DNA of 64,000 nucleotides. Source: a virus. Taxonomy: Duplodnaviria > Heunggongvirae > Uroviricota > Caudoviricetes. Positions within the stretch are counted from its first letter, which is position 1. Each line of letters opens with the position of its first letter. A model generated the notes under the pieces. It was not told the origin of the DNA, ran no database searches, and saw nothing but the letters and a program-made list of their open reading frames with translations. The translations under genes and the position numbers were made by a program. Positions 1 through 64,000 of the stretch are shown here, piece after piece. Location: IMG/VR virus record IMGVR_UViG_3300032167_005013; one strand, given 5' to 3'.

Positions 1-61
1 AAAGGCTTCAAGTAATGTTGGTGGTAATTACATGTGGTTATTTGCAAGAACTAAATAAAAA

Positions 62-93
62 AGGAGGGATAATTTCCCTCCTTTATTTTTTAG
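62..93. terminator. rho-independent terminator hairpin (aggagggataatttccctcct) followed by a T-run; an A-run on the other side makes it plausibly bidirectional
   Basis: perfect 8-bp stem with taat loop, then ttattttttag; seen in sequence. Confidence 0.5.
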
Positions 94-394
94 AAAATAA
101 ATAATATGAGTTATACCGTTCTCCACGTTCAGGCGAATGAAATGAAACATCCCACCCATATTTTCCATACAAACCTTCAATATCCCAACAAAACAATTGG
201 TCACAGAAAGAACGGTCATCAAGCGGTCCAAGATAAGCGTTAACAATTTCATCAACTGTCACCTCGCTTTCTTGTTTATAAGAATTGTAATTTTTCTTAA
301 TTAGTTGGTTAATTGAATCTATAACCTCATCAGGAATCATTTCAAGCACAGATTCCTGTAGTTGACTAAATGAAATCGGTTCTATCTTTCCCAT
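83..394 (-). CDS. hypothetical protein (3' end overlaps the terminator hairpin, so the end is doubtful)
   Basis: 103-aa ORF; no motif recognised. Confidence 0.3.
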   Translation of the reverse strand: MGKIEPISFSQLQESVLEMIPDEVIDSINQLIKKNYNSYKQESEVTVDEIVNAYLGPLDDRSFCDQLFCWDIEGLYGKYGWDVSFHSPERGERYNSYYLFSKK

Positions 395-395
395 A

Positions 396-788
396 CTATT
401 CCACTCCTAAAAATTCCTTAAACTCAGTAAACGAAATTGGGTTTGTGGAAGTCGATTTACCGCCATTGAAAAATGATATAATGACCTCGTTCTTACCACC
501 TACCTTAGTAATAACCCAATGTTCTGCAGTTCTCATAAGTTCACCCACTTCAGATGGCCTGAGGTCCTCTAATGCAGGAAGATGCTCATATGTGAAAAGC
601 AGCCTATCATTATGCTTCATGAATTCATCAACAAGTTTATTTCTTGCAATGAAAAAATCTTTCGTCTTTTCCTCAACTTTTCTTGCAGTATTAACAAATT
701 CATCGAAAATACCTTTGGGTGTTTCCTTCTGCATTGTCTTGAAGTCATCGAGACTCATTGTTCTTGTAAAATTCTTTGCCATAATCAA
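396..788 (-). CDS. hypothetical protein
   Basis: 130-aa ORF preceded by a TTTG-N16-TATATTTGC promoter box. Confidence 0.5.
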   Translation of the reverse strand: MIMAKNFTRTMSLDDFKTMQKETPKGIFDEFVNTARKVEEKTKDFFIARNKLVDEFMKHNDRLLFTYEHLPALEDLRPSEVGELMRTAEHWVITKVGGKNEVIISFFNGGKSTSTNPISFTEFKEFLGVE

Positions 789-810
789 ATTCTTTTATGT
801 TCTTGACAAT

Positions 811-840
811 GCAAATATACAAATATCATGCCAAACAAAC
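811..840 (-). promoter_or_regulatory. Bacteroidetes-type sigma-A promoter (minus strand reads gtTTGtttggcatgatatttgTATATTTGC)
   Basis: TTTG-N16-TAnnTTTG architecture about 30 nt upstream of the ATG at 788. Confidence 0.5.
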
Positions 841-871
841 AAGTTTAATCAACTATTTATTATAAAATAAT

Positions 872-1285
872 ATGTTTTTTATGAAAACGGGAAGAGAATA
901 TATACAAGAAATGGTTGACAAGCTCGTTAAAGAAGCGATTAACGAGACTTTTCTTGGGGAAAAAGAGAAAGAAGGCAAAAAAATCAAATATCAGGACGAT
1001 GATAAATCAAAAGATGACGATTGGAGAGATAACCGCAAGAAAGAGAATAAAATCGCGGATGCCGCTTCAAAACGTGCACGTGTAATTCAATGGCTTAAAG
1101 ACGATTCAGTTAATTGTGCTGAAATTATGCGTAAACTTTGGAGGCCTTCAAAGAAAAAAGAGGATGCTGCAAGAAGTTATTTCTACAAATGTCGTGATGG
1201 AGAACTTAATGATACCGGAGTGCCATATTCATTTTCAGACAACGACATCAACAGGTTATATTCAATTAAGAATAATATGCTATAA
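872..1285 (+). CDS. hypothetical protein rich in K, D and E
   Basis: 137-aa ORF with an ATG start, followed by a strong terminator. Confidence 0.5.
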   Translation: MFFMKTGREYIQEMVDKLVKEAINETFLGEKEKEGKKIKYQDDDKSKDDDWRDNRKKENKIADAASKRARVIQWLKDDSVNCAEIMRKLWRPSKKKEDAARSYFYKCRDGELNDTGVPYSFSDNDINRLYSIKNNML

Positions 1286-1290
1286 TATAA

Positions 1291-1319
1291 AAGGGAGCAA
1301 CATTGCTCCCTTCTTTTTT
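1291..1319. terminator. bidirectional rho-independent terminator (aagggagcaacattgctccctt + T-run)
   Basis: perfect hairpin with a T-run; it sits between the convergent genes 872..1285 (+) and 1318..2178 (-). Confidence 0.6.
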
Positions 1320-2178
1320 AAATAGCCTTCTTCTTATAATAAGAATCATACCTACTACGCAATTTCTCGCATATCGAAGTTTTAAGTTGGCGTATTCTTT
1401 CCTTAGTCATACCCATTTCATCAGCGACATTTTCCATGTCCTTTTCCTCACATCCAATTCCAAACAGTGGCTTTATCACCTTTTGCTCTTTTTCAGTAAG
1501 CCCACTCAACATAAGACTAACAAGAGCCTCATTATATTCGGCAGTCACTGTTTTCTCATAATCGTTATATGAGGATGTTGCGTTGTTGAACTCAGGTGAG
1601 TCCTCAAAAAAAGATTCGCCGTCATCCAATGTTGAATTGATTGAACTATATGCAATGTCATATAAGTCACCAACATTTTTAATGGTCAACCCATAAACAT
1701 TTTTAAGTTCCTCAAGAAGTTCATCTGTGGTTGGATAACGCCCATTCAAAAGGAAAAACTCATTCTTCAACTTATTAGCCTTGCTATAAGTCTTATAATA
1801 GTTTGTTTTCTTAATCGGCTGATGCTCATTAAGTATATATTTGTTAAGGCGTTCTTTCATCCAAAAATTAGCATATGAACAAAGTCTGAAGCCTCTCGTA
1901 ACATCAAACCTGTTTATTGCCTCAATGAAACCGTCATTAGCCACATTTACAAGGTCAGTGACATTTTTACCATTGGAATACTGTCGGGCAAAAGAGAAAA
2001 TATATCTCTGATGTGACATAACAAGTTTATCCATTGCAGCCTGTTCACCTTCCTGTGCACGTGTTATGAGTTCAATTTCCTCTTCAGCGGAAATCAGTTC
2101 ATAATTCTTAATATCATCAAAGTAACGATGTAGATTGTTCGTTCTCTCAACCTCTTTTACAAATACACTTTTAATCAT
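1318..2178 (-). CDS. RNA polymerase sigma-70 family factor
   Basis: region 4 helix-turn-helix MGMTKERIRQLKTSICEKLR; region 2-like LCSYANFWMKERLNKYIL; 286 aa. Confidence 0.6.
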   Translation of the reverse strand: MIKSVFVKEVERTNNLHRYFDDIKNYELISAEEEIELITRAQEGEQAAMDKLVMSHQRYIFSFARQYSNGKNVTDLVNVANDGFIEAINRFDVTRGFRLCSYANFWMKERLNKYILNEHQPIKKTNYYKTYSKANKLKNEFFLLNGRYPTTDELLEELKNVYGLTIKNVGDLYDIAYSSINSTLDDGESFFEDSPEFNNATSSYNDYEKTVTAEYNEALVSLMLSGLTEKEQKVIKPLFGIGCEEKDMENVADEMGMTKERIRQLKTSICEKLRSRYDSYYKKKAI

Positions 2179-2202
2179 TCAATATCGTTTTAAATTTTTT
2201 AT

Positions 2203-2245
2203 TAAGTTTTCTTATCTTACCGCAAATACCATACCAAAAAGGTAA
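2203..2245 (-). promoter_or_regulatory. promoter and 5'UTR block upstream of the sigma factor gene; the same block recurs at 29371-29406
   Basis: about 36-nt near-identical block agttttcttatcttacYgcaaataccRtRccaaa at both sites; contains TTTGG...TATTTGC on the coding strand. Confidence 0.45.
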
Positions 2246-2270
2246 AATCAGCCACTTTGTGGCTGATTTT

Positions 2271-2603
2271 TTAAAGTTCACCACGAAGATATTCTTCAAG
2301 TCCCACATTTGCGAGGGCTTCCAAGGCAACTCTACCTCCATCAAGGTCATGATTTCCACACTTCTTGCAAGGATTCTTAAGAGCCATAGGCTTCAGCTTA
2401 ATTGTCTCCACTTCAAAACCTTCAGGGAGCGCAGCCAACATCTTCTCGTATGCAGGCTTAAGTACCGCTTCATTAACACAAACATAGCCGTTTTCCTCTC
2501 TGCGAGACCAAAGGCAATTAATGCACATCTTCTTTAAACCATATGCGTTAGGGCACTTACCCTCTACAAGTTCGCTTCCGCAAATAACACAAAATTCACT
2601 CAT
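2271..2603 (-). CDS. Zn-ribbon protein (several CxxC pairs)
   Basis: CVICGSELVEGKCP ... CINC ... CKKCGNH in 110 aa. Confidence 0.5.
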   Translation of the reverse strand: MSEFCVICGSELVEGKCPNAYGLKKMCINCLWSRREENGYVCVNEAVLKPAYEKMLAALPEGFEVETIKLKPMALKNPCKKCGNHDLDGGRVALEALANVGLEEYLRGEL

Positions 2604-2656
2604 ATTAAATCTATTTTTTAAATTATCGAAAATATACTACAAATATCATACCAAAT
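2601..2656 (-). repeat. 56-bp direct repeat (second copy at 3171-3226, one mismatch) covering the start codon, 5'UTR and promoter of two adjacent genes
   Basis: catattaaatctattttttaaattatcgaaaatatactacaaatatcatRccaaa occurs twice. Confidence 0.8.
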
Positions 2657-2750
2657 TATTAATATCATTAATTTCAAAAATTGTTATCAACTAAAGTCAT
2701 GTTTTTACCCATTCTATATATTAGTGATTTTATATTAGTTAAATTTTGTT

Positions 2751-3173
2751 TCATAAGTATAACACTTTTATTTCCAAATTATTCATGTTTTTTAAAAATC
2801 TATCACTTTCTTCAATCGCCAATTTTATTCGTTCAGTTTTTTCATTACATAATAGTAAAATATTATATTGTGTTTGTAAAATATTTTTACATTTCACTGT
2901 CAATTCTTTTACTTTTTGCTCATTAACAAATTCACTAAATACGGATAAAATTATATTTTCAGCAATTTCAATATCAGAGTCGCCATCCTCTTTAGCATAT
3001 TTTTTAACAATATTAATGCCATTCAAAATATATTCTTCACATTCTGATATAATGCTTTCGCATAAAGCAATATTGTCTACAATAAAACGGCCTTCAGAGT
3101 CTGCAATAATTCCATGTTTATTAAACATAAAGGCATGATATCCATGGCATTTCACATAATATTTTTTCTCCAT
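2751..3173 (-). CDS. hypothetical protein
   Basis: 140-aa ORF with the duplicated promoter and 5'UTR block upstream. Confidence 0.5.
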   Translation of the reverse strand: MEKKYYVKCHGYHAFMFNKHGIIADSEGRFIVDNIALCESIISECEEYILNGINIVKKYAKEDGDSDIEIAENIILSVFSEFVNEQKVKELTVKCKNILQTQYNILLLCNEKTERIKLAIEESDRFLKNMNNLEIKVLYL

Positions 3174-3236
3174 ATTAAATCTATTTTTTAAATTATCGAA
3201 AATATACTACAAATATCATGCCAAAAATTCTTAATA

Positions 3237-3776
3237 TTAAGAAACTCGTTCCCAATTAAGTTCATAGTCTAGACACTTATATGTACCTGGTTGTAGTCCA
3301 CCCTTCATACAGAATTCATGAACAAGGCTCTCAATGAATACAAGATTCTCCACAATATACTCATAAAGCCCATACATATATTCCTCAAGTTCCTCAGGGT
3401 AACGTCTTCCTGTTGGCTCTAATTCTGTGCCGGGAATAGCCTCACCCCATTTTCCTATAATAAGAGCAACATCTTCAAGGACATAAGTTCCGCCGAAAAG
3501 GTTATATTGGTCAATTGCCCAACCTATATGTGAGTGGGGGTTGAACTCATTGATTTCTTCCATAAGAACCTCGTTCTCCTTCATATAAAAATCCCATTCA
3601 TCATGTTTTGTGGATAACTTATTTTCAGGTTCCATTTTATCAACAAGATTAAGACGCCTTACAGTCCTCTTAAGTTGTGCAAGTTTTTCTTTATCATCGA
3701 AATCAAACGCTTCCACCTTAATTGCTGAAATTAGTTTCAAGTGGTCTTCGGTTAATGTAATCTTTTTTACTGCCAT
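3237..3776 (-). CDS. hypothetical protein
   Basis: 179-aa ORF. Confidence 0.5.
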   Translation of the reverse strand: MAVKKITLTEDHLKLISAIKVEAFDFDDKEKLAQLKRTVRRLNLVDKMEPENKLSTKHDEWDFYMKENEVLMEEINEFNPHSHIGWAIDQYNLFGGTYVLEDVALIIGKWGEAIPGTELEPTGRRYPEELEEYMYGLYEYIVENLVFIESLVHEFCMKGGLQPGTYKCLDYELNWERVS

Positions 3777-3831
3777 AATTTTCTATGATTTTATACTAAT
3801 AATATAAAAAAATGTTACACAAATGTCAATG

Positions 3832-4623
3832 TTATTGCTTCAAAAGCAATTTTTGACTTATGAAATCTGAAAATTTGACTTTAGTCTCCCCATTGGTTAA
3901 ACAAAGTTCATTCAGTTTGAACTTTACCTTTCCATCTTTATAACACCATCTAACTTCACCTGTATTATGAAGATGATTATAATCGTATATCATGAAAATG
4001 ATATCTCGTTTAGGAAGATGCGGGTGCTGTTTCACAAACTCATCCAGAAGATACTGTTTATTGAAAAAATTTGCTCTATCGTTTTTTAAAGAAATGTTCT
4101 TATTACCTAAAAAAGTCGATATCGGTTTAACCTGTATATATTCTTTAACAACACCATCTTTTTTAACTATGAGGTCAACGCCATATTCAGAATCCATCAC
4201 ACCATATGTTTCTTCAACATCATAACCTTTCTCAGAAAGAATCTTTACCAATTCTTTCTCAGGTTTATGACCATCAAAAGTTTCAATGATGACATGGCAA
4301 ATAATATCATCAAAAAATTCTTCCAAAGTAAATGTGTCGTCATTAACAAGTTCTTTATAACGTCCGGCCAGCATTTGAAGATGCTCTATTGAACGTCCGT
4401 ATTCTTTATCCCCCTTTAAATTCTTTGGAATATAATTGGGGGTCGGTAGATAAGTTGTGTATTTATCGAAGAAATCCTGATATGAAATAGGTTTTAATTT
4501 AGCGTATAATTTGCTATTATCCCCCACATATGGTTTAGGGGCGATATTATCTTTATATATCTGATTATATTTTGCCAACTTTTTTTTCAGATTCTGATAA
4601 TACTCAACACTTTTAAGAATCAT
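3832..4623 (-). CDS. hypothetical protein with a possible PD-(D/E)xK nuclease-like motif
   Basis: GVDLIVKKDGVVKEYIQVK (D...E-x-K pattern); weak. Confidence 0.3.
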   Translation of the reverse strand: MILKSVEYYQNLKKKLAKYNQIYKDNIAPKPYVGDNSKLYAKLKPISYQDFFDKYTTYLPTPNYIPKNLKGDKEYGRSIEHLQMLAGRYKELVNDDTFTLEEFFDDIICHVIIETFDGHKPEKELVKILSEKGYDVEETYGVMDSEYGVDLIVKKDGVVKEYIQVKPISTFLGNKNISLKNDRANFFNKQYLLDEFVKQHPHLPKRDIIFMIYDYNHLHNTGEVRWCYKDGKVKFKLNELCLTNGETKVKFSDFISQKLLLKQ

Positions 4624-4638
4624 ATTATTTCAAATAAT

Positions 4639-5364
4639 TTAGTGTTTATTTGGCACGTATCTTCCATATTTTTCCAATGCCTTCTCTCGTGCCTCTTCAA
4701 AAAGTTCACCTGAGCATTCAGTAAACTTATAGTATTCTTCAACATCACATCCCAAATATAAGTTACCATCATCACCAAGATGAAACATATTCTCAGAAGC
4801 AATATTCATTTCTGTTTGTGTTGTTAAACAACAAAATTTATAATCTTCCTCCGTTTGTTCCTGCAACCATATATAATCCTGAGGCATCCATTCGCCATCA
4901 AAACTTTTATCATATCTCTCATATAAAAACTGATATGACTCAAATTCTTGGACACATGGTAAACCAACAACCTGTATGACCGAACCTAAAGAATCACATT
5001 TAAATGTTTTTCCCAAAAGATAATCAAATTCTTCCCTTCTAACATTGAAGAACGAATCATTGTCATCGGATATCATAACAATATCTGTTTCAGCCTGTGG
5101 TTCAATATTGTCATAAAAATCAGTACTAGGAGAAAGATAAAAACCTGTCAACACATACTTACCCTTATCAAGATAGCCTTTAGGGACAAAATGCATCTTC
5201 CCACAAGATTCCTCGATAAGTCTAACAACATCATCGTTAATAATTTTTATAACGCCGATGGCATCACTTAAACATGTAATGTGTGGGTCATGCACATCAG
5301 AATCAATTAAAAATTCGTTTTTCTTATCCACCATAAACAACCATTGTATTATTATCCCAATCAA
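4639..5364 (-). CDS. hypothetical protein
   Basis: 241-aa ORF. Confidence 0.45.
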   Translation of the reverse strand: MIGIIIQWLFMVDKKNEFLIDSDVHDPHITCLSDAIGVIKIINDDVVRLIEESCGKMHFVPKGYLDKGKYVLTGFYLSPSTDFYDNIEPQAETDIVMISDDNDSFFNVRREEFDYLLGKTFKCDSLGSVIQVVGLPCVQEFESYQFLYERYDKSFDGEWMPQDYIWLQEQTEEDYKFCCLTTQTEMNIASENMFHLGDDGNLYLGCDVEEYYKFTECSGELFEEAREKALEKYGRYVPNKH

Positions 5365-5875
5365 ATGTCTTATAAATAAAAATCATATCAAAAATGGCAA
5401 ACTTATACATCCATGAACTACTTACGAGTTTTCTATCAGATAAATCAATATTGAAATAGTGCCTTTCACCATCATCTCCTAAATAACTACTCTCCCATTC
5501 TCTAATTTCATGCTCCCATTCCTTTACCAATTCAACAGTAAACCAATGCTTTGAAAATTCTTTTTCCTCAGGATGCTGATATAAGTCAAGAGATGCTTTC
5601 ATATAATCAATTATCCTCTGTCTGTATTCAAGAATAATCATCTTGAATCCTTCTTTGGTTATTGAATACACATCAACATCATCATGTTCGAACAAGCATT
5701 TGATTTCTTTTTGAAAATCTTCATTCTCCCCTTTTAGTTTAAGCCAAAATTCAGTACCGTTGTTATGACAAATTACCTCGCCGTTAATTTCAAACCACGG
5801 ATAACCGTTATCTTCTTCAACTTTTATTATCGGTTCATCCTTATCCGCTTTATACCAATTAACCCTCCAACCCAT
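5324..5875 (-). CDS. hypothetical protein
   Basis: 183-aa ORF. Confidence 0.45.
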   Translation of the reverse strand: MGWRVNWYKADKDEPIIKVEEDNGYPWFEINGEVICHNNGTEFWLKLKGENEDFQKEIKCLFEHDDVDVYSITKEGFKMIILEYRQRIIDYMKASLDLYQHPEEKEFSKHWFTVELVKEWEHEIREWESSYLGDDGERHYFNIDLSDRKLVSSSWMYKFAIFDMIFIYKTFDWDNNTMVVYGG

Positions 5876-6122
5876 ATGTTCCTAAAAGTTCTTCTATTAT
5901 TTTTTTATCAATTGCATCCGAAATATTTTTTGTCTGTTCGTTAAGAATATCATTCTCTATTGTTTTTTTCCATTCAGCATCCGGGACATATTGTTTTACA
6001 AGATAACAATGAATTACAGATTGCCCGTTACAATAACGCTGAAATTCGTCTCCTTCATTTCTACAACCTTTACAATGTTCTTTTCTTAACTTTTTGACAA
6101 AATCAGTCTCTGTGTATATCAT
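5859..6122 (-). CDS. small Cys-rich protein
   Basis: CKGCRNEGDEFQRYCNG. Confidence 0.35.
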   Translation of the reverse strand: MIYTETDFVKKLRKEHCKGCRNEGDEFQRYCNGQSVIHCYLVKQYVPDAEWKKTIENDILNEQTKNISDAIDKKIIEELLGTYGLEG

Positions 6123-6130
6123 AATTTTTT

Positions 6131-6697
6131 TTATAATTGAAATTTCGTGTTTATATAAAAAATATCTCCCTGTGGAGGTGAAAAAGGTTTCACAGCAATT
6201 TCATCGTATTTAGGGAATCTAAATTGTACAATTGGATAATATCTTTGTTTTTCATTGTTTGTTGTGTCGGAATACAATTTATCAGTTTCTATTTTATTTA
6301 ACAAATCATATTCCTTTTCAACCTTAAACTCCACAGTACCGTCTTTTTTGACACCTCTAAGATACTTTACCCAATCCACTGTGCATTCTTCCACCGATTC
6401 ATAGCCATAGTCACCAACTAATCTTGCTGTATTGATATGATTGGATTTTTCGAACTTCTCCCTTTCTTCTTTAAAAACTCGCTCAAGTTTTTCTTTTGTT
6501 TCACTGTTCGTTACAAACGAATAATATGGTCTGCACTTTTGAGGAATCTTGGATAACGCATCATCTATTGCCTTCCGACATTCAGCACAATAATACATTG
6601 AACAACCTTCCTCAGTACCATACTCAGGGCCATTACCATATGTACAATATGTGTATTCTTTTTGACAATGTTTACATCTTAATCTGAAATGCTGCAT
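6131..6697 (-). CDS. Zn-ribbon protein
   Basis: CKHCQKEYTYC ... CAECRKAIDD. Confidence 0.45.
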   Translation of the reverse strand: MQHFRLRCKHCQKEYTYCTYGNGPEYGTEEGCSMYYCAECRKAIDDALSKIPQKCRPYYSFVTNSETKEKLERVFKEEREKFEKSNHINTARLVGDYGYESVEECTVDWVKYLRGVKKDGTVEFKVEKEYDLLNKIETDKLYSDTTNNEKQRYYPIVQFRFPKYDEIAVKPFSPPQGDIFYINTKFQL

Positions 6698-6701
6698 ACT
6701 A

Positions 6702-7145
6702 TTAATCTACATTTACACTCAAATTATATAAATCAGCAAAATCATTAATAACAGTTTCTATGTATTCCCTTCTTCTGTGATAATGAAGTTGATTGTTAAT
6801 ATCATATTCACAATACTTATTACCGCTTCTCTCGTATAGCCATCCTCTTAATTCTTGAATTTCATGGGCTTCTCTAATGAATTCCCCATAGTCAAAACTG
6901 TCATCATTCCTTTTAGATTCCAAAAAACGTGTAATACCCTCCACACAAGGCAATACTTTTATTTCAGAACACCATAGTCCCTTGGTGTTTTCATGTTCGG
7001 ATTTTTTTTGATAAAACTCAATATCAAACATCACATCCCTATTCCCATAATATATTTGATATACCATAACTTTACTCTGTTTTTTTATTTTGTTCATTTG
7101 CATATTCATACCCTTGAATGAACATCTCATAGCAAAGCGATTCAA
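6702..7145 (-). CDS. hypothetical protein (start is probably an internal Met because it overlaps the upstream gene)
   Basis: 147-aa ORF. Confidence 0.4.
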   Translation of the reverse strand: MNRFAMRCSFKGMNMQMNKIKKQSKVMVYQIYYGNRDVMFDIEFYQKKSEHENTKGLWCSEIKVLPCVEGITRFLESKRNDDSFDYGEFIREAHEIQELRGWLYERSGNKYCEYDINNQLHYHRRREYIETVINDFADLYNLSVNVD

Positions 7146-7497
7146 TTATATCGGCAATTTCTCCTGCTTTTCTTTGATTTTCCATATACTTTGCCCTATA
7201 CTCTCTCGCACCTCTCATTCTATCGTCAATTGGATATATTTTATTTACTATCGTTTCCTTTACATCATGAAGTTTTGTCTCAAGATTTATATCATAAGGT
7301 AACTGAAGTTCATAAAACTCTTTATTAAGAATATCGATACAATCTTTATAAGCCTTTATTTGTGATTTCCTATCAGTAAAAGGACAGGACAATAAATCAT
7401 TTTCTAAGAAACCAATACGATTCAATATAACAGTTTTCATCTGTTCTGCCCTGAAATCATTTTGCAGCCGTTCACTCAATATTTCTTTTACATTCAT
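7072..7497 (-). CDS. hypothetical protein
   Basis: 141-aa ORF. Confidence 0.45.
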   Translation of the reverse strand: MNVKEILSERLQNDFRAEQMKTVILNRIGFLENDLLSCPFTDRKSQIKAYKDCIDILNKEFYELQLPYDINLETKLHDVKETIVNKIYPIDDRMRGAREYRAKYMENQRKAGEIADIIESLCYEMFIQGYEYANEQNKKTE

Positions 7498-7504
7498 ATT
7501 ACTT

Positions 7505-7720
7505 TTATAGTTTAATCATTTGTTTATCAAAACATCCATAATCAATGTTTGAACCATCATATTCCCCCCATTCATCCTCCCATTCACTTGCCCAAGCTTC
7601 ATATTCCCAAGGCATTTCATTTTTAATAAAATCAATTGCATCATTATAGTTTTTATCTATAACAATTTTATGCTCAATGTCACCTGAACCTGTTTTTAAT
7701 ACATAACTATAAATTTCCAT
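7505..7720 (-). CDS. small acidic hypothetical protein
   Basis: 71-aa ORF. Confidence 0.35.
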   Translation of the reverse strand: MEIYSYVLKTGSGDIEHKIVIDKNYNDAIDFIKNEMPWEYEAWASEWEDEWGEYDGSNIDYGCFDKQMIKL

Positions 7721-7745
7721 AATTAACTACTTTTAATTTTTATTA

Positions 7746-8516
7746 TTACTTTACCTCCCAAACTTTACCTTCAAGTTCCTGATTTTCACAATTCTCTAAA
7801 ATGTTAAAAAGGTTTGTCTTCTTAGCCTTCTTCTCATTCTTTTCAAAAACCCAAAATGTTGAAGTATATTTTCTTGCATGCTGTTGTGCCTTGTACTTAC
7901 CTGCAGAAATTAGTCTTGCTTTTGCTTCAAGAATAAACTCATCCTTAACATAAAAACCAAGTTTCTGAGCAGACATGAATGCAAATGGTACAGCCCAAAT
8001 TTCCAAGCCACCCGAAACTGTTGATTGCATTTTAAAAACACAGATTCCTCCGGGTTTAAGGACTCTATAAGCCTCTTTAATCCACCAATATTCATTTTCC
8101 ATAAGTTCACCCACAGGATAAAAGGATGAAAATCTCTTGGCTATCAATGATGAACCTTCTTTGTTATTAACAACACTTGGACAAGCCTTAGGAGAAATCA
8201 CAAATGGAAGGTCAATGACAATTGATTCGATGCTTTCATCTTCCAACGGAAGTTTTTCAAATGGGGTGATTTTACCAACCCTATCAAACTGAGGGAATAC
8301 ATCAAAAAGGTACTTTGGTTCAGGAATATGATATTCTTCACCTTTTCTATCTTCATAGAATTTCAATGTCGAGGCCGTAATATCACAATCAAATGGTTTA
8401 CCACCGTTATGCAGTGTCATAATATTATACAATATCTCTTTTTGGTCATAAGAAATATTGCGTATAATCGTACTGTTATTAAACTCTTCTTTTGTAAGTC
8501 TTGCGTTATCTTCCAT
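7746..8516 (-). CDS. putative SAM-dependent (N6/N4 DNA) methyltransferase-like protein
   Basis: IVIDLPF (a variant of the DPPY/F motif) followed by YRVLKPGGICVF (the RvLKpgG block of beta-class N6_N4 methyltransferases); no clear FxGxG; start moved to ATG 8514-8516 because the ORF-track start is TTG. Confidence 0.35.
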   Translation of the reverse strand: MEDNARLTKEEFNNSTIIRNISYDQKEILYNIMTLHNGGKPFDCDITASTLKFYEDRKGEEYHIPEPKYLFDVFPQFDRVGKITPFEKLPLEDESIESIVIDLPFVISPKACPSVVNNKEGSSLIAKRFSSFYPVGELMENEYWWIKEAYRVLKPGGICVFKMQSTVSGGLEIWAVPFAFMSAQKLGFYVKDEFILEAKARLISAGKYKAQQHARKYTSTFWVFEKNEKKAKKTNLFNILENCENQELEGKVWEVK

Positions 8517-8590
8517 ATATTTAAATTTTGTGCAAATATAGGTTTTTTTCTCCAAAAGACAAAACTATTTATTAAAAAATAAGTTAAGTC

Positions 8591-9022
8591 ATGTGGGGAA
8601 TTTTAAAACAAATATTCTTTATTATATGGCAGTTACCACAGGTACTTGTCGCATTGGTAATGTGGCCATTTCTTGGAAAGAAAAAACTGATTAGAAAAGA
8701 AAACTACTGTTGGATTTATGAATGTGAGGCGATGAGAGGTGGTATTTCTTTGGGTTGTTTCATTTATCTTTCCCCAAGTTGCGCCAAAAGAGAAACAACA
8801 ATACGCCATGAATTGGGACATGTAAAACAAAGCCATTACCTTGGGGTTTTATACTTGCTTATTATAGGCCTCCCAAGTATATTATGGGCTTGGTTAGGAG
8901 ATGACAATAAATGCTATTTTTCGTTCTACACAGAATCTTGGGCAAATAAACTTATGGAGTTGGAAGTTCGAAGTAACGGACGAAGATGTTATCTCTATCT
9001 ACCAAAAGAAAAGGATGCTTAA
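8591..9022 (+). CDS. membrane protein with an HExxH zinc-metallopeptidase motif
   Basis: N-terminal hydrophobic segment plus HELGHVKQSH; the only plus-strand gene within the first 14 kb of minus-strand genes. Confidence 0.4.
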   Translation: MWGILKQIFFIIWQLPQVLVALVMWPFLGKKKLIRKENYCWIYECEAMRGGISLGCFIYLSPSCAKRETTIRHELGHVKQSHYLGVLYLLIIGLPSILWAWLGDDNKCYFSFYTESWANKLMELEVRSNGRRCYLYLPKEKDA

Positions 9023-9023
9023 T

Positions 9024-9482
9024 TTAAGCATCCTTTTCTGTATACTCAACGTTTAAAATTAAAGGGGAGGTATCAGCATAATCAAAATGAAGTAGATTTG
9101 ATAAATCCACTCGGTGAAAACACATGTCTTCAAATTTTCTTTTTCTTACAACTTTTCCACAAGGGTCTAACAAAAGGAATTCAAAAGTAGTTAAAACATC
9201 TTGATTATTTTCAAATTCAGAAATAATTGCATCAATATCATCTTCCGTACCAAGACTAATACCAAATTTTAAAGATGCATTCCCAAAACTAACACTAGTT
9301 ATCCTTAATTCAGGTATTTCCATTCCCTTGGTTGTTCTTAACAACCATCTATGGTGCGTTAAAAAAAAATTATTTTCATTTTTTCCAATTTTTAATGATT
9401 CCATTTTTTTTAATTTAACATTTATTATGGATTGGCATATCAGGTTTAAGATATTGAAAACCCTTTCGCTTTTCCGTCTCAA
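9024..9482 (-). CDS. hypothetical protein
   Basis: 152-aa ORF. Confidence 0.4.
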   Translation of the reverse strand: MRRKSERVFNILNLICQSIINVKLKKMESLKIGKNENNFFLTHHRWLLRTTKGMEIPELRITSVSFGNASLKFGISLGTEDDIDAIISEFENNQDVLTTFEFLLLDPCGKVVRKRKFEDMCFHRVDLSNLLHFDYADTSPLILNVEYTEKDA

Positions 9483-9690
9483 TCAAACGTAGAAATGTTT
9501 GCTGATATTCCGCTGAAAGGAGCCCTCCATTATAATACACACAACCGTGTACCACTGAAATTTCCATACCCGCAGGGACTGCCATGTTTCCAAAACCCCA
9601 TTCTTTCTTAAAAACATATTTCTCAACATCGTTTATGCTACTCTTAGGGGCAAATGTATATGTCTTTATTCCGTTATTTTCCGTTACCAT
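9415..9690 (-). CDS. hypothetical protein
   Basis: 91-aa ORF. Confidence 0.35.
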   Translation of the reverse strand: MVTENNGIKTYTFAPKSSINDVEKYVFKKEWGFGNMAVPAGMEISVVHGCVYYNGGLLSAEYQQTFLRLIETEKRKGFQYLKPDMPIHNKC

Positions 9691-9710
9691 TGTTCAAAAA
9701 TATTTTAATA

Positions 9711-10175
9711 TTATTTTGTATATTGAATTCGATAAGTAGTACCTTTTGCAGCCATATTATATGAATCCACTAACATTTCAGTGACTTTTTTCCACTTATC
9801 CTCAGCTTCACTGAAATTACGTTGTTTTATCCCCATAAAAATCTCACTCTGAATTGTGGCCAACTGTGCGTAAAGAATATTAAGCGGCGAATAATAGTCA
9901 TCAATCTCAACAGACCCTTCACAATCTACACTAAATGTGGTCTCCCACTCTTTTGGAGTATTTTTAAGTTCTTTATAAGACTCAAACTTGGCATATCTTT
10001 CAGCCATATCACGTTCAAATGGGCTCTCCTTTGCTTTAATATCATCTAAAATTTCTTTAACACGCTTAGAATCGCTGTCAGTCCATTTGATTTTCAAACT
10101 GTTAACCTTTTTCTCTTCATTAGCCTTGATGTATTCATTCATCCTGCGTATAAGTTCAATATCGTAATTGTCCAT
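9711..10175 (-). CDS. hypothetical protein
   Basis: 154-aa ORF. Confidence 0.45.
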   Translation of the reverse strand: MDNYDIELIRRMNEYIKANEEKKVNSLKIKWTDSDSKRVKEILDDIKAKESPFERDMAERYAKFESYKELKNTPKEWETTFSVDCEGSVEIDDYYSPLNILYAQLATIQSEIFMGIKQRNFSEAEDKWKKVTEMLVDSYNMAAKGTTYRIQYTK

Positions 10176-10229
10176 AATTAAAAACTTTTTCTATAAAAAG
10201 ATAATTCTATTAAATAGTTTTGTAAATAA

Positions 10230-11123
10230 TTAATCGTGTATTAATGGTTTTAATTCTCTGTTTTTCAACGCTTCTTTAAGTGTGGCAACAAATTCCTCAA
10301 GATTAATCTTATCGTATGTACCATCAGGCTTAAGCCATAATATTCTTCGAGCAATGACTTTCAGCCCAACCTTTTCGAGACAATTCTGATATAAAGAAAG
10401 TTGTAACTTATATAAGTTCAAAGGCATGTCCAACAATTCTTCAAACGGTACAAGTAACTTCTTTTCTTTGAAATTCTTATAAAGATTCGCATTTGTCTTC
10501 CAATCCATTACTATAAGCCCACTTTTGTCAGGTTTCTTGCCTTCCAACTCCGCATCATAATAAAAAAGAATATCAAATGTCCCCGAATAACCCAAATCAG
10601 CGTCATATACCTTTGTTTCTGCCATAATAGGAATAATGCACTCCGGAATATCCTCATAGAATTTCACAACAGCCTCCTCCTTAGGGTCATAAGCAACAAA
10701 CCCCCCATCTTCAGTTAACCTATTCTTATAATCAGGGAGAATCTTATCATGTTGCCCTATCATATAATAAAAACAAGATTCCCCAAATTCATGCCTAAAT
10801 GTACCCGTTGTACATGCTTCATTGCTTATTTTTTTCCATGATGCCAAAATTTCATCGGCTGTCATTCCATAATACTTGGACTTAGGATTATTGAAGTTGC
10901 GTTCATAAGTCTCCTGTGCCTTTATCTTAGAATCAAAATGTTCTTGAAAAAGGTGGGTTACATCTGAAACACAAGTCATTGGCTTTCCGTTAAGGAAATA
11001 TTTATGTCCATCTTCAATAAAGACAAGCCCATTAAATGAACTGCGTATTTTCTCTCTTATTTCTTCATATTTCGGGTTATCCCAAATCCCCTCCCATTTA
11101 TTGTTTCTATATAACGTTCTCAT
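10230..11123 (-). CDS. PD-(D/E)xK family nuclease (YqaJ / lambda-exonuclease-like)
   Basis: GTFDILFYYD ... LIVMDWKTN (D...D/E-x-K core); ATG start. Confidence 0.5.
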   Translation of the reverse strand: MRTLYRNNKWEGIWDNPKYEEIREKIRSSFNGLVFIEDGHKYFLNGKPMTCVSDVTHLFQEHFDSKIKAQETYERNFNNPKSKYYGMTADEILASWKKISNEACTTGTFRHEFGESCFYYMIGQHDKILPDYKNRLTEDGGFVAYDPKEEAVVKFYEDIPECIIPIMAETKVYDADLGYSGTFDILFYYDAELEGKKPDKSGLIVMDWKTNANLYKNFKEKKLLVPFEELLDMPLNLYKLQLSLYQNCLEKVGLKVIARRILWLKPDGTYDKINLEEFVATLKEALKNRELKPLIHD

Positions 11124-11484
11124 TCTTAATCTTTTGAATTTTTTCTTTTATCAACCGTTTTTCAAGTTTTGACTTTATGATGTCAGCATGGCAACTGAGA
11201 GGTTTACAGAAGCAACCGAGATAGACATCCTCACCACTTTTGTAAATCTCATATATCTCATCAATCGCTTTGGTATAAGCAATGTTGGAACCATACATGA
11301 TGTCAAAATAATCCGAATAACGGTCAATAGCCTCTTCCCTGTCTTTTACCACATATATCGCTTTTGTCTTACGGTCCTTTATATGTGTGTAGGGATTACC
11401 TAAAACAGAGCCCCGTCCAACATAAAAACTATTTGGGCCATTATGCGTTTCCACTCTTAAATTATAAACGTATATCATATGCAA
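11107..11484 (-). CDS. DUF4326 domain protein
   Basis: YVGRGSVLGNPY and LGCFCKPLSCHADII, the two hallmark motifs of DUF4326. Confidence 0.55.
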   Translation of the reverse strand: MHMIYVYNLRVETHNGPNSFYVGRGSVLGNPYTHIKDRKTKAIYVVKDREEAIDRYSDYFDIMYGSNIAYTKAIDEIYEIYKSGEDVYLGCFCKPLSCHADIIKSKLEKRLIKEKIQKIKNENVI

Positions 11485-11962
11485 TATTTAACTCACCAAT
11501 AACTACATCATTCTTATATGCTGTAATAGAGGCATTATCCCCCGGTTTATAATGATAGATACAACAAGCATCTTGAATAATATCTCCTTTCACATCAATC
11601 CTATCCGGTTTATCTCCCCATTTTACAGTAAACGGAGTTTCTACGGCATATTTAACTTCTTTTATTTCAAGTACACCCACAACATGTTCTTCGCCTAATG
11701 TTAAATCTATTTTAAAATTCCCCTTTTTCCCTTTAAGTGGTATGGTATATTTTAAAAAAGTTTCATTCACAGATAACCACTTTTCTTTTGCGTCTACAAT
11801 AATCTTATATTTTCCCCAAGTTAAATATTTGACATGTATTTTTAGTTTTTCGGAACTTTGAGTGAAATCTAAAATATTTTTACAATACCAATAGTCTTCA
11901 AGGACATATTCTTTTCTACCCCCTTCTTTTGGTAAAGTTATTGTTACAATACTTGTATTCAT
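11462..11962 (-). CDS. hypothetical protein
   Basis: 166-aa ORF. Confidence 0.45.
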   Translation of the reverse strand: MNTSIVTITLPKEGGRKEYVLEDYWYCKNILDFTQSSEKLKIHVKYLTWGKYKIIVDAKEKWLSVNETFLKYTIPLKGKKGNFKIDLTLGEEHVVGVLEIKEVKYAVETPFTVKWGDKPDRIDVKGDIIQDACCIYHYKPGDNASITAYKNDVVIGELNIAYDIRL

Positions 11963-11983
11963 ATAATTTTTTTATTATTCTTA

Positions 11984-12571
11984 TTAAATCCAATTATCAA
12001 AATCCTCATCAGAATCATCTATGATATAATCAAGCGCATCGAACCTATTAATGAAAAATTTAACATCTTCTCTATTGAAATATTCCGGATATTTCTTAAG
12101 CAAGACTTCCAAATCAAGTTCATGATAAGCCCTTTTCATATTTTCTTCAGTAGGAGTTAAACATGTGTCAAAAAAATCATTAAGATATTTTTCAAACTCT
12201 TCTTTCGTTATTATTTCATATTCATCATCAATACTAAACTGTATGGTATTATATACATGATACCACCCGTCACCCGTTTTATCCAAACAGATTCCTTCAA
12301 ATAAAAAACGTGTTGTTACAGGTGATAATAGACGAGGGTTCTCCCGAACAGGGGTACCAATCACACCACCACCCGCATGCGTAATCATCATATATTCGTT
12401 TTTCCCTTTATTGCTCCGATTTATCTTAACATATAAAGGGTAACCTTGCGATGCAAAATCATCTTTCACCTCGTTATGCCACTCTCGATATAAATCATAT
12501 CTTTTATGTTCAATAAGAGCAGATTCATATTTTAACTCTCTTAATTTCTCCAATCTCTCTTCTTTTGTCAT
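11984..12571 (-). CDS. hypothetical protein
   Basis: 195-aa ORF. Confidence 0.45.
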   Translation of the reverse strand: MTKEERLEKLRELKYESALIEHKRYDLYREWHNEVKDDFASQGYPLYVKINRSNKGKNEYMMITHAGGGVIGTPVRENPRLLSPVTTRFLFEGICLDKTGDGWYHVYNTIQFSIDDEYEIITKEEFEKYLNDFFDTCLTPTEENMKRAYHELDLEVLLKKYPEYFNREDVKFFINRFDALDYIIDDSDEDFDNWI

Positions 12572-13299
12572 TATGCAATCCTCCCTGACAAATATAGTTT
12601 TAACATATTATCCTGAGGTTCATAAGCCTCATCAACATAAGAAACATTGGCAATTGCAGTACCATCAACAACTTGTAGTTTATGATTTCCTGAATGTATA
12701 TGTCCACAAAAAACATACTGTGGCTGTTTTTCCTTAATTGCAGCAGCAAGAATTGGACAGCCTGCATTACGTTTGTATGGTGTGCCCCAATCAACATATC
12801 CGTAGCCTTCAATATCAGGTGCCGAATGGGTTATAAGAACATCAAGGTCTTCAGGAATTTCAGCAAATTTCTTCCTTAATTTTGCATCAGAACGCATAAA
12901 AGCCCAATTACCAAAAATCTGACAATATGGGGTACCGAAGATTTTTAAATATGATGGCATACCTGAACCGTCATCAATATATTCAAAGCGGTATTCTTTA
13001 TTCCTGAGAACCACAAGACGGCCATTAGTCAACATTGAAAGCCGTTGATAATCATCCTCATTCCAACGTTCAAAAACCATATCATGATTTCCCGGGGTCA
13101 TAACCACCTTACTCCACACATTTTTAAAAGGGAGAGACAGAATCCATTCAACAAACTCATTTTCCACCCATTCTTTTTGAAATGAGAAATAATGGTCATG
13201 CGCAGGAACCACATCACCACATATCAACATGAGGTCAAATTCCTCAACAACTGTAGGTAAATTACCATGTAAATCTGATGTAACAATTGTCTTAAACAT
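12571..13299 (-). CDS. calcineurin-like metallophosphoesterase
   Basis: SDLHGN, GDVV, GNHD and GHIH motifs; start moved to ATG 13297-13299, which overlaps the stop of the upstream gene (TAATG). Confidence 0.6.
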   Translation of the reverse strand: MFKTIVTSDLHGNLPTVVEEFDLMLICGDVVPAHDHYFSFQKEWVENEFVEWILSLPFKNVWSKVVMTPGNHDMVFERWNEDDYQRLSMLTNGRLVVLRNKEYRFEYIDDGSGMPSYLKIFGTPYCQIFGNWAFMRSDAKLRKKFAEIPEDLDVLITHSAPDIEGYGYVDWGTPYKRNAGCPILAAAIKEKQPQYVFCGHIHSGNHKLQVVDGTAIANVSYVDEAYEPQDNMLKLYLSGRIA

Positions 13300-14111
13300 T
13301 ATATCCTCCAACCAAATTTAGATTTATCATTATTAACTTTCACGAGAACTCTACCTATTTTATGTATAAGTTCGTTTATACACTTTTCCACTTTTTTAAG
13401 ACTCCATTTGTATTCTTTAAGAATCTTCTTCAATTCAATATCATTTTTTACATCATCGAATATCTCAATTAACTCAATATATAACTTACCGACTTCACTG
13501 TTGCTTATGTTGCTATAATCATATGGGGGCGTTGCAAAATTATCAACCATACAATACGAATACAGCCCATTAATGAAGCCATCCTGTTCAGACTTAAGAC
13601 AACCATAAATCAATCTACCTACCTTATGGCGTTTTTCGTCAGACGATTCCATATCATTCCTCATCTTGGCATATAACGTATTGCTTGGAATTGTTTTCTG
13701 AGAACGAAACTGCTGCAAGATATGTTCCAATTCATGTTGAATCACTTCAACCGCCTTTTCCTTAACAATAGTACCATTAATACCATATAAATTGATATTA
13801 CATATTATATGATATCGTCCAAGATATGCAGAGCCACCTGTTACCAAACAACTTTCCCCATATTTATCAACTTCTTCCTTATTAAGGAAATTCCTATATT
13901 GATAGGAAATTTTAAACTGATGGTCGTCAATTTCAGCACCAACAGAACCTCTTTGGATGGTATATGAACCACCATCTTCTTTCTCCCTGTTTGGTAAATC
14001 ATTGACAATCGTTTTAAACACCCTTACAGCCTCATCATAAACACCTTGAAGAACGCCAAGTTCCTCTTTCACAAGAACTCGTAACTGATTTTCGTTTATA
14101 ATCAGCCTCAT
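13299..14111 (-). CDS. hypothetical protein with an HExxH motif (QHELEHI)
   Basis: 270-aa ORF. Confidence 0.4.
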   Translation of the reverse strand: MRLIINENQLRVLVKEELGVLQGVYDEAVRVFKTIVNDLPNREKEDGGSYTIQRGSVGAEIDDHQFKISYQYRNFLNKEEVDKYGESCLVTGGSAYLGRYHIICNINLYGINGTIVKEKAVEVIQHELEHILQQFRSQKTIPSNTLYAKMRNDMESSDEKRHKVGRLIYGCLKSEQDGFINGLYSYCMVDNFATPPYDYSNISNSEVGKLYIELIEIFDDVKNDIELKKILKEYKWSLKKVEKCINELIHKIGRVLVKVNNDKSKFGWRI

Positions 14112-14115
14112 GTTC

Positions 14116-14805
14116 TTAATATATAAACCAAGTTATACGTATGTCAGTCGCCTTAAGACATCCATATTGCTGTTCAACCAAAGTACGAATTCGACAGATT
14201 TCTCCATAAATCCTAAGAAGAAAATTGAATTTTTCCTTGAAAACATATTCATTGAAATTATCATCACCAGTTTCCTCATCATATATATGAAAACCAATAT
14301 TTTGAAGAAGCCTGTCAAGTTTCCAATTTATATCCTTAAGTTCGTCAGCCTTCATTAATCTCGGCACTGTATCCAAGAAATGTTCTTTCATTTCCCCATA
14401 TGCCCCAAGAAGGTCAATAAGATAAAAATAAGAAGGTATTGATGCATTGGACGCATAATCATTATATTTTTTTACCAATTCAGGTGAAGCATCCTTAGGC
14501 ATGCCAAGGTCTGATTCAATATATCCAAAATTATATTCTTTATTCAATAGGAAATCCTGAATTTCATAATCCTCCATAAAATGAGTCGTATCCTCAATAT
14601 ACCCAAATTCAATTGGCTCCTCACCCTCATCAAGATACTCTTTCGACATTTTCCAAGTAAGGTCTTTAGGAAATGCCCCATCTGCCTCGCAAGCAAGGTA
14701 ATCATCACGACGAAACTTTCTAAGGAGTTCCCATTTTCCACCATTACGGACCTCAATCATTGATACAACATATGTACTCATAAAACCAAATAATTTTTGT
14801 TGCAA
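14116..14805 (-). CDS. hypothetical protein
   Basis: 229-aa ORF. Confidence 0.45.
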   Translation of the reverse strand: MQQKLFGFMSTYVVSMIEVRNGGKWELLRKFRRDDYLACEADGAFPKDLTWKMSKEYLDEGEEPIEFGYIEDTTHFMEDYEIQDFLLNKEYNFGYIESDLGMPKDASPELVKKYNDYASNASIPSYFYLIDLLGAYGEMKEHFLDTVPRLMKADELKDINWKLDRLLQNIGFHIYDEETGDDNFNEYVFKEKFNFLLRIYGEICRIRTLVEQQYGCLKATDIRITWFIY

Positions 14806-14871
14806 AGATAGTGTTTTCTTTTGGATTAAACAAAAAATGTGAGAAATTATTTTTAACTAAGTGAGTTGTTT

Positions 14872-14907
14872 ACTTGATTTATAACTATTTATAGTTATAA
14901 ATCAAGT
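14872..14907. promoter_or_regulatory. perfect 15-bp inverted repeat (acttgatttataact N6 agttataaatcaagt), operator-like, in a divergent intergenic region
   Basis: seen in sequence; lies between the minus gene ending at 14805 and the plus gene starting at 14947. Confidence 0.5.
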
Positions 14908-14946
14908 GTATATTTTAATAACGAAAAGTAAAAATGTAAAATACAT

Positions 14947-15570
14947 ATGGCGACGGATAATAGTAATGCTATATACACAGCAGGAGAAATGCAAAATACA
15001 GGGAAGTTCAGTTTCAACACAACGAACATCAATAACGCATCATACATACCAAGTTTAGATATGTGTCCAACAAAAGCCCAAATTACTGCAGCAGCAAAAA
15101 CCGGTTATACTTTAACAATTTCAACAGCCTATAATGCTAAACAACTTGTACCAAGCAAAGATTGGTCTATGACAAAAAACATTGGTAAACTAACAATTCA
15201 TTTTTATACTAGTGCGTTAACATCAAACACAGTATTAAATGGATGGAGATATACAACTTCAACCCTCCCCTCGTTAAAATATAGCTCATTGGAAACAGGT
15301 ACATCTATTTTTTATTGTTCACCAGGTACTTTAAACTCAACTTATACCACAGGTGCGACATTAACCCTTAACACAAGCAAACACAGTACATGGCCAATAG
15401 GTTCTTACCTCTGTTATCTCGTATACATTTGTACAACTCAGACTGGTTATGCTGTATTATCTGGATATTATGAACCATCGGAAGCAAGTCAGTTAAATTC
15501 AGGAACTAACGTTGAAGCACTTAGGAACTGGTCAATACAAACCTTTACTTTTCAAGAATTTTATAGTTAA
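14947..15570 (+). CDS. Ser/Thr-rich hypothetical protein
   Basis: 207-aa ORF with an ATG start, between the operator-like palindrome and a strong terminator. Confidence 0.5.
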   Translation: MATDNSNAIYTAGEMQNTGKFSFNTTNINNASYIPSLDMCPTKAQITAAAKTGYTLTISTAYNAKQLVPSKDWSMTKNIGKLTIHFYTSALTSNTVLNGWRYTTSTLPSLKYSSLETGTSIFYCSPGTLNSTYTTGATLTLNTSKHSTWPIGSYLCYLVYICTTQTGYAVLSGYYEPSEASQLNSGTNVEALRNWSIQTFTFQEFYS

Positions 15571-15610
15571 TATTGAACATTTACTTACTTATTATATACT
15601 TACACACGAA

Positions 15611-15649
15611 AAAACGGGACCTGTCGTGAGACACATCCCGTTTTATTTT
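15611..15649 (+). terminator. rho-independent terminator (aaaacgggacctgtcgtgagacacatcccgtttt + T-run); the same hairpin recurs at 31163-31194
   Basis: 9-bp stem, then ttttatttta. Confidence 0.6.
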
Positions 15650-16460
15650 AAAATCGTCTAATCTTATCCAAATATCCCTCAGATAATTCAATGATATTTG
15701 CTTTGTTAGCAAGAGATTTAATAAGAAGTTGATTATGAAGAACAACAATAATTTGCACTGTTTGTGATGCATCAACCAAAAAATCCCTCAATGCTGCAAG
15801 ATTATCCACATCAAGCCCCTCATCAGGTTCATCCATAATGAAAACCGCTTTCTTTGGGAGTGTATCATCATTAAAACCGTCAATAGCCTCTTTCGTTTTC
15901 TCAACAGCCTTTGTCCACATATCATTCATCGGTTTTTTAGGAAACAAAGAATCTTTGGTATATACCCCCATTTTTTCATTGGCCTCAATGATTGCCATTT
16001 TAAGCGTATTTATCATTCTCTGTCCTTTGCTCATTTTTCCTTCAGAAAAAAACTGTGCAAAATCACGGAAATTTTGAAAATTGTAACCGCCTCTCTTATT
16101 TTTCACACCCGTATCATCCATTCTATGAACAGGAGCATCATAATCATTGACAATTCTGAACATATCCTGCGGCTTATAAGCGGGGTCAAACCCTGATGAA
16201 TCAGGATAAAAAATCTTTACATCATCCCAAAACGTATATTCATTATTGAGGCCACCACGAGCAAGCGTCAACCTTGTTATTATATCAACCAATGTCGTCT
16301 TACCACAACCGTTTTCACCAATAACAAGATTCAACCCCGGTGTAAACTCAATCTTCTTAGGAAGAAGTTTTCTTTTTTTCTCATTTTCATCCTCACTAAG
16401 ATAATAATAGTCATTAACACTATTCTTTGCCTTATAGTTAATTTCAAGTGTTTTAATCAT
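15648..16460 (-). CDS. ABC/SMC-type P-loop ATPase
   Basis: Walker A GENGCGKTT, Walker B FIMDEPDEGLD, VVLHN; start moved to ATG 16458-16460. Confidence 0.55.
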   Translation of the reverse strand: MIKTLEINYKAKNSVNDYYYLSEDENEKKRKLLPKKIEFTPGLNLVIGENGCGKTTLVDIITRLTLARGGLNNEYTFWDDVKIFYPDSSGFDPAYKPQDMFRIVNDYDAPVHRMDDTGVKNKRGGYNFQNFRDFAQFFSEGKMSKGQRMINTLKMAIIEANEKMGVYTKDSLFPKKPMNDMWTKAVEKTKEAIDGFNDDTLPKKAVFIMDEPDEGLDVDNLAALRDFLVDASQTVQIIVVLHNQLLIKSLANKANIIELSEGYLDKIRRF

Positions 16461-16462
16461 AA

Positions 16463-17983
16463 TCAAACTGCATTATACTCACTAATACTCTCAATAAGGT
16501 CTGATAATGTCATAAGAACATATTCAGGGTACTTCTTTGAAACAAAATTTCCTGTCTTAGGGTCAATATCAGCAATTGCCGATATGCTCTTAGGTATATC
16601 CCCATCTTCAGCAAATGCTACTTTTTCATCATATGGCAGGGCTTCAAACGCCTCATTGAATGCATTACGAATTTCATTAATACCCTTTTCCTCTTCCTCA
16701 GCCATTCTCCTATCATAGTCAGCCACAATTTCCTCCCAATTCATAGAACATTCATCAATGAAAGGAATATCGAACTCAGGATGGGCTTTCCAAAAACGAA
16801 TCTCCTTATCTTCCATTGTCATCAACTGTTCATATGTATCTTGGTCGCCTTCCTTATTAGGTTGTCCCGAAGTAAGTACTGATTCTTCCTCGGTAAAATA
16901 TGGACGGTCCTCAGGATTGGTAATAAGAATACGTGTTCTAATATCTTTCGAGAAGCATACAAGAAGAGGTGTGATTCTCTTATTGAACATGTCAATATAC
17001 TTTGCTGAATTATATTCCTCACCTTCCTGACAATATACATCTGTTTCAGAATCAACAATATTCTGTGGAAGAAGTCGTGCGTTAAGAATAATCTCATCCT
17101 CTTTCTGAGCATATGGATAGGCCTTTGTTAAGAATTCATTCATTGTAAGGGACTTGTCCTCTTTCTTATGCGCCTTGAACTCCTTTTCAATTTTAGTGGT
17201 TACATCCACCTTCTCGTGTTCACCGTTTGATAAAGTCTGATATTCATAATATTTAGCCACTTTCTTGACATCAGCCTGTGACTTGCTTTTACCTGTATTT
17301 ACATAATACAAAGTCTCACCCTGCTTGACATCAAGCCCTTCCTTAATTGCCAATTCCATCCATGCCTGACGTGACTTAGGCCTACCTGCCTTAGTAAGCG
17401 TCTTGCAATCCTTAATATAATCTTTAATGTTCTTTTTTACCTTACCCTTGGATGCAATATCCTTAAGCGGAATCTGATAATTGTATATCTTTTCTATATA
17501 AGAATAATATTCATCCAAAAATCCTGAGCCATTGTTCTGCAGAAGCAACCTGATACCTTTTTCAAGAAACTTTGAAATATATATAGGCATTTTCTTGGAT
17601 TTAATGGTATTACCGACAAGTTTCACATCATTAGGAAATGGATTTTCCGGGAAATAATCTGCGTAATTTTTACGTGAGAAGTTGATGGTCGAATCAACAA
17701 TCTCATCTATGCCGAGTCCCATCTTTCCTCGCATATAAAGGTCATTGAACTCAGCGACATCGGCCTTGAAACCTGTATATTTTTGCCCTTCTACGACATT
17801 TCTATTTAGTCCTTTTCCAATGTAAGGGTTTTCGTCAGTATAACGATACTCTGACGGGAGTTTGAAGTTAAATCCGTCAGTATTTGAGATTACATTTAGT
17901 CCCAACGCATTTACAATTGTACCATCACATGAAATATCATAAACGTAATCATCTGTTTTTCCCTTTTTCTCTACTTTAATCAT
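16463..17983 (-). CDS. family-B DNA polymerase, C-terminal half, preceded by a 34-aa split-intein C-part
   Basis: opens MIKVEKKGKTDDYVYDISCDGTIVNALGLNVISN then TDGFNF; the DTDG motif-C remnant comes straight after the intein end; the TTG at 18013 is likely not the true start. Confidence 0.65.
   Translation of the reverse strand: MIKVEKKGKTDDYVYDISCDGTIVNALGLNVISNTDGFNFKLPSEYRYTDENPYIGKGLNRNVVEGQKYTGFKADVAEFNDLYMRGKMGLGIDEIVDSTINFSRKNYADYFPENPFPNDVKLVGNTIKSKKMPIYISKFLEKGIRLLLQNNGSGFLDEYYSYIEKIYNYQIPLKDIASKGKVKKNIKDYIKDCKTLTKAGRPKSRQAWMELAIKEGLDVKQGETLYYVNTGKSKSQADVKKVAKYYEYQTLSNGEHEKVDVTTKIEKEFKAHKKEDKSLTMNEFLTKAYPYAQKEDEIILNARLLPQNIVDSETDVYCQEGEEYNSAKYIDMFNKRITPLLVCFSKDIRTRILITNPEDRPYFTEEESVLTSGQPNKEGDQDTYEQLMTMEDKEIRFWKAHPEFDIPFIDECSMNWEEIVADYDRRMAEEEEKGINEIRNAFNEAFEALPYDEKVAFAEDGDIPKSISAIADIDPKTGNFVSKKYPEYVLMTLSDLIESISEYNAV
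17882..17983 (-). other. split-intein C-terminal part (Int-C, about 34 aa, ends ...VISN; the +1 residue is Thr)
   Basis: intein block F/G-like pattern DDYVYDISCDG..IVNALGLNVISN; inference from motifs. Confidence 0.55.
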
Positions 17984-18217
17984 ATTAAAATATTTTTCAT
18001 TAAGTTTTTGCAAAAATAAAAACTATTTTTCTTTTTTCCAAATATATTTTTTGGGAATGATATACAAGTTACACTAAAAATGCCATAAATAACTGAAGTC
18101 TATACGAAAATGTCTGGACTTTTTATGATATTTATTAAGAAAAAGTAGTATGAATTTACAATACGTTACTGCTAAAAATGTTAGAAATAATTTTTATAGT
18201 GAAAAATAAATATATAT

Positions 18218-18568
18218 ATGGAAAACCGAAATATAATACAACATCTACGTGGAAATTCACCATTATCAATTGGTAAAGCTAAAGAAATAGGAATGCTCCA
18301 AGGAGAAATTGCCATTAAACATGGTGTTAGCGGAGACTCAGAACTTTATGTATTATCACAAGATGGTGAAGCATTAGATATATTTGTTCCCAAATCGTAT
18401 ATTGATTCAAAACTGTTTTATGGTACACAGGCAGAATACGATGCGGCATATGCTGCTGGTAAAATTGCAATAGGCGCAATTGTTGTCATTATAGATGATG
18501 AAGAAAACACAAATGGCGCTTCATCTAAATTAGGTGAGGGTGTAATTGGAGAAATGATTTTAGAATAA
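18218..18568 (+). CDS. tail-fibre N-terminal-domain protein
   Basis: GEIAIKHGVSGDSELYVLSQDGEALDIFVPK resembles the N-terminus of the 56789..58483 fibre. Confidence 0.45.
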   Translation: MENRNIIQHLRGNSPLSIGKAKEIGMLQGEIAIKHGVSGDSELYVLSQDGEALDIFVPKSYIDSKLFYGTQAEYDAAYAAGKIAIGAIVVIIDDEENTNGASSKLGEGVIGEMILE

Positions 18569-18583
18569 AAAATAAATAAAGAG

Positions 18584-19447
18584 ATGATTTTATATATTAA
18601 AGGTGCTAATTTTTCAGCATCAAATATAGGAACACTTAGCACTTATATTGTGCAAAAAACTATGGGTGCAGGTATATCGCACAATATTCCTAATTTTATT
18701 AATAGAAACGAGGAAAACGTAGTATGGACTGTTACATTATCACAAGATTATATATTTGGTGAATATAGTATTGTTATGGGTGGTGAGGTAATAGAACCAA
18801 ATATTCAAGATAATATTATGACTATAACAATTCCAGTAGTAACCAATAACATCAGTATTTCAATTGCAAGCATTTATGAAAATAATGGAGATGGAAGTGA
18901 TGGACAAGAAACAGTTATATTGTTAAACAATAATGTTAATTTCTCAGATTTAAGTGTTTCATCATATGGTCCTACTCAAGGTACAGGTGGTTCTTCATTC
19001 GTAGAAAGATGTGCTCTTTCAGGAGGTACATATGTAGATTATGTTGATTTTTATGTTATCACACCTAACAAAACTTTCCCTAGCGAACCTATAACTATTC
19101 CATATATTAAACTATATTTTGTGGATGCTGAAACAGAAACTGTCGAAGAATTAGTATATGACCAAGCAAATCAATCATCTATTTTATCTGATACTACCGA
19201 AACAAATGGTTATCAAATTATTAGATGTCCTATTAAACGTACATTGCAAAAAAATATTCATCTTGGTATTACAGTAAATGAAGGTTATAGTGATTATTCA
19301 TCATTGTATACTATCCCTTATGTAAATTATACGACTTCTAATAGTATACTTGGTAAACCTTATTTTGGTACAACAATTGTTTTGGGACAAACAGTTGCAG
19401 GAAAAACTGCTAATTATTATTGTCCTATGGTAATTTATGGTTATTAA
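18584..19447 (+). CDS. tail-associated hypothetical protein
   Basis: 287-aa ORF inside the fibre cassette. Confidence 0.4.
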   Translation: MILYIKGANFSASNIGTLSTYIVQKTMGAGISHNIPNFINRNEENVVWTVTLSQDYIFGEYSIVMGGEVIEPNIQDNIMTITIPVVTNNISISIASIYENNGDGSDGQETVILLNNNVNFSDLSVSSYGPTQGTGGSSFVERCALSGGTYVDYVDFYVITPNKTFPSEPITIPYIKLYFVDAETETVEELVYDQANQSSILSDTTETNGYQIIRCPIKRTLQKNIHLGITVNEGYSDYSSLYTIPYVNYTTSNSILGKPYFGTTIVLGQTVAGKTANYYCPMVIYGY

Positions 19448-19479
19448 AATATAATTTTTTTCAAAAAAAAATAATTGAC

Positions 19480-20598
19480 ATGGGTTATACAAAACAAGGG
19501 TTTGTGAAGGGAATGACATTAGAGCATACTCACCTTATTAATATGGAAGATGGAATAATAAGTGCTTCACAAGGAGGTGTAGAGGATATTTATGCATCGT
19601 CATATGGTGTAGTACCTGGTGTTGTTGATATGAGTAAAATGAATGAGTTATTATCAGCAGCCAATGGCAAAACTATTAGGTTTAATGATGGTGAATATAT
19701 TTTTCCTTCGCATATAACAGTCCCTTCTAACATATCATTTATCGGAAACACTAAAACCATATTTAAATTATCAAGTGATAGTGCATCTAATATTCTTTTT
19801 TACATCGTTGGTTCGACTAATGTGACAATTTCAAGAATGTTTATTGATGGCGGGGCATCTAAAGTGCAACCTACGGGTAATGTCGATGATATTCTTGATA
19901 AAACAAATTCAGGCAATCGTTATGGTATTTGGTGTGAAAAAACCAGACGTGTTAAAATTACTGATGTTGATGTTTTAGGATGGGACATGTGTGGACTATA
20001 TTGTGCAGACAACGATTCAGGAGGGGGTGAATATGGCCGTTTCTTCCATACTATAGAAGTGACACGTTCTAGTTTTTATTTTAATTATTATGGTTTGTGG
20101 TTTGCTCAATATGGCGAATATAATCAGGTGGAATGTTGTAATTTTGGTGACAACTTTATTGGTGTTCTAAATGAAGGTGGAAACAATATGTATGTTGGCA
20201 ACATGTTTTGTAACAATTATTGCGGTTTTGCTTTGAATGGGGACGGAATTACTAACGAGTCACACGGAGGCTGTTATAGTTGTACTTACAACCATAATTC
20301 AATTACTGGATTAGGTGGCGGTGTTGCAATTTACATGAATAAAAGCACCGTTGGATGGAATTTTACGGGACAAAATATTTGGTATGGTGCTGTTACATTA
20401 AAAGATTGTAAAGGAGTTATATTTAATGGAAATATTTGGGGTAATGTTCAATTTACAAGTACACATTCAGAAGGATTAAAAAATCAAAATATGGTAACAA
20501 ACACATACTTCCATACCAACCCAAGTGCGGTGTTAAATGGAAATGATGGTTCGACATTTTTTGGACCTTATTTACCTGGGGGTGTGGTTAATGAATAA
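19480..20598 (+). CDS. putative tailspike or depolymerase with a right-handed beta-helix (pectate-lyase-like)
   Basis: repeated N..G / G..N turns and Gly- and Asn-rich beta-helix-like composition; start moved to ATG 19480. Confidence 0.45.
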   Translation: MGYTKQGFVKGMTLEHTHLINMEDGIISASQGGVEDIYASSYGVVPGVVDMSKMNELLSAANGKTIRFNDGEYIFPSHITVPSNISFIGNTKTIFKLSSDSASNILFYIVGSTNVTISRMFIDGGASKVQPTGNVDDILDKTNSGNRYGIWCEKTRRVKITDVDVLGWDMCGLYCADNDSGGGEYGRFFHTIEVTRSSFYFNYYGLWFAQYGEYNQVECCNFGDNFIGVLNEGGNNMYVGNMFCNNYCGFALNGDGITNESHGGCYSCTYNHNSITGLGGGVAIYMNKSTVGWNFTGQNIWYGAVTLKDCKGVIFNGNIWGNVQFTSTHSEGLKNQNMVTNTYFHTNPSAVLNGNDGSTFFGPYLPGGVVNE

Positions 20599-20636
20599 CC
20601 ACACCCCATTTTATAAAACAATAAAAATAACAAGAT

Positions 20637-22520
20637 ATGGCAACATTTTATATACAATTATCCGATAAATTGCTTAAAATAGGTGATGATGTAACTAAAG
20701 AAACAATTCATAAGGCTTTGGGGTATACTCCAAGTAGTTTTTCGGGTAATTTTAATGATTTGACTGATAACCCATTCGCAATTACTGATGATGGGGAATT
20801 TAATATTGTTGACGAAAATGGTAATATAGTAGCAAAATTCGATGATAAAGGTCTGCACGTTATTGATGTTGAAGTTATTTCTGAAGATGGTATTCATAAA
20901 CTTTCTAATAAAGTAGATAAAAATTATGTAGATAATCTAATTTTTAATGCTAATGAAAATTTACCTTTTAAAGAAGATGAATCAGGCTCTTTTGATATTG
21001 CGGATTTAAATGGTAATATAATTACCAGCATAGATAGCAATGGTGTTTCTTCTGTAGAATTTAATGCACGTGGTCATAAATTAACTGAAAAAATTGATAA
21101 TAATATACTTGAAAACCGTTTAGATGATTTAACAACAACTAATTTTTCTTCAGGAGAATATGTTGATATTACTCTTAAACAAGAGAAAGGACGCATTACT
21201 AATGTTAAAATTAGTGACACTAAGTTATCAAACGCAATTAAAATTGATGAAGACCCCGCATTTCAAATATCCGATAACAAAAATAACATTGCATTTAAGG
21301 TTGACGAAAAAGGGGCCGAGGCAGTGGAATTTCGTGCAGGTAAACATTATCTTACTAATAAAACGGAAAGAACTTACGTTGACAATGAACTTTTAAAACT
21401 TCGAGTTGATACTCAAAAATCGATAGGGAATATTAAGTTTTCTGACTTAACTGAAAATCCATTTAACGATTCAGAGGAAGGTACTTTAAAAATTGTCGAT
21501 AATAAGACTAATATAATAGTAACTATAGATAACAATGGCGTAACTTCAACTGAGTTTATTGCAGGAAAGCATAAATTAACTGAAAAATCAGATTTAAATT
21601 ATGTAAATAATAATTTTTTAAACATCAACACTTCAGTTGGCACATTAAAAGACAATATCCAAAATAATGAAAAAAATATATCATCTTTAAGTGATGATGT
21701 AGAAACTTTAACAAATGAAGTTTCTTTAAATACATCTGCTATTACTGAATTGCAAAATATAAAATATGCTTCTTCATCAAGTAAAGGTGGTGCGGCTGAT
21801 AGTGTGGCTAATGCACTAACAATTAAAGCAGGGTCAAGTAAAAACTTTAGTATCGACATTTTCAATGGTAGTTCTGTGACAACAATACCGCTACCAACAA
21901 AAATTAGTCACCTTGAAAACGATTCTAATTTAACTGATGACTTTAACGATGAATTTCATATTATTGATAATGAGGGCAATAAAATTGCGACATTTAATAA
22001 TTATGGCTTATTTGTTTCGAAAGTTACAACTGTAGAACCTATAATTTCTCAAGATTTTATTGCAGGAGAACATAAGTTGTCCAATAAAGTTGATAAAAAT
22101 CATATCGGTGATTCAGTTAAAAATGTTTTATTAACAACAAATGATTTAACCAATGAAGAAAAACAAACAATTAGAAATAACATAGGTTCTGTAAATAGTT
22201 TTGAACAGTATAGTAGTGATGGAGGAATTCTTAACGAGGAACAGTATAGAATAATGTCAAAATATTTATATACCCCATTTATGATTTCTTCTAACAGTGT
22301 GACTACAATACCAGATGAATTATTGAATGAAAGTAAAACAAATTTTTTCTGTGATTGGTGTTGGAATATAATGAGAATAACAGGTGGTGAACCAATAGTT
22401 GTAGTTGAATGGGACGACTATGATAACCCAACTAAGTTTAAAGGTCTTTTGAATGGAGTTACATATGTAGTCAATCGCACTAATTGGACCATTGCTCCTG
22501 AAGACTATTCGGGGGAATAG
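20637..22520 (+). CDS. tail fibre with five copies of an F-x-AGKHKL(T/S)xK-x-D-x-NYVDN module
   Basis: VEFNARGHKLTEKIDNN, EFRAGKHYLTNK, EFIAGKHKLTEKSDLNYVNN, DFIAGEHKLSNKVDKNHIGD, IHKLSNKVDKNYVDN. Confidence 0.55.
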   Translation: MATFYIQLSDKLLKIGDDVTKETIHKALGYTPSSFSGNFNDLTDNPFAITDDGEFNIVDENGNIVAKFDDKGLHVIDVEVISEDGIHKLSNKVDKNYVDNLIFNANENLPFKEDESGSFDIADLNGNIITSIDSNGVSSVEFNARGHKLTEKIDNNILENRLDDLTTTNFSSGEYVDITLKQEKGRITNVKISDTKLSNAIKIDEDPAFQISDNKNNIAFKVDEKGAEAVEFRAGKHYLTNKTERTYVDNELLKLRVDTQKSIGNIKFSDLTENPFNDSEEGTLKIVDNKTNIIVTIDNNGVTSTEFIAGKHKLTEKSDLNYVNNNFLNINTSVGTLKDNIQNNEKNISSLSDDVETLTNEVSLNTSAITELQNIKYASSSSKGGAADSVANALTIKAGSSKNFSIDIFNGSSVTTIPLPTKISHLENDSNLTDDFNDEFHIIDNEGNKIATFNNYGLFVSKVTTVEPIISQDFIAGEHKLSNKVDKNHIGDSVKNVLLTTNDLTNEEKQTIRNNIGSVNSFEQYSSDGGILNEEQYRIMSKYLYTPFMISSNSVTTIPDELLNESKTNFFCDWCWNIMRITGGEPIVVVEWDDYDNPTKFKGLLNGVTYVVNRTNWTIAPEDYSGE

Positions 22521-22580
22521 CATAGACCCCGAAGATACATCAACTAATGATGAAAATGAAATCATAGAAGGAGAATAAAC

Positions 22581-22613
22581 AAACCCAGGATTTTATCCTG
22601 GGTTTACTTTTTT
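22581..22613. terminator. bidirectional terminator (aaacccaggattttatcctgggttt + T-run)
   Basis: 9-bp stem flanked by an A-run and a T-run, between convergent genes. Confidence 0.6.
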
Positions 22614-25146
22614 AACTATTTTTTATCATTTTCTTTACATATTGGAGACCTGCAACAATGGTTTTCGAGTACGTAACCCCCTCCTTATAATTCTCCATGA
22701 ACGAATCGTAGAAAATCTTCATATTCTCCTTTGTTGTATTGAAAATAACGCAGTTTATCTTGCCATTAGGATTGTTTGCCGCATCAATACCAATTTGTTT
22801 CCAATCATCATACGGGAAACGCTTCTGATTAAGCCCCTTTATCTCGCCCTCATAATACTCCAATTTCGTACTTTCATTTATCTCACTTGGTTTAATCTTA
22901 ACCTTATCAGAATTGAAGAGGCTGTGGTCCTCAGTTACTTCCACCCTCATATCACCCTCAGAAACCTCGTATATTGGCTTATCGCACCCATGACGATAAA
23001 TGTATTCAGGTGAAACCCAACCACTTCTACAAAGCACTTCAAACGGCTTTTCTGAATAATCGTATTCCCTACCAAGTTCATCTACTTTAATAGCAAATGG
23101 ATTGATAAGCGTTTCAACAGGAAGAATGTCAATCAGCCCACTATTTTTCCAACGGATAAATAATGGCGTGTCAGGAGTGAAAGAGTCACCAACGATAGGT
23201 TTATAGCCAAGACTATTAAAGTGAGAAATCATAAGGCGAAGGCACATACGACCTGTACATGTTGTCCTCTCAGCACATATCTTGCTTCCCCATGGAAAAA
23301 GATTCTCGGCCCCGTATGACCCGAAAAAGCTATTACCTAACACCTTCATTTGAAGCTGTTTTTTATCATTTGCTGATTCCTCTTTTTCCACCAATTTCAA
23401 TTTATCTTTTAACTCATTAAGTTCATCATCACTACCACTAAAGTTTTTTATACGTTCTTTTAGTTTATCTATTTCTTTTCCTGCTTTTTTCTTAAGTTTC
23501 TTATATTTCTCACGTTCAGTAAGCACATATTCAAGGAACTTAAGCATTGAATCCATAAGGTCTCTACCATGAGTAATTCCCCATGTAAGAATAATTGACG
23601 GATAAAGTGAGTTAAAGTCAAATTTCGCAACATTATCAACAAATCCTACTGTGAGAAGTCTTGAGAGACCACCTGTAAATGTTCCACCTTCACCGAACTG
23701 TGGGATTGCGAGACCGTTTTCATATGACCAAGCAAGCATCAAACTTTTCCACTGTCCCGCAGTTCCCATTGTACAACATTTCTGGTATGGGACCGGTAGC
23801 ATTTTACATATAAGAAAATTGGTTGTATTGTAACGATGTTCTACCTTATCACATTCCCAAAGGTCATCAAGAAGATAACGTTCAACAATGTACTTTCCTG
23901 TGGTAGGTAAATAACCGGCCTTAATTGGTTTATCTTCAGTTACTTTATACCAATCACCATTTTCATTATTCAATGCATATGTGTTAACAGTATCATTCCA
24001 TGTATCTGAAATCTTGTCACCCGGTACATAGACACGGTTAACCTTTTCCATCTTTGAATACTTGGTAACGTACTTAAGGTCAGCCTTAAGCATATTACTG
24101 TCAATTGCCTGAGCGCGTCTTACCGCATGGAGAGAATCTGTCACAATTATTCCCGGAACGATTGTCTGCTTGAACTGTTCCACCTCACCACCAAGTTTAA
24201 GGACTGTATCCTTGGTATTCTTTCTAATAACATCATCACCAAACATTTTCATCTCCTCACAAATGTACTCAATTGGATAGTCAAGTTGTTCACATCTTGT
24301 GATAATGAAGTTCCAGTCGAAGTTTTCTCCATTATGTGCCGTAATGACGTCAGGATTAAAATATTGAATCATTGAAAGGAATACCTTAATGTTGTGCAAC
24401 TCACTTGCATCACGTTCTTCCTTTGTGTTTCCTGTTACTGTGAGGATGCGTTCAAAATCAACTTTTTTACCCTTATACATCACAGGACGATTAAAACGCA
24501 CACCAATCTGATTGATTCTATTATATCGAGGGTCGAGGCCTTCAGTCTCCAAGTCGAATATCATCCTCAAGAGTTTATCATAATCTTCATACCCCTTAAA
24601 GAATCGTTTTCCTGTGGATATCATGAACTGTTCCTGTGGAGTTACCACAAGATACTGTCTTTCATCTGCTTTTGAAACGAAATTCTCATTTTCCTCTTCT
24701 TCTGAGTTATCATCAGCCTTTGATTTCGAATATAAAGGGTTTTCGGCTTCTTTAAAGAATTTTGAAAATCTCTGATATGACATCGGCCTTTTTGCATAGA
24801 ACATGAAGATATAGCCATTGTCAGCGATTTCGGGAACCACTTCACCTTGATTATTCTTTGTATCAAGGACTTTTATGCCAATTCCAAATTCACGCATTAG
24901 GCGTTGCACTTCAGAACGGTCTCCATTGCAAAGTTTCTCACAGGCTCTTCGTGTTGCCCACACGAATGGACGGAATGGTTCCATCTTGTAGTGTTTAACG
25001 TCATTTGCGTCCCTGTAGAACACTTTTATTTTATCTTCATTGTACTTATATTCAAGATTTACGATACGTTCCTGAGGGTCGGTACCATTAATAAATGAAT
25101 TGATTACATCGGTCGTAATCTCTGTTTTTCTCTGAGGTTCAAGCAT
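22612..25146 (-). CDS. family-B DNA polymerase, N-terminal part (3'-5' exonuclease plus polymerase motifs A and B), fused to a split-intein N-part
   Basis: Exo I FDLETEG; motif A DFNSLYPSII; motif B KVLGNSFFGSYG; Tx2GR TTCTGR; then ...YKPIVGD / SFTPDTPLFI (intein block A) ... VEVTEDHSLF (block B); ATG start. Confidence 0.75.
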   Translation of the reverse strand: MLEPQRKTEITTDVINSFINGTDPQERIVNLEYKYNEDKIKVFYRDANDVKHYKMEPFRPFVWATRRACEKLCNGDRSEVQRLMREFGIGIKVLDTKNNQGEVVPEIADNGYIFMFYAKRPMSYQRFSKFFKEAENPLYSKSKADDNSEEEENENFVSKADERQYLVVTPQEQFMISTGKRFFKGYEDYDKLLRMIFDLETEGLDPRYNRINQIGVRFNRPVMYKGKKVDFERILTVTGNTKEERDASELHNIKVFLSMIQYFNPDVITAHNGENFDWNFIITRCEQLDYPIEYICEEMKMFGDDVIRKNTKDTVLKLGGEVEQFKQTIVPGIIVTDSLHAVRRAQAIDSNMLKADLKYVTKYSKMEKVNRVYVPGDKISDTWNDTVNTYALNNENGDWYKVTEDKPIKAGYLPTTGKYIVERYLLDDLWECDKVEHRYNTTNFLICKMLPVPYQKCCTMGTAGQWKSLMLAWSYENGLAIPQFGEGGTFTGGLSRLLTVGFVDNVAKFDFNSLYPSIILTWGITHGRDLMDSMLKFLEYVLTEREKYKKLKKKAGKEIDKLKERIKNFSGSDDELNELKDKLKLVEKEESANDKKQLQMKVLGNSFFGSYGAENLFPWGSKICAERTTCTGRMCLRLMISHFNSLGYKPIVGDSFTPDTPLFIRWKNSGLIDILPVETLINPFAIKVDELGREYDYSEKPFEVLCRSGWVSPEYIYRHGCDKPIYEVSEGDMRVEVTEDHSLFNSDKVKIKPSEINESTKLEYYEGEIKGLNQKRFPYDDWKQIGIDAANNPNGKINCVIFNTTKENMKIFYDSFMENYKEGVTYSKTIVAGLQYVKKMIKNS
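22885..23184 (-). other. split-intein N-terminal part (Int-N core about 100 aa beginning with Ser at 23182-23184; roughly 90 more residues continue to the stop at 22612)
   Basis: block A SFTPDTPLFI (compare CLSYDTEILT) and block B TEDH; inference. Confidence 0.5.
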
Positions 25147-25224
25147 AAATTTTAAATTATATTTAATTGTTATTTTTGGTAAGGTTAAACCATAATCACT
25201 ATGGTATCATTTACCACCATATAA

Positions 25225-25255
25225 TAATATATGTGCAAATATAGAAATAAGGTTT
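25225..25255 (-). promoter_or_regulatory. CTATATTTGCAC -7 box upstream of the polymerase N-half gene (the 13-mer tgtgcaaatatag also occurs at 8531-8545)
   Basis: TAnnTTTG consensus; seen in sequence. Confidence 0.4.
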
Positions 25256-25268
25256 GAATAAAACAAAA

Positions 25269-25295
25269 ATAAAGAGTCTTATTCAAACTCTTTAT
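25269..25295 (-). terminator. terminator hairpin (ataaagagtcttattcaaactctttat) with a T-run on the minus strand
   Basis: 7-bp stem; on the minus strand it is followed by atttttgtttt. Confidence 0.45.
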
Positions 25296-25845
25296 TCAGG
25301 TGTTTTTTTAATATAAACAAATATTCAGTTGTATGAATATCTCGTTCTCTAAGGTTTCTGCTGCCTCTAAACGCAACGTAATCAATATTTTTAACTTTTA
25401 ATTCCCCATATTTAGAAAGCATTTCTACCATTTCCTCATAAGAAATAAACCCTTCATTGTTATATGATATAATCAAATATTTTGAATCAATATCACTAAC
25501 AAGTTCTTCAAATGTTTTTAGGGCGTCATTTTTCTTATTATAAGACGATTTGTTCCAATCATCAGGTATTCCCGCGACTTTACTAATGTTAGAACCTATT
25601 TCATTCTTTATAATAGTATTAAGCATGAAATAATTAGAACCATATGGATGTTGATTATATGGTGGGTCTATATAAGTTATATCAAGCCCTTTAAGATGTT
25701 TTACCAAGACATTAGCATCCTCTTGAAAGAGACGCACATTTGAATTATAATTGGAAAACACGGGTTTTTTTAACTCTATTTTTCCCATTATACGTTCAAG
25801 GGCATTTAAACCGTTTGTCAATCTTCTTTGTAATCTTATCACCAA
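25279..25845 (-). CDS. orphan C-terminal half of a Dam-type (D12 class) N6-adenine DNA methyltransferase
   Basis: SNVRLFQEDANVLVKHLKGLDITYIDPPYNQ aligns with the E. coli Dam segment ending VVYCDPPY; no FxGxG motif I; ORF-track start is TTG and the first ATG is at 25788. Confidence 0.55.
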   Translation of the reverse strand: MVIRLQRRLTNGLNALERIMGKIELKKPVFSNYNSNVRLFQEDANVLVKHLKGLDITYIDPPYNQHPYGSNYFMLNTIIKNEIGSNISKVAGIPDDWNKSSYNKKNDALKTFEELVSDIDSKYLIISYNNEGFISYEEMVEMLSKYGELKVKNIDYVAFRGSRNLRERDIHTTEYLFILKKHLNKEFE

Positions 25846-25908
25846 TATTGTACATATAAAATAGTGTTTTAAAATTATAATTTAAGTTACGACAAAAAAC
25901 GTGCCAAA

Positions 25909-26637
25909 CTATATTATCATTTCATAAATTTCTAAAATTGCAGATGGTGGGATATTATCTTTGGTATAAACTCCATAACTATAATTGGGGTCAAGATAGA
26001 AATCAATGTTTTCAGGAATCTTACTTACATCAATTATTAACAAACAATGCTTATCCTCGTCCTGTTTTACGGTTTTAAGTTGTTTTGTAAGGCTGTATAT
26101 ATCATCAGGAGGTGTATCTTCAACAAATAGGTACACTCGTTCAGGATAAGAGAATAGTGGGTTTTTAAATCTCGGTGATAAACCTATTTTACTAATCTTT
26201 TCAACGTTCTTTTCGGAGGTAACATGATATATTCTATCCATACTCCTTACATACTTGTTTACATCATCCTGATTTTTAGGTTCAAAGTTAAGATATACCC
26301 AATTATCAATATACGGATAATCATTTTCAACAGAACAAAAATAGCCACATAAATCCATTGCTTTCTTCACTTTGTCAATGATGTTCTCATTGTTAGGTAT
26401 GATTACACGAAGTTTTTCAACTTTGTTATTACTGAAAACCTCTATCTGACTATCATCAAAATCATATAAATCAATGATATATTTTCTCGTTTTCTCTATT
26501 GGATAGGTTCTAATTAGGCCTTCCTCCAAGAAATTTCGTTTTTCATGAATCGCAATGGAAAGAGGGTTTCCATAAGAAAAATTCTCAATCACCCCTCTTT
26601 TCTCATTCCATTTCTTGATTATCCGCTTGCTAATCAT
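25909..26637 (-). CDS. hypothetical protein
   Basis: 242-aa ORF; no methyltransferase motifs. Confidence 0.45.
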   Translation of the reverse strand: MISKRIIKKWNEKRGVIENFSYGNPLSIAIHEKRNFLEEGLIRTYPIEKTRKYIIDLYDFDDSQIEVFSNNKVEKLRVIIPNNENIIDKVKKAMDLCGYFCSVENDYPYIDNWVYLNFEPKNQDDVNKYVRSMDRIYHVTSEKNVEKISKIGLSPRFKNPLFSYPERVYLFVEDTPPDDIYSLTKQLKTVKQDEDKHCLLIIDVSKIPENIDFYLDPNYSYGVYTKDNIPPSAILEIYEMII

Positions 26638-26644
26638 ATGTTAT

Positions 26645-26995
26645 TTATCTGTTAACCTTTACAAGAATATTTCTCTTAACCTTGCTTGGAATCTCATTCT
26701 CAGTCTTAAGGATGTTAAGAATTGTGTCATATACCTTCTGATAAACATCCACCCCAACAGAATCATAAGGCATTCCCACCTTACCATTAGAATTGAACTC
26801 ATGCATGTGGATATAGCCATTCATGATATCATATCTCACAGAGTGAACCCCTTCTACAGTGGTATTTCCCAACCATTTATTATAGTTTGCAAGCGAAATG
26901 GTTCTGAGCCCATAATTTCTCATAATTTCCTTAATTGCTCCACGCAACTGATACTTCTCATAGGAAGTATTGGTCTTAGCATTCTTCTTTCTCAT
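26645..26995 (-). CDS. hypothetical protein
   Basis: 116-aa ORF. Confidence 0.4.
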   Translation of the reverse strand: MRKKNAKTNTSYEKYQLRGAIKEIMRNYGLRTISLANYNKWLGNTTVEGVHSVRYDIMNGYIHMHEFNSNGKVGMPYDSVGVDVYQKVYDTILNILKTENEIPSKVKRNILVKVNR

Positions 26996-27058
26996 AAAAT
27001 TTTTCTTTTAAATTAGTAAATACAAATATATTGATTGTTTTTGAAAATACCAAAAATA

Positions 27059-27385
27059 TTAGTGTTCGATTTCAACTACGGAAACCAATTCAGTAAAATA
27101 ATCATAATCAGTGCGGGATGATTGTGTATTGTCTTTCTTTGCTTTATATACCTCAACCATTATTAGTGAGCCCGCTTGAATACTAACACCTTTCCAAAAG
27201 CCAACCAAACTCCTTTCCACCGTGTAGTTACGATATGTCACTTTTACCCATTTACCAATAAGATGGTCATATTGTCCGCCAATACTATCTGCATATTCCT
27301 TTTTAATGATTTCCTTCTTGGACTTTAACTCATGTATTTTCAAGTCAATATCAGCCATCCTATTTTCAAATTCCTTCTTTGTCAT
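27059..27385 (-). CDS. hypothetical protein
   Basis: 108-aa ORF. Confidence 0.4.
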   Translation of the reverse strand: MTKKEFENRMADIDLKIHELKSKKEIIKKEYADSIGGQYDHLIGKWVKVTYRNYTVERSLVGFWKGVSIQAGSLIMVEVYKAKKDNTQSSRTDYDYFTELVSVVEIEH

Positions 27386-27836
27386 CTTCTTCCTGTTTTT
27401 CTATTTTATATTTCTTTTCCAAAAGTTCTTTGGTCGCCCATAGAATCCCCTCATTCAATGCGGTTTCATAAGTGTGATAAAGCATATCCCATGCATCAGA
27501 GTCAATAAGTATGGAAATTTCATCCGCTACAATAAAACAATACCTCTTCAATGAAGGCATATTTGAAACCTCCACATCAATATTAAACGCCTCCCTCAAC
27601 CACCTCTGAGCATCATAATGAGTCGGAGCATCAATATTGTCGTATCCAAGACAATCATCAGGCAATGAATTATGAGAAAAAGAACAATCTTCAGCATATG
27701 AACCCCTAAACTGAGAAGAAATTCTTATGAGTTCTTCACCTTGACGGGTATAGTATCCAAATGTTCTTTCATTGAAACCCAATTTCTTAAGGTTTAAACT
27801 ACAATCTTTTGAACAAAAATCTTTATTAGACAACAT
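27366..27836 (-). CDS. hypothetical protein
   Basis: 156-aa ORF. Confidence 0.4.
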   Translation of the reverse strand: MLSNKDFCSKDCSLNLKKLGFNERTFGYYTRQGEELIRISSQFRGSYAEDCSFSHNSLPDDCLGYDNIDAPTHYDAQRWLREAFNIDVEVSNMPSLKRYCFIVADEISILIDSDAWDMLYHTYETALNEGILWATKELLEKKYKIEKQEEDDKEGI

Positions 27837-27837
27837 A

Positions 27838-28152
27838 TTATTTTTCTTTAATCGAATCTAAAATATCTTTAGCGAGTTCAGTCATTTCATTCAGACTCTT
27901 TTGAATTTCATTGGGCTCATAACAATCCATAACAACGTTATCCATGACCCAAGTACTCAATTTTGAACCATTTTCTTCCGAAAACTTTTTATATCTTTCA
28001 GGGTAAAGGTCACAATAATGTTCATAGCCAAGAAACTCGTTCCACACCATAAAAACTTTTCCGTTCGAATCAGTTTCTTCGCATCTTTTCATAAGAGACC
28101 TAATCTGTTGATGAACACATCCACCAGAACAATTACATCCTTTACATGCCAT
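27838..28152 (-). CDS. Cys-rich small protein (CKGCNCSGGC)
   Basis: 104-aa ORF with a Cys cluster near the N-terminus. Confidence 0.4.
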   Translation of the reverse strand: MACKGCNCSGGCVHQQIRSLMKRCEETDSNGKVFMVWNEFLGYEHYCDLYPERYKKFSEENGSKLSTWVMDNVVMDCYEPNEIQKSLNEMTELAKDILDSIKEK

Positions 28153-28164
28153 ATCTTTTACTAT

Positions 28165-28365
28165 TTATACAGGTTTAACTTCGTAATTCAAATCAAGCAT
28201 ATCTTGATAAGATTCGACCATTAATTTGTGTTTTACCGCCTTAGCAACCTTATGTGACTCGAAAACTCCTATACATATTCCATTCTCATATACTGCATGA
28301 GGCTTAGGCTTAAACATTTTTCTTTTTTCTTCTTTATTCATACCCCATTGCTTTTTTATAATCAT
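28165..28365 (-). CDS. hypothetical small protein
   Basis: 66-aa ORF. Confidence 0.3.
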   Translation of the reverse strand: MIIKKQWGMNKEEKRKMFKPKPHAVYENGICIGVFESHKVAKAVKHKLMVESYQDMLDLNYEVKPV

Positions 28366-28600
28366 CGTACATTAATCCAAACCTAACATCAGTAACATCC
28401 CCGGATATATAATCAAGAGCAAAATCCTTAAACCATTCAAAAGCCCTTTCCTCACCATATACAGCACCCTTGCAAAACTCATCCATCATTTCATTTTTGC
28501 TGAATTTTCTCATATCCAAACCAAGGCCCGTATTATAACTTTTAATTGATTTCAATGCAGCTTTAAACCTCTCAGGAGTTCTGTATTCTCGTTTATCCAT
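28334..28600 (-). CDS. hypothetical protein
   Basis: 88-aa ORF. Confidence 0.35.
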   Translation of the reverse strand: MDKREYRTPERFKAALKSIKSYNTGLGLDMRKFSKNEMMDEFCKGAVYGEERAFEWFKDFALDYISGDVTDVRFGLMYDDYKKAMGYE

Positions 28601-29355
28601 TACTCATCAAAATTTTCAAAATTCGTACCATATTGGAACGTGTCCCATTCTCTCCCAAAAACACTGAAAAGTCCATTGTCTTTAATCAGGAGTTCAATGA
28701 TTTGACCCTCATCAGCCCAAACATCATAAGCCGAACACCAACCCATTTGGTCTTCAGTTGCACGATATGTCTGACTGAAAATTTCATAAAGACGCATTTC
28801 TTTATTCACTGATTTAGCGTAAGACAGGGCATCAGCAATACATTCACTATTCTGTGGCAACCCAACGTGAGGCCTCCATCCGAAATCATATTTATTTAGT
28901 TCCCTCATCAACGCCCAAAATGAAAAATCGTCACGCACATTCACTGTCATCTCATGACCATAAGCATTATTATAAGGGAAAACCCATTTTTCTATGAACC
29001 CCTCACAATATAAAGGACTGATATCATTATTAGTACTATATAAATCGCCATATACAAGGTCCTTAGGAAGACTTACTATGAATGCGTCTCCCGGGGTCTT
29101 AACAGTTACAACCCACCCATGAAAATTGTCTCGACAAATTACAGTAATACCATTATTAAGTCTAAACATATATACGGGAAGTAAGCAACTCTTGCTCATA
29201 TGTGATGATACGACAAAACAAGGAGTTTTCAAGAGATTAGTACATATACTATCCCTAACAAAACATTCCTGTTTCTCTGCAGATTTCTTCCAAAGAAGGG
29301 TATCATCAAGGTCAAAACTTCTCTGTCTGTTTAAAATCAATTCATTAATTCTCAT
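28600..29355 (-). CDS. hypothetical protein
   Basis: 251-aa ORF preceded by the repeated promoter block at 29371-29406. Confidence 0.45.
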   Translation of the reverse strand: MRINELILNRQRSFDLDDTLLWKKSAEKQECFVRDSICTNLLKTPCFVVSSHMSKSCLLPVYMFRLNNGITVICRDNFHGWVVTVKTPGDAFIVSLPKDLVYGDLYSTNNDISPLYCEGFIEKWVFPYNNAYGHEMTVNVRDDFSFWALMRELNKYDFGWRPHVGLPQNSECIADALSYAKSVNKEMRLYEIFSQTYRATEDQMGWCSAYDVWADEGQIIELLIKDNGLFSVFGREWDTFQYGTNFENFDE

Positions 29356-29409
29356 AAAGTTTTTATTTAAAAGTTTTCTTATCTTACTGCAAATACCGTG
29401 CCAAAGTAA

Positions 29410-29613
29410 TTAGTCCCCAAAAATATTTTCACCTTTGTCAAACTTTCTTTGCTTATCAGCAACATCTTCCCTAAAATCATCCCATTCGAATAATGTAGGA
29501 ATATCCAAATTATCAGGAAACCAATCCATCCAAGAAAAAGGATTTCCATTAATTATCCACAATGGTCCTCCAAGAACAATTGTTGTAAAAAAGATAAAAA
29601 TACCCAAAATCAT
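29410..29613 (-). CDS. small membrane protein (MILGIFIFFTTIVLGG...), immediately downstream of the IS element's right end
   Basis: hydrophobic N-terminus; the ORF-track start at 29643 would lie inside the IS end, so the ATG at 29611-29613 is preferred. Confidence 0.35.
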   Translation of the reverse strand: MILGIFIFFTTIVLGGPLWIINGNPFSWMDWFPDNLDIPTLFEWDDFREDVADKQRKFDKGENIFGD

Positions 29614-29830
29614 GGTTATTCCATTGCAGTCAACTACACCCACCTAAAGGAGGGTGCTTGACACTGCCTCGTTAGAGGCATGTCGATTGGGAGGTTGACT
29701 GCTCCCTGCCTGTAAGGATAACCAATTGACCTTCAATTGGTAAAAAACTCGATACAGGGTGGTTGGACCTTTGTCCGATATTAATCGCAGCATTCCAATC
29801 TGAGTCAAAGACAACTCCGTCAACGCAGAT
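29600..29830 (-). ncRNA. candidate omega RNA (right-end RNA) overlapping the tnpB 3' end and extending past the IS right end
   Basis: GC-rich structured segment 29641-29720 (hairpin gacatgcctc-taac-gaggcagtgtc) in an otherwise AT-rich genome; position matches known TnpB omega RNAs; not verified. Confidence 0.3.
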
Positions 29831-30995
29831 ATATCTGCGACCACGGCGCTCTCCATCACGATTATTGGTGCGACAATCCATCTGACTTGTATACATCGGA
29901 GAAACTGTTTCCACCTGCTTGCCCGCAAGTGGTGCCTTGTAAGTCAATATACGTTTAAATTCATAAAATGGAATCTGAGATAAAGCATTGTTATGCTTCG
30001 CTCTCTTGTACCCCTCACTGGTACGTGAAGTTTTCTTTTTAATCTTTGTGAGGTCTTCCATCACAATGATGGAAGCATTTGTACTATTAATGAGTACTTT
30101 ACTTGCACGATAACACATGTCCTTAGAGAGGTTGCGTTCCTTGTTGCGAACTTTCTTAAGGTGGCGCTTTGCTGATTTGGTACCTTTCTCTTGTAGTTTA
30201 CGCTTAAGATAACGGATGTCCCTACGCTTCTTAAGATATGTTGTATCTTTAAATGCCTTACCCTCTGAGGTAACAAATATCATTCTTGCACCGAGGTCAA
30301 CACCTATGCACTCCTCAGAATGTAATGGTTTTTCAGGTACTTCGAAGGGTACTGAAAGGAAGAAATTCCCGTTTCTATAGAATATTGTAGGGTCATATGC
30401 CTTATAAGTACTAAGCATTTCTTTTGCCTTAGGATAGACATTAAAAGGTACGAAAGTACGTTTGTTTTTCTGTGCCCCAGTAATGGTTATTCCTTCAGAT
30501 GTAAGCACTCCGTAGAGGCGTTTATCGAGGGTCATTGTTAATGATTTTCTCTGTGGTACTTCAGCGTTCTTATGTTTGTTTGCTTTAATTGATTTCAAAG
30601 CAGACGCTGCTGCTTGTTCGCACTTGATTACCATCTGTGAAGATAAAGCAGGAAACTCTGTCCTAATTACGTTATAACACGCCTCGTGTACTTTTTTAAG
30701 TGACAGTGTTATTTTGTTATCATGTAGAATACGTGTACACCTATTGTACGCATCTCTTGCACATACAAGAAGATTGTACCAATGCGTTGCATTGGTATCA
30801 TCCATTATTAGAGGTATGTTATAGGTTTGTACAATCATAGCATTCACGTATGTGATTTCTATATATAAATATTATAATAAATTAAAAAGTTTTATTTTTT
30901 TTTAAAAGTTATATATTTACATTAAGAAAATAATGTTTAACCAAAAAGGGTTTAATCGTAGTTCCTCTCCACCCTAAAGGATGGAGTTTCCCTAC
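29620..30995 (-). mobile_element. IS200/IS605-family element carrying only tnpB (IS1341-like), about 1.35 kb
   Basis: TnpB ORF; related subterminal hairpins at the left end (ctccaccctaaaggatggag, 30968-30987) and right end (cacctaaaggagggtg, 29641-29656); 10-bp inverted repeats 29625-29635 / 29693-29702 bracket the right end; boundaries approximate. Confidence 0.5.
29672..30838 (-). CDS. tnpB: TnpB (OrfB), an RNA-guided nuclease of the IS200/IS605 family
   Basis: RuvC-I GVDLGARMIF; C-terminal zinc-ribbon / RuvC-III region RYICVDGVVFDSDWNAAINIGQR (compare the canonical HADxNAAxNI); N-terminal YNIPL...YN; GTG at 30847 or ATG at 30838. Confidence 0.7.
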   Translation of the reverse strand: MIVQTYNIPLIMDDTNATHWYNLLVCARDAYNRCTRILHDNKITLSLKKVHEACYNVIRTEFPALSSQMVIKCEQAAASALKSIKANKHKNAEVPQRKSLTMTLDKRLYGVLTSEGITITGAQKNKRTFVPFNVYPKAKEMLSTYKAYDPTIFYRNGNFFLSVPFEVPEKPLHSEECIGVDLGARMIFVTSEGKAFKDTTYLKKRRDIRYLKRKLQEKGTKSAKRHLKKVRNKERNLSKDMCYRASKVLINSTNASIIVMEDLTKIKKKTSRTSEGYKRAKHNNALSQIPFYEFKRILTYKAPLAGKQVETVSPMYTSQMDCRTNNRDGERRGRRYICVDGVVFDSDWNAAINIGQRSNHPVSSFLPIEGQLVILTGREQSTSQSTCL

Positions 30996-31100
30996 GATAA
31001 ATTTATATGAAAAAATAAGGAATTAACCAAAGTCTCAAACCGATTAATTTCAAATGTGTTTTAGTACGTTCTGTCATAAAATCATAATTTAACATTCTCA

Positions 31101-31135
31101 GGGCAAATATACAAAAACCATGCCAAACCTAAAAA
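31101..31135 (-). promoter_or_regulatory. orphan sigma-A-type promoter (TTTGGCATGG...GTATATTTGC) now about 250 nt upstream of tnpB, separated from any phage gene by the IS
   Basis: same motif family as the promoters at 811, 3206 and 29376. Confidence 0.4.
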
Positions 31136-31159
31136 AATTCTTTTTTTTGCTACTTATAT

Positions 31160-31197
31160 AAAAAACGGGACCTGTCGTGAGACACATCCCGTTTACT
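31160..31197. repeat. second copy of the 36-nt hairpin element aaaaaacgggacctgtcgtgagacacatcccgttt (first copy at 15608-15646)
   Basis: exact repeat; this copy has no downstream T-run on either strand. Confidence 0.7.
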
Positions 31198-31213
31198 TCT
31201 ATTATATCAACAT

Positions 31214-32773
31214 TTAGTCGTGAAGAATCTGTTTACCCGTTGCTTCAACCTCAACATGTCCACCCTTAAGCGAAACATTTCTATCGGTCTTAGCATTAAT
31301 TGTGTGGGACTCAAGAATCTTAGAAAGGTCCACGCCTGTCGCATTGGAAACCGTATCAAATGTCTGTTTGATGACCATTGGGACATTTGCTGATACGCCT
31401 GAGACACCATTATTATCACCGCCACCATAAATGGTAACATTATCAATTGACTTGATTGGTTCAGCAACGTTCTTGGCCATGTCAGGAAGAATACCAACAA
31501 GCATTTCAACAATTGCAGCATCATTATACTTCTGATAAGCGTCGGCTTTCTTGTTCATTGCTTCAGCCTCAGCCTCACCCTTCTTAAGAATTGCATAAGC
31601 CTCAGCTTCACCCTTAGCCTTGATACCGAGAGCCTCCTGTTCCATCTTAAACTTAAGTGCCTCAGCCTCCGCTCTCATAGCCTTTGCCCTCTGCTCAGCC
31701 TCATATGTCTCTGCTTCAGCCTTTCTCTTGCGCTGTTCAAGTTCTGCTGCAGCCGCAACTTCCTTATGATACTTATCAGCATCAGCCTTCTTATTTACTT
31801 CCGCCTCAAGAGTCTTCTGCATGATGGCAATTTCCTGAGCCTTCAATTCCTGTGTCTTGGCAGCCTTTTCAACCTCCGCCTCAACCTGCTTTGCATTGAT
31901 TTCCTTGCGTCTTTCAGCCTCAATAAGAGCCTCGGCAGCATGTGCCTCAACGGTCTTCACCTTAATGGTCTTTGCCTGTTCCTGCTTCTGAATTTCATAT
32001 GCAGCATCAGCCTCAGCACGTTTGATGTCTTCCGAAATCTTAAGTTCTGACTTCTTGATTGCAAGCTCATTGTTTTTCTCAGCAATCTTCGTCTCCGACG
32101 CAACACGTGCATCATTTGATTCCTGAAGAGCCTGAGCCTCTGCTACCTTCACATCCTTTGTGGCCTGTGCCTTATTAATGGCAGCCTCCTTAGTAATCTT
32201 GCATGTATTATCAGCACCGAGAGCCTCAATAAGCCCCTCACGGTCAGTTACTGACTGAATATTACATGAAAGAATTTCAATACCCAGGCGTTCCATATCA
32301 ACAGCAGCCTTCTTCTGAATCTGATTAGAGAAACCATCACGGTCTGTGTTAAGGGCGCGTAAGTCGAGTGTTCCAACAATCTCACGCATATTACCCTGAA
32401 GAACATCCTTCACCTGATGAGATATCATCTCAGGAGACATATTAAGAAAGTTCGCACTTGCAAGCCTAATCCCATCTTCAGTTGGCATAATTCTAACCTT
32501 TGCCACAGCATCCACATCTACATTGATGAAGTCTGAGGTTGGGACAGGGGTTGTTGTCTTTACATCAACTGTAATCTGTCCGGTATAAACCTTATCAAGT
32601 TTCTGAAAGAACGGAATCCTAAATCCACCTGAACCAATAAGAATTTTAGGCTTTTTAGTAAGTCCTGATATAATATAAGCAATCTGTGGCGATGTCTTAA
32701 CATAAGACGCAAAAATAAAAAGGACAAGGAATGCCACAATTCCAATGACCACATAAGTAAGTGTACTTGACAT
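31214..32773 (-). CDS. flotillin-like SPFH/band-7 membrane protein
   Basis: N-terminal transmembrane helix, SPFH-like region, then a long Ala/Glu/Lys-rich coiled coil typical of FloT/YuaG flotillins; 519 aa. Confidence 0.6.
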   Translation of the reverse strand: MSSTLTYVVIGIVAFLVLFIFASYVKTSPQIAYIISGLTKKPKILIGSGGFRIPFFQKLDKVYTGQITVDVKTTTPVPTSDFINVDVDAVAKVRIMPTEDGIRLASANFLNMSPEMISHQVKDVLQGNMREIVGTLDLRALNTDRDGFSNQIQKKAAVDMERLGIEILSCNIQSVTDREGLIEALGADNTCKITKEAAINKAQATKDVKVAEAQALQESNDARVASETKIAEKNNELAIKKSELKISEDIKRAEADAAYEIQKQEQAKTIKVKTVEAHAAEALIEAERRKEINAKQVEAEVEKAAKTQELKAQEIAIMQKTLEAEVNKKADADKYHKEVAAAAELEQRKRKAEAETYEAEQRAKAMRAEAEALKFKMEQEALGIKAKGEAEAYAILKKGEAEAEAMNKKADAYQKYNDAAIVEMLVGILPDMAKNVAEPIKSIDNVTIYGGGDNNGVSGVSANVPMVIKQTFDTVSNATGVDLSKILESHTINAKTDRNVSLKGGHVEVEATGKQILHD

Positions 32774-32792
32774 ATATTTAAAAAATTAAAAA

Positions 32793-33173
32793 TTATTTCC
32801 TATTTTTCTTTTCATTCCTAAGTTCAACAACAGTCATAACTGCGTAATTAGCAAGGTCAAGAAGAGTATCTTCAACGGATTCGTCCTTTACCTGAATCTG
32901 TCCTTTCTCATAAATGTTTTCAAGACGTTCCATCTTATCCGACAGCCTTAACAAGGCTGTAAGAAAACCCCATTTCTTAAATCTCTTATGGAAATTATTT
33001 CCATAATCGGCATTCTTTTTAGCATGAACAACGTCCATTTCATGCAGAACATCATTAAAGTAATCAACATATTCATCAGAAGCAGTTTCTTCTACAGGCA
33101 ATTCAACGTAATCACTTCCATAATCTTTTGCAAGATTATCACCACTAAGTGTAAAACAATCGTAATTCTCCAT
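32793..33173 (-). CDS. hypothetical protein, possibly an all-alpha NTP pyrophosphohydrolase (MazG/DUF1599-like)
   Basis: HAKKNADYG and EDTLLDLANYAVMTVVEL; start moved to ATG 33171-33173, which has a TATCTTTGC -7 box upstream. Confidence 0.3.
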   Translation of the reverse strand: MENYDCFTLSGDNLAKDYGSDYVELPVEETASDEYVDYFNDVLHEMDVVHAKKNADYGNNFHKRFKKWGFLTALLRLSDKMERLENIYEKGQIQVKDESVEDTLLDLANYAVMTVVELRNEKKNRK

Positions 33174-33362
33174 TTCTTTTTTTTTTCGCAAAGATAGAAA
33201 CTTTTTAGTAGAAAACAAAAAAACTCCAACGTTTCTTGCGCAGGGAACCGTTGGAGAGAAAAATGATATAGTGTGGTTAGAAACCGATGTGGCGGTTATT
33301 TGACGATAAATATCGTTCAAAATAAAAAAATCGCACTATTTATTATAAAAATTGAATTTATC

Positions 33363-33506
33363 ATGGCATGTGCTTGTAAAAATAGTAAAAAAAATGTACA
33401 ACCGGTAAAACAGGTTCAGAAAACCGTTAATAAACCAATTTCCCCAAGAACATCTCAAAAAGTAACAAAAACTGGAAAAAGAGTCATCATACGTCGCCCC
33501 ATTTAA
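33363..33506 (+). CDS. small basic protein (MACACKNSKKNVQPVKQ...RRPI)
   Basis: 47-aa ORF on the plus strand inside a minus-strand block, preceded by the acgataaatatcgt palindrome. Confidence 0.25.
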   Translation: MACACKNSKKNVQPVKQVQKTVNKPISPRTSQKVTKTGKRVIIRRPI

Positions 33507-33931
33507 ACGTATTTTTCAAGCCACCTGAATTTAACTGAAGGTCTCCACTGTCGCCATGTTGTGTTAGCAAGATTATATCCAATAAGGACCTTTCCAACGC
33601 ATTTCATCTTCACAGGAGCCTTTACCCAAACTTCTCTTGTGAACTCAGCATCCCATACCTGTTTTTCAGTTGGGATAACTATTTTATCATCAGGGACCGA
33701 TTCAATATTCTCAGGAACATGAACATACATCTCTTCGTATGCCCCATCAAAATTAATACCGAGGAATGCACCTGAAATGGTTTTAGAAAAGCATATTCGT
33801 TTTGTCTTTTTATCCTCAAGTTGTTCACATTCATAATCGCCTATAATGATATTATCAGGCACTCTTGGTTTAAATACTTCACCGTCATGATTTGCATGGC
33901 TAAGGTGATATAGTTTATTAATTTTTCTCAT
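33503..33931 (-). CDS. hypothetical protein
   Basis: 142-aa ORF. Confidence 0.4.
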   Translation of the reverse strand: MRKINKLYHLSHANHDGEVFKPRVPDNIIIGDYECEQLEDKKTKRICFSKTISGAFLGINFDGAYEEMYVHVPENIESVPDDKIVIPTEKQVWDAEFTREVWVKAPVKMKCVGKVLIGYNLANTTWRQWRPSVKFRWLEKYV

Positions 33932-34289
33932 GACAATTTTCTATAAAATTTTTCAATTCTGCTTTCTTCAATAAAAAACACTTTATTGGTATTCTTTCCA
34001 ACTAAAGTCAACTCTTTATCATTAATTTCAACCAATTCAAAAACATCGTCAGAGTAGCCTTTGGCTAAATAACAATCCCCTACTTTATGTTCAATCCCCA
34101 TATTTTATATGTTTGGTTTTAAATGGCAAAAATCCAAAATAGCAATCTTTGCATAACAATGTATGCAACCACATAATAGGATTCCAATAGAATATATAGA
34201 GAAGTCCCGTTTTCGAACTTCTCCAATATATCCCTCGTTTATCAACATGGTCATAAACCATTGGTTCAAAGTGAAATCTACCCATATTT

Positions 34290-34979
34290 CTACTTCTTTC
34301 TGATTACTGAATCAATAAGGCCAAATTCAACAGCCTCATCCGCAGTATACCACCTATCCAACTTACAAAGTTCTGCAATTTCGTCAATAGGCCTGTTTGT
34401 ATTTTCCGCAAGAATCTGATAAAGAGTATTCTTACACTTCTCCATCTGTTCATACTCAACACGAAGGTCCTCAGCTTTAATCCTTCCAATCCCGGTTGAT
34501 GGCTGATGAATCATAACCTCTGAATGTGGGAGTGAATATCTTTTTCCTGACGCCCCCGAAGACAAAAGAACTGCAGCCATTGATGCACATGTTCCCATGC
34601 AATAAGTTGAAACATCAGGTGTTACAAAATTCATGATATCATATAACATCAAGCCACTTGCGACACTTCCCCCAGGGGAATTAATATATAGTTTAATATC
34701 TTCGGTTTCATCCACAGAGTTAAGGAACATCAACTGTGAAGCAAGGATATTAGCACTATCAGAAGTAACCTCAGTTCCAAGGAAAAGAATACGGTCCTTA
34801 AACAGACGGCTAAATACAGACATCTGCGTTACATTCATCTCACGTTCCTCAAGAATGTATGGCTCCACGTATCCACCATTGGTTCTCTGAAGATACTTAT
34901 CATATTCATTCAACTTATTACTACCAATACCATACTCTGAACGAGCAAAAAGTTCATAATCTTTTCTAAATTTATCCAT
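34290..34979 (-). CDS. clpP: ClpP-family serine peptidase (S14)
   Basis: TCASMAAVLL (Ser), VMIHQPS (His), EAVEFGLIDSV (Asp region); ATG start. Confidence 0.7.
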   Translation of the reverse strand: MDKFRKDYELFARSEYGIGSNKLNEYDKYLQRTNGGYVEPYILEEREMNVTQMSVFSRLFKDRILFLGTEVTSDSANILASQLMFLNSVDETEDIKLYINSPGGSVASGLMLYDIMNFVTPDVSTYCMGTCASMAAVLLSSGASGKRYSLPHSEVMIHQPSTGIGRIKAEDLRVEYEQMEKCKNTLYQILAENTNRPIDEIAELCKLDRWYTADEAVEFGLIDSVIRKK

Positions 34980-34990
34980 ATTTTTTTTTA

Positions 34991-35827
34991 TTAAATGTTA
35001 ATCAATATCTCTTTATCTTCCTCAATATCAGTTTCTGATTCGATTATGAACTTATAAAAACCATAATCTTCATTTTTCACTTCAACAAGTTTATATGTGC
35101 ATTTTTCAACATCCCACACGACATATCCGTGCCCATAAATGCTTTCACCGTTATTCTGTTGAATCAATGAGCCACAGTACACAGCCTTAACACCATTCTT
35201 CTTTATCTCCTGATGTTTATGTATATGTCCTGCAATAACAAAATCAAGGCCCTCAAAAATGCTTGCATCAAGTCCATTTTCAGTCACTCTATTGGTATGA
35301 GATACCGCGCCATTAATATCAGCATGAATTACACCAACATAAGTCTTGTTTTCCCCATATTCTGACTTAGCCCATTCAATGTCAGGGCGATTGAAATCAT
35401 CAAATGATGAATAAAGACACCAAACAATGTTATCATCCACATACATTCCCGAAGTGTATTCAGTGTAAGAATCAAGATAAACCACATCTTCATTGCCTGC
35501 AATTTCTATAACAGGGGTCAATGAATCAACACGAGACTTATTGTTCATTAGAAAATCATGATTTCCACAAATCACAATTACCTTTGCCACTTTAGATAAT
35601 GAATTTAAAAACCATGATACCGCAAGATTAGCCTCATTTGATACTGTTATCTTATTTTCAAAGATATCACCGGCCACAACAATTCTTACTTCATCCCTTT
35701 CAAATCCACCATCTTCCATATCAATATGACATTTATTAATGAATTTGTTAAGCATGTCATAAGTCTCATCCATTCTTTTAAGATTGCGGATGTGAATATC
35801 CGCACAAGCAATAATTTTCTTTACCAT
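34991..35827 (-). CDS. sbcD: SbcD/Mre11-type metallophosphoesterase nuclease
   Basis: IACADIH, VVAGDIF, GNHD, GHIH; start moved to ATG 35825-35827; the TATATTTGC box directly abuts the start codon. Confidence 0.6.
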   Translation of the reverse strand: MVKKIIACADIHIRNLKRMDETYDMLNKFINKCHIDMEDGGFERDEVRIVVAGDIFENKITVSNEANLAVSWFLNSLSKVAKVIVICGNHDFLMNNKSRVDSLTPVIEIAGNEDVVYLDSYTEYTSGMYVDDNIVWCLYSSFDDFNRPDIEWAKSEYGENKTYVGVIHADINGAVSHTNRVTENGLDASIFEGLDFVIAGHIHKHQEIKKNGVKAVYCGSLIQQNNGESIYGHGYVVWDVEKCTYKLVEVKNEDYGFYKFIIESETDIEEDKEILINI

Positions 35828-35849
35828 GTTGCAAATATACAAATATTAT

Positions 35850-36851
35850 TCAAATCAGCAAATCAATTTCATCAAATTTTTTCGCAGATTTAATTGTTTC
35901 AATAATTCCTTTTTTCCCCAAAGCCTCATATACCTCACCGAAATCTTTATATTCATTGAGTTCAATATACTTTATTCTACCTCGTAATCTCCCCACATTA
36001 AGAAGATTATATATTCTCTTCGTTTCTTCTATAGTGGTATCCGAATCAAGACATATTATAATATCAGCATTGGCTTTGGAATACAGTTTTTTATATAATT
36101 CACTATCTTTCAACAAAAATTTACCGAGCATTGAAATAGCATTATTATAATAGATACAATCAAGAGCACCTTCAACCAGAACTATATCGGCATCGAAATT
36201 AATTAAACTTTCTTGGAAGACTATTTCTTTTTTATCAGCATCGCAATTCTTGTATTTCGTTTTCTTTTCGTATCCGGAAAAATCTCGCGACACCCAATAA
36301 TTAAGGAACCCATATTCATCATAAGACGGAATTACAATCCTGTTTCTCATTGTCCATGTCTCACCATCCCATTGTGTATAGCCTATATTGAAACGGTCAA
36401 CGATATCCTGCGTTATTTGGCGTTTTTCGAGGTAATTTTTAAGTTTTTTACTCTTAAGTGATGAAATATCTATCTTGGTATAAGTTTCTGGCAATTTAAG
36501 TGTTTTTCCATTCTTATCTGTATTGCCATATATCTCATCCATATACGACGACAAGTCGTACATTTTACTCTCTCTAATGGATTTTATTTCTTCCTCATAT
36601 ATCTTGAATTTTTCTTTACCACCATATCGTCGTATTAAATACGAAAGGTTCCCCTTCCCGTCACAAGCCCAACAATGATACTTGCCAATGGCAAATGAAA
36701 CCTCAAGATTATATTTCCCATCGGGCCCACCTTTTTCCTCAGCACAATCCATTATGCAATTGAACTGATACTGTGAACACCCTTTCATGTATCCACCCTG
36801 CTTTGATTCACCTAAAATTGAAACTAAAATATTATAAATCTTCTGAAACAT
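35850..36851 (-). CDS. DnaG-like DNA primase (zinc finger plus TOPRIM)
   Basis: CWACDGKGNLSYL zinc-binding motif; TOPRIM-like VLVEGALD ... IIICLDSD; start moved to the Met after the intergenic hairpin and -7 box. Confidence 0.55.
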   Translation of the reverse strand: MFQKIYNILVSILGESKQGGYMKGCSQYQFNCIMDCAEEKGGPDGKYNLEVSFAIGKYHCWACDGKGNLSYLIRRYGGKEKFKIYEEEIKSIRESKMYDLSSYMDEIYGNTDKNGKTLKLPETYTKIDISSLKSKKLKNYLEKRQITQDIVDRFNIGYTQWDGETWTMRNRIVIPSYDEYGFLNYWVSRDFSGYEKKTKYKNCDADKKEIVFQESLINFDADIVLVEGALDCIYYNNAISMLGKFLLKDSELYKKLYSKANADIIICLDSDTTIEETKRIYNLLNVGRLRGRIKYIELNEYKDFGEVYEALGKKGIIETIKSAKKFDEIDLLI

Positions 36852-36951
36852 TTGATAAAAAATTTTTCGCAAATATAGTGATAAAATATTAAAAAAACAA
36901 AAGGAAGACCGAAGTCCTCCTTTATATTCACTTATTTTATATACTCTGCCA

Positions 36952-37461
36952 TCAATATGTGCCGCAATCAACTTCATCATAGGTCCTGATTTGGCCATTC
37001 ACAATCAGATATGATTTATAATCTCTGTTTTTAACTCTGACTGACATGCCATCTTCAAAACGTTTTGTTTTTGTTGTCTGAGAATATCCTGTATCGTCCC
37101 TCTCTACCCCAATCTCAACAATATAATATGTTGCGGAGGTTATTCCGTTGGCATCTTCACCAACGAGGTAACGGTCACCCGGATTCAACATGCTGGGTAA
37201 TGCGGACACAATATCAATAACAGGTAAAAGTTGCCCAGTTGGTTCTGTTATAAGATTATCACCGAAATACTCTCTCCAAGTGATAACTCCCGTTTCCGAA
37301 TCAACCGACTTTACTGAATATCGGGTCCAATAATCCAACATATTAGCCTTAGCCAATAAATTATACCCTTCCTCAGTACCTCTCCAAAATTTTACCATGT
37401 TTTTGTTTTCTGCCATTTTGCCCAAAAACTTACTCGTTTTTATTAATGGCCATCCCCCCAT
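36952..37461 (-). CDS. hypothetical protein, possibly structural or fibre-associated (start may instead be ATG 37413)
   Basis: 169-aa ORF whose ATG lies inside the C10/G6 hairpin. Confidence 0.35.
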   Translation of the reverse strand: MGGWPLIKTSKFLGKMAENKNMVKFWRGTEEGYNLLAKANMLDYWTRYSVKSVDSETGVITWREYFGDNLITEPTGQLLPVIDIVSALPSMLNPGDRYLVGEDANGITSATYYIVEIGVERDDTGYSQTTKTKRFEDGMSVRVKNRDYKSYLIVNGQIRTYDEVDCGTY

Positions 37462-37475
37462 AGAACTATCCTAAT

Positions 37476-37485
37476 GGGGGGGGGG
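37476..37485. repeat. G10 homopolymer tract (pairs with the C6 run at 37454-37459 to form a hairpin over the start codon of 36952..37461)
   Basis: gggggggggg in an otherwise AT-rich genome. Confidence 0.8.
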
Positions 37486-37502
37486 TAGCCATTTATTAAT
37501 TA

Positions 37503-39551
37503 TTAATTCAGAACCTCTGCATCGTCGCCGTCATAGTACATGAAACCATAAAGGCCTTCACTACCTTTGACAAGTTCGATGTGTCCTGCAGCGACTGTCT
37601 CATCAGTTGCTGTTTCAACCTTAACCGAAACCTTAGGGTTGTTAGGGTCAGCGTTGTTTACTTCAATAGCATTGTCTGCGGAAGTAACTGAATTCACACC
37701 ACCCGCAACAGCAGCGCGAATGCTATCCTGAATACCCTGAAGGACTGTTGAAATCTTGGTATCTCCTGAATAAATCGCATCACCTGTTGCGCCAGTAATA
37801 TCACTACCGAGAGCAATATCCTTAGCAGCAATTTCGAGTTCAGCAACCTTACCCTCAGAAACTACAGCATCAATACCATTAACCTTAACAGCCTCAATTA
37901 CGTTAACCTGAGCGCCCTCAGCAATGTTATTAAGTTTCTCCTCATAAGAAGCCTCAAATTCATTGAAACCGTCTTTGGTTACGAAAGTATCGTCGCCATA
38001 CTTCTTAGCATCAGCAAGAACCTGAGCGTCAGCAGCAGCCCACTTCTTATCAATCTCAACCTCACGCTCATCGGTATAAGCCTTAGCGTCAGCAAGAGCC
38101 TGAGCAGCTGCGCCTGCAACCTCGTAGTTTCCTGCAAGGCCATCAGCATATTCTTTAGCAGCCCTAAGAACCTCATTATCAAGTTCAGTTATCTTATCAA
38201 GGAATGCTTGTGAAACTGCAATACCATTAGTTGTTACCTGAAGATAAGTGTTTGCAGTCTCATCAACCTTTACCTTGAACGTTTTACCATCAAGAACAAG
38301 GCCATCACCCGCAGCATAGTAATCAAGAAGGTCTGTTACATCCATGCGGATATCTTCTTTACCTGCAGCAGTATTGAAGGTCAATACGAGATATTTCTCA
38401 CCGGCCTCACCTTCTTTAGGTCCATCAAGAACAGCACCTTCAAGCATACCATCCTTAATGAAAGCAGTTGCATCAATTGATGAAACAACCTCACCATTAA
38501 TTCCCTGGAGACGAAGCACTGCATTCTGTTCATCTGAAGCCGGAACATAAGCAAGAGTAAGAGTTGTTTTCAATTTATCTCCATCAAGGGAAATAACTTT
38601 TTCACCATCAGCAACTCCCTGAACCGGAGCAGTTGGAACAATAACATCAACTGATTTATCAGCCTCTGCTATCACAAGAGCCTGTCCGTTAACTTTAACG
38701 ACCTCAAGTTTGTTAACCTGAGCACCTGCCTCGATATTACCAAGTTTAGTACCCTCATCATTAGTCATAAGACGAGAACCCTCAACCTTATCGACTTTCT
38801 TACCAAGTTCACCCTCTATTTCAGATTTAAGAGCAGCATCAGCACCTATATAAGCATCATGGTCAATTGCTTCAAGAACCTTAACGCGCCCATCCATAGC
38901 CTCGTCCTTACCATCGGCATAGTCTTTAGCGTCAGTAAGAGCCTGAGCAGCCTGTTCATCAGCATAAGTCTTTGCTGCATCCTCAGCATCGGCAATTTCT
39001 TTGTAAAGTCCTGTAGCAGCATCCTCGCCTGCAGCCGCTTTTCCTATTTCAGATTCAATACCTGAAACCTTAGTCTTAAGTTCAGCAACGTCAGCGTCAA
39101 GATTACCACTTGCAGTAGAAGCTGCGAGTTTCTGAAGTTGTCCCTGACCGATTACAATATAAGGAGCAGCGTCATATTCAACAGCAGCACCTTCACCTTC
39201 TCCGTCAGCATCATACTCAGATTTAGTCTTAACATAGATAACCTGACCAATATTATCATCAGTTGCAAGAGCAACTGCATCCTTATATTCTTCAACAGCA
39301 AGTGAACCATTTCCTGAACCTACGGCAACCCAAGCGTCTTCTGAAGTCGAATTAGCCGCATCTTTAAGCATGTATACCTGTCCATCTTCAACAACAGCAA
39401 CAAGCATACCGTTATATTTCGCCAAACCAAATGTATCATCAGCAAGCAAGTCAGCAAATGACTGTACTACTGTTCTATCATCAAGTGGCTGTGCACCGGT
39501 AGGTTTAATTGCCGATGCGAAGTTTATCATACCATTAAATAATTTTGCCAT
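37503..39551 (-). CDS. tail fibre protein, Ala/Asp-rich coiled coil, with an N-terminal domain shared with 41646..42578 and a GSGNGSLAVEEYKDAV domain shared with 54739..56685
   Basis: repeats of ADAKAYTDE / LADAKKYGDD type; shared domains noted in the findings. Confidence 0.6.
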   Translation of the reverse strand: MAKLFNGMINFASAIKPTGAQPLDDRTVVQSFADLLADDTFGLAKYNGMLVAVVEDGQVYMLKDAANSTSEDAWVAVGSGNGSLAVEEYKDAVALATDDNIGQVIYVKTKSEYDADGEGEGAAVEYDAAPYIVIGQGQLQKLAASTASGNLDADVAELKTKVSGIESEIGKAAAGEDAATGLYKEIADAEDAAKTYADEQAAQALTDAKDYADGKDEAMDGRVKVLEAIDHDAYIGADAALKSEIEGELGKKVDKVEGSRLMTNDEGTKLGNIEAGAQVNKLEVVKVNGQALVIAEADKSVDVIVPTAPVQGVADGEKVISLDGDKLKTTLTLAYVPASDEQNAVLRLQGINGEVVSSIDATAFIKDGMLEGAVLDGPKEGEAGEKYLVLTFNTAAGKEDIRMDVTDLLDYYAAGDGLVLDGKTFKVKVDETANTYLQVTTNGIAVSQAFLDKITELDNEVLRAAKEYADGLAGNYEVAGAAAQALADAKAYTDEREVEIDKKWAAADAQVLADAKKYGDDTFVTKDGFNEFEASYEEKLNNIAEGAQVNVIEAVKVNGIDAVVSEGKVAELEIAAKDIALGSDITGATGDAIYSGDTKISTVLQGIQDSIRAAVAGGVNSVTSADNAIEVNNADPNNPKVSVKVETATDETVAAGHIELVKGSEGLYGFMYYDGDDAEVLN

Positions 39552-39580
39552 ATCCTAAAATCAATATTCTTCAATTATTA

Positions 39581-41527
39581 TTAAGCCACTGTGAATTTAA
39601 CACGGTTAGGTCCTTCAGTTGAAGCCCACTCATAAACTGTATAAGTCACCTCTTTACCCTGAATAGTTCTTGTAACAGTACCGTTTGCGACGAACTTATC
39701 TTTACAATCAATAGCATATTTCGCTGTAGTTGGATTGATTGCCATTGCAGTTGTTACCTTCCAAGCACCAGGGAGGAAAAGACGGTATGGTTCAAGGCCC
39801 TGATTAGCAAATGAAACCGCAAATGAAGTATTTGATTTCATAAGAGCCAATTTAGTACCATCACCTGTTACTGGAGCAGCGAGGTCTGCCATAGCCGCAC
39901 CAGTTGCATCTGTAGTAGAAGCACTAACGCCATTGGTATATACAGGATAAACACCTGTTACAGTGAATGTTGCAGACTGATTAGAAGGGTCTTTTTCAAC
40001 ACCTGCCTGAGCAGCAATTGCAACTGATTTCTTCTCCTCACTTCTTCCACCAAGGTTTGAAACGATATAATAAGAAGCAACTCCATCATGTGAACCTGTA
40101 TGCTTAGGCGCATCCTCAGTTACTACATACTTATTAGTTCCTTCAACAGCAACAAGAGTACATGAAGCAAGCTTACATAAAGAAGCGGTAGCGTCTTGAA
40201 CTGTTGTTGGGAGTGTTCCTGTGAAACCGGTAGAAGCCGCTGAAAGTTCATAAACGTTGTTATTCATCTGTGAAACTGTCCAAGCACCTGAAACTGAAGT
40301 TGCGTCTACAACATCATCACCATCAACAGTAGCAGAATAACCATGCTCAAATCCACTTACTTTAGGCTCAGTCTTAGAAATTGAAACTGCATTTGCTGTA
40401 ACCTCACTGAATGTAATTGCCTGTCCAACTTCTACAAGCCCATTATTGTTTCCACCTGTTGCACTAACAGTTGGTGCTGAAATTGAAACACTATAACTTG
40501 GAGTATTCTTTGAAGGTACCGGATAGATTTCAACACAAAGAAGAGCCTTAAGAACTGCCTGAAGGTCAGTACCTGCAGGGATGACACCATCAGCAAAAGC
40601 AGATTTAACTGCATCAGAAGCAAGAGGGCCACCCTCAATTGTAATAGATTCCTTAAGAACTGTCTTATCAACTGTCATATCGTCAACAACAAGTTCATTG
40701 GATTCGTTAACTGAAAGGAAGTTGTTAGCCTCAGCAACCTTAACATTGAAAGTCACACCATCCTCAGCGAGTTCGAGTGCGGTACCTGCATTGTAAAGTT
40801 TCGCAAAATCAGAAACCTTAATCTCATCAGTCTTAGTTGACTCACCCTCAGTCTTCCAAGTGAAAATGATATATTTCTCACCATCTTCTTTAGTTTCAAC
40901 TTTAACATCCTCAAGAACGCTGTCTTTCAGGAAATCAGTTGCATCAAATCCTGCAATTTCCTCGCCACCAATTCCCGTAAGAGAGATTTTATTGTTCTCA
41001 TATTTAAGACCAATTGTTGATGAAAGAATACCGTCAGCAACATTAAGAACTTTGTCGCCTTCAGCAACATTCTTCACCATAATTTCAGTAAGTGAATCTT
41101 GAAGGTCCTTAATATCACCTTCAACTTCGTCGAAACGAGCAGTAACCTTAGCGAAAGCAGCAGCAAGATTTGCAAAATCCTCATCCATTACAGTGATTTT
41201 GCCTTCACCATCAAGACTAACATTTACAATACCTACCACCTTAAGAAGGGCTGCAGCTACATCAGCGCTCTCGTCATCAAGAGTGGCAATTTTATCAGCA
41301 AGAGATTCAATCTGTCCTTCCTGATAACGAGCATAGTGCTTTGTACCGAAATAAATGTCATAAATGTCGTTTCTTAAATCATTGTCATCCTGTACGCCCT
41401 CAGTGTTGGCATCAGAATCAACAACTGTTCTAACGAACCAAATATAACCTTTTCTATCAGCTGCAGCAACCTCTGCGAAAGTCGTACCAAGTACGGACTT
41501 AATACCTTTAAAAAGTTGTTTTGACAT
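39581..41527 (-). CDS. tail fibre protein
   Basis: 648 aa, low-complexity beta-rich, adjacent to other fibre genes. Confidence 0.5.
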   Translation of the reverse strand: MSKQLFKGIKSVLGTTFAEVAAADRKGYIWFVRTVVDSDANTEGVQDDNDLRNDIYDIYFGTKHYARYQEGQIESLADKIATLDDESADVAAALLKVVGIVNVSLDGEGKITVMDEDFANLAAAFAKVTARFDEVEGDIKDLQDSLTEIMVKNVAEGDKVLNVADGILSSTIGLKYENNKISLTGIGGEEIAGFDATDFLKDSVLEDVKVETKEDGEKYIIFTWKTEGESTKTDEIKVSDFAKLYNAGTALELAEDGVTFNVKVAEANNFLSVNESNELVVDDMTVDKTVLKESITIEGGPLASDAVKSAFADGVIPAGTDLQAVLKALLCVEIYPVPSKNTPSYSVSISAPTVSATGGNNNGLVEVGQAITFSEVTANAVSISKTEPKVSGFEHGYSATVDGDDVVDATSVSGAWTVSQMNNNVYELSAASTGFTGTLPTTVQDATASLCKLASCTLVAVEGTNKYVVTEDAPKHTGSHDGVASYYIVSNLGGRSEEKKSVAIAAQAGVEKDPSNQSATFTVTGVYPVYTNGVSASTTDATGAAMADLAAPVTGDGTKLALMKSNTSFAVSFANQGLEPYRLFLPGAWKVTTAMAINPTTAKYAIDCKDKFVANGTVTRTIQGKEVTYTVYEWASTEGPNRVKFTVA

Positions 41528-41645
41528 ATCTGATTATTATTTATTCTTATAATTCCAGTTTATTTTAACATTAAATTAATATCTCTTATAAATAATAATA
41601 TTATTTTAAATATTATATTTTTATTAAGATATTTTCTTACTTATA

Positions 41646-42578
41646 TTAGAGAATTTCGTTTTCCAAATCATCACCCGAAAGAGATATGCCCGTTGAATAA
41701 AGACCATCCTCATTAACAACCAAAACATTATCTTCAGCGTTTGAAATCTTCACGGAAAGTTTCTTATTCTCGTCTTTCTGAATTGTAATTCCATCAACAG
41801 CAACATCACCCTCACCACTTGTGATTGAATCAAGCCTGTCTTGAATTGTGATTACATCACCCGAAATTGTCTGAATCTTAGCGTCAGTGCTTGCGGTATA
41901 CTCATTAAATGATTCTTCCAAAGTCCCAACCTTTTTAGAAACATCTTGAATTTGCTGAGTATTGCCTGAAACCCTTGCTGAAATTGCTTCAATATTCTGA
42001 GTATTTACTGAAACATTTCCTGCTATTGAATTGATTCGTTCTGAAAGGCCTTCATCAGCCTTTTTATAGGCTTCATCAATTTCGCTGATACGGGTTTCAA
42101 CCTCAGTAAGGTCAACATCCGGAACTGAAGCGGAAATTACAAGACTGCCATCAATTTCTTCTACAAAAGCAATATTATCACCTGCTTTAAGTTTGTCAAT
42201 ACCCGCAATCTTTTCAATTTTTGAATTAAGGTTTGAAATACCGTTTGCATTTTCATCTGCCTTTGATGCTATATCCTTAATGCGTGAATCAAGATTTTTC
42301 AATTCACCCTCAACTGCATCAACACGCTCCTCGACTTTCCCCAAGTCAATAGAGCCATACTTCTCCCAAGAATAATCTTCAGTAAGAATATACTGTGCGG
42401 GGCCCTCACCAAGGCCATCATCAAGTACCATCACAACCATACCAGGCGTGTAATACTTGGCCAATACAAATGAACTGATTTTAGTCAGGTCTTCAATATT
42501 GGCGACAGGTGCAACCTTAGCATCAATATAACCCTTACCAGAGTATTTGAATTGGTCTGAATAATTTATAACTGCCAT
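41646..42578 (-). CDS. tail fibre protein (N-terminus FVLAKYYTPGMVVMVLDDG resembles that of 37503..39551)
   Basis: 310 aa with a coiled-coil segment. Confidence 0.5.
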   Translation of the reverse strand: MAVINYSDQFKYSGKGYIDAKVAPVANIEDLTKISSFVLAKYYTPGMVVMVLDDGLGEGPAQYILTEDYSWEKYGSIDLGKVEERVDAVEGELKNLDSRIKDIASKADENANGISNLNSKIEKIAGIDKLKAGDNIAFVEEIDGSLVISASVPDVDLTEVETRISEIDEAYKKADEGLSERINSIAGNVSVNTQNIEAISARVSGNTQQIQDVSKKVGTLEESFNEYTASTDAKIQTISGDVITIQDRLDSITSGEGDVAVDGITIQKDENKKLSVKISNAEDNVLVVNEDGLYSTGISLSGDDLENEIL

Positions 42579-42580
42579 CT

Positions 42581-43546
42581 TTATGCGTATTTGATTATAT
42601 AAGTTATTGAATCTTCTGGAATATCAATCACAGCCTCAGGAACTGCAGGGTCATAGACAGCAGAAAGTTCTGTGTCGTTAGCCGTCTTATACCATACATG
42701 GTAAGCAACGCCATCAATTATTGCATCATGCTCCCTTTTATTCCATCCTTCAATAACAGAATCGTTTGTGGAAGCAGCCAGAATATCAACAACCTCACGG
42801 TCAGTGATGATTATAATATCCTGAGCATTATTAAGAAGAACCTCAGTTATTTCAGCAGGGGACATTTCTGCAAGACCCTCTATTGCAATAGGTTCAATAT
42901 CAGCAACAAATGTCTCAGTTGCACTTTCACTCTCCATTGTTATGCTATCTATAACAGATATTGCATCAAAAATTTCTTCATCTGTCATAGTATCAATATG
43001 CCCTTTCATGGCTGCAATTTGATATGCAACTGGGAAAACTACCGGTGCATTAAGTGTTATCTGATACTTAAATTCCTCATCCTGATAAGTTTTCTTACCT
43101 GCAAGGGCATCGGTTTCAGAACCACCAATACCATAGTTTTCAATAGAGGCAATATCCCCAAGCCCGAATTGAATTCCTGAAGCGCCTGAAGTTCCTTTCT
43201 CTATTTTAACAGTGTATTGTTCATCACCATTGTAAGAAATTGCCACATACATATCAGAAGCAGTCGTTCCCGCAAACATAACAACAGCGTCACCATTCAC
43301 TATCTCAAGTGACATTGCCTTGGTTTGTATTGTAGGCGTTGTATCTCCGGTATTAGAATCAGAACCGGAACCTGAACCACTACCGTTGGTAATAAAAATA
43401 GTTTTTGAATATTCTTCTCCCGGAAGGTTGCAAAGGTCAATATATGCACCATTCCAATAATGACGTTCCTCTATCCTGTTATCACCCTCCCAAAGTTCAC
43501 CGTTTGGGCCGATTGAATTTTCACGTATATCTCCTAAGTAACTCAT
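42581..43546 (-). CDS. tail or baseplate-associated protein with a GSGSGSGS linker
   Basis: 321 aa; translationally coupled to the downstream fibre gene. Confidence 0.4.
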   Translation of the reverse strand: MSYLGDIRENSIGPNGELWEGDNRIEERHYWNGAYIDLCNLPGEEYSKTIFITNGSGSGSGSDSNTGDTTPTIQTKAMSLEIVNGDAVVMFAGTTASDMYVAISYNGDEQYTVKIEKGTSGASGIQFGLGDIASIENYGIGGSETDALAGKKTYQDEEFKYQITLNAPVVFPVAYQIAAMKGHIDTMTDEEIFDAISVIDSITMESESATETFVADIEPIAIEGLAEMSPAEITEVLLNNAQDIIIITDREVVDILAASTNDSVIEGWNKREHDAIIDGVAYHVWYKTANDTELSAVYDPAVPEAVIDIPEDSITYIIKYA

Positions 43547-43664
43547 GGTATACTAATTTAATTTCTTATAAATAGGTAAAAGACTAAGAAAAAGAAGCCT
43601 CTCTTATGAAAAATCCAAAAGAAAGACTTCGTGCAAAAATATATCAAGATTGACTGTAGGTTTC

Positions 43665-44480
43665 CTATTCAGTAGTCTTACCAAGTTCAAGACGTTTATC
43701 ATAGATATTACCCCAAATCTTTGTTGAATATCTAATAACGTAGCCGCCATCAGTTTTTTCAATATCAGGGTTGAATATCTCAGGTTTTTCAATTCCATAG
43801 CGATTAACATTAATGTATGCTAATGCACAAATCAAAGAATCACAAGCATCATAATTTTCTTTTTTAATCTCCCCTTTACCATTTCTTGACCATTCAATAT
43901 CAGGATAAAGGTTATTTACAAGGTCCATCATGATGACTTTCTTGTCAATATCATAAGGATAGGCACCAAAAAGAACGAGATTATTTGAATTAATATCTTT
44001 CTTTATATGTGCAAGAGGATATTCCTTTCCCTTTTTATTATATTTTCTTATTGAACACAACTCAGGGAAAGAAAAAGCACGAGAATCATATGATGAAATA
44101 AATTTAGGGACAATACCAAGATGATGATATATTGCCTCTGAAACCATACCATTGAATCGTATAAGTTTACCGACAGTCGAAATGTTATTGGATGATAAGA
44201 GAGGTTCCTCAATTATAACATCAGTTATACCAAATTCTTTTAATGGTACAATAAATTCATTCTCGAAAATTTGTTTCTTAATAAACAAAATCTCAATACC
44301 ACTAATATCTTTAGGCACTTTAGGTGAAATCTGAGTGATTTTTACTATTTCAGGTTTACTTACACCGTCATCAATAACAATTGATGCCCCAATGCATGAG
44401 GTACTAATATCAAGTCCCAAGATGACACGATGAATTTTGTCATCTTTCTCGGTAATTCGTATATTATCTGCTTCAGTCAT
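43665..44480 (-). CDS. RuvC-like Holliday junction resolvase
   Basis: ILGLDISTSCIGASIV at the N-terminus; DACDSLICALAY near the C-terminus. Confidence 0.55.
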   Translation of the reverse strand: MTEADNIRITEKDDKIHRVILGLDISTSCIGASIVIDDGVSKPEIVKITQISPKVPKDISGIEILFIKKQIFENEFIVPLKEFGITDVIIEEPLLSSNNISTVGKLIRFNGMVSEAIYHHLGIVPKFISSYDSRAFSFPELCSIRKYNKKGKEYPLAHIKKDINSNNLVLFGAYPYDIDKKVIMMDLVNNLYPDIEWSRNGKGEIKKENYDACDSLICALAYINVNRYGIEKPEIFNPDIEKTDGGYVIRYSTKIWGNIYDKRLELGKTTE

Positions 44481-44540
44481 TCAACATCTTTTAAAGAAAA
44501 ATAAGTTAAAAAAGTTTAAAAGTAAAGTTGTTAGTATCAA

Positions 44541-44572
44541 AATTTATCACTATATTTGCAACAAATATTTTT
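44541..44572 (+). promoter_or_regulatory. promoter box ttatcaCTATATTTGCaacaaatat (a near-identical copy is upstream of the primase gene at 36860-36890 on the minus strand)
   Basis: TAnnTTTG consensus 16 nt upstream of ATG 44576. Confidence 0.45.
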
Positions 44573-44575
44573 GTT

Positions 44576-44989
44576 ATGACAATTGACATTGAAAATAAAT
44601 TACATAATGACATAAAAGAATATTGTAGAATGAATGGTTTGGTGATGAAAGATTTTGTCAACAAACTTCTTAAAAAATCATTTACTGTAGAAAAATATGG
44701 GGAAACCCCATTTGGGGAGGTTTCATTAAAACCTAAAATTCATAATACTGAAGTAGACGGGCGTTTTTCTGATGTCCAATCAACCACAATACTCCACGAG
44801 CGAAACAATTCAATAAGTCAAACTGAAGTGGTGGAAAAAAAAATTCAAATTGTAGACGAACCTAAAACCATTTTTAATGATGATTGTGATATTGAACGTT
44901 ACAAAGGAGAGGTCCCGAAAAATTATTATGAAGAAATAAAAGTAACCCAAAAACAAACGGAAAAAAAAAGTAAAAAACGTAAATTATAA
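44576..44989 (+). CDS. hypothetical protein with a Lys-rich C-terminus
   Basis: ORF-track start is TTG at 44528; ATG at 44576. Confidence 0.4.
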   Translation: MTIDIENKLHNDIKEYCRMNGLVMKDFVNKLLKKSFTVEKYGETPFGEVSLKPKIHNTEVDGRFSDVQSTTILHERNNSISQTEVVEKKIQIVDEPKTIFNDDCDIERYKGEVPKNYYEEIKVTQKQTEKKSKKRKL

Positions 44990-44994
44990 AATTA

Positions 44995-47385
44995 ATGGCT
45001 AAAGATTTGAAAATTGGCGAAAACGCCAAAATAACAATTGAATGGAAAGTGCTTCCTGTTGATTTTTCAAAGGAAAAAGAAGAAAGTATCAGAGAAAACG
45101 TCGCAAAGAAATACGGTGTTCCATCAAAGAATGTAGAAATTGTTCCTATTTTTATCTCCTTAAATAATAAAGGAGAAAAGGTTGCATTGACCAATGACAC
45201 AATACAAAACATTCAGGACCCTAAATTTCAACAGCAACTTTTCCAAGCATATCTTGATGAAAACAATATCGAGGATTATGATTTTAATGAAATCATTAAA
45301 ATCGACAGTCATATTAACTCCCTCATAGATTATGAGGTATATGATAAGTTCAAGAGATATGAAATCAAGTGGTTAAAGTGGTCAAATTTCCTTTCTTATG
45401 GAGATGATAACTTTTTTGATTTTACAACTTTGAATGGTTTGGTTCTTCTTAATGGTGAACCTGCTAATCAGAGCGGTAAATCTACTTTTGCATATGACCT
45501 TCTTCATTTCGTACTCTTTGGTAAGACAACCTCGGGTAAGGCTGACGACCTTGCAGGTATCTTTAATAGATATCGTCCGGAAACAACAGAAGTTAAGGTT
45601 GAAGGTTGTATTGAAATAGACGGTGAAGATTATATCATTAGGCGCACACTTACTCGCCCCGCACATAAAAGACGTACAGCAAAAAGCAAGGTTACGCAGA
45701 AGGTGGAATATTTCAAAGTCGTCAACGGTGAAGAACAGGTTCTTGACGATATTGAAAACATGGAAGGTGAGAATAATGTTCAAACAACTAAAATCATTAA
45801 AGAGGCTATTGGTAACGAAAAAGATTTTGACCTCGTAATTTGTGCTAATTCCGACAATCTTAAGTCTTTAATTTCCCTTAAGGATACTGAAAGGGGGCGT
45901 CTTCTTTCTAAATGGATTGGTCTTCTACCTCTTGAGGAAAAAGATGCCATCGCACGTGAGAAGTGGAATAAAGAAATATCAAAGTCACTTCTTTCCAACA
46001 TATATAGTCGTGAAGTGTTGAAAACTGAAATTGATGCATTTAATCTCTCTATCGAAGATAATAGTAAAAGAATTGATGAGACTAAAGTAAAACACACTGA
46101 CTCTACCAAGAGATGCGATGAATTGGCTAAACAAAAAGAAGCACTTCTTTCAGCCAAGAGAGAAGTTGACTCCTCCCTTACCAAAGTAGATGTGCATACA
46201 ATTGAGCGTCAAATTGAAGATGTCACTGAGAAAGGAAAACAGACAAAGGCATTAATGGATAAAACGAAAAACGACCTTGATGCAATTGCTAATGTTGAAT
46301 TCTCCGAAAACGAATATCAGGACCTGCAAAATAAAAGGGAAAATCTTGCTGTTGAAATAAACGGTATTAAAAATACAATACGTCAACTCCGCGAGACAAA
46401 TAAAAATCTCGCTGCTTCAGAGTATTGCCCCACATGTAAAAGAAAACTTGAAGGGGTTAATTATAGCGCAACAATTGCAGAAAACGAAGAAAAAATTAAA
46501 ACTCTTATCAGTGATGGGGAGAAAAAGAACGGGAAATTAAACGAAATTAAGGAAAATATCGTTAAAATGGACGAAAATCGTCGTCTTTTTAATGAAAAAA
46601 GTCGTTTATCAATACTTATTGATAAGTATGATGCTGATTTAAAGGTTCTTAGACTTAAACTTAAAGACCTCAGGCAGACAATGAAAGCCCTTGAAGACAA
46701 TAAGGCTGTAATTGAAGCGAATAATAAGATAGAAAATTCACTTAATGTCCTTAATGTTTCATTAAAAACTGAAGAGGGTATTAGAGATAATCTTCTCCTT
46801 CAAATAAATGGCCTTGAAAATGAAAATAAAACTCTTCAAGACAACATTAAAAATAGAGAAAACATAATTTCTCAGATTGACAATGAGGAAAAAATTGTCA
46901 AGACGTGGAAAATATATCTCACTCTTGTTGGTAAGAATGGTATTGGAAAAATGGTTTTACGTCAGGCTCTACCTCTGATAAACGGAGAACTTAAACGTCT
47001 TCTCTCAGGAGTTTGTGATTTTGATGTTGAAGTTGTCATTGACGACCACAATGATGTTGCGTTTAATCTTGTAAGAAATAACACCGTTACAAAATTGTCA
47101 GGTGGTTCAGGATTTGAACAGACTGCAGCGGCATTGGCTTTGAGAGTTGTTCTTGGGAACATTTCGACATTAAGCCGTCCGTCAATTCTTCTTCTTGATG
47201 AGGTACTTGGTGGTGTAGCACAGGAAAACTATGAAAATATCAAACTTTTGTTTGACCGTATAGTAAAAGATTATAGTGTTGTCCTCCACATAACCCACCT
47301 TAATCAGATTATAGATTGGCACACGTCAATCATAACGGTAAGAAAAGAGAATCAGATATCGTCAATTAGCCAAAAGGCTGTTTAA
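44995..47385 (+). CDS. sbcC: SbcC/Rad50-family ATPase
   Basis: Walker A NGEPANQSGKST; long coiled coil; signature LSGGSGFEQ; Walker B ILLLDEVLGG; H-loop HITH. Confidence 0.7.
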   Translation: MAKDLKIGENAKITIEWKVLPVDFSKEKEESIRENVAKKYGVPSKNVEIVPIFISLNNKGEKVALTNDTIQNIQDPKFQQQLFQAYLDENNIEDYDFNEIIKIDSHINSLIDYEVYDKFKRYEIKWLKWSNFLSYGDDNFFDFTTLNGLVLLNGEPANQSGKSTFAYDLLHFVLFGKTTSGKADDLAGIFNRYRPETTEVKVEGCIEIDGEDYIIRRTLTRPAHKRRTAKSKVTQKVEYFKVVNGEEQVLDDIENMEGENNVQTTKIIKEAIGNEKDFDLVICANSDNLKSLISLKDTERGRLLSKWIGLLPLEEKDAIAREKWNKEISKSLLSNIYSREVLKTEIDAFNLSIEDNSKRIDETKVKHTDSTKRCDELAKQKEALLSAKREVDSSLTKVDVHTIERQIEDVTEKGKQTKALMDKTKNDLDAIANVEFSENEYQDLQNKRENLAVEINGIKNTIRQLRETNKNLAASEYCPTCKRKLEGVNYSATIAENEEKIKTLISDGEKKNGKLNEIKENIVKMDENRRLFNEKSRLSILIDKYDADLKVLRLKLKDLRQTMKALEDNKAVIEANNKIENSLNVLNVSLKTEEGIRDNLLLQINGLENENKTLQDNIKNRENIISQIDNEEKIVKTWKIYLTLVGKNGIGKMVLRQALPLINGELKRLLSGVCDFDVEVVIDDHNDVAFNLVRNNTVTKLSGGSGFEQTAAALALRVVLGNISTLSRPSILLLDEVLGGVAQENYENIKLLFDRIVKDYSVVLHITHLNQIIDWHTSIITVRKENQISSISQKAV

Positions 47386-47411
47386 AATAAAAAAAGAAAC
47401 ATGAGAATGTA

Positions 47412-48125
47412 ATGTTAAAAGATTTTAATAATATCTATGACGTAAACGCAGGATATTATTTTAAAGACATAACAAACACTAAGCCCTTAACAAGGGCTGA
47501 AGAAAGAAGACTCTCAAAAAGATGGAGAGAAAAAAAAGATGTAAATGCACGAAATAAGTTGGTTCAATCAAATCTGAAATTCGCTGCAAATATTGCGAAA
47601 AATTATAAAGGGCTTGGATTATCATATTCTGATTTAATTCAAGAAGCGAATGCAGGGCTTTTTAAGGCTGCAGATAAATTTGAACCTGAACTTGGTAATA
47701 AATTTATATCTTATGCAGTAAATTGGATTAGGGAGTCGATATTATCAGCCCTTAAGAAAAGAAATTCTCTCCCCTCAGAAGAATTGCCTGTTGAATACAA
47801 TGAATTGGAAACCTATGAGGAGGCTGATTACATTGATGAAAAAATGAGTGATGATATCTACATTGAAGATAACTCTGAATCTGAAAGAGAAAAGGATATT
47901 AATACAGTTGTAAACCTTCTCTTAAAAGATTTAACCCCAAGAGAACAATTCATTGTTACTAAATATAGCGGCATTGGTGAACGCAAGCCTAAAACATTAG
48001 AAGAAATTGGAAATGAATTGGGATTAACTAAAGAACGAGTTAGACAGATATATGAAAAAGCAATGAAAAAACTACGTGTTTCGGCACTTGAGAATTGCTT
48101 TTCTAAAGATATTTATAAAAGATAA
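47412..48125 (+). CDS. RNA polymerase sigma-70 family factor (second copy)
   Basis: region 2 FISYAVNWIRESI; region 4 LEEIGNELGLTKERVRQIYEKAMKKLR. Confidence 0.65.
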   Translation: MLKDFNNIYDVNAGYYFKDITNTKPLTRAEERRLSKRWREKKDVNARNKLVQSNLKFAANIAKNYKGLGLSYSDLIQEANAGLFKAADKFEPELGNKFISYAVNWIRESILSALKKRNSLPSEELPVEYNELETYEEADYIDEKMSDDIYIEDNSESEREKDINTVVNLLLKDLTPREQFIVTKYSGIGERKPKTLEEIGNELGLTKERVRQIYEKAMKKLRVSALENCFSKDIYKR

Positions 48126-48139
48126 ATTTTGTTTTGAAA

Positions 48140-48502
48140 ATGGTTAAAAAGAGTACAAAGACAACTGAAACCCCTGAGGTTCAGTCTGAGGTGACATTAA
48201 TGGAACAGCAGATACAAACTGAAATTGAAACGCAAGTTGAAAATGAAATTTCAGACATAAAAGAACAGATGGAAAACCTGCAACCTGCAGAAAATGTTAT
48301 TGAAACAATTATGGCTTCAGAACCGGAGGAAGTTGAAGAAATTATTGACAATGAGTTAAAAAAAGTAGATGAACTCGTTGCAACAGTAGCGGAAAAAATT
48401 AACGAGATGGAAGAAAAATATCCTGAAATCACAAAAGTTGTTGAGAAGGTTAAGAAAGCGAATCCTCGTTTTACTAACGTTTGGAATGGCATAGCATATT
48501 AA
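48140..48502 (+). CDS. highly acidic Glu-rich protein
   Basis: 120 aa, immediately downstream of the sigma factor gene. Confidence 0.45.
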   Translation: MVKKSTKTTETPEVQSEVTLMEQQIQTEIETQVENEISDIKEQMENLQPAENVIETIMASEPEEVEEIIDNELKKVDELVATVAEKINEMEEKYPEITKVVEKVKKANPRFTNVWNGIAY

Positions 48503-48516
48503 AAAATATTAATAAA

Positions 48517-49029
48517 ATGGCAAAAAGTAGTTATTCAACCGCATGTGATATGCTTGATGCTATACGTCGCGGAATTGTAGAAAATACGGAGGCAAAAAAA
48601 GGACTCATCAAGGAAGAGGCTGAGGCACAAACAATTGAAAGTGCGATTGCAATAACCGATGACCCTAAATTCGGTGATAATGTTCTGACAAACCAAATGA
48701 ATCAGTTCTTATCTTCAGTTGATAGTGGTGCACAGTTTACTAAGCCAAATGAAGAAAATCCTGCAGATAGTCCACTTATCTATATGCCTGAAACCGGTAA
48801 TATGGTTTTTTCTGGAACAATACCAAGCCTTAATAATTTAAAATGGCAGTTTGTGTTGAAAAATAACACAGGCGATGGTTGTTTCATGTGGGCCGATGGT
48901 TTAATTCTTAATAAAGAAAACTTAAAGACTCTCAATAAGTTAATGGGATTTTATAATAATTGGAAAACCCAATGGCAAACATCCGCTAAAGAATTGGAAC
49001 AACTTGAAAATCTTGTTAGGAAAAATTAA
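48517..49029 (+). CDS. hypothetical protein
   Basis: start moved to an ATG. Confidence 0.4.
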   Translation: MAKSSYSTACDMLDAIRRGIVENTEAKKGLIKEEAEAQTIESAIAITDDPKFGDNVLTNQMNQFLSSVDSGAQFTKPNEENPADSPLIYMPETGNMVFSGTIPSLNNLKWQFVLKNNTGDGCFMWADGLILNKENLKTLNKLMGFYNNWKTQWQTSAKELEQLENLVRKN

Positions 49030-49034
49030 ATAAC

Positions 49035-49066
49035 AAAAACCACTCAGAAATGAGTGGTTTTTTAGT
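49035..49066 (+). terminator. terminator (aaaaaccactcagaaatgagtggttttt)
   Basis: perfect hairpin with a T-run. Confidence 0.6.
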
Positions 49067-49102
49067 TTTATATTGCTATTTATCAGTAATAGAAAAAGAT
49101 AA

Positions 49103-49282
49103 ATGAAAAACTGTAAAAAACATATAAGAGAGGAGTTCGACAGAGATGATGTCATGCAGTTAATCAAGCGTGATAAAGAATTTGAAAAACGAATCAAAGA
49201 AATCACAACTGATGTGGTTACTGACCTCTTTCGTGTGCTTTGGCAAAGGAAATCTTCTTACGAATCAGAACTTAAGAGATAA
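49103..49282 (+). CDS. possible small basic protein (59 aa, below the ORF-track cutoff)
   Basis: ATG-initiated ORF in an otherwise empty 220-nt gap. Confidence 0.2.
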   Translation: MKNCKKHIREEFDRDDVMQLIKRDKEFEKRIKEITTDVVTDLFRVLWQRKSSYESELKR

Positions 49283-49288
49283 TAAAAC

Positions 49289-49915
49289 ATGAGAACCATA
49301 CTTATAAATGAGTCTCAGGTTAATGCCTTGAGAAAAAATATTGAGATGATTAATGAGGAAGTCACCTTCTTCAGTTTCATGTCTCATATCAAGGCGTATC
49401 TAAAACAACTTTTAACCGACCCCATATATGCAAAACCCGATGCTTTTCTTATTGCTAATGGGTTAGATGGTGAAAAAGCATTATCATTGCTTATTGATAA
49501 CGGGGTTATTATTAAAGATGAAAAAATCGACAGTTCAGGGGATAAAGACCAATTTACAATTTCATACAAAATCCCTCGTCAGAACTTTGAAAGAAAAATC
49601 AAAAGGCTTTATACTAAACTATTTGAAATCAACATCGCTGATGGTTGTGTAATTAATGAGGAGGATGGCGGTGCAACATCTGCAGATGCTTCAGGTGCTT
49701 TTGAACAGCCTCTTTTTGGTAAACCACTCAGGCGAAAAACAATTTACGTCACACAAGAACAATATGACAGGCTCCAAGCATTGAAAGAGGAGGCTGTAAT
49801 GGATACTGCAATAGGTGATTTCGGTTATGATGCTCCACCTTTTGAAAAGGATGATGACCCTACATACAATCATAAGGACTTGATTAAAACTTCTGTGGAG
49901 GACGGTAAAAAATGA
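49289..49915 (+). CDS. hypothetical protein
   Basis: 208-aa ORF. Confidence 0.45.
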   Translation: MRTILINESQVNALRKNIEMINEEVTFFSFMSHIKAYLKQLLTDPIYAKPDAFLIANGLDGEKALSLLIDNGVIIKDEKIDSSGDKDQFTISYKIPRQNFERKIKRLYTKLFEINIADGCVINEEDGGATSADASGAFEQPLFGKPLRRKTIYVTQEQYDRLQALKEEAVMDTAIGDFGYDAPPFEKDDDPTYNHKDLIKTSVEDGKK

Positions 49916-50106
49916 CACGATTTGACTATTATTCCAATATAAATCCTGATGCAGCAAAAAAAATAATGAAAATTGCTGAGGAACTTGAGGATGAAAAGCA
50001 ACAAATCATTCCCGATGAAGAAAAAATGAAAAAATTGGTTTACAGACAATTTATGGCGGGAATGGAAATAAACACAGGACAAGGTAGAAACTATAAATTA
50101 TATTAA
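49912..50106 (+). CDS. hypothetical small protein
   Basis: 64-aa ORF, start overlaps the upstream stop (ATGA). Confidence 0.35.
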   Translation: MTRFDYYSNINPDAAKKIMKIAEELEDEKQQIIPDEEKMKKLVYRQFMAGMEINTGQGRNYKLY

Positions 50107-50116
50107 ACTATAAACA

Positions 50117-50932
50117 ATGGACAAAAGTATTACAGTAGGAAGGATGAGAGAACTCATCAAGGAAAGTCAAGGCCAATTCAATCCTGTAATTGGAGATGGC
50201 GTTGAGAGCGAAAACAAGAAAAACAATGAAAAGTCCTACAAAGATGCCAAAACCAAAACTGACGCAAAAGAGGTGAAAGTTAAACATGATGTTCCTAAAA
50301 AGGAAGATAAAAACAAAACAACCCTCGATTACACATTCAATTCTGACCCGGGTAAAGAATATAAAGAAAGGGTTCACGCGCAAGCCAAAGGTTATACAAG
50401 CAAGGCTGAAGAAGAGAATGACATTGAAAAAAATGCTGAATTTGGTGATGATTTTTATAAAGTGGCAAAAGAGGCAGGACAGGAACTTCATCAGAAGGAA
50501 GAAGACTTGAAAAAATCAGGGTTACAGGCTCGTGAACTTCCTGACGGAACATTCAAAAAGGAAGACATGTATGAAGAAAAAAGTGTCAAAACCGTGAGAT
50601 TCAAAAGGACTGAATTCCTTACTGAAGAACACATGATGTCAAAGATTCCTGATGAAATGAAAATTGAAGGACGACGTTTCAGGATGAAGGATATGAATGA
50701 CCAAACATATCTTCTCGAATGGACTAAAAATCAGTACAGTGGTAAAGAAAGTGCTGTCATTCTTGAACACACTAATGAAAAGAAAGTTAACGAAAGTATT
50801 GAACGCATGAAAGCACTGTATGGTTTCAAATTGGGTGAAAAAACAACAAGAACAACTTCACAAGGAAGGATGTATGAAAATAATGATGGGGTGCGTGAAA
50901 CCCTGAATAATATAAGAAATTATAAGAAATAA
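50117..50932 (+). CDS. Lys/Glu-rich hypothetical protein
   Basis: 271-aa ORF. Confidence 0.45.
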   Translation: MDKSITVGRMRELIKESQGQFNPVIGDGVESENKKNNEKSYKDAKTKTDAKEVKVKHDVPKKEDKNKTTLDYTFNSDPGKEYKERVHAQAKGYTSKAEEENDIEKNAEFGDDFYKVAKEAGQELHQKEEDLKKSGLQARELPDGTFKKEDMYEEKSVKTVRFKRTEFLTEEHMMSKIPDEMKIEGRRFRMKDMNDQTYLLEWTKNQYSGKESAVILEHTNEKKVNESIERMKALYGFKLGEKTTRTTSQGRMYENNDGVRETLNNIRNYKK

Positions 50933-50940
50933 GGGTTATC

Positions 50941-51645
50941 ATGGAAGAAAAGATTGACAAAGGGTTAAATTGGTTTGAGAAAGCACTGCAGATTGTTGAG
51001 AAATACAAATTCAAGACAATTTTTAAGGCAGTTATCTATATATTGATTATTGCAGCAACAATAGGCTTCATTAAAAACCCAACATGGATTTTCGAACAAT
51101 ATCAAACTTGGTTGGACAAACAACATGAGGTGGCAATGATTGACCGTGAACATATTGATATGAAAATTCACACAATTATAGAAAAACTGAACTTTAAAAC
51201 AAATAGTGCACGTGTCTTTATTCTCGAATATCATAATGGTACTGAAAGTGTAACGGGTCTCCCTTTTCGTAAATGTTCTGCAACTTATGAAGCAATAAAT
51301 GTTGGCGTCATGCCCATTGCCCATGATTATGCTGAAATCAATTTAAGTTTAATGCCATTTGCAAGCCACATGGCGACAACAGGATATTGGTGTGGGGATA
51401 TTCATGATATGGAAGACATTGACCGCTCATTCTGTTATAGACTTAAGGCAAGCGGCGTAGAGCATTTTACGGCTGTCACCATTGAAGGTGTAGATAAACC
51501 TCTTGCGCTTCTGATTGTTTCCTATGATGAAAGATACATTGACCATAACTGTGATGAAGTAAGAGAAAATATTAGACACTGCGCTCTTGAACTCTCCCTT
51601 TTGTTTGAAATCAACCAACAATACGGTGAACGAATTAAAATATAA
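50941..51645 (+). CDS. membrane-anchored hypothetical protein
   Basis: N-terminal transmembrane segment IYILIIAATIGF. Confidence 0.45.
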   Translation: MEEKIDKGLNWFEKALQIVEKYKFKTIFKAVIYILIIAATIGFIKNPTWIFEQYQTWLDKQHEVAMIDREHIDMKIHTIIEKLNFKTNSARVFILEYHNGTESVTGLPFRKCSATYEAINVGVMPIAHDYAEINLSLMPFASHMATTGYWCGDIHDMEDIDRSFCYRLKASGVEHFTAVTIEGVDKPLALLIVSYDERYIDHNCDEVRENIRHCALELSLLFEINQQYGERIKI

Positions 51646-51662
51646 CATAAACATTTTGTATA

Positions 51663-51694
51663 AAAAAGGCGGTTTAAAACCGCCTTTTTCTTTT
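51663..51694 (+). terminator. terminator (aaaaaggcggtttaaaaccgccttttt)
   Basis: perfect hairpin with a T-run. Confidence 0.6.
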
Positions 51695-51731
51695 AATTAT
51701 TCTCCTATTTATTGTTATAAAACTAAAAAAT

Positions 51732-52268
51732 ATGGCTAACGCTGAAAAATTAATGCCACTTATATTGAAATGGGAAGGTGGATATTCTCACCATCCTTCA
51801 GATAAGGGTAGGTGTACCATGAAAGGGATAACAATCGGAACCTATCAAAAATTCTACGGTTATTCAAAAACATGCACCGACCTTAAATGTATTACTGATG
51901 ATGAATGGCTTGCAATTTTCAAAAATGGATATTGGGACCCCATGTGTGGAGATTCCATTAAAAACCAAAGCATTGCTAATATTATTGTAGATTGGGCGTG
52001 GATGAGCGGTGTTAAAACAGTGTCAAAAAAAATACAGAAAATATTAGGCGTCAAAGATGATGGGATTGTAGGACCAATTACAATGTCATCATTAAATTCA
52101 ATGGAACAGAAACCTTTGTTCGATAAGATTTACAAAGAGCGCGAAAACTTCTATTATAATATATGCAAAAATAACCCAAGTCAAGAGGTTTTCCTAAAAG
52201 GATGGTTAAATAGACTTGCTGATTATACATTCGAGGAAGAAATCCCCGAAGAAAAAAAAAATAACTGA
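51732..52268 (+). CDS. endolysin: GH108 lysozyme-like domain plus a PG_binding_3-like C-terminus
   Basis: ILKWEGGYSHHPSDKGRCTMKGITIGTY matches the GH108 N-terminal signature (EGGY...D.GG.T..GIT). Confidence 0.65.
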   Translation: MANAEKLMPLILKWEGGYSHHPSDKGRCTMKGITIGTYQKFYGYSKTCTDLKCITDDEWLAIFKNGYWDPMCGDSIKNQSIANIIVDWAWMSGVKTVSKKIQKILGVKDDGIVGPITMSSLNSMEQKPLFDKIYKERENFYYNICKNNPSQEVFLKGWLNRLADYTFEEEIPEEKKNN

Positions 52269-52273
52269 AGAAA

Positions 52274-52801
52274 ATGAAGAAAAACATGAAAAAAAACATT
52301 TTATTGACTATATTCGTGAGTTTTGTAATGCTTGCATCTTTAGGAGGATGCGGAACAATAAAACATGTGCCGGTAACCGATAAAACCGATGTGGCAACAC
52401 GTGATAGCATTATTTTTCGAGACAGCACAAGAGTTATTGATTCTATTATTTATGTGCAAATCCCTCGTGAAAAAGTGATGGATATAATTTCACAAATCGA
52501 CACAAGCAATCTCGAAACAAGCGTGGCTAAATCAACTGCTTATGTTGACACAACCTCGTTAATGATAATCCATTCTTTGGAAAATAAAGATACTGTTATA
52601 TCTGAGAAAATCGTATATAAAGATAGGTATATTACAGAAGAAAAAATTGTATATCGTGATTCAATACAAATAAAAGAGGTGCCTGTTGAAGTGGAGGTGG
52701 AGAAAGTTAAATATCCTAAAACTTATTGGTGGCTGCTTGGGTTCTTTGTTATTGTCGTCGGAATTGGAATTGTAAAAATCTATTTAAAATTTAAAAAATA
52801 A
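52274..52801 (+). CDS. lipoprotein with a C-terminal transmembrane helix (unimolecular-spanin-like)
   Basis: signal peptide with lipobox SLGGC; C-terminal WWLLGFFVIVVGIGIV; position next to the endolysin. Confidence 0.45.
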   Translation: MKKNMKKNILLTIFVSFVMLASLGGCGTIKHVPVTDKTDVATRDSIIFRDSTRVIDSIIYVQIPREKVMDIISQIDTSNLETSVAKSTAYVDTTSLMIIHSLENKDTVISEKIVYKDRYITEEKIVYRDSIQIKEVPVEVEVEKVKYPKTYWWLLGFFVIVVGIGIVKIYLKFKK

Positions 52802-52803
52802 CG

Positions 52804-52835
52804 ACAGGTGCTTTTAAAAGCACCTGTTTTTGTTT
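52804..52835 (+). terminator. terminator (acaggtgcttttaaaagcacctgt + T-run)
   Basis: perfect hairpin. Confidence 0.6.
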
Positions 52836-52882
52836 ACTATAAACCATAAAATAACTATTTTCATTATAAAATATGTTAAGAT

Positions 52883-53065
52883 ATGGTGACTAAGATTTTT
52901 GTTTTTATACTTATATTCGCAATCCTTAATCTTATCAAAGAAGGATTTATATTCTATCGTTCATTACGTATGGGAGAGTCTGACATGACAACAACACGAC
53001 TTTGGGGTATAGGTTTGTCATTGGCTTACATTTTTACAATAATCTTTACAGGAATTGGATTCTAA
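52883..53065 (+). CDS. small two-transmembrane protein, holin candidate
   Basis: 60 aa with two hydrophobic helices. Confidence 0.35.
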   Translation: MVTKIFVFILIFAILNLIKEGFIFYRSLRMGESDMTTTRLWGIGLSLAYIFTIIFTGIGF

Positions 53066-53511
53066 TGGAACTTAATGATAAAATTGCAAAGTTGGGGTCA
53101 AGGTTCAGAAAAATGAACATTGCTGAGGGAATCATATTCCTTACTGTGGATTTTCCTAAAGAGTGGAAAATAAGTGAGAAAATCATTGCAAAACATGATG
53201 TGAAAGTAATGCCCACAGAAGATGGCGTTGGATATTATTTTGCAGCGACACTTGCAACAGGAATTGATAAAATTTTTAATGCAATTGATGAAACAATTAC
53301 ATTTAATGAGGTTGCGGGTATTAAAAAATCACTTTTCTTGGAAAAGGTAAACGAACTTCAAACAATATTCGAGGAAGAACCTCTTGATGTACTTCAAACA
53401 ATAGAATTCAAATATAGAAAGAAAAAACCAAAAAACACCCGTAAAACTGAAGAAAATATCGAAGATAATAATGAAAAAATAGAAGAAGGTGAATCATGTC
53501 TAGCTGGTTAA
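53066..53511 (+). CDS. hypothetical protein
   Basis: ATG overlaps the upstream stop (TAATG). Confidence 0.4.
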
Positions 53512-53885
53512 TTGTTCTTTGTTATTCTATAATGGCTTATGGGATTTGTAATATTATTGTTTTTGGGTCCGGGCCATTTCGTATTTTTGAAAAATTAAGA
53601 TATTGGAGTGATTACATTGATGAACATTTTGGTCAACTTTTTTCCTGCATGATGTGTCTTCCAACCAATTTAGGAATTGTATTATCCATTATAAATTGGT
53701 TCCTAATTCCAATTGCATTTACACCGTTTAATATCATGTTTGGTAGTGTTACAGGCCTTTGGTGGTTAGCGGCTATTTGTGACGGAGCATTCACCTCAGG
53801 TATTGTATGGCTTATTCATCACATTGAAGAATATTTTGAAAATAAGGTTATAACATCAGGAGAAAAAGTTTACGAAGATGACTGA
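53496..53885 (+). CDS. multi-pass membrane protein (holin or antiholin candidate)
   Basis: three to four hydrophobic segments in 129 aa. Confidence 0.35.
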   Translation: MSSWLIVLCYSIMAYGICNIIVFGSGPFRIFEKLRYWSDYIDEHFGQLFSCMMCLPTNLGIVLSIINWFLIPIAFTPFNIMFGSVTGLWWLAAICDGAFTSGIVWLIHHIEEYFENKVITSGEKVYEDD

Positions 53886-54150
53886 GGAAATGAAAAATGA
53901 AATCATATTGAACGAGGTTTTAAGAAAGAACGATGAAACAAAAAGAAATAAAGAAATGAATTCGTTCGCAAAAGCCTTGAAAAATGGCTTAGGAGAGGAG
54001 ATAAAGAAAGAATTGGTCAACCCTTCAAAACCCAATAAAAAGGCGGGGAGAAGGCTTAAAAGACAACGTTTTTGGGGCAAATTAAAAGAAGATTTCAAGA
54101 TACTTTTCTTTAAGACGAATAAGGATGATAATGAGATTAGTTATGAATAA
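53878..54150 (+). CDS. small basic protein
   Basis: 90-aa ORF. Confidence 0.35.
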   Translation: MTEEMKNEIILNEVLRKNDETKRNKEMNSFAKALKNGLGEEIKKELVNPSKPNKKAGRRLKRQRFWGKLKEDFKILFFKTNKDDNEISYE

Positions 54151-54382
54151 AATTCCTAAGGGTGATATTCTAATTAGAATTGCTGATTTGCTAAAATCAG
54201 AATTTGAAAAAGAAATAGATTTCTCTATGATGGAAATACGTTTTAACGTTGGGAAAAACATGATACAGAAAGTCAATGAAGATTTCTATTATAGATATAA
54301 TAATGAAGGAGAACCTGAGCCTGCTGATGAAGTCGCAGTTACAACTAACGGAATTACATTCAAATACGTGGGGGAAGAATAA
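54125..54382 (+). CDS. hypothetical small protein
   Basis: 85-aa ORF. Confidence 0.35.
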   Translation: MIMRLVMNKIPKGDILIRIADLLKSEFEKEIDFSMMEIRFNVGKNMIQKVNEDFYYRYNNEGEPEPADEVAVTTNGITFKYVGEE

Positions 54383-54705
54383 TGGCTATAGTTTACATAC
54401 TTGGTGATTCAGGGCAAGATAATACTTTCAAAATTGGTGTGACACGTGGCCCTGTTGAAAAGAGAATCAAACAACTTCAAACAGGAAATGGTGGAGAAAT
54501 ATATCTTGTGAAAACATATGAAACGCAATATCCATTCTTCGTCGAAAGGCTTCTTCACCAAAAACTGTATCCAAAACAAAAACGCAATGAGTGGTTCAAT
54601 CTTGACGTTCAAGATATAGTTCTTTTTGAAAACTATTGCAAGGAAATTGAAAAACAGGCTGAGGCATTAAAAGAAAATCCATTCGCGAATAAGTTATTGA
54701 AATAA
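54382..54705 (+). CDS. T5orf172 (MUG113-like) domain protein
   Basis: VYILGDSGQDNTFKIGVT ... LQTGN ... LHQKL ... NEWF. Confidence 0.5.
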   Translation: MAIVYILGDSGQDNTFKIGVTRGPVEKRIKQLQTGNGGEIYLVKTYETQYPFFVERLLHQKLYPKQKRNEWFNLDVQDIVLFENYCKEIEKQAEALKENPFANKLLK

Positions 54706-54706
54706 T

Positions 54707-54733
54707 AAAGGGAGGTTTTAAAACCTCCCTTTT
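54707..54733. terminator. bidirectional terminator (aaagggaggttttaaaacctcccttt)
   Basis: perfect 12-bp stem between convergent genes. Confidence 0.6.
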
Positions 54734-54738
54734 CTATA

Positions 54739-56685
54739 TTAAAGTGCTATCATTTTAGTCCACTTAGCGAAATTGTGTTGAATTTCAAGCAAATAATTTG
54801 TATTAGTTTCCAAATCAGCAATCGGAATATTTGATAAAATTATATCTGCAGGAAGGGATATTGTTCCAAATGTATCACTTGTCTTGAACAGAACTGAATA
54901 ACGATAAGCAACCTCGCCCTCAGTTTCCTCATAAGTTAATGTTAAATTGGATACCGGTTCCTCAATAACATGCAATGTATTTGGTTTAATTGTAAGAGTA
55001 CCCTCCACCGGAACTGTTGTGTCTATAGCCCAATTCACCTGTGAATTAATATCATTAAGGGATGCTGTCATTGCAATAACAGTTGCCCCAAGAGTATTCT
55101 CAATTTTCCTCACAGCAGTATTGACGTTATCCCCCATTACAATTGAATCCATTGTATAAGATGCTTCTTCAAGAGTTTCATCAAGAACAATATCCTTGCC
55201 TTCAAGAACAACGCCATTTTCTTGGGAAATTGTATAACCATTTACGGTATATGCATCAATAGCCTCAGTCTTTTCATTGAAAGCTTTTCCCTGTTCCTCA
55301 ATTTTATCAGCAAGAACCTTAAGTTCATCCTGAGTACCGTCAGCAGATACTATATATGAAAGTTTTCCTTCACCTTCAACAAGATAAAATCCCTCAAGGT
55401 AAACAACCTCATTATACTCCGAATCCTTCTTGGTCTTAAAAATTTGTCCTACATTGTTTGCGGTGGCACGTTGAACTGCAGTGGCATAATTCTCAACTTC
55501 CTGAGGTTTTAAATTATTCATATTCAATTTCAACGAGGAAGTTTCGCCACTTATTGCCGAAATACTATCCGTATTACCTGATACTGTTTCTGAAAGACTT
55601 GCCAATTCCTCACTATATCCTGATACAACCATTGAAAGGTTCGCCAATTCTTCTGTATTACCTGATACTGTTTCTGAAAGACTTGCCAATTCTTCTGTGT
55701 GGCCACTAATTGTATCAGTAATTACCGATAAAATATTTTCAATCTCAGATATGCGTGTTTTAAACGTTTCAGCAATAACAAGACTACCATTTTCATCAAA
55801 TGCAAGAATAGTTTCATTTTCACCTAACCTAATTCCAATAATTTGGTTTTCTAAAGAAATGCCATCCCCCGAAGAGTATTGTTCAGTAAACATCTCTGAA
55901 ACGTCAACCATAATATCCTCTTTTTGGGCGGCTTCAGTAAATGTCAACACAAGGTATTTTACCCCATCAACCTCATCAATATAAACATTTTCAACTCTTC
56001 CATCAGCAACGCCTTCAATGTTATCAACAGAAACAGTAAATGCAACAGTCTTATCAGTAACCGGAAGTTCCTCACCATTTACAATGATTTTTTCAATAAC
56101 GTTAGCCTGAGCATTGGTTTCAATGCCCTGAAGTTTTGTGATATCTGAATCTGAAACAAGTGAGTAACCACTTTTAATATCAACTTTTTTATCAAGTTCA
56201 GAATTTAATTCCCCAACGCTTATTTTCAACCCTGCAATCTCAGTATCCACATCAGCATCACCGGAAGCAAGTGACATTGAAAGTTTCATGAGTTCACCTT
56301 CACCTATAACAATATAAGGCCCTGTGTAATATGTTTGATTGTCATATACACTATCGTTCTTAACGAATATAATTTGTCCAAGATTTTCGGCAGATGCTTC
56401 AATAACTGCGTCTTTATATTCCTCTACTGCAAGTGAACCGTTTCCGGATATTTTTACAACATCCCCCAATGTATTTTTAATGTATATGCTTGGGTCATTC
56501 GCATTATTGTTAATAACAAGAATACCTTTATTGAGTTCCAATTGTTCTGTTTTAAGAACATCATATAGAGGATGGTCAGGCTGAACGTCTATGAAAAATT
56601 TTGCAAGTTCATTATTAATTTCAGTCTGAGTTGTTCCCGTAACACGGTTTACATGGCCGTGCACAATGTTTCTATTATTTGCCAT
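54739..56685 (-). CDS. tail fibre protein with two copies of the GSLAVEEYKDAV-type domain and in-frame 28-aa tandem repeats
   Basis: shares a domain with 37503..39551; internal repeats VSGNTEELANLS... appear three times. Confidence 0.6.
   Translation of the reverse strand: MANNRNIVHGHVNRVTGTTQTEINNELAKFFIDVQPDHPLYDVLKTEQLELNKGILVINNNANDPSIYIKNTLGDVVKISGNGSLAVEEYKDAVIEASAENLGQIIFVKNDSVYDNQTYYTGPYIVIGEGELMKLSMSLASGDADVDTEIAGLKISVGELNSELDKKVDIKSGYSLVSDSDITKLQGIETNAQANVIEKIIVNGEELPVTDKTVAFTVSVDNIEGVADGRVENVYIDEVDGVKYLVLTFTEAAQKEDIMVDVSEMFTEQYSSGDGISLENQIIGIRLGENETILAFDENGSLVIAETFKTRISEIENILSVITDTISGHTEELASLSETVSGNTEELANLSMVVSGYSEELASLSETVSGNTDSISAISGETSSLKLNMNNLKPQEVENYATAVQRATANNVGQIFKTKKDSEYNEVVYLEGFYLVEGEGKLSYIVSADGTQDELKVLADKIEEQGKAFNEKTEAIDAYTVNGYTISQENGVVLEGKDIVLDETLEEASYTMDSIVMGDNVNTAVRKIENTLGATVIAMTASLNDINSQVNWAIDTTVPVEGTLTIKPNTLHVIEEPVSNLTLTYEETEGEVAYRYSVLFKTSDTFGTISLPADIILSNIPIADLETNTNYLLEIQHNFAKWTKMIAL
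55528..55720 (-). repeat. about three 84-nt in-frame tandem repeats inside the fibre gene (an exact 38-nt core at 55571-55608 and 55655-55692)
   Basis: seen in sequence. Confidence 0.7.
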
Positions 56686-56737
56686 TGATTATAACCTTTT
56701 TAATTATCTATAAATAGTTAAAATACATGTAAAAAAC

Positions 56738-56761
56738 AATGGGGGACCATTGGTCCCCCAT
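56738..56761 (-). terminator. terminator (atgggggaccattggtcccccat), with a T-run on the minus strand
   Basis: perfect 10-bp stem. Confidence 0.55.
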
Positions 56762-56788
56762 ATATTTTAACATAAACTATTAGGCCTA

Positions 56789-58483
56789 TTAATATTCGCC
56801 ACAGTCAATTGTCATGTTAGAAAAATCAATCGCTACTGCAGTACCTGTCTTAACGGCACTTACACCTGTAAGATTAGATACTGTAACACTCTGAACGGCT
56901 GTATCTGCGGTTGATTTAACACCTACAAGAGCATCAGCCGATGCAATATCATTTTCAGCAACATTTACAGCTGTAACCTTACCATCTTGCTCAATAACCT
57001 CAACAGCAACGTGCTTACCACTTGCAACAGTAGCAGTACCTGCTGTAGCATCAAGTGCTCCTATTGCGTCGCTAATCTGAGTTGCAACTGGAGTCTCGCC
57101 TACGAGCCCCTGAAGACCTGTAATTGCTGTTGCATTATTATCAGCCTTTGTCTGAGCAGCGGTTATTGCAGCCTGAATTGAACCCTGTGTAGTATATCCT
57201 GATGTTACTTTCTTAAGATTGTCGATATCACTAACCATCTGCGCTGATGAAGTTTCATCACTGGAAATCCAAGCAGCGATTTCTTGCAATGTATCAAAAT
57301 CTTCTGGTGCCTCAGCAATAACCTTCGCAACCTCTGCAGCGGCAATTTCACGAGCAGACATATCTTCATCGTCACCTACGAGTGTATTAACTTTTGTCTG
57401 AAGGGCTGAAAGGTCATCTGAAGTAGCGAACTCACTCATATCCTCAGTTACTGTAACACCTGTGATAACGCCATCAAGCTGGTCAACTTTAACTGTTACA
57501 TGAGCACTTGAACCTGTTTCAGATGCATCAAGTCCCCCTATTGCGTTGCTAATCTGAGTTGCAACTGCAGTGTCGCCTACAAGTTCCTCAAGAGCATCAA
57601 TTGCATCCGCATTGTCATCGGCTTTCTTATCAACAGCGCTAATTTGGCCATTAAGGGCTGTTGTAGTTGCAGTTATTGCAGAATCAACATAAGTTTTAGC
57701 ACTCGCAATTGCGTTACTCTCAGCATTATCCCATGCGTTAACCTTTGCTGATGTAATACCATCAATAACACCCTTATTATCATGGGTATGTGCAGATGAT
57801 TCAAGTGCTTCAATCTTTGTGCCGTGTCCTGCAATATTAGCAGTATTTGCACTAATTGCTGCAGTATTTGCACTAATTGCGGCAGTATTATCAGCAACGT
57901 CCTTTACGAGACCATCAGTACTGTCACCCACAAGTGCTTCGAGGTCAGATACACGACTTGTAAGGGTTTCGCCAGAACCTGCACCAACACCTACAGCAGC
58001 CTGAAGTTCTGCGATATCAGCCTCATTGTCCCCAACGCGAGTTCCGAGAGCGGTTAAATCAGCACCCTTAGCGAACTCACTCATATCCTCAGTTACTGTA
58101 ACACCTGTGATTTTACCACCAGCCTGGTCAACCTTAACTGTCACATGAGTACTGTTTCCTGAAGTACTTCCACTAAGAGCGGCAATATCAGCCTTTGTTG
58201 CTGCGCTGCTATCTCTGAAAGTTTCGAGAGCAGTAACTTTACCCTCTGCAGCACTTAAACGAGTATCAATTCCATTTACGTTATTTGAAATTGCACTTGT
58301 TAAACCCGTTACCTTATCAAGTGAAGGTATGTATACAAGAGCATCACCTGCGCTTGTCAATACAGCCAACTCAGTATCAGCCTTTGTTGCAGCATTACGT
58401 ACCGCAATCTCACCAAGATTAAGTTTTGTAGCATCGGCGAGTCGAGTCGTACCGTGTAAATGTATTAATGTTTGTCTTGCCAT
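56789..58483 (-). CDS. tail fibre protein with a 215-aa internal duplication and a 7-aa tandem repeat (AISANTA)
   Basis: exact 41-nt repeat at 57425-57466 and 58071-58111; N-terminus similar to the 18218..18568 product. Confidence 0.55.
   Translation of the reverse strand: MARQTLIHLHGTTRLADATKLNLGEIAVRNAATKADTELAVLTSAGDALVYIPSLDKVTGLTSAISNNVNGIDTRLSAAEGKVTALETFRDSSAATKADIAALSGSTSGNSTHVTVKVDQAGGKITGVTVTEDMSEFAKGADLTALGTRVGDNEADIAELQAAVGVGAGSGETLTSRVSDLEALVGDSTDGLVKDVADNTAAISANTAAISANTANIAGHGTKIEALESSAHTHDNKGVIDGITSAKVNAWDNAESNAIASAKTYVDSAITATTTALNGQISAVDKKADDNADAIDALEELVGDTAVATQISNAIGGLDASETGSSAHVTVKVDQLDGVITGVTVTEDMSEFATSDDLSALQTKVNTLVGDDEDMSAREIAAAEVAKVIAEAPEDFDTLQEIAAWISSDETSSAQMVSDIDNLKKVTSGYTTQGSIQAAITAAQTKADNNATAITGLQGLVGETPVATQISDAIGALDATAGTATVASGKHVAVEVIEQDGKVTAVNVAENDIASADALVGVKSTADTAVQSVTVSNLTGVSAVKTGTAVAIDFSNMTIDCGEY
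57840..57895 (-). repeat. 21-nt tandem repeat (gcagtatttgcactaattgcY, about 2.6 copies)
   Basis: seen in sequence; encodes AISANTAAISANTA. Confidence 0.7.
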
Positions 58484-58502
58484 ATATATATGTTATTTAA
58501 TT

Positions 58503-58994
58503 TTATATTTCATATAATTTCCAATCAATAGAATCCTTAACTACCCAACCTTCATTCAATACCGTTTGGATATGAGCGATTGCCCCCATATAAAATTCCT
58601 GAAGTTCATTCAGGTCTTCAAAAACATGATATTCAGGAGAAGTTGTTTCACCGAACTTAAACTTTAAAGGGAGTGTTGCACCATTAGTCTGCACTGCAAG
58701 GTCATATGCTGCCTTATAATTAAACTGATTTTCAGAAGAAAGCCATATATTATATCCTTTCCATTGATAACCATCTAATATATTTTCTTCAACCTTGGTA
58801 TTGTAATAAGAGATGATAATATCCTTGATTTCAGATTCGCTTGGTTTATGATTAAAACAGAATTCTTCCCAAATCCCAAGATTAGTTTCCTTACCGTTCT
58901 TGAAAATTGGCTGATAATCCCATGCTACGATATACTTGTTTTTACCAACAACTTTAATTGGCTTGTATTCGTTCTTTCTGTTCTTAATTTTCAT
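58503..58994 (-). CDS. hypothetical protein
   Basis: 163-aa ORF. Confidence 0.45.
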   Translation of the reverse strand: MKIKNRKNEYKPIKVVGKNKYIVAWDYQPIFKNGKETNLGIWEEFCFNHKPSESEIKDIIISYYNTKVEENILDGYQWKGYNIWLSSENQFNYKAAYDLAVQTNGATLPLKFKFGETTSPEYHVFEDLNELQEFYMGAIAHIQTVLNEGWVVKDSIDWKLYEI

Positions 58995-59007
58995 ATCAAC
59001 AATAAAT

Positions 59008-59044
59008 AGTTATTAGAAACCGGATATTTTACAATCCGGTTTCA
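59008..59044. terminator. hairpin gaaaccggatattttacaatccggtttc followed by a T-run on the plus strand
   Basis: seen in sequence; the neighbouring genes are on the minus strand, so its role is unclear. Confidence 0.35.
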
Positions 59045-59052
59045 TTTTTTTA

Positions 59053-62000
59053 TTAAAAAACAATCTTTTTACCAAAAATATAATATTTCATGGTAGCCCC
59101 TCTATCATAAGCATTTCCATCAAAACACCATGCTGTTTCAGTTCCCTGAGTTTCAGAAGTCCAACATCCGGTAAAATCAATATCCGTATTTTCGGCAACA
59201 ACAAGCATTTCCTCATATGAAGGGATATAACCTTTTATTGTCTTATCGCCGAAATTATTGTTTACTGCAATTGCAAACATTTCATTCTCAGGGTCAGCAG
59301 CGAGAACTGCATTAGTATTTTTAAAGCCATTTGCTGACGACATCATGACATCATCAACATCAGTTCCTTCAATTGCAATCCCCTTAGAACCCCATGGCAT
59401 TGCCCCGCTTACAGTATCGATGTAATAATCAGTATCGGAAAGTTTCACACAAATGACACTACCCACTGTTTCAACACCTATTTCAGTTTCATAGACAATT
59501 TCAAAATCGCCTTCAAATGATGCAGGAATTGTATCAATAACAGTATTAAACTTTTTACCGCCCTCAGTTACGAAACCATTAGCCTTTACATTGAAATTAT
59601 TCATTGGGAGCGTAAAATACATGGTTTCGCCCGAATATATTCGACGGTATTCATGCCCCTTGTTATCAACAAGTTCAATAACAGTTCCATATGGAATATC
59701 TTGGTCACATACCAATGTTATTGCAATAGGTCGCACATAATTTGTGGTATCATTAGAAAGTAACATTGCCGACATCATAGGGTCACTATATATCTTATTA
59801 CCAATTGTGTTAACAACCAAACCATCAATACCTGTACCAATAGAGTTTTCGCCCCTATATTTAAATATAATTGAATCATCGTTTAATGCAATGTTCAATT
59901 TTTTATTGAAACCATTGTCTCTCTTGAAATTCATAATTTCATCACCATTACCATTGGTTATGACCGCCCAACGATAATCAGACTGTGACCACTGTCCCAT
60001 TTCCACGTTAACCGATGATGTATCTGAAAGCATTGAAAGGTCGAACTCCATAGAAGTATGTACTGGAGAACTAGAAGTTCCACCTTCAAGTTTACCATTT
60101 CTAATACCCTCAAAACGTTTATCATAGAACCATCCGTTAGTTGCCATCAGAGCCTTAACCGAGTCATCATAAACACCTTTAGTGAAGTTATATCCCTCAC
60201 CCGAGAAAAGCATTGAATTATCGCCAAGATAAATCGTAGTGTATTGACCCTCAACAATACCAACCACTTCTCCGTTCAAAGTAATATTCAAATCAGTAAT
60301 GATATCGTCAGTTGTATACTTATGGTAATCACTTTCCTGAGTAGTTTCAAGACCGCCAACCATAATTATATTGTTTTCATCTGCCGAAAGAATTGCGCCA
60401 TCCTTAATAATGCGTACGTATCCTTCACTGAAAAGATGGGATATTCTAACGAGTGGTGAGAGAAGATTAATCTCTTTACCATTATCATTCGAAACAAAAC
60501 CTGTCGAGAATGCTTCATAAGCCTCCGGTTTAACTATAATTTCATCCAACGTCACATTGAAGAAATCTCCATTTACTGTAGTAGGTGGGGTTAAACCATT
60601 GAACTTTAATGTTTTTAACTGATTTGACAACCAGAAAGAATTTCCTCCAATTGACTCCAATGTTGAAGGGAATGTAATGGTTTTCAAATTACTTACGGAA
60701 TAGAAAGTCGAACTTCCAATTGTTTTTATTCCTTCAGGTATAATACAATTAATAGGATAACCATTTTGATAGAAACACTTATCAGGTATTAACGTTTCAT
60801 TGCTTGCAAAGGCATAGTTATTCCCATAATTTGTGTTGGTGAATAAATTTGTTGATTTATTATTTGTTAAACAATTCAACTTTATGCTTTGTCCTTCTGA
60901 CCCTTCAAATATGTACTGTCCATTAAGGATAACATTTTCAGGTATAACAACATTGGCTTCTCTTCTATATTGCATTGAATAGCCACACGCATATACAGGA
61001 ACTGTGTTAATGATATTGGCTGACGCTGTATCTTTACCCAAACGGATAAGAGTTATTGAATCATCATTCACCTCATAGAGGGCACCATCATAAACCTGAC
61101 ATTTACTTGCCTTTGAAACTCCGTCATACTCTGAACCAAGGAAATTGATGTTACGACATCCCTGGAATGGGTTATTATCAACACCATAAACAATTTCGAG
61201 AGTATCAATTGATGGAACCGCAAAGTCAGTCAATAATTCGCAACCCCTGAAAGCATGCTTTCCAATATATTCACAGTTATTACCAAGTTCAAATTTCTTC
61301 AACTGAGTACAACCTTCACAAAGTTGGGCTCCTATATATTTAAATGACAGCGGTTTATAAGTAGGGTTCTTTTCCTCATCATACCCACTCTGTGCTCCAT
61401 AAATACTTTCGAGGGCTGTACAACCTGAGAACATCTTTGCATTTGCATAGAAGAAACTTGGTGGGAATGCCACTTCTCTCATTCCACTACACCCTGCAAA
61501 GAAACCTTCAGGAATAAGTACCTGATTTACATTACCCTCCTGTGGCATTTGTCCGATAAGAGAACTTGTAAAATATTGGAATTCAAGGAATGATGTAATT
61601 TCAGGGTGATTAGCAAAGATAGAAGTCTTCTTACCGCTATAATCCGTTTTAAGGAGTTGTTCAATGGTAACATTAGCAGCCTCCATCTTATTAAGTTTAC
61701 CATAACCAGTCTCATCTTCCACAATAATTCCCGCATCAACAAGAATGTTATAAACAGGGGCGTTCATTGCTTCAGTGATAATTGTATTAGGGTCCTTAAA
61801 CCCAATTTCTTTAGTGTTGACACAAAGTTCTAAACCATCATAATCCCTTGTTACTGTACACTGAACCATAACGACGCCATCAAAACCCGCAGGGGCCTGA
61901 ATGTATGCCATCTCCTTATCAGTGTCAGTAAGAGAAACCTTATTTGCATATCCACTTGAACCGCCTATAATCTCCCATTTTACAGAGAATATACCACGGC

Positions 62001-63987
62001 CTTCGAGTTCTTCATCATTAACTGATGAAGGGATGAAATCAATCCAAAGTTTATTCTTATCGTCATCATCATACAAATCCTTTAATGACATAATTGACAG
62101 TTCTGAAGGGTAGATACGTTTCTTAATTGGGATAGAAAGTTGGAGTGGTATTTCATTTTTCTCATCCTCATATTCTATTGAAAGATTCAAATATGTATAA
62201 TTGTTGTTGCTCTCCAATACTTTAATGGTGAAATAATCCCTCTTAAGATTATCAGTATTCATTGTAATAATACCTTCAGTAGCCTCAATAATTTTGTTTA
62301 CTGAAGTACCATCCTCCTCAATTTCGTTGACTGTTGCATAAACAGATATCTCACCACCAAGTTGTGTACCTACTGTTGTTACGTCAATACGGATATCGCC
62401 ATCACCTTCATAAATGTACGGAACCTCTGTCGCATAAACACCTGTATATGCCTTAATATACACTGCAGAACCTTCCTTGAAACAATCTACTCCAAAAATC
62501 GACTTAAGTTGCGCAATGTCATTGAAGGTAAGGTCTGACTTAATCTCAATATTACCACGAACGTTCAATGATGATAACTGCGACTTACCAATTCCCGCCA
62601 AAGAGAACAGTTTGTTATAGTTGGTTCTATCGAATACCCAATTGATACCCTGCAGATTAAGATTAACTTTGTTAAGTTCATTCCTATTGCTCTTAACAGC
62701 AACCCAATTCAATACAAAGTTGAAATCATTCATAAGGTTCCTACAATTGTCAATTGTAAGGTTATTCAATCTCGCAAATGTCGGGTCTTCTGATACAATA
62801 CCATCATAATAAATCATTGATGACCTAGTCAATGAAAGTGTTTCAGTTGTTGACGGTAGTTCTACATATTGCACAAGGCAACCATCCGCAAATGTAAAAT
62901 TGGCAATCGAAGTACCTTTTGCAAATACGTTGCGGATATTAAGAAGTTTGTTAAGTCCATCAAGTTTATCAATATTCCTGATGTTAGTTACGTCAAGAAC
63001 CTCAAGTTTCTCAGCAACATCAAGTCCACTGAATTTCATTGCAGTACCGTTGTTCACTAAATCAGTTCGTGTATGGTCACCAACAAGAATTTCTTTCATT
63101 TTGGTACCGACTGAAGGAGAATAGCAACCGGTAACGTCAATTTCAGTCAACGCACCAACGCAGCCACGAAGGTCAAATGTAGAAATATTCGCAGCACCCA
63201 TTAGTTCAAGATATGAACCGATATTGAATGCTGACGCAGTTCTGAAAGTATGATTTGTACCTGCAATAAGTGCAGTAGGAGTCATCTCCGTAATAACATT
63301 ATCATGGCCCCATGCATAATAAACAGGTTCACCTGATTTAATGGTAAACTCAGAGCCTGCAGGGAGGTTTGTTGAACGGAACTTAATAAGTGATGCCCTA
63401 AAGTTAGCATTAGCAAAACGACTGTCAAACACGTTGAAACGGCGTCCAAGCCACCATTTTCTATGAGCCGAACGAGAACCCTGCACGTCATAGAGATAAT
63501 CCTCATAAACGTGAGTTGCGGTGCCCTCTTTATCGACCTTCTGTGTCCATCCCTCTACATAAGTCTTAATATATTTAGTTTCAGCATCTTTATTATAAAT
63601 GCGCTCACACCACATATCAGATTGATTTGTGTCATATTCTCTCAATGCATTTGCGTATGAAAGGCTATAAAGAGGGTTTGAAGTTGAATCAGTAAGTTTG
63701 TTGTCAACCTCAGTCACATGTTCCATGAACTCAACATCAGCCTCAAGGTTGTTCCAAAGTGTAGACTCACGGCCCGCATATACATAACCAGTACCATCCT
63801 TAGTCTCACGAGTAATGTAAGGGTCGAAAACAAGACGACCATCATTCTTCACACCGAGAATTGTATCGTTGTCATAGTTGATGAAAAACCAAAGAGAAGG
63901 CAATGTTGAATTAGGGTCACTTGTATTAGGTCCTTCAGTTGTCAACATACTATTCTTCACGGTTTGGTCAACACCACCAAAACGCAT
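59053..63987 (-). CDS. giant virion or tail protein (more than 1644 aa, N-terminus beyond the window) with BspA-type leucine-rich repeats
   Basis: repeats such as FAGCSGMREVAFPPSFFYANAKMFSGCTALESI, EGCTQLKKFELGNNCEYIGKHAFRGCELL and LKTITFPSTLESIGGNSFWLSNQLKTLKF follow the LRR_5 (BspA) pattern. Confidence 0.55.
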   Translation of the reverse strand: MRFGGVDQTVKNSMLTTEGPNTSDPNSTLPSLWFFINYDNDTILGVKNDGRLVFDPYITRETKDGTGYVYAGRESTLWNNLEADVEFMEHVTEVDNKLTDSTSNPLYSLSYANALREYDTNQSDMWCERIYNKDAETKYIKTYVEGWTQKVDKEGTATHVYEDYLYDVQGSRSAHRKWWLGRRFNVFDSRFANANFRASLIKFRSTNLPAGSEFTIKSGEPVYYAWGHDNVITEMTPTALIAGTNHTFRTASAFNIGSYLELMGAANISTFDLRGCVGALTEIDVTGCYSPSVGTKMKEILVGDHTRTDLVNNGTAMKFSGLDVAEKLEVLDVTNIRNIDKLDGLNKLLNIRNVFAKGTSIANFTFADGCLVQYVELPSTTETLSLTRSSMIYYDGIVSEDPTFARLNNLTIDNCRNLMNDFNFVLNWVAVKSNRNELNKVNLNLQGINWVFDRTNYNKLFSLAGIGKSQLSSLNVRGNIEIKSDLTFNDIAQLKSIFGVDCFKEGSAVYIKAYTGVYATEVPYIYEGDGDIRIDVTTVGTQLGGEISVYATVNEIEEDGTSVNKIIEATEGIITMNTDNLKRDYFTIKVLESNNNYTYLNLSIEYEDEKNEIPLQLSIPIKKRIYPSELSIMSLKDLYDDDDKNKLWIDFIPSSVNDEELEGRGIFSVKWEIIGGSSGYANKVSLTDTDKEMAYIQAPAGFDGVVMVQCTVTRDYDGLELCVNTKEIGFKDPNTIITEAMNAPVYNILVDAGIIVEDETGYGKLNKMEAANVTIEQLLKTDYSGKKTSIFANHPEITSFLEFQYFTSSLIGQMPQEGNVNQVLIPEGFFAGCSGMREVAFPPSFFYANAKMFSGCTALESIYGAQSGYDEEKNPTYKPLSFKYIGAQLCEGCTQLKKFELGNNCEYIGKHAFRGCELLTDFAVPSIDTLEIVYGVDNNPFQGCRNINFLGSEYDGVSKASKCQVYDGALYEVNDDSITLIRLGKDTASANIINTVPVYACGYSMQYRREANVVIPENVILNGQYIFEGSEGQSIKLNCLTNNKSTNLFTNTNYGNNYAFASNETLIPDKCFYQNGYPINCIIPEGIKTIGSSTFYSVSNLKTITFPSTLESIGGNSFWLSNQLKTLKFNGLTPPTTVNGDFFNVTLDEIIVKPEAYEAFSTGFVSNDNGKEINLLSPLVRISHLFSEGYVRIIKDGAILSADENNIIMVGGLETTQESDYHKYTTDDIITDLNITLNGEVVGIVEGQYTTIYLGDNSMLFSGEGYNFTKGVYDDSVKALMATNGWFYDKRFEGIRNGKLEGGTSSSPVHTSMEFDLSMLSDTSSVNVEMGQWSQSDYRWAVITNGNGDEIMNFKRDNGFNKKLNIALNDDSIIFKYRGENSIGTGIDGLVVNTIGNKIYSDPMMSAMLLSNDTTNYVRPIAITLVCDQDIPYGTVIELVDNKGHEYRRIYSGETMYFTLPMNNFNVKANGFVTEGGKKFNTVIDTIPASFEGDFEIVYETEIGVETVGSVICVKLSDTDYYIDTVSGAMPWGSKGIAIEGTDVDDVMMSSANGFKNTNAVLAADPENEMFAIAVNNNFGDKTIKGYIPSYEEMLVVAENTDIDFTGCWTSETQGTETAWCFDGNAYDRGATMKYYIFGKKIVF

Positions 63988-64000
63988 AAGATAGATATAA

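Follow-up and report, generated by a model that had tools for sequence, protein, structure and literature searches.

What flotillins do in bacteria is still under debate. The closest described relatives of the phage flotillin analyzed here are encoded on Bacteroidales chromosomes (e.g., in Segatella buccae ATCC 33574, rumen Prevotella, and Paludibacteraceae MAGs), are ~490-530 aa long, and share with the phage protein a four-part architecture, 58-64% identity, and a stand-alone gene lacking an adjacent NfeD gene. Bacillus subtilis FloT (YuaG), another bacterial flotillin, has its domains in the same order, and floT lies in an operon with the NfeD gene yuaF. Eukaryotic flotillins attach to membranes by acylation and a hairpin, and the flotillin-1/flotillin-2 (reggie) cage is represented by structures 9BQ2 and 9L3G. 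Cages of HflK/HflC, QmcA, stomatin, prohibitin, and erlin also combine the SPFH fold with a coiled-coil wall, but lack the Flot C-terminal domain.

Phage-encoded membrane proteins of the SPFH superfamily have been annotated since 2006 (PMC1524935). Those of cultured phages include proteins of the T4-like phages 44RR, Aeh1, and RB43 and of the Pseudomonas KPP10 and PAK_P3 groups (PMC1524935, PMC8540360), all reported as SPFH/Band 7 domain matches only. Vibrio phage KIT04 codes for a 473-aa 'flotillin family protein' with a Band_7 match and no Flot match, which is 24% identical over 212 residues to the protein described below. The Perkons phage paper was considered as a phage-flotillin precedent and set aside, as it concerns integration into the host floA gene. 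The literature searched yielded no description of a flotillin in jumbo or gut phages.

We analyzed a 64,000-nucleotide stretch of viral DNA (IMG/VR record IMGVR_UViG_3300032167_005013), referred to here as the window. A preliminary description had proposed that a 519-aa open reading frame (ORF) codes for a flotillin with an N-terminal transmembrane helix, an SPFH region, and an Ala/Glu/Lys-rich coiled coil, and each of these elements holds up. The segment encodes an intact, complete flotillin, with the following parts:

31214-32773, minus strand: flotillin coding sequence, 519 aa, with an ATG start and a TAA stop at 31214-31216 (ORF list, Pfam, profile match)
32699-32764, minus strand: N-terminal membrane anchor, residues 4-25, LTYVVIGIVAFLVLFIFASYVK (hydrophobicity, AlphaFold2)
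32159-32680, minus strand: SPFH/Band_7 domain, residues 32-205 (Pfam PF01145)
31607-32158, minus strand: Ala/Glu/Lys-rich coiled-coil region, residues 206-389 (composition, model, flotillin-1 alignment)
31346-31606, minus strand: Flot C-terminal domain with EA repeats (GEAEAYAILKKGEAEAEAM), residues 390-476 (Pfam PF15975)

Residues 4-25 are the sole hydrophobic segment (Kyte-Doolittle 19-residue mean, 2.66), and AlphaFold2 models a helix at residues 2-23; this true N-terminal hydrophobic helix sets the phage protein apart from eukaryotic flotillins. A Lys-rich stretch, TKKPK, comes after the anchor, and by the positive-inside rule the bulk of the protein is predicted to lie on the cytoplasmic side. 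The Band_7 match (PF01145; E 2.8e-22, 80.1 bits versus a cutoff of 23.6) and the Flot match (PF15975; E 1.7e-7, 31.8 bits versus a cutoff of 27) are both far beyond chance. The SPFH region is modeled in its alpha/beta fold at pLDDT 67-85, and the ~225 residues from 206 to 430 contain 22% Ala, 17% Glu, and 15% Lys and overlap two long modeled helices (181-273 and 294-427). In profile searches, the coiled-coil region aligns with the coiled-coil wall helices of flotillin-1 and the C-terminal domain with flotillin-1 residues 277-423 (E 8e-26); the EA-rich oligomerization motif is common to the phage and eukaryotic proteins.

Homology to the eukaryotic flotillins runs through all three regions: the family profile spans human flotillin-1 end to end (E 3.7e-70), and the match to flotillin-2 (E 2.4e-60) covers the SPFH, coiled-coil, and C-terminal domains. 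The top Foldseek fold matches are flotillin cage chains, with 28-29% identity over ~460 columns, and the flotillin-2 SPFH structure 1WIN superposes at an rmsd of 2.3 Å over 125 columns. The AlphaFold2 monomer is moderately confident (pLDDT 64.7, with the C-terminus below 50), and its global rmsd of ~90 Å to the flotillin cage chains means that there is no global superposition, because the long helices are placed differently. With the FloT equivalog model NCBIfam NF058507 it scores 272.5 bits (E 7.9e-81) and misses the cutoff of 700, and we therefore class it by sequence as a flotillin family member without FloT equivalog status. Among PHROGs, the flotillin has only a weak match, to a 'lipoprotein' family.

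The immediate neighbors of the flotillin gene in the window are genes for DUF1599 and TnpB, and the sequence around it has the following features:

32793-33173, minus strand: DUF1599 gene, 126 aa from the ATG at 33173 (gene call; Pfam PF07659, E 3.5e-10)
33189-33219, minus strand: Bacteroidota-type promoter, TTTG-N19-TATCTTTG, 15 nt 5′ of the DUF1599 ATG (pattern search)
31160-31201, minus strand: intrinsic terminator, a 13-bp interrupted stem then a U-run, 13 nt past the flotillin stop (RNA fold)

DUF1599 lies upstream and is separated from the flotillin ATG by 19 nt, and the two are probably co-transcribed as a two-gene unit. Their adjacency recurs in the relative loci L005-L007, where the flotillin is 79% identical, and is absent from relative loci L001 and L002. 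The promoter search used the established Bacteroides consensus and returned nine matches versus 3.2 expected, all nine on the coding strand and eight of them just 5′ of gene starts, including those of PolB, primase, and metallophosphatase. DUF1599 and flotillin would thus share a host-type promoter like those ahead of the replication genes, and transcription would halt at the strong terminator after flotillin. The terminator folds at -23.5 kcal/mol (z -5.8), a stability reached by none of 200 shuffles, and a second copy, 93% identical, is present at 15609-15650 (repeat family D11); the repeated hairpin reported next to the gene is thus real. A 40-nt hairpin between flotillin and TnpB was also considered as that repeat and discarded, as it is single-copy; an Rfam search of 27-34 kb gave nothing meaningful. 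The gene had also been placed beside ClpP and replication genes, and these are indeed present (ClpP at 34290-34979, 1.5 kb upstream, and metallophosphatase, primase, and PolB); a ClpP-flotillin linkage was rejected, as ClpP is not near flotillin in relatives L001, L002, and L005.

The flotillin is under strong purifying selection in phages: dN/dS is 0.09-0.19 at dS of at least 0.9, where dS is near saturation and the values are approximate, with 0.08-0.18 in the SPFH domain and 0.06-0.10 in the coiled coil. More than 30 divergent relatives have the ORF intact. Its codon composition is adapted to the phage, with flotillin GC3 tracking flanking GC3 across 31 phage loci (r = 0.92); in the low-GC genome of the window, flotillin GC3 is 0.39 versus 0.28 for its flanks, whereas bacterial flotillins have a mean of 0.68. 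Selection on an intact ORF bears on whether the gene could be a non-functional passenger or code for a generic coiled-coil structural protein, a reading that only the low-complexity look of the coiled coil favors and that has next to no probability. It is refuted by the dN/dS values, the flotillin-1 profile, and the Pfam domains, as the profile search proposed in the preliminary description for telling flotillin from a coiled-coil protein returned both SPFH and Flot above their cutoffs; the gene also has a promoter and terminator of its own.

The surrounding DNA looks phage-like. PHROG families are matched by 26 of the 59 other window proteins, including an endolysin, a tail protein, two sigma factors, an exonuclease, and RuvC; a GH108 endolysin and T5orf172 were found, as were PolB, primase, and SbcCD. 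Small ORFs are densely packed (1.2 genes per kb, GC 35%), whereas bacterial flotillin loci have 0.6-1.0 genes per kb and a GC of 44-59%. The window has no tRNAs, and ~74 kb contain no cellular housekeeping genes; the 10 kb past the window start has only small ORFs without assignment, and a look-up beyond the window for the 1644-aa protein at its edge returned no record. The identical flotillin occurs in 39 blocks of a public assembly collection, in 10 of them on contigs of 0.2-1 Mb. No match to 50,697 deposited phage genomes was found by megablast with the 7 kb around flotillin, and the window PolB reaches just 23-26% identity with polymerases of Salinibacter phages, which leaves no cultured relative as a guide. 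The carrier of the gene appears to be a large uncultured gut or rumen jumbo phage of Bacteroidota.

The 64-kb window yielded no capsid, portal, or terminase gene, many ORFs lack matches, and IMG/VR labels alone are no proof; the 'phage' call rests instead on other hallmark genes, relatives, and contig properties. The first three points would suit a window that is bacterial in origin, belongs to a different large mobile element, or is chimerically assembled, with a flotillin that is an ordinary cellular gene and not phage-borne; we consider this very improbable. Gene order is identical in independent samples and assemblers (ENA, JGI), the endolysin, tail protein, phage sigma factors, and T5orf172 are of phage type, gene density and GC are unlike those of bacterial loci with no housekeeping gene nearby, flotillin GC3 is shifted toward that of the element, and no flotillin above 64% identity is present in any GTDB species genome.

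Relatives at 79-82% identity are on phage-like contigs of up to 366 kb with NAD-salvage genes and HSP70. In a neighbor-joining (NJ) tree, 32 flotillins form a clade with bootstrap 100, or 35 with bootstrap 98 when the L112-type sister is included, and all five contexts checked within this 32- to 35-member clade are phage-like. Among bacterial flotillins, identity peaks at 64%, in rumen Bacteroidales, from which the phage clade is separate and differs further by ten fixed differences and a distinct C-terminal tail. The preliminary description proposed a phylogenetic test for acquisition from a host, and identity and tree together support Bacteroidales ancestry; by sequence, we take the phage flotillin to descend from a bacterial, Bacteroidales-type flotillin. 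Its statement that flotillins are normally host genes has to be softened, as phage SPFH annotations date from 2006 (PMC1524935) and numerous large phage contigs carry flotillins.

Phage-context clades are interspersed among those of Bacteroidales: at least three further ones whose contexts were checked, plus additional ones from IMG/VR. This pattern argues for repeated capture (contexts P0065, P0038, and P0035 are phage-like, and P0108 is chromosomal). Several large-phage lineages thus appear to have captured flotillin independently, and as the deep nodes are weak (bootstrap 13-37), the NJ tree does not fix the donor lineage and the exact number of captures. These context checks left out a set of matches near 54% identity, and spurious ORFs overlapping flotillin were omitted when grouping loci by common flanking genes. 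Nine of the 50,697 deposited phage records match the window flotillin. Unlike the SPFH proteins of cultured phages, it has the complete flotillin architecture and 60% identity to host proteins. As a flotillin it is conventional, and annotations of SPFH domains in phages are already old.

We lean toward the view that this is a full-length, Bacteroidales-derived phage flotillin that substitutes for or boosts the host scaffold, because nearly every residue conserved in bacteria is kept: of the 207 columns with at least 95% conservation across 73 bacterial flotillins, 191 are retained, and the 16 changed columns have mostly conservative substitutions. The topology, cage assembly, expression timing, and physiological role that we infer are as follows. 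The N-terminal helix would anchor flotillin in the host cytoplasmic membrane with the remainder in the cytoplasm, and the coiled coil and EA-rich C-terminal domain would drive oligomerization into an SPFH cage around a membrane patch. The phage flotillin would then replace or top up the host flotillin scaffold, such that microdomains, fluidity, and integrity could be maintained through a long jumbo-phage infection once host gene expression fails, in analogy to further genes for host maintenance that phages carry. It is probably important for these phages to organize the host membrane. A virus that keeps a flotillin under strong purifying selection bears its cost, and we argue from this retention and the seemingly independent acquisitions that flotillin-organized membrane may be limiting in long, large-genome infections. 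Membrane organization would thereby join NAD+ salvage, HSP70, ClpP, and chaperonin in the phage host-maintenance repertoire, and these phages would offer a natural gain-of-function system for the role of flotillin in Gram-negative anaerobes.

The phage flotillin could instead interfere with its host counterpart, co-assembling with or displacing the ~60% identical host flotillin and re-targeting microdomains; superinfection exclusion, blunted membrane-acting abortive infection, or delayed lysis could result. We think this unlikely. Identity to Bacteroidales flotillins is 58-64% across the oligomerization regions, and eukaryotic flotillin-1 and flotillin-2 co-assemble (structures 9BQ2 and 9L3G) despite their lower mutual similarity; expression ahead of lysis is suggested by the host-type promoter, which replication genes also have, and at ten positions the phage clade and bacteria have different fixed residues. 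However, conserved positions are almost all kept, with no truncation or loss of a dominant-negative type, no defense-system model matches (PADLOC, 0 families for flotillin and three neighbors), and flotillin has no linked holin or spanin gene. The present data do not tell interference apart from simple maintenance.

Still less probable to us is that the protein scaffolds one particular membrane-bound machine of the phage or the host, as HflK/C does for FtsH; candidates would be a protease, a platform for secretion or assembly, or a site of replication or virion assembly attached to the membrane. The FtsH-enclosing HflK/C cages (7VHQ, 9CZ2, and 7WI3) are among the structural matches, ClpP is nearby in the window, and one other phage lineage has the LemA-containing flotillin cluster described below. 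Nevertheless, similarity to HflK/HflC-type cages is much weaker (Foldseek E 1e-12 to 1e-8; QmcA profile E 1.2e-8), and flotillins widely outscore HflK/C both in fold (2.5e-22 versus 1.9e-12) and in the PDB sequence profile. ClpP is soluble and not conserved in position, and the phage flotillin has no FtsH or NfeD linkage: unlike the floT locus, none of the annotated contexts has an NfeD partner, with no NfeD Pfam match among called genes within 8-10 kb on either side in L001-L007, L026-L029, and L110-L112. As to partner genes conserved across phage lineages, NAPRTase is the only flanking family found in at least three.

A bolder alternative to replacement or boosting of the host scaffold, and in our judgment a doubtful one, is that Bacteroidota jumbo phages took flotillin repeatedly to build a phage-specific membrane structure with SPFH cages, which may be a platform for assembly or a membrane-bound compartment for early infection or replication. 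If true, prokaryotic viruses would here parallel eukaryotic viruses in their use of flotillin and raft domains, instead of simply replacing a host housekeeping protein.

The flanks of IMG/VR flotillins carry gp32, NAPRTase, Thg1, and PolB genes, and in one other phage lineage LemA, a 246-aa protein, and flotillin are encoded in a cluster.

The flotillin reported in the preliminary description lies on the minus strand of the window, and its gene and recognisable parts are as follows:

31214..32773, minus strand: flotillin open reading frame, 519 aa, ATG start
residues 4-25: hydrophobic segment, the only one in the protein
residues 32-205: Band_7/SPFH domain (Pfam E 2.8e-22, 80.1 bits, cutoff 23.6)
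residues 390-476: flotillin C-terminal domain (Pfam 31.8 bits, cutoff 27)

The ORF list contains this protein with the sequence quoted in that description, and the observation is confirmed: both Pfam matches exceed their cutoffs, the proposed N-terminal transmembrane helix corresponds to residues 4-25, and the composition of residues 206-430 (Ala 22%, Glu 17%, Lys 15%) agrees with an Ala/Glu/Lys-rich coiled coil. A coiled-coil protein lacking an SPFH domain is ruled out by the Band_7 match. The NCBIfam FloT model matches at E 7.9e-81, although with 272 bits against an equivalog cutoff of 700, and the protein is therefore a member of the flotillin family and not a FloT equivalog. Its interpretation as a phage flotillin is supported, and we have little doubt that it is phage-borne.

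A profile built from 85 relatives and compared with PDB sequences matches human flotillin-1 (9L3G, 9BQ2) at E 3.7e-70, in three collinear stretches spanning the SPFH, coiled-coil, and C-terminal domains, and flotillin-2 at E 2.4e-60; Escherichia coli QmcA (E 1.2e-8) and archaeal stomatin (8.8e-6) are far weaker matches. In the AlphaFold2 monomer, which is of moderate confidence (pLDDT 64.7), residues 2-23 form a helix, the SPFH domain has an alpha/beta fold, two very long helices follow, and the C-terminus is poorly defined. Chains of the flotillin-1/2 cage are its top Foldseek matches (E 2.5e-22, 28-29% identity over ~460 columns), ahead of HflK/C, stomatin, prohibitin, QmcA, and erlin. The monomer is so elongated that a global rmsd is meaningless, but superposing just its SPFH domain on 1WIN gives an rmsd of 2.3 A.

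Reports of SPFH/Band 7 proteins in phage genomes date back to 2006 or earlier (PMC1524935) and extend to Pseudomonas phages (PMC8540360); Vibrio phage KIT04 codes for a 473-aa 'flotillin family protein' that has Band_7 but lacks a Flot match. Of 50,697 deposited phage records, only nine match the window protein, and most of the nine are metagenomic entries lacking annotation. No paper discussing flotillin in jumbo or gut phages turned up in full-text searches, and the word is absent from the jumbo-phage surveys and reviews searched. The family is thus known, in a setting known by annotation but unstudied; the new element is its apparent repeated capture by large Bacteroidota phages.

The window itself is phage-like, with ~1.2 genes per kb, 35% GC, long runs of same-strand genes, and genes for PolB, a primase, an SbcC-like nuclease, ClpP, and a TnpB-like protein. 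A further 59 ORFs, matching 26 PHROG families in total, include a GH108 endolysin with a peptidoglycan-binding domain, two sigma-70 factors, an exonuclease, a RuvC-like resolvase, a PHROG 'tail protein', T5orf172, and DNA methyltransferases. Neither a tRNA nor a capsid, portal, or terminase gene could be identified in the 64 kb, and an additional 10 kb past the window start contain only small ORFs without Pfam matches. The public collection records the identical flotillin in 39 blocks, 10 of which have 0.2-1 Mb contigs, and its neighbours agree between ENA and JGI assemblies. Relatives with 79-82% identity sit on a 366-kb scaffold and others, amid dozens of unknown small ORFs, and their contigs carry NAPRTase, NAD synthase, HSP70, HSP20, and collagen-like genes, a gene content consistent with that of the gastrointestinal NAD-jumbo phages in PMC11662467. 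The window PolB has at most 23-26% identity to deposited phage polymerases, and there is no nucleotide match to deposited phage genomes. We conclude that the source is most probably an uncultured, highly divergent jumbo phage. In three relatives (L001, L002, and L005), YqeY and NAD-dependent epimerases also neighbour the flotillin, together with NAD synthase, NAPRTase, HSP70, HSP20, and a collagen-like protein. The window also has two pairs of large paralogous proteins on the minus strand, at 37503-41527 (682 and 648 aa) and 54739-58483 (648 and 564 aa). They contain internal repeats, match nothing in Pfam or PHROG, and are adjacent to a 1644-aa protein with BspA-type LRRs; these pairs could be structural or surface proteins.

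In a protein search, 31 proteins form a tight group at 72-95% identity, and hundreds more lie at ~58-66%. Among GTDB genomes, scanned at one per species, no bacterial flotillin was more than 64% identical; the best matches are rumen Paludibacteraceae, Prevotella, and other Bacteroidales MAGs, with the isolates Segatella buccae ATCC 33574 and Hoylesella pleuritidis at 58% and Firmicutes flotillins at ~54%. Context checks placed several 60-65% proteins on phage-like contigs themselves, including P0065 (gp32, TnpB, and unknown ORFs; 248-413 kb), P0038 (385 kb, GC 31%, a KilA-N/ANT gene), and P0035; P0108 is on a normal Bacteroidales chromosome, adjoining TamB, shikimate dehydrogenase, and dihydrolipoyl dehydrogenase. 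Phage-context loci have GC of 0.27-0.51 and more than one gene per kb, GTDB loci have GC of 0.40-0.59 and mostly lower gene density, and the two share no flanking genes. Eleven IMG/VR loci are flanked by NAPRTase, NAD synthase, gp32, Thg1, dUTPase, PNKP, PolB, ligase, and chaperonin genes. A second scan of IMG/VR yielded 40 loci, of which a subset near 54% identity resembles Firmicutes flotillins and may consist of proviral calls. Some 16 'viral' contigs (94-181 kb) from sample 3300045988 (L126-L141, L150) carry flotillins 51-54% identical to the query; these resemble flotillins of Lachnospiraceae and Clostridia, and the contigs could be bacterial ones with proviral calls.

A neighbor-joining tree of 211 flotillins (100 bootstraps) places the window protein in a 32-member clade with bootstrap 100, which grows to 35 members (98) when the L112-type sister group is added; all members whose context was checked are phage-like. 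Further clades from phage contexts are interspersed among Bacteroidales clades: that of P0038 and L020 (100) is sister to a Prevotella clade (94), the P0065, L008, and L015-L025 clades have bootstraps of 94, 100, and 100, and L010 to L014 are further singletons. These placements suggest that flotillin was captured or exchanged repeatedly; because the deep nodes are weak (13-37), we hold the claim to that, without donor or exact count.

Within the phage clade, pairwise dN/dS (Nei-Gojobori) is 0.09-0.19 (dS 0.9-2.0); it is lowest across the SPFH, coiled-coil, and Flot regions, and the membrane anchor has the highest values. Flotillin GC3 tracks that of neighbouring genes (r = 0.92, 31 phage-context loci), with values of 0.39 for the window flotillin, 0.28 for its flanks, and an average of 0.68 for bacterial flotillins. 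The gene has long resided in phage genomes, and is neither a recent pick-up nor a chimera.

By homology, the protein would anchor in the cytoplasmic membrane with its SPFH domain on the cytoplasmic face, as the positive-inside rule predicts, oligomerise through the coiled coil and EA-rich C-terminal domain, and form a cage of the kind known from the structures of flotillin-1/2 (9BQ2, 9L3G) and other SPFH proteins. It would then do the host's job, replacing or boosting host flotillin during infection, a reading that we favour slightly over its rivals. The protein keeps 191 of 207 columns that are at least 95% conserved in 73 bacterial flotillins, and the 16 changes are mostly conservative; this near-complete retention favours the host's job over a new function or a decoy. 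Interference with host flotillin is a possible alternative, and the phage flotillin may instead serve a specific client. NAPRTase is the only partner gene conserved across phage lineages, NfeD is in 0 annotated contexts, and ClpP adjacency is peculiar to the window phage. PADLOC gave no defence-model match. In a different phage lineage with contigs up to 415 kb (L022, 8589-11566), flotillin is directly preceded, on the same strand, by genes for a LemA-family membrane protein and an unknown 246-aa protein, which may form with it a small membrane-protein cluster; L018 (3287-6245) has the same gene sizes and order, with a putative LemA.

The flotillin is flanked by the following features:

15 nt upstream of the DUF1599 gene: Bacteroides-type -33/-7 promoter, TTTG-N19-TATCTTTG
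32793-33173: DUF1599 gene, 126 aa, stop 19 nt before the flotillin ATG
31160-31201: terminator hairpin and U-run, 13 nt past the flotillin stop (-23.5 kcal/mol, z -5.8)
30957-30996, minus strand: 40-nt hairpin with a perfect stem, preceding the TnpB-like gene, CGTAGGGAAACTCCATCCTTTAGGGTGGAGAGGAACTACG
29672-30847, minus strand: TnpB-like gene, 391 aa, Cas12f1-like_TNB and OrfB_IS605, just downstream of the flotillin terminator

The -33/-7 arrangement is the Bacteroides promoter consensus. The pattern TTTG-N18-21-TAnnTTTG occurs at nine sites in the window (8533-39458) against 3.2 expected, all nine on the coding (minus) strand and eight directly upstream of gene starts, including those of PolB, primase, and a metallophosphatase. 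From these sites we infer a Bacteroidota host and transcription by a host-type RNA polymerase holoenzyme, with flotillin probably co-regulated with replication genes and not late genes. The repeated hairpin previously noted beside flotillin proves to be the terminator, with a 93% identical copy 15.5 kb away at 15609-15650; both copies are directly downstream of a minus-strand gene.

The 40-nt hairpin is single-copy in the window and may be an IS605-type end. The TnpB-like element looks like a recent insertion, since it is absent after flotillin in the 79% relatives L005-L007; TnpB genes recur on other flotillin-bearing phage contigs (L005, L026). Families of repeated intergenic motifs, such as TTTGGCATGATATTTGTATATTTG, are also found on the minus strand:

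810-837
2195-2238
2612-2655
3171-3225
29362-29405
31102-31129
35830-35857

They have the look of a promoter class specific to the phage, possibly read by one of its two sigma factors.

Follow-up and report, generated by a model that had tools for sequence, protein, structure and literature searches.

A poly-C tract forms one arm of a conserved intercistronic stem-loop downstream of a phage fibre-like gene

The only long homopolymer of G or C in a 64,000-nucleotide stretch of a Caudoviricetes genome (IMG/VR record IMGVR_UViG_3300032167_005013; hereafter the window) is a run of ten Gs at positions 37476 to 37485, read as C10 on the coding strand of the two genes that flank it. We report that this striking run is real and that it belongs to a stem-loop lying wholly in the spacer that separates a small conserved gene from a fibre-like gene, where it is not part of a start-codon switch. 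The anatomy of the stem-loop, its position, its conservation, the covariation that preserves its pairing and the true start of the gene that follows it are documented below. On balance, the data lean modestly towards a conserved intercistronic RNA stem-loop, with the C run as one of its arms, that would act on mRNA stability, processing or attenuation.

Results

The tract in the window and in independent assemblies

Both neighbouring genes are carried by the minus strand, so that their mRNA reads C10 followed by G6, the latter corresponding to six Cs at 37454..37459 of the plus strand. The window has a G+C content of 35.1% (G 15.4%, C 19.6%, from base counts), and runs of at least ten Gs or Cs are expected by chance about 0.006 times in 64 kb, as calculated from the base frequencies. 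An earlier note on this DNA had stated that runs of G or C are otherwise absent; this is borne out, since the longest other runs in the window are of five Gs and six Cs. With ten nucleotides, the homopolymer belongs to the class that is capable of slippage (about 7-8 nt or more).

The tract was recovered in 10 further contigs originating from different samples and pipelines (JGI, ENA/MEGAHIT, and Logan), as C10 in nine contigs and as C11 in one. Over 3.8-6.5 kb, tract included, the nine C10 contigs match the window at 100% identity. The C11 copy was present in a contig of 2.8 kb (L010), which additionally harbored one SNP at window position 36778. The consensus length was C10 in 10 of the 11 copies and C11 in 1 of 11, for contigs that were otherwise 99.9-100% identical. 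Poly-G is a recognised class of sequencing artefact, arising for example from two-colour chemistry, and the earlier note had named such homopolymers as common sites of sequencing or assembly error. The break of two contigs (L023 and L030) at the hairpin would fit such an origin. However, the identical tract was located in the middle of ten other JGI, ENA and Logan contigs, assembled independently, away from their ends, and homologous C10 or C11 tracts were present at the equivalent site of two diverged phages from other samples. An artefactual origin is therefore effectively refuted.

The 3' arm of the hairpin is precisely where contigs L023 and L030 start. These ends were considered as a sign of length heterogeneity, but L030 is of the type with C3 and a perfect palindrome, and an assembly break induced by the palindrome is the simpler explanation. 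At this site, de Bruijn assemblies seem to stop at the palindrome, and variants of the element could be hidden as a result.

Searches by megablast and tblastn against 50,697 annotated phage records returned no relatives, and scans of IMG/VR with peptide and DNA patterns returned no copy. The exact pattern ATGGCTAC10 was found in 41 stretches of 596 Gb of genomes, for about 70 estimated by chance, and in 2 stretches of IMG/VR; the hairpin context was present in none of them. An unrelated repeat, ...GCGG(C/T/G)GG(T/C)AATGGCTA-C12-17-GCTCTGATTATCAATAA, was observed in at least nine copies in the Holosporales MAG Gsp477_bin113 (L038, L045, L047, L051, L059, L061, L063, L065, and L067), with a poly-C length that differed in each copy.

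Flanking genes and the start of the small gene

The gene located upstream from the tract encodes a fibre-like protein of 682 residues (37503..39551, minus strand). Its C-terminus, ending ...LYGFMYYDGDDAEVLN, is conserved in all relatives, and a second TAA comes in frame after its TAA stop codon (37503-37505). The gene has no Pfam, PHROG or PDB sequence match, as is the case for the entire paralogous and internally repetitive family formed by the fibre-like genes at 37503-39551, 54739-56685 and 39581-41527 (all on the minus strand), which share repeated segments (for example 39227-39317 versus 56358-56448, 75%; 37876-37937 versus 38686-38747, 74%). Elsewhere in the window, a protein of 1644 residues (59053-63987, minus strand) contains BspA-type leucine-rich repeats (Pfam LRR_5, 3e-31) and may be a host-interaction protein.

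The gene located downstream from the tract is the last one before a terminator. Mechanical ORF calling makes it a 169-codon ORF opening at the first ATG, 37459..37461 (minus strand), which lies 14 nt past the C run and is buried in the stem, with a predicted unpaired probability below 0.1. The search for relatives of its product yielded 174 homologues. All 120 listed homologues have 144-156 residues and align from Met16 of the 169-residue ORF (residues 16-169), and one of them (P0001, 154 residues) is 100% identical to the product of the small gene. Most rows of an alignment of 30 sequences open at the equivalent of Met16, typically with MA(E/N)..., and the 15-residue extension MGGWPLIKTSKFLGK was present in none of the 120 listed homologues. 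In addition, reading of the L026 sequence revealed an in-frame stop codon seven codons upstream from the start of the small gene. The alignment of the listed homologues from Met16 and the upstream stop codon of L026 indicate that the small gene starts at ATG 37414-37416 (MAENKN...). The gene model is accordingly corrected to 154 residues from 37416 (36952..37416, minus strand), instead of 169 residues from 37461. Since the listed homologues align from Met16, the hairpin is fully intergenic. The earlier note had proposed that the hairpin buries the start of the gene: the hairpin exists and ATG 37461 is indeed paired, but this ATG is not the start codon of the gene. No usable Pfam or PHROG match was found for the small gene, and a Foldseek search with the AF2 model of its product (pLDDT 71.6) returned no match in PDB or BFVD.

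A canonical intrinsic terminator, AAAGGAGGACUUCGGUCUUCCUUU followed by UGUUUUUUU, is located at 36900..36923 (minus strand), directly after the small gene; this leaves no room for the coupled downstream genes on which the earlier note had envisaged an effect of the tract. Beyond the terminator lies a promoter-type motif of the TAnnTTTG type, CTATATTTGCG (36868..36878, minus strand), ahead of the primase gene. In nearly all lineages checked, a CTATATTTGC-type motif likewise lies between the terminator and the primase gene. On the minus strand of the window, CTATATTTGCG recurs upstream of several genes, with repeats at 25221-25268, 33182-33221 and 36855-36902. The primase ORF of 382 residues (35850-36998, minus strand) overlaps the end of the small gene, and gene callers give 333 or 375 residues on identical contigs; the true start of the primase gene probably lies past the terminator and promoter (36868-36923).

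TAnnTTTG is the -7 promoter consensus of Bacteroidota, as established for Bacteroides promoters. Shine-Dalgarno-like sequences were detected upstream of only 6 of 50 long ORFs. Judging from the scarcity of such leaders and the -7-type motif, the host is probably a member of the Bacteroidota. Contigs bearing homologues reach 269-380 kb, indicating that the phage is a jumbo phage.

Predicted fold of the stem-loop

The complete element spans 49 nt (37445..37493, minus strand), as defined by RNAfold, by an inverted repeat and by homologous elements in L022, L026-29, L031 and L033. In the order of the RNA, it comprises an outer 5' arm (AAUGGCUA), the C10 run, AUUAGGAUAGUUCUAU, the G6 run, a bulged A and an outer 3' arm (UGGCCAUU). 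The two outer arms form a stem of 8 bp, positions 37486-37493 pairing with 37445-37452. Six Cs of the run pair with G6 in the inner stem and the other four are unpaired, forming a C-rich internal loop on the 5' side. The inner stem comprises 12 bp with a one-nucleotide bulge (C6AU/AUG6, a bulged U, then AGGA/UUCU) and is closed by the loop UAG. At the level of DNA, the element is an imperfect inverted repeat with arms of 21 nt that are 81% complementary. The pairing of C10 with G6 in a hairpin, as the earlier note had read it, is thus supported by both the inverted repeat and the fold. The element is located entirely within the 86-nt spacer separating the fibre-like gene from the small gene and ends 28 nt before the real start codon.

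Folding of the minus-strand RNA gave -26.1 kcal/mol; the z score was -2.7 over 67 nt and -1.9 over 86 nt. Among the 60-nt segments of the window, on either strand, the stem-loop ranked second for stability. The most stable 60-nt fold (29631-29690) overlaps the 5' end of a TnpB/Cas12f-like gene, on the strand of that gene (29672-30847, minus strand; Pfam Cas12f1-like_TNB 3e-15, OrfB_IS605), and two others among the most stable folds are located within this gene or a short way upstream from it (29801-29860 and 30951-31010). A 42-nt hairpin, AAAAAACGGGACCTGTCGTGAGACACATCCCGTTT, is present in two copies that are 93% identical, one at 31160-31201, about 300 nt upstream of the TnpB/Cas12f-like gene, and the other 15.5 kb away at 15609-15650. 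The structures associated with this gene could be transposon ends, a guide RNA or terminators.

The stem-loop upstream of the small gene is present as a single copy in the 64-kb window and as one copy per related locus. Comparison with Rfam gave a best match of 19 bits, for gathering thresholds of 53-86. No U-tract is present 3' of the stem-loop, the next bases being AAUAAAAAC / AAUAAAAACGAG, and the hairpin was not reported by a terminator scan. The two strands yield folds of about the same stability; comparison of G-U pairs is not decisive for strand assignment, three lineages favouring the sense fold and two the antisense fold.

The impact of tract length was modelled with ViennaRNA by combining C3-C13 with G3-G10. 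The architecture was unchanged in every structure inspected, and the energies were -37.9, -36.4 and -35.8 kcal/mol for C9, C10 and C11, respectively. The unpaired probability of the real start codon was 0.51 for every combination of C3-C13 and G4-G10 tried. The fold is insensitive to the length of the tract because any six of the ten Cs can serve as partners of the six Gs. One-base changes in the tract are therefore predicted to be nearly silent, in contrast to the earlier proposal that they could alter hairpin stability.

Consequences of tract length for the small gene

The earlier note had further envisaged that length changes switch translation between the Met codon in the hairpin and the internal Met codon. 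There is no basis for such a switch, since the extension is absent from the 120 listed homologues and the tract is located upstream of both ATGs and therefore cannot change their relative frame. The three frames that follow the tract all close before the small gene, at UAG 37466-37468, UAG 37471-37473 and UAA 37443-37445. Slippage can therefore neither extend, fuse nor truncate the small gene, which rules out an N-terminal extension or fusion. No promoter-like site spanning the tract was found (no -35/-10 pair and, by reading of the sequence, no Bacteroidota -33/-7 pair), which rules out a promoter-spacer tract. A translational operator sequestering the start codon was rejected as well, since the hairpin ends 28 nt short of the real ATG at 37416, whose predicted accessibility is the same whichever variant is modelled. 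Pairing of GCCAUU in the 3' arm with AAUGGC at the real start, acting as a coupling switch, is not favoured since a compensatory change in L033 tracks the 5' arm and not the start region. Being in neither an ORF nor a promoter spacer, the tract does not qualify as a classical contingency locus. The C run is plausibly prone to slippage and C10 and C11 variants exist, but a phase-variation switch is not supported.

Two other classes of element were rejected: a Rho-independent terminator, for want of a U-tract at the hairpin; and a DGR target, as 37503-37700 has no direct repeat elsewhere in the window and the C-terminus of the fibre-like protein is conserved rather than hypervariable. A miniature mobile palindromic element is disfavoured, as a single copy was found in the 64 kb covered here of a genome of roughly 270 kb, and related loci likewise have one each.

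An AUG (37490..37492, minus strand) lies within the outer 5' arm, 10 nt after the stop codon of the fibre-like gene; it is preceded by an A/U-rich leader and opens a putative tiny ORF. Its product would be MATPPPLG* at C10, MATPPPIRIVLWGDGH* at C11 and MATPPH* at C9. The M-A-T sequence is kept in all five lineages through third-position changes (GCU/GCC, ACC/ACA); the length of the ORF and the position of its stop codon relative to the real start vary.

Homologous elements in related lineages

A homologous element was found at the equivalent site in four other lineages, whose small protein is 69-76% identical to that of the window. The L033 element reads AGAUGGCUA-C10-AUGAG-GUAGCA-CUCAU-G4-A-UGGCCAUCU (also given as C10-AUGAG/CUCAU-G4-AUGGCCAUCU; z = -4.5). 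The L022 element, AAUGGCUA-C11-AUAGGG-AAAU-CUCUAU-G4-A-UAUCCAUU, combines C11 with G4 and folds weakly (z = -1.1). The L026-29 element, AAUGGC-CA-CCCAUAGGGAU-A-AUCCCUAUGGG-CA-GCCAUU, has C3 and G3 and a perfect palindromic core (z = -6.1). The L031 element, AAUGGCU-ACAC-UCCCAUAGGGGAU-U-AUCCCCUAUGGGA-AGCUAUU, also has C3 and G3, with an ACAC bulge on the 5' side (z = -5.7). The comparison of the tract across relatives that the earlier note had called for, with uniformity as the outcome speaking against a role of its length, thus revealed variation: C10 and C11 in near-identical contigs, and C10, C11, C3 and C3 in the other lineages.

Pairing is preserved by compensatory changes. In L033, an A-U pair of the outer stem is replaced by G-C and AUAGG/CCUAU of the inner stem by AUGAG/CUCAU; in L031, a paired G/C insertion keeps the pairing. 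An internal loop of 4-7 nt on the 5' side, made of extra Cs or of ACAC, is present in four of the five versions, and the 5' arm AUGGCYA varies less than the 3' arm. The locus thus displays the features of an intercistronic structural RNA: a stable stem-loop between co-oriented genes, with a structure conserved with covariation (L033 and L031).

A C run of 10-11 nt is kept in three diverged lineages (the window, L022, and L033), in which the element is 78-82% identical, versus 57-70% for the flanking spacers and 66-77% for the coding flanks. These poly-C lineages are not monophyletic on the tree of the small protein. In L031, ACACUCCC resembles a C run interrupted by substitutions, which suggests, from sequence comparison, that the long run is ancestral and decaying in some lineages. 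In a tight cluster with 86-100% identical flanks and 96-98% identical fibre C-termini, the element is of the C11/G4 type in L022, C3/G3 in L026 and C3 plus ACAC in L031, and is absent from L018; within this cluster the element itself is only 69-80% identical. Carriers of the element share a fibre tail ending ...DD(A/S)EV(L/V)x. In L018-L021 (~2950-3000), the fibre gene ends early (...YYDGDDS*) owing to a GAG-to-TAG change. The spacer of L018, which is devoid of the hairpin, is about 49 nt shorter than that of relatives with 96-97% identical fibre C-termini, and this absence looks like a recent loss of the element.

More broadly, a strong hairpin is present in the spacer between the fibre and small genes in 13 of 18 lineages and none in the remaining 5. 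In eight lineages these strong hairpins are unrelated in sequence to the element (z from -2.9 to -7.3; for example AUAAGCACCUCU...AGGGGUGCUUAU and AAUCUACCUCUAUA...UAUAGAGGUAGAUU). None of the eight has a U-tract, and an A- or A/U-rich stretch comes directly after most of them. The occurrence of hairpins in 13 of 18 lineages, eight of them unrelated in sequence and none with a U-tract, points to a function depending on structure and position rather than on sequence. A canonical terminator, comprising a hairpin and a U-tract, follows the small gene in 13 of 13 lineages checked; the spacer hairpin is thus a different class of element.

Discussion

Explanations of the C run

The reading that we favour, albeit by a modest inclination, is that of an intercistronic stem-loop acting at the level of RNA. 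On the polycistronic transcript, the stem-loop would be a barrier to 3' exonucleases, a processing site or a partial attenuator, and would set the ratio of fibre mRNA to mRNA of the downstream gene. The real start codon would not be occluded, and the C run would slip, with one-base changes that would be nearly silent. Several observations stand against this reading or escape it. The equal stability of the sense and antisense folds leaves room for a role at the level of DNA, five of the 18 lineages manage without a hairpin, and the L022 version folds weakly. The model explains neither the persistence of C10-11 in three diverged lineages nor the lower variability of AUGGCYA in the 5' arm.

A site acting as DNA is an unlikely alternative. 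The palindrome would be bound or cleaved by a dimeric protein, or would be a mobile or recombination-prone insertion travelling with the 3' end of the fibre gene. This would account for the presence/absence polymorphism (L018 lacks the element of about 49 nt, with a fibre C-terminus 96-97% identical to that of carriers), the patchy distribution on the small-gene tree, the fibre tail common to carriers, the equally good folds of both strands and the rapid change of the element (69-80% identity) amid flanks that are 86-100% identical. However, only one copy is present in the 64-kb window and at each related locus, no clear target-site duplication is seen, and the arms are asymmetric (C10-11 versus G4-6) and include G-U pairs that would be mismatched in a DNA palindrome; a structural RNA role better accounts for the unrelated hairpins that other lineages carry at this position. 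A neutral origin has a similarly small share of the probability: the hairpin would be nearly devoid of function, with a CCC arm expanded by replication slippage. The five of 18 lineages lacking any hairpin, the C3, C11 or missing elements of close relatives and the predicted silence of length changes agree with it, whereas the poly-C form is better conserved than the coding flanks in three lineages, the pairing is maintained by compensatory changes and long G or C runs are otherwise avoided in this genome.

We also regard as unlikely a contingency locus, in which a selected hypermutable C run would modulate the expression of the small gene by its length, possibly because the shifted stop codon of the tiny ORF starting at AUG 37492 (MATPPP...) alters the unwinding of the hairpin by ribosomes. 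The difference between C10 and C11 among otherwise near-identical contigs could be read in this way, as could the retention of C10, C11 and C10 across three lineages despite flanks of only 57-77% identity. Interruption by substitutions is the usual route of decay of hypermutable tracts, and ACACUCCC of L031 has that appearance. The A/U-rich leader of AUG 37492 resembles those of real genes of this phage, which mostly lack a Shine-Dalgarno sequence, and hypermutable homopolymers have been documented in phages (PMC12633550; Sorensen et al., 2021, cited in PMC10579305). Yet the consensus is C10 in 10 of 11 copies, the lone C11, from a 2.8-kb contig that also has a SNP, may be a strain variant or an error, and the tract lies outside genes and recognisable promoter spacers. 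All frames close before the small gene, neither the length of the tiny ORF nor the position of its stop relative to the real start is conserved across lineages, and changing the length of the tract affects neither the predicted structure nor the predicted accessibility of the start. A more specific version, in which the run encodes a conserved poly-proline leader and the length of the leader ORF makes the locus variable, appears highly improbable. Ribosomes leaving the fibre gene would re-initiate 10 nt further on at AUG 37492, inside the outer stem, translate M-A-T-P-P-P and stall on the proline run, holding the hairpin open. Slippage to C9, C10 or C11 would place the stop at codon 7, at codon 9 in the loop or at codon 17 past the hairpin, and the position of the stop would change the extent of unwinding and thereby the output of the last gene. 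Known phase variation in Bacteroidota relies on invertases; were this version true, the site would be a leader-length contingency locus in a Bacteroidota jumbo phage.

Comparison with known systems

By analogy, the element is most like the intercistronic stem-loops that tune expression within operons, such as the REP-type stabilisers of E. coli malEFG, the puf hairpins of Rhodobacter and the RNase III sites of phage T7 with their internal loop. Like these, it is a stable stem-loop in a polycistronic unit, directly follows an abundant structural gene and lacks a U-tract; its lower and upper stems are separated by an internal loop, and its structure is retained while its sequence drifts. Unlike these examples, it is a single copy rather than a member of a dispersed repeat family, and one of its arms is a homopolymer of 10-11 nt.

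The tract shares with rho-independent terminators a G+C-rich stem-loop downstream of a stop codon, but there is no U-tract and the true terminator is found one gene further on (13 of 13 lineages checked). Phase-variable tracts in promoter spacers are exemplified by the poly-G/C of Neisseria porA and opc and the poly-C of Bordetella fim. The tract resembles them as an intergenic poly-C/G upstream of a gene, but no -35/-10 pair is present and C3 relatives keep the hairpin, indicating that the tract belongs to a stem rather than acting as a spacer.

Among phages, poly-G tracts have been reported in receptor-binding genes of Campylobacter phages, by the account given in PMC10579305 (Sorensen et al., 2021, as cited therein), and homopolymer repeats in T2 and T4, only few of which are intergenic (PMC12633550). 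The documented contingency loci that these two sources describe act mainly by frameshift inside ORFs. The likeness lies in a G/C homopolymer of about 10 nt beside genes of the host-recognition type, with some variation in length between genomes; the tract described here differs in being intergenic, in being unable to fuse or break the frame of the small gene and in being mostly uniform at the consensus level.

The probable host group, the Bacteroidota, is one in which signals for translation initiation and mRNA processing are poorly known, and to our knowledge intercistronic elements of this kind have not been characterised there. If the hairpin sets the ratio of the fibre-like protein to the downstream protein, it would represent a small case of post-transcriptional tuning in uncultured jumbo phages.

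What the first reader, a model, noticed from the sequence alone, without database searches (positions are those of the whole stretch)
37503..58483. At least ten tail-fibre or tailspike paralogues in three loci with shuffled shared domains
A GSLAVEEYKDAV...PYIVIG(Q/E)G domain is shared by 37503..39551 and 54739..56685, and duplicated inside the latter. There is 20-nt near-identity at the DNA level (gcaagtgaaccRtttccKga). N-terminal anchor domains are shared between 37503..39551 and 41646..42578, and between 18218..18568, 56789..58483 and 54739..56685. Inference: ongoing modular exchange among receptor-binding proteins within one genome. This would give many fibre types, and so a broad or switchable host range, and provides homology for intragenomic recombination.
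Basis: partly seen in the sequence, partly recalled or inferred. Interest (0 to 1): 0.55.

Follow-up and report, generated by a model that had tools for sequence, protein, structure and literature searches.

The report
Modular fibre gene family, huge phage
An uncultivated gut phage of about 350 kb carries at least six fibre proteins assembled from a shared kit of interchangeable domains, which is the familiar way phages vary their host-binding fibres, here built from domain families nobody has described.

Summary
The sequence observations mostly hold. The GSLAV...PYIVIG domain is real: it occurs once in 37503..39551 and twice in 54739..56685, far beyond what composition explains. A second beta-rich "mid" domain links 37503..39551, 39581..41527 and 54739..56685.

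"At least ten paralogues" is overstated. Six proteins are linked by sequence, a seventh is linked through a fusion protein found elsewhere, and four have no detectable relation to the rest.

The genes belong to a huge-phage lineage (contigs of 338-378 kb) known only from metagenomes, probably with Bacteroides-type hosts. Loci 2 and 3 are syntenic across relatives.

Shuffling is strongly supported across the lineage. Orthologues are segment mosaics, chimeras join one paralogue's N-terminus to another's body, and distal tips are replaced. It is not ongoing inside this genome: the longest exact DNA match between fibre genes is 17 nt. No invertase, inverted repeats or diversity-generating retroelement were found, so "switchable" is unsupported.

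Tail location is inferred, not shown. This is a new member of a known kind.

Side finding: the B-family DNA polymerase (PolB) is broken by a split intein, and locus 1 sits in the gap.

The parts
37503..39551 (-). o37503, a 682-aa fibre protein. Layout: N37 anchor domain (nt 39318-39551), GSLAV domain (39114-39317), coiled-coil rod, beta mid domain (38172-38651), second rod, conserved C-terminal domain (37506-37931).
   Evidence: The family has 1242 homologues, on contigs up to 378 kb. Module HMMs place the domains. The AF2 model shows an a/b N-terminal unit, long helices and a beta mid domain. BFVD fold hits go to proteins annotated as tail fibre or tail protein, E 1.6e-9 to 4e-4.
39581..41527 (-). 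o39581, a 648-aa fibre protein. Layout: N39 anchor (41123-41527), mid domain (40658-41080), large beta-rich distal region (39584-40645) ending in a replaceable tip of about 110 aa (39584-39922).
   Evidence: The mid profile hits at 3.5e-23. Residues 295-632 match the crAss-like phage cr4_1 gp07 (VOG7718, YomR-like), which lies next to 'tail fiber protein; host specificity', at 29% identity, E=1e-13. The tip is replaced in L016 and L017.
41646..42578 (-). o41646, a 310-aa short fibre. Layout: N37-class anchor (42345-42578), coiled coil, then a C-terminal domain (41649-41846) related to a C-terminal variant of the o37503 family.
   Evidence: Pfam finds only coiled-coil families. The gene is syntenic in L015-L017, where it ranges from 299 to 431 aa.
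36952..37461 (-). o36952, a small protein of 154-169 aa downstream of o37503. In another phage its C-terminal domain is fused directly to an anchor+GSLAV head.
   Evidence: P0384 (234 aa; GSLAV at residues 87-145) matches o36952 residues 71-169 at 36% identity, E=1e-13. Conserved at 47-54% identity in L015-L017.
42581..43546 (-). o42581, a 321-aa protein. It is the first gene of the syntenic locus-2 cassette and has no detectable relation to the fibres.
   Evidence: Syntenic in L015-L017 and L021. No Pfam or PHROG hit and no BLAST link.
54739..56685 (-). o54739, a 648-aa fibre. Layout: N54 anchor (56449-56685, whose distal half is related to the N56 class), GSLAV copy 1 (56263-56448), mid domain (55732-56037), rod of 28-aa repeats (84-nt direct repeats at 55568-55611 and 55652-55695), GSLAV copy 2 (55336-55503), and a unique C-terminal domain (54742-55308).
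   Evidence: Strain variant P0123 lacks exactly one 28-aa repeat, residues 331-358.
56789..58483 (-). o56789, a 564-aa Ala/Thr-rich fibre. Layout: N56 anchor (58304-58483), then internally duplicated beta modules (57424-57508 with 58069-58153; 57048-57167 with 57525-57644). The body is highly variable between relatives.
   Evidence: 907 homologues, but the nearest non-identical one is only 35% identical. Some carry PF12789 'phage tail repeat-like' (P0172, 1.3e-28) or PF24243 'phage tail tip' (P0205, 1.8e-9). In L018 this slot holds two N56-type fibres with unrelated bodies. Internal repeats.
18218..18568 (+). o18218, a 116-aa protein consisting of an N56-class anchor and a short tail. It is the first gene of locus 1.
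   Evidence: The N56 profile hits at E=3.6e-7. Smith-Waterman z=11 against o56789. Weak PF24243 match, E=0.022.
18584..22520 (+). The rest of locus 1: o18584 (287 aa, unknown), o19420 (372-392 aa, candidate beta-helix tail protein) and o20637 (627 aa, about five internal repeats of roughly 75 aa). These are neighbours of the fibre genes, not demonstrable paralogues.
   Evidence: o19420 hits phrog_25268 'tail protein' at 4e-8 and the Sinorhizobium phage NosD-like 'tail protein' at 4e-5, over about 60 aa only. No homologue of any locus-1 gene appears in IMG/VR or in 36 related PolB loci. GC is 0.30, the lowest in the window.
58503..58994 (-). o58503, a 163-aa DUF4376-like protein that always lies between the giant LRR protein and the N56-type fibres. 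It may be an assembly or accessory factor.
   Evidence: Hits phrog_19239 at 1e-49 and DUF4376 at 3.5e-4. It is 42-48% identical to proteins of Bacteroides phages; BT-TP2 gp46 lies next to a 2262-aa protein. Syntenic in L018 and L019.
59053..63987 (-). o59053, the C-terminal 1644 aa of a giant BspA-type LRR protein (about 3000 aa in relatives). It heads locus 3 and is a candidate adhesin.
   Evidence: PF13306 LRR_5 at 3.4e-31. phrog_14959 at 2.5e-44, matching profile positions 1507-1986 of 2494. Relatives have proteins of 2964-3106 aa in the same position.

Best explanation
The window comes from an uncultivated huge phage of about 350 kb. Relatives carry T4-type capsid genes, and the host is probably Bacteroides-like.

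The phage encodes at least six, probably seven, fibrous virion proteins built from one shared kit of modules:
- three classes of roughly 60-135-aa N-terminal domain (N37 in o37503 and o41646; N56/N54 in o56789, o18218 and o54739; N39 in o39581);
- a roughly 65-aa a/b 'GSLAV' domain that nearly always follows the N-domain directly;
- coiled-coil rods of variable length;
- a beta-rich mid domain;
- different distal domains.

The most likely working model is the standard one for phages with several fibres. The N-terminal unit fixes each trimer to a particular site on the baseplate or on another fibre. The rod sets the reach. The distal domain binds a host surface ligand.

The paralogues are old. 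They have diverged to 67-75% DNA identity, and each sits in a conserved syntenic slot. New combinations arise at module boundaries through recombination among related co-infecting phages and occasional illegitimate joins. They do not arise from current exchange between the loci of one genome.

What is shown: domain homology, mosaicism, chimeras, synteny, and the absence of switch machinery. What is inferred: trimeric state, presence in the virion, tail location, receptor binding, and host.
For: Domain homology beyond composition.

Fibrous nature:
- The AF2 model has long helices flanked by small a/b and beta domains.
- Pfam finds only coiled-coil families.
- Among 82 other GSLAV-bearing proteins, the only structured Pfam hits are Collagen (2), the T4 Fibritin_C foldon (1) and LRR_5/DUF285 (1).

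Links to tail fibres:
- BFVD fold hits to 'Major tropism determinant', 'tail fiber protein' and crAss-like 'tail protein' entries.
- The o39581 distal half matches a crAss-like gp07 next to 'tail fiber protein; host specificity'.
- PTR and phage-tail-tip domains occur in o56789 homologues.
- o19420 hits a PHROG 'tail protein' family.

Conserved head, variable rest:
- GSLAV is found in only 167 of 1.84 billion cluster representatives. It almost always occupies residues of about 75-165, in proteins of 140-1250 aa.
- The o56789 slot keeps its N-terminal roughly 60 aa while the body is replaced.
- The o39581 tip is replaced in relatives.

Lineage-level shuffling.

Synteny.

No substrate for intragenomic recombination and no switch.

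Host and lineage: Gp23 and Peptidase_S77 lie near locus 3 in L018, and there are Bacteroides-phage and crAss-like homologues.
Against: - No protein here, and no homologue, has been shown experimentally to be in a virion or on a tail. The annotations of the matching proteins are themselves computational.
- There is no sequence match to any solved structure, and Foldseek against the PDB finds nothing.
- The o37503 family keeps a conserved C-terminus (42-88% identity) across the lineage. That is atypical for a fast-evolving receptor-binding tip.
- One GSLAV protein ends in a fibritin foldon, which would fit neck or whisker fibres.
- The fibre genes sit among replication genes rather than in a recognisable baseplate module.
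- Some mosaics could be metagenome assembly chimeras. P0082 lies at a contig end.
Confidence: 0.68

Rival explanations
1. The proteins are virion fibres but not tail receptor-binding proteins. They could be capsid, neck (whisker) or sheath 'hair' fibres that help with adhesion or assembly, as seen on some jumbo phages.
For: - Jumbo phages with capsid fibres (PTm1/PTm5) and tail-sheath hairs (Erwinia Y3) are documented (PMC13282480).
- One GSLAV-family protein carries the T4 fibritin foldon.
- The o37503 C-terminus is conserved across the lineage, which is unlike a receptor-binding tip.
- No baseplate genes lie next to the loci.
Against: - The o39581 distal half is homologous to a protein in the tail-fibre module of crAss-like phages.
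- PTR and tail-tip domains occur in o56789 relatives.
- Tip replacement and body replacement behind a fixed anchor are the classic signature of receptor-binding proteins.
- Different members of the set could sit at different places, so this rival may be true for some of them and not others.
Confidence: 0.2
2. One reading: the three loci are exchanging modules now, within one genome, through homologous recombination. This would give a switchable or rapidly changing host range.
For: - Shared domains exist in three loci.
- Chimeras between paralogue types exist in other genomes (P0082 and P0085).
- An intragenic 84-nt repeat does vary in copy number between strains.
Against: - The longest exact match between different fibre genes is 17 nt, and the shared regions are 67-75% identical.
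- The junction in P0082 lies at a module boundary, not inside a shared domain.
- The loci are syntenic in relatives.
- A 96%-identical strain shows no swaps.
- There are no inverted repeats, invertase or reverse transcriptase.
Confidence: 0.07
3. The similarities are an artefact of Ala/Asp/Glu-rich low-complexity or generic coiled-coil composition, and the proteins are unrelated.
For: The rod regions are compositionally similar and give only weak BLAST hits. Examples: o41646 against o54739, E=3e-4, and o54739 against o56789, E=2e-3. The rods of o37503 and o56789 give z=1.2.
Against: - The globular modules give z=10-27 with 0 of 1000 shuffles reaching the score.
- Eighteen columns are invariant across the three GSLAV copies, including Tyr and Gly positions.
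- Profile E-values reach 1e-19 to 1e-23.
Confidence: 0.03

Closest known systems
Branched multi-fibre receptor-binding systems: Klebsiella jumbo phage phiKp24 with 14 fibres, PhiK64-1/RaK2, CBA120 TSP1-4, G7C (PMC9700779; PMC6872550)
   Same: Many fibre or spike genes occur in one large genome, spread over more than one locus. A short N-terminal structural part is shared within classes, then a helix or rod, then differing distal parts. The N-terminal classes plausibly encode where each fibre docks.
   Different: - No T4gp10-like docking domain was detected.
- At most one candidate is a beta-helix depolymerase (o19420). The bodies are coiled coils with small beta domains.
- The anchor and GSLAV domains belong to no described family.
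- There is no sequence relation to those phages.
- Branching itself is untested.
Mosaic tail-fibre genes exchanged horizontally among phages (P2/Mu/lambda/T-even fibre mosaics, from memory; tailspike modularity in PMC10408124)
   Same: Segment-wise mosaicism appears among orthologues. Conserved proximal parts combine with swapped distal parts. Modules are shared with unrelated phages of the same habitat (crAss-like phages and Bacteroides phages).
   Different: Here the N-terminal anchors are swapped too (N37, N39 and other variants on the same body). One family (o37503) keeps its C-terminus while the middle varies.
T4 fibritin (wac) and other trimeric coiled-coil phage fibres
   Same: The plan is a small N-terminal attachment domain, a long segmented coiled coil and a small C-terminal domain. 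One GSLAV-family member ends in the Fibritin_C foldon.
   Different: There is no sequence similarity to fibritin in the window proteins, and extra beta domains interrupt the rod.
Hankyphage-type Bacteroides phages (BT-TP2): a giant protein, a DGR reverse transcriptase and a DUF4376 protein
   Same: The o58503 homologue (42-48% identity) lies next to a giant protein (2262 aa), as in locus 3, where it follows the giant LRR protein.
   Different: The window has no reverse transcriptase and no template/variable repeat pair. The fibres that follow are absent from those phages.

Membership tests
Phage tail fibre / receptor-binding protein (generic) | Elongated, fibrous (usually trimeric) architecture | tested here: met
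   The AF2 model has long helices at 151-271 and 448-541 between small domains. Pfam gives coiled-coil hits. Relatives carry collagen and foldon modules. The oligomeric state itself is inferred.
Phage tail fibre / receptor-binding protein (generic) | Homology to a protein experimentally located on a phage tail | tested here: inconclusive
Phage tail fibre / receptor-binding protein (generic) | Conserved proximal part with a variable distal part among relatives | tested here: met
   The feature holds for two of the families. In the o56789 slot the N-terminal roughly 60 aa are kept while the body is replaced. In o39581 the last roughly 110 aa are replaced in relatives. It does not hold for o37503, whose C-terminus is conserved.
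Phage tail fibre / receptor-binding protein (generic) | Presence in the virion and binding to a host receptor | not testable with these tools
   The phage is uncultivated, and no proteome or structure is available.
Branched RBP systems with T4gp10-like docking domains (CBA120, G7C, phiKp24) | T4gp10-like (XD) docking domain in a primary fibre | tested here: not met
Branched RBP systems with T4gp10-like docking domains (CBA120, G7C, phiKp24) | Beta-helical depolymerase as the distal domain | tested here: inconclusive
   Only o19420 shows a short match (about 60 aa) to NosD-like 'tail protein' entries. The six linked fibres have no enzyme domain.
Invertible or shufflon-type switchable fibre genes (Mu G, P1 C segments) | Inverted repeats flanking alternative fibre 3' ends, plus a site-specific invertase | tested here: not met
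   The only inverted repeats are short and imperfect (<=35 nt, 71-89% complementary), apart from terminator hairpins. No recombinase was found among the ORFs scanned.
DGR-diversified Mtd-type receptor-binding proteins | Reverse transcriptase plus a template/variable repeat pair at the 3' end of the target gene | tested here: not met
   No reverse transcriptase was found in the ORFs scanned. The only direct repeats in fibre genes are in-frame internal module duplications. The top BFVD hit is named 'Major tropism determinant', but that reflects fibre-like shape only.

The most novel reading that the evidence does not exclude
The roughly 150-aa [N-domain + GSLAV] unit may be a previously unrecognised universal 'plug' for a combinatorial fibre system. 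It would be distinct from the T4gp10-type adaptors, and it would be confined to a lineage of huge gut phages and their neighbours (167 clusters among 1.84 billion). Under this reading, the N-class decides the socket and GSLAV acts as the trimerisation and branching node, which could explain why o54739 has two copies. In addition, the gap of the split-intein PolB gene may serve as a landing pad that captured a lineage-specific four-gene host-recognition cassette (locus 1) in place of the usual homing endonuclease.
Probability: 0.15. Interest if true: 0.55.

Novelty: new member of a known kind. Interest (0 to 1): 0.35.

Why it matters
Huge gut phages are uncultivated, and their hosts and adsorption machinery are largely unknown. 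This analysis defines a concrete set of modules and boundaries: three anchor classes, the GSLAV domain, the mid domain and replaceable tips.

That gives three practical handles:
- a way to find fibre genes in this lineage, where Pfam and PHROGs find nothing;
- candidate tips for host prediction and binding assays against Bacteroidales;
- natural junctions for engineering chimeric fibres.

Conceptually it extends a well-known principle, modular receptor-binding proteins, to a new lineage with new domain families. It does not reveal a new mechanism.

Tried and rejected
- **Pfam and PHROGs.** Scanning all ten candidates gave only coiled-coil noise and one 'tail protein' hit, for o19420.
- **GenBank phages.** There is no DNA match. 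Only marginal protein matches were found for o37503, and none for o56789 or o20637.
- **PDB by sequence.** Single-sequence and profile searches found nothing.
- **Full-length AF2 model of o37503.** Foldseek against the PDB gave no hit with E<0.1.
- **The HMM of the o54739 N-terminus.** It finds nothing else in the window. The link to N56 needed the reverse search and profile-profile comparison.
- **N37 against the N56 and N54 classes.** They are unrelated by hhalign.
- **IMG/VR scans for locus-1 genes.** Nothing was found.
- **DNA-inversion or DGR switch.** I looked for one and rejected it.
- **Strain-level module swaps.** I looked in a 96%-identical strain and found none. The fibre genes are 93.2-95.7% identical against about 96.5% for other genes, and one rod repeat is lost.

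Full report
**What the window is**

The sequence is AT-rich (GC about 0.30-0.43) and phage-like. It encodes:
- a family-B DNA polymerase, a primase, SbcCD-like nucleases and a RuvC-like resolvase;
- two sigma factors;
- ClpP and an SPFH/flotillin protein;
- a GH108 endolysin, methyltransferases and a TnpB.

It has no near relative among 50,697 GenBank phage records. Identical or related proteins do occur on metagenome contigs of 338-378 kb. A relative carries T4-type Gp23 and the prohead protease 5 kb from locus 3. Homologues of individual genes occur in Bacteroides phages and crAss-like phages. I therefore read it as a huge, myovirus-like gut phage, probably of Bacteroidales. The host assignment is inferred.

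**Checking the observation**

All-against-all BLASTP confirms the GSLAV...PYIVIG domain between 37503..39551 and 54739..56685 (43.6% identity over 140 aa, E=3e-20).

I built a profile from 74 homologous copies and searched all 410 six-frame ORFs of the window. It finds the domain in exactly three places: o37503 residues 80-146 and o54739 residues 81-139 and 398-444 (iE 1e-19 and 3e-8). The double copy is conserved in two distant relatives, so the duplication is old.

The three copies share 18 invariant columns. They score z=10-27 against composition-preserving shuffles.

The 20-mer is present twice. It sits in a 91-nt stretch of only 74.7% identity.

**N-terminal domains**

- o37503 and o41646 share an N-domain: z=8.6; HMM E=1.7e-4; hhalign probability 89.6% over 58 columns when the o41646 orthologues are used.
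- o18218 and o56789 share another: z=11; HMM E=3.6e-7.
- The claim that o54739 belongs with the latter two is only partly right. Pairwise comparison and its own HMM find nothing. The N56 profile does hit residues 45-81 (E=8e-5), and it hits the same stretch in two orthologues. Profile-profile comparison gives 90.9% probability over 33 columns.
- o39581 has a third N-terminal class.
- The N37 class is unrelated to N56/N54 at this sensitivity.

A beta-rich mid domain is shared by o37503, o39581 and o54739 (z=19-23). It is preceded by an 'AQVNVIExVKVNG' motif that recurs before the o37503 C-terminal domain. The o41646 C-terminus matches a C-terminal variant of the o37503 family.

**How many paralogues**

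Six proteins are linked by significant similarity: o18218, o37503, o39581, o41646, o54739 and o56789.

o36952 joins through an external bridge. P0384 is a 234-aa protein made of an N-domain, a GSLAV domain and an o36952-like C-terminal domain (36% identity, E=1e-13).

o18584, o19420, o20637 and o42581 have no detectable link to the others. o19420 is a plausible beta-helix tail protein on its own evidence. "At least ten paralogues" is therefore an overcount. "Three loci that each hold fibre-type genes" is fair.

The matches between rods are compositional: o41646 against o54739, o54739 against o56789, and o37503 against o56789 (z=1.2).

**What the proteins are**

No Pfam or PHROG family and no solved structure matches them.

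AF2 with a 58-sequence alignment gives a moderate model (pLDDT 66; domains 70-87). It shows an a/b N-terminal unit, two long helical rods, a beta mid domain and a mixed C-terminal domain. Foldseek finds nothing in the PDB. It finds eight viral predicted structures at E<=1e-3, named 'Major tropism determinant', 'tail fiber protein', crAss-like 'tail protein' and a Cellulophaga phage 'structural protein'.

The stronger indirect evidence is:
- The distal half of o39581 is homologous (29% over 338 aa, E=1e-13) to the C-terminus of a 1204-aa protein in crAss-like phages. That protein lies directly after the gene annotated 'tail fiber protein; host specificity'.
- Homologues of o56789 carry the Pfam 'phage tail repeat-like' and 'phage tail tip' domains.
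- Other GSLAV proteins contain collagen repeats or the fibritin foldon.

Together these make "trimeric virion fibre" well supported. "Tail fibre" is probable but unproven. Jumbo phages with capsid or sheath fibres are known (PMC13282480).

**Distribution of the GSLAV domain**

I searched a profile of the three window copies against 1.84 billion cluster representatives. Only 167 proteins reach E<=1e-3. In nearly all of them the domain lies at residues of about 75-165, after an N-domain of about 80 aa. The proteins range from 140 to 1250 aa. The [N-domain + GSLAV] unit therefore behaves as a conserved head joined to many different bodies.

**Is there modular exchange, and where**

For 120 homologues of o37503, identity to the window protein varies independently by segment:

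| Homologue | N-terminus | Mid domain | C-terminus |
|---|---|---|---|
| P0014 | 95% | 42% | 61% |
| P0068 | no N37 | 94% | 48% |
| P0089 | 86% | 39% | 50% |

Across 88 full-length members, the pairwise identities of the four segments correlate at Spearman 0.01-0.38. There are 42-91 pairs that are >=90% identical in one segment and <=55% in another.

Chimeras cross the paralogue types:
- P0082 and P0085 have the o39581-type N-terminus (61% over 137 aa) joined to an o37503-type body. The join is at the start of the rod, a module boundary. In its contig, P0082 sits where the o39581 orthologue would be, but the contig ends 45 nt later.
- P0324 and P0302 combine GSLAV with the o39581 distal region.
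- P0300 and P0411 combine N39 with GSLAV.
- P0202 combines N56 with an o37503-type C-terminal element.

In relatives, the o39581 tip (the last roughly 110 aa) is replaced. The o56789 slot holds one or two fibres with the same anchor but unrelated bodies. This is the classic evolutionary pattern of receptor-binding proteins.

**Why exchange is not ongoing within this genome**

- Between different fibre genes of the window, the longest exact DNA match is 17 nt. Shuffled controls give 10-14 nt.
- The shared regions are 67-75% identical.
- Loci 2 and 3 keep their gene order in relatives whose fibre proteins are only 43-66% identical.
- A strain about 96% identical over 30 kb shows collinear fibre genes, only slightly more diverged (93.2-95.7% against a typical 96-98%). 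Its one structural change is the loss of a single 28-aa rod repeat in o54739, at the only near-identical direct repeat in these genes.
- There are no inverted repeats that could flank an invertible segment.
- No invertase or reverse transcriptase was found in the ORFs scanned.

"Switchable" is therefore unsupported.

**Mechanism proposed**

Each fibre is a trimer. Its N-terminal class selects an attachment site, either on the baseplate or on another fibre. The GSLAV domain follows as a compact node at the start of the rod. Rod length is tuned by repeat number. The distal domains bind different host surface structures.

Proteins with the same anchor class would either compete for or fill equivalent sockets (o37503 and o41646; o56789, o18218 and o54739). 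This follows the N-terminal anchor logic worked out for Klebsiella phages, CBA120 and G7C (PMC6872550; PMC9700779). The defining T4gp10-like domain of those systems is absent here, so I claim analogy, not membership.

The giant LRR protein (o59053) and the DUF4376-like protein (o58503) always accompany locus 3. They are probably part of the same host-recognition apparatus. This is inferred.

**Side finding**

The polymerase is fractured. In more than 20 relatives PolB is one ORF reading ...PIVGD|TDGFNFKLP....

In the window, the N-half (22612..25146) continues after VGD with a 189-aa stretch, 'SFTPDTPLFIRW...VTEDHSLF...'. The C-half (16463..18013) begins with 44 aa ending '...GLNVISN' before TDGFNFKLP. 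This is a canonical split intein inside polymerase motif C.

In relative L023, the gap holds two free-standing endonuclease-like ORFs, which is the 'fractured gene' layout of Dassa et al. (PMC2677866). In L040 the C-half is more than 10 kb away.

In the window, the 4.6-kb gap holds locus 1. Its four genes are on the opposite strand and have the lowest GC in the window. They have no homologue in any of the 36 related PolB loci or in IMG/VR. Locus 1 is thus a lineage-specific insertion rather than part of the conserved fibre set.

**Verdict**

This is a new member, with undescribed domain families, of the well-known class of modular multi-fibre host-recognition systems. Interest is moderate.

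Noticed in passing
window 16463-18013 (-) and 22612-25146 (-), gap 18014-22611: The family-B DNA polymerase is broken inside motif C (VGD|TDG) by a split intein. Int-N is residues 656-844 of the N-half ('SFTPDTPLFIRW...'). Int-C is the first 44 aa of the C-half ('...GLNVISN'). More than 20 relatives have an uninterrupted gene. L023 has two endonuclease-like ORFs in the gap, and in L040 the halves are more than 10 kb apart. In the window the gap holds the four opposite-strand genes of locus 1, which have no homologues in any related locus.
   Followed up: partly
window 29629-31009 (TnpB ORF 29672-30847, -): An IS605-family TnpB (Cas12f-like TNB domain) element of about 1.38 kb is an insertion polymorphism. 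The 96%-identical strain L060 joins window positions 29628 and 31010 directly. Nearby short repeats: 31160-31194 is identical to 15609-15643 (35 nt), and 29355-29405 resembles 2191-2238 (86%).
   Followed up: partly
window 55568-55695: An 84-nt direct repeat (95% identical) in the o54739 rod encodes a 28-aa unit. Strain variant P0123 lacks exactly one unit, residues 331-358, so rod length varies between strains.
   Followed up: yes
window 2601-2665 and 3171-3237: A 65-nt intergenic direct repeat, 94% identical, lies upstream of small minus-strand genes. It may be a repeated promoter or regulatory element.
   Followed up: no
window 1318-2178 (-) and 47412-48125 (+): Two sigma-70-family factors are encoded in one 64-kb stretch. 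Also present are ClpP (34290-34979), an SPFH/flotillin protein (31214-32773) and two DNA methyltransferases (7746-8555; 25279-25845).
   Followed up: no
window 58503-63987; L059 (Bacteroides phage BT-TP2): The pairing of a DUF4376-like protein with a giant protein in locus 3 is mirrored in Hankyphage-type Bacteroides phages. There a DGR reverse transcriptase sits between the two genes. The window lacks the reverse transcriptase.
   Followed up: partly
L023 18048-19733 (-): In a relative with the split polymerase, a 561-aa fibre gene lies directly after the PolB C-half. Its N-terminus is of the type seen in P0080 and P0159 ('...KRIFEKLEYAQAYVD...'). Fibre genes therefore recur beside this polymerase locus in different forms.
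   Followed up: no
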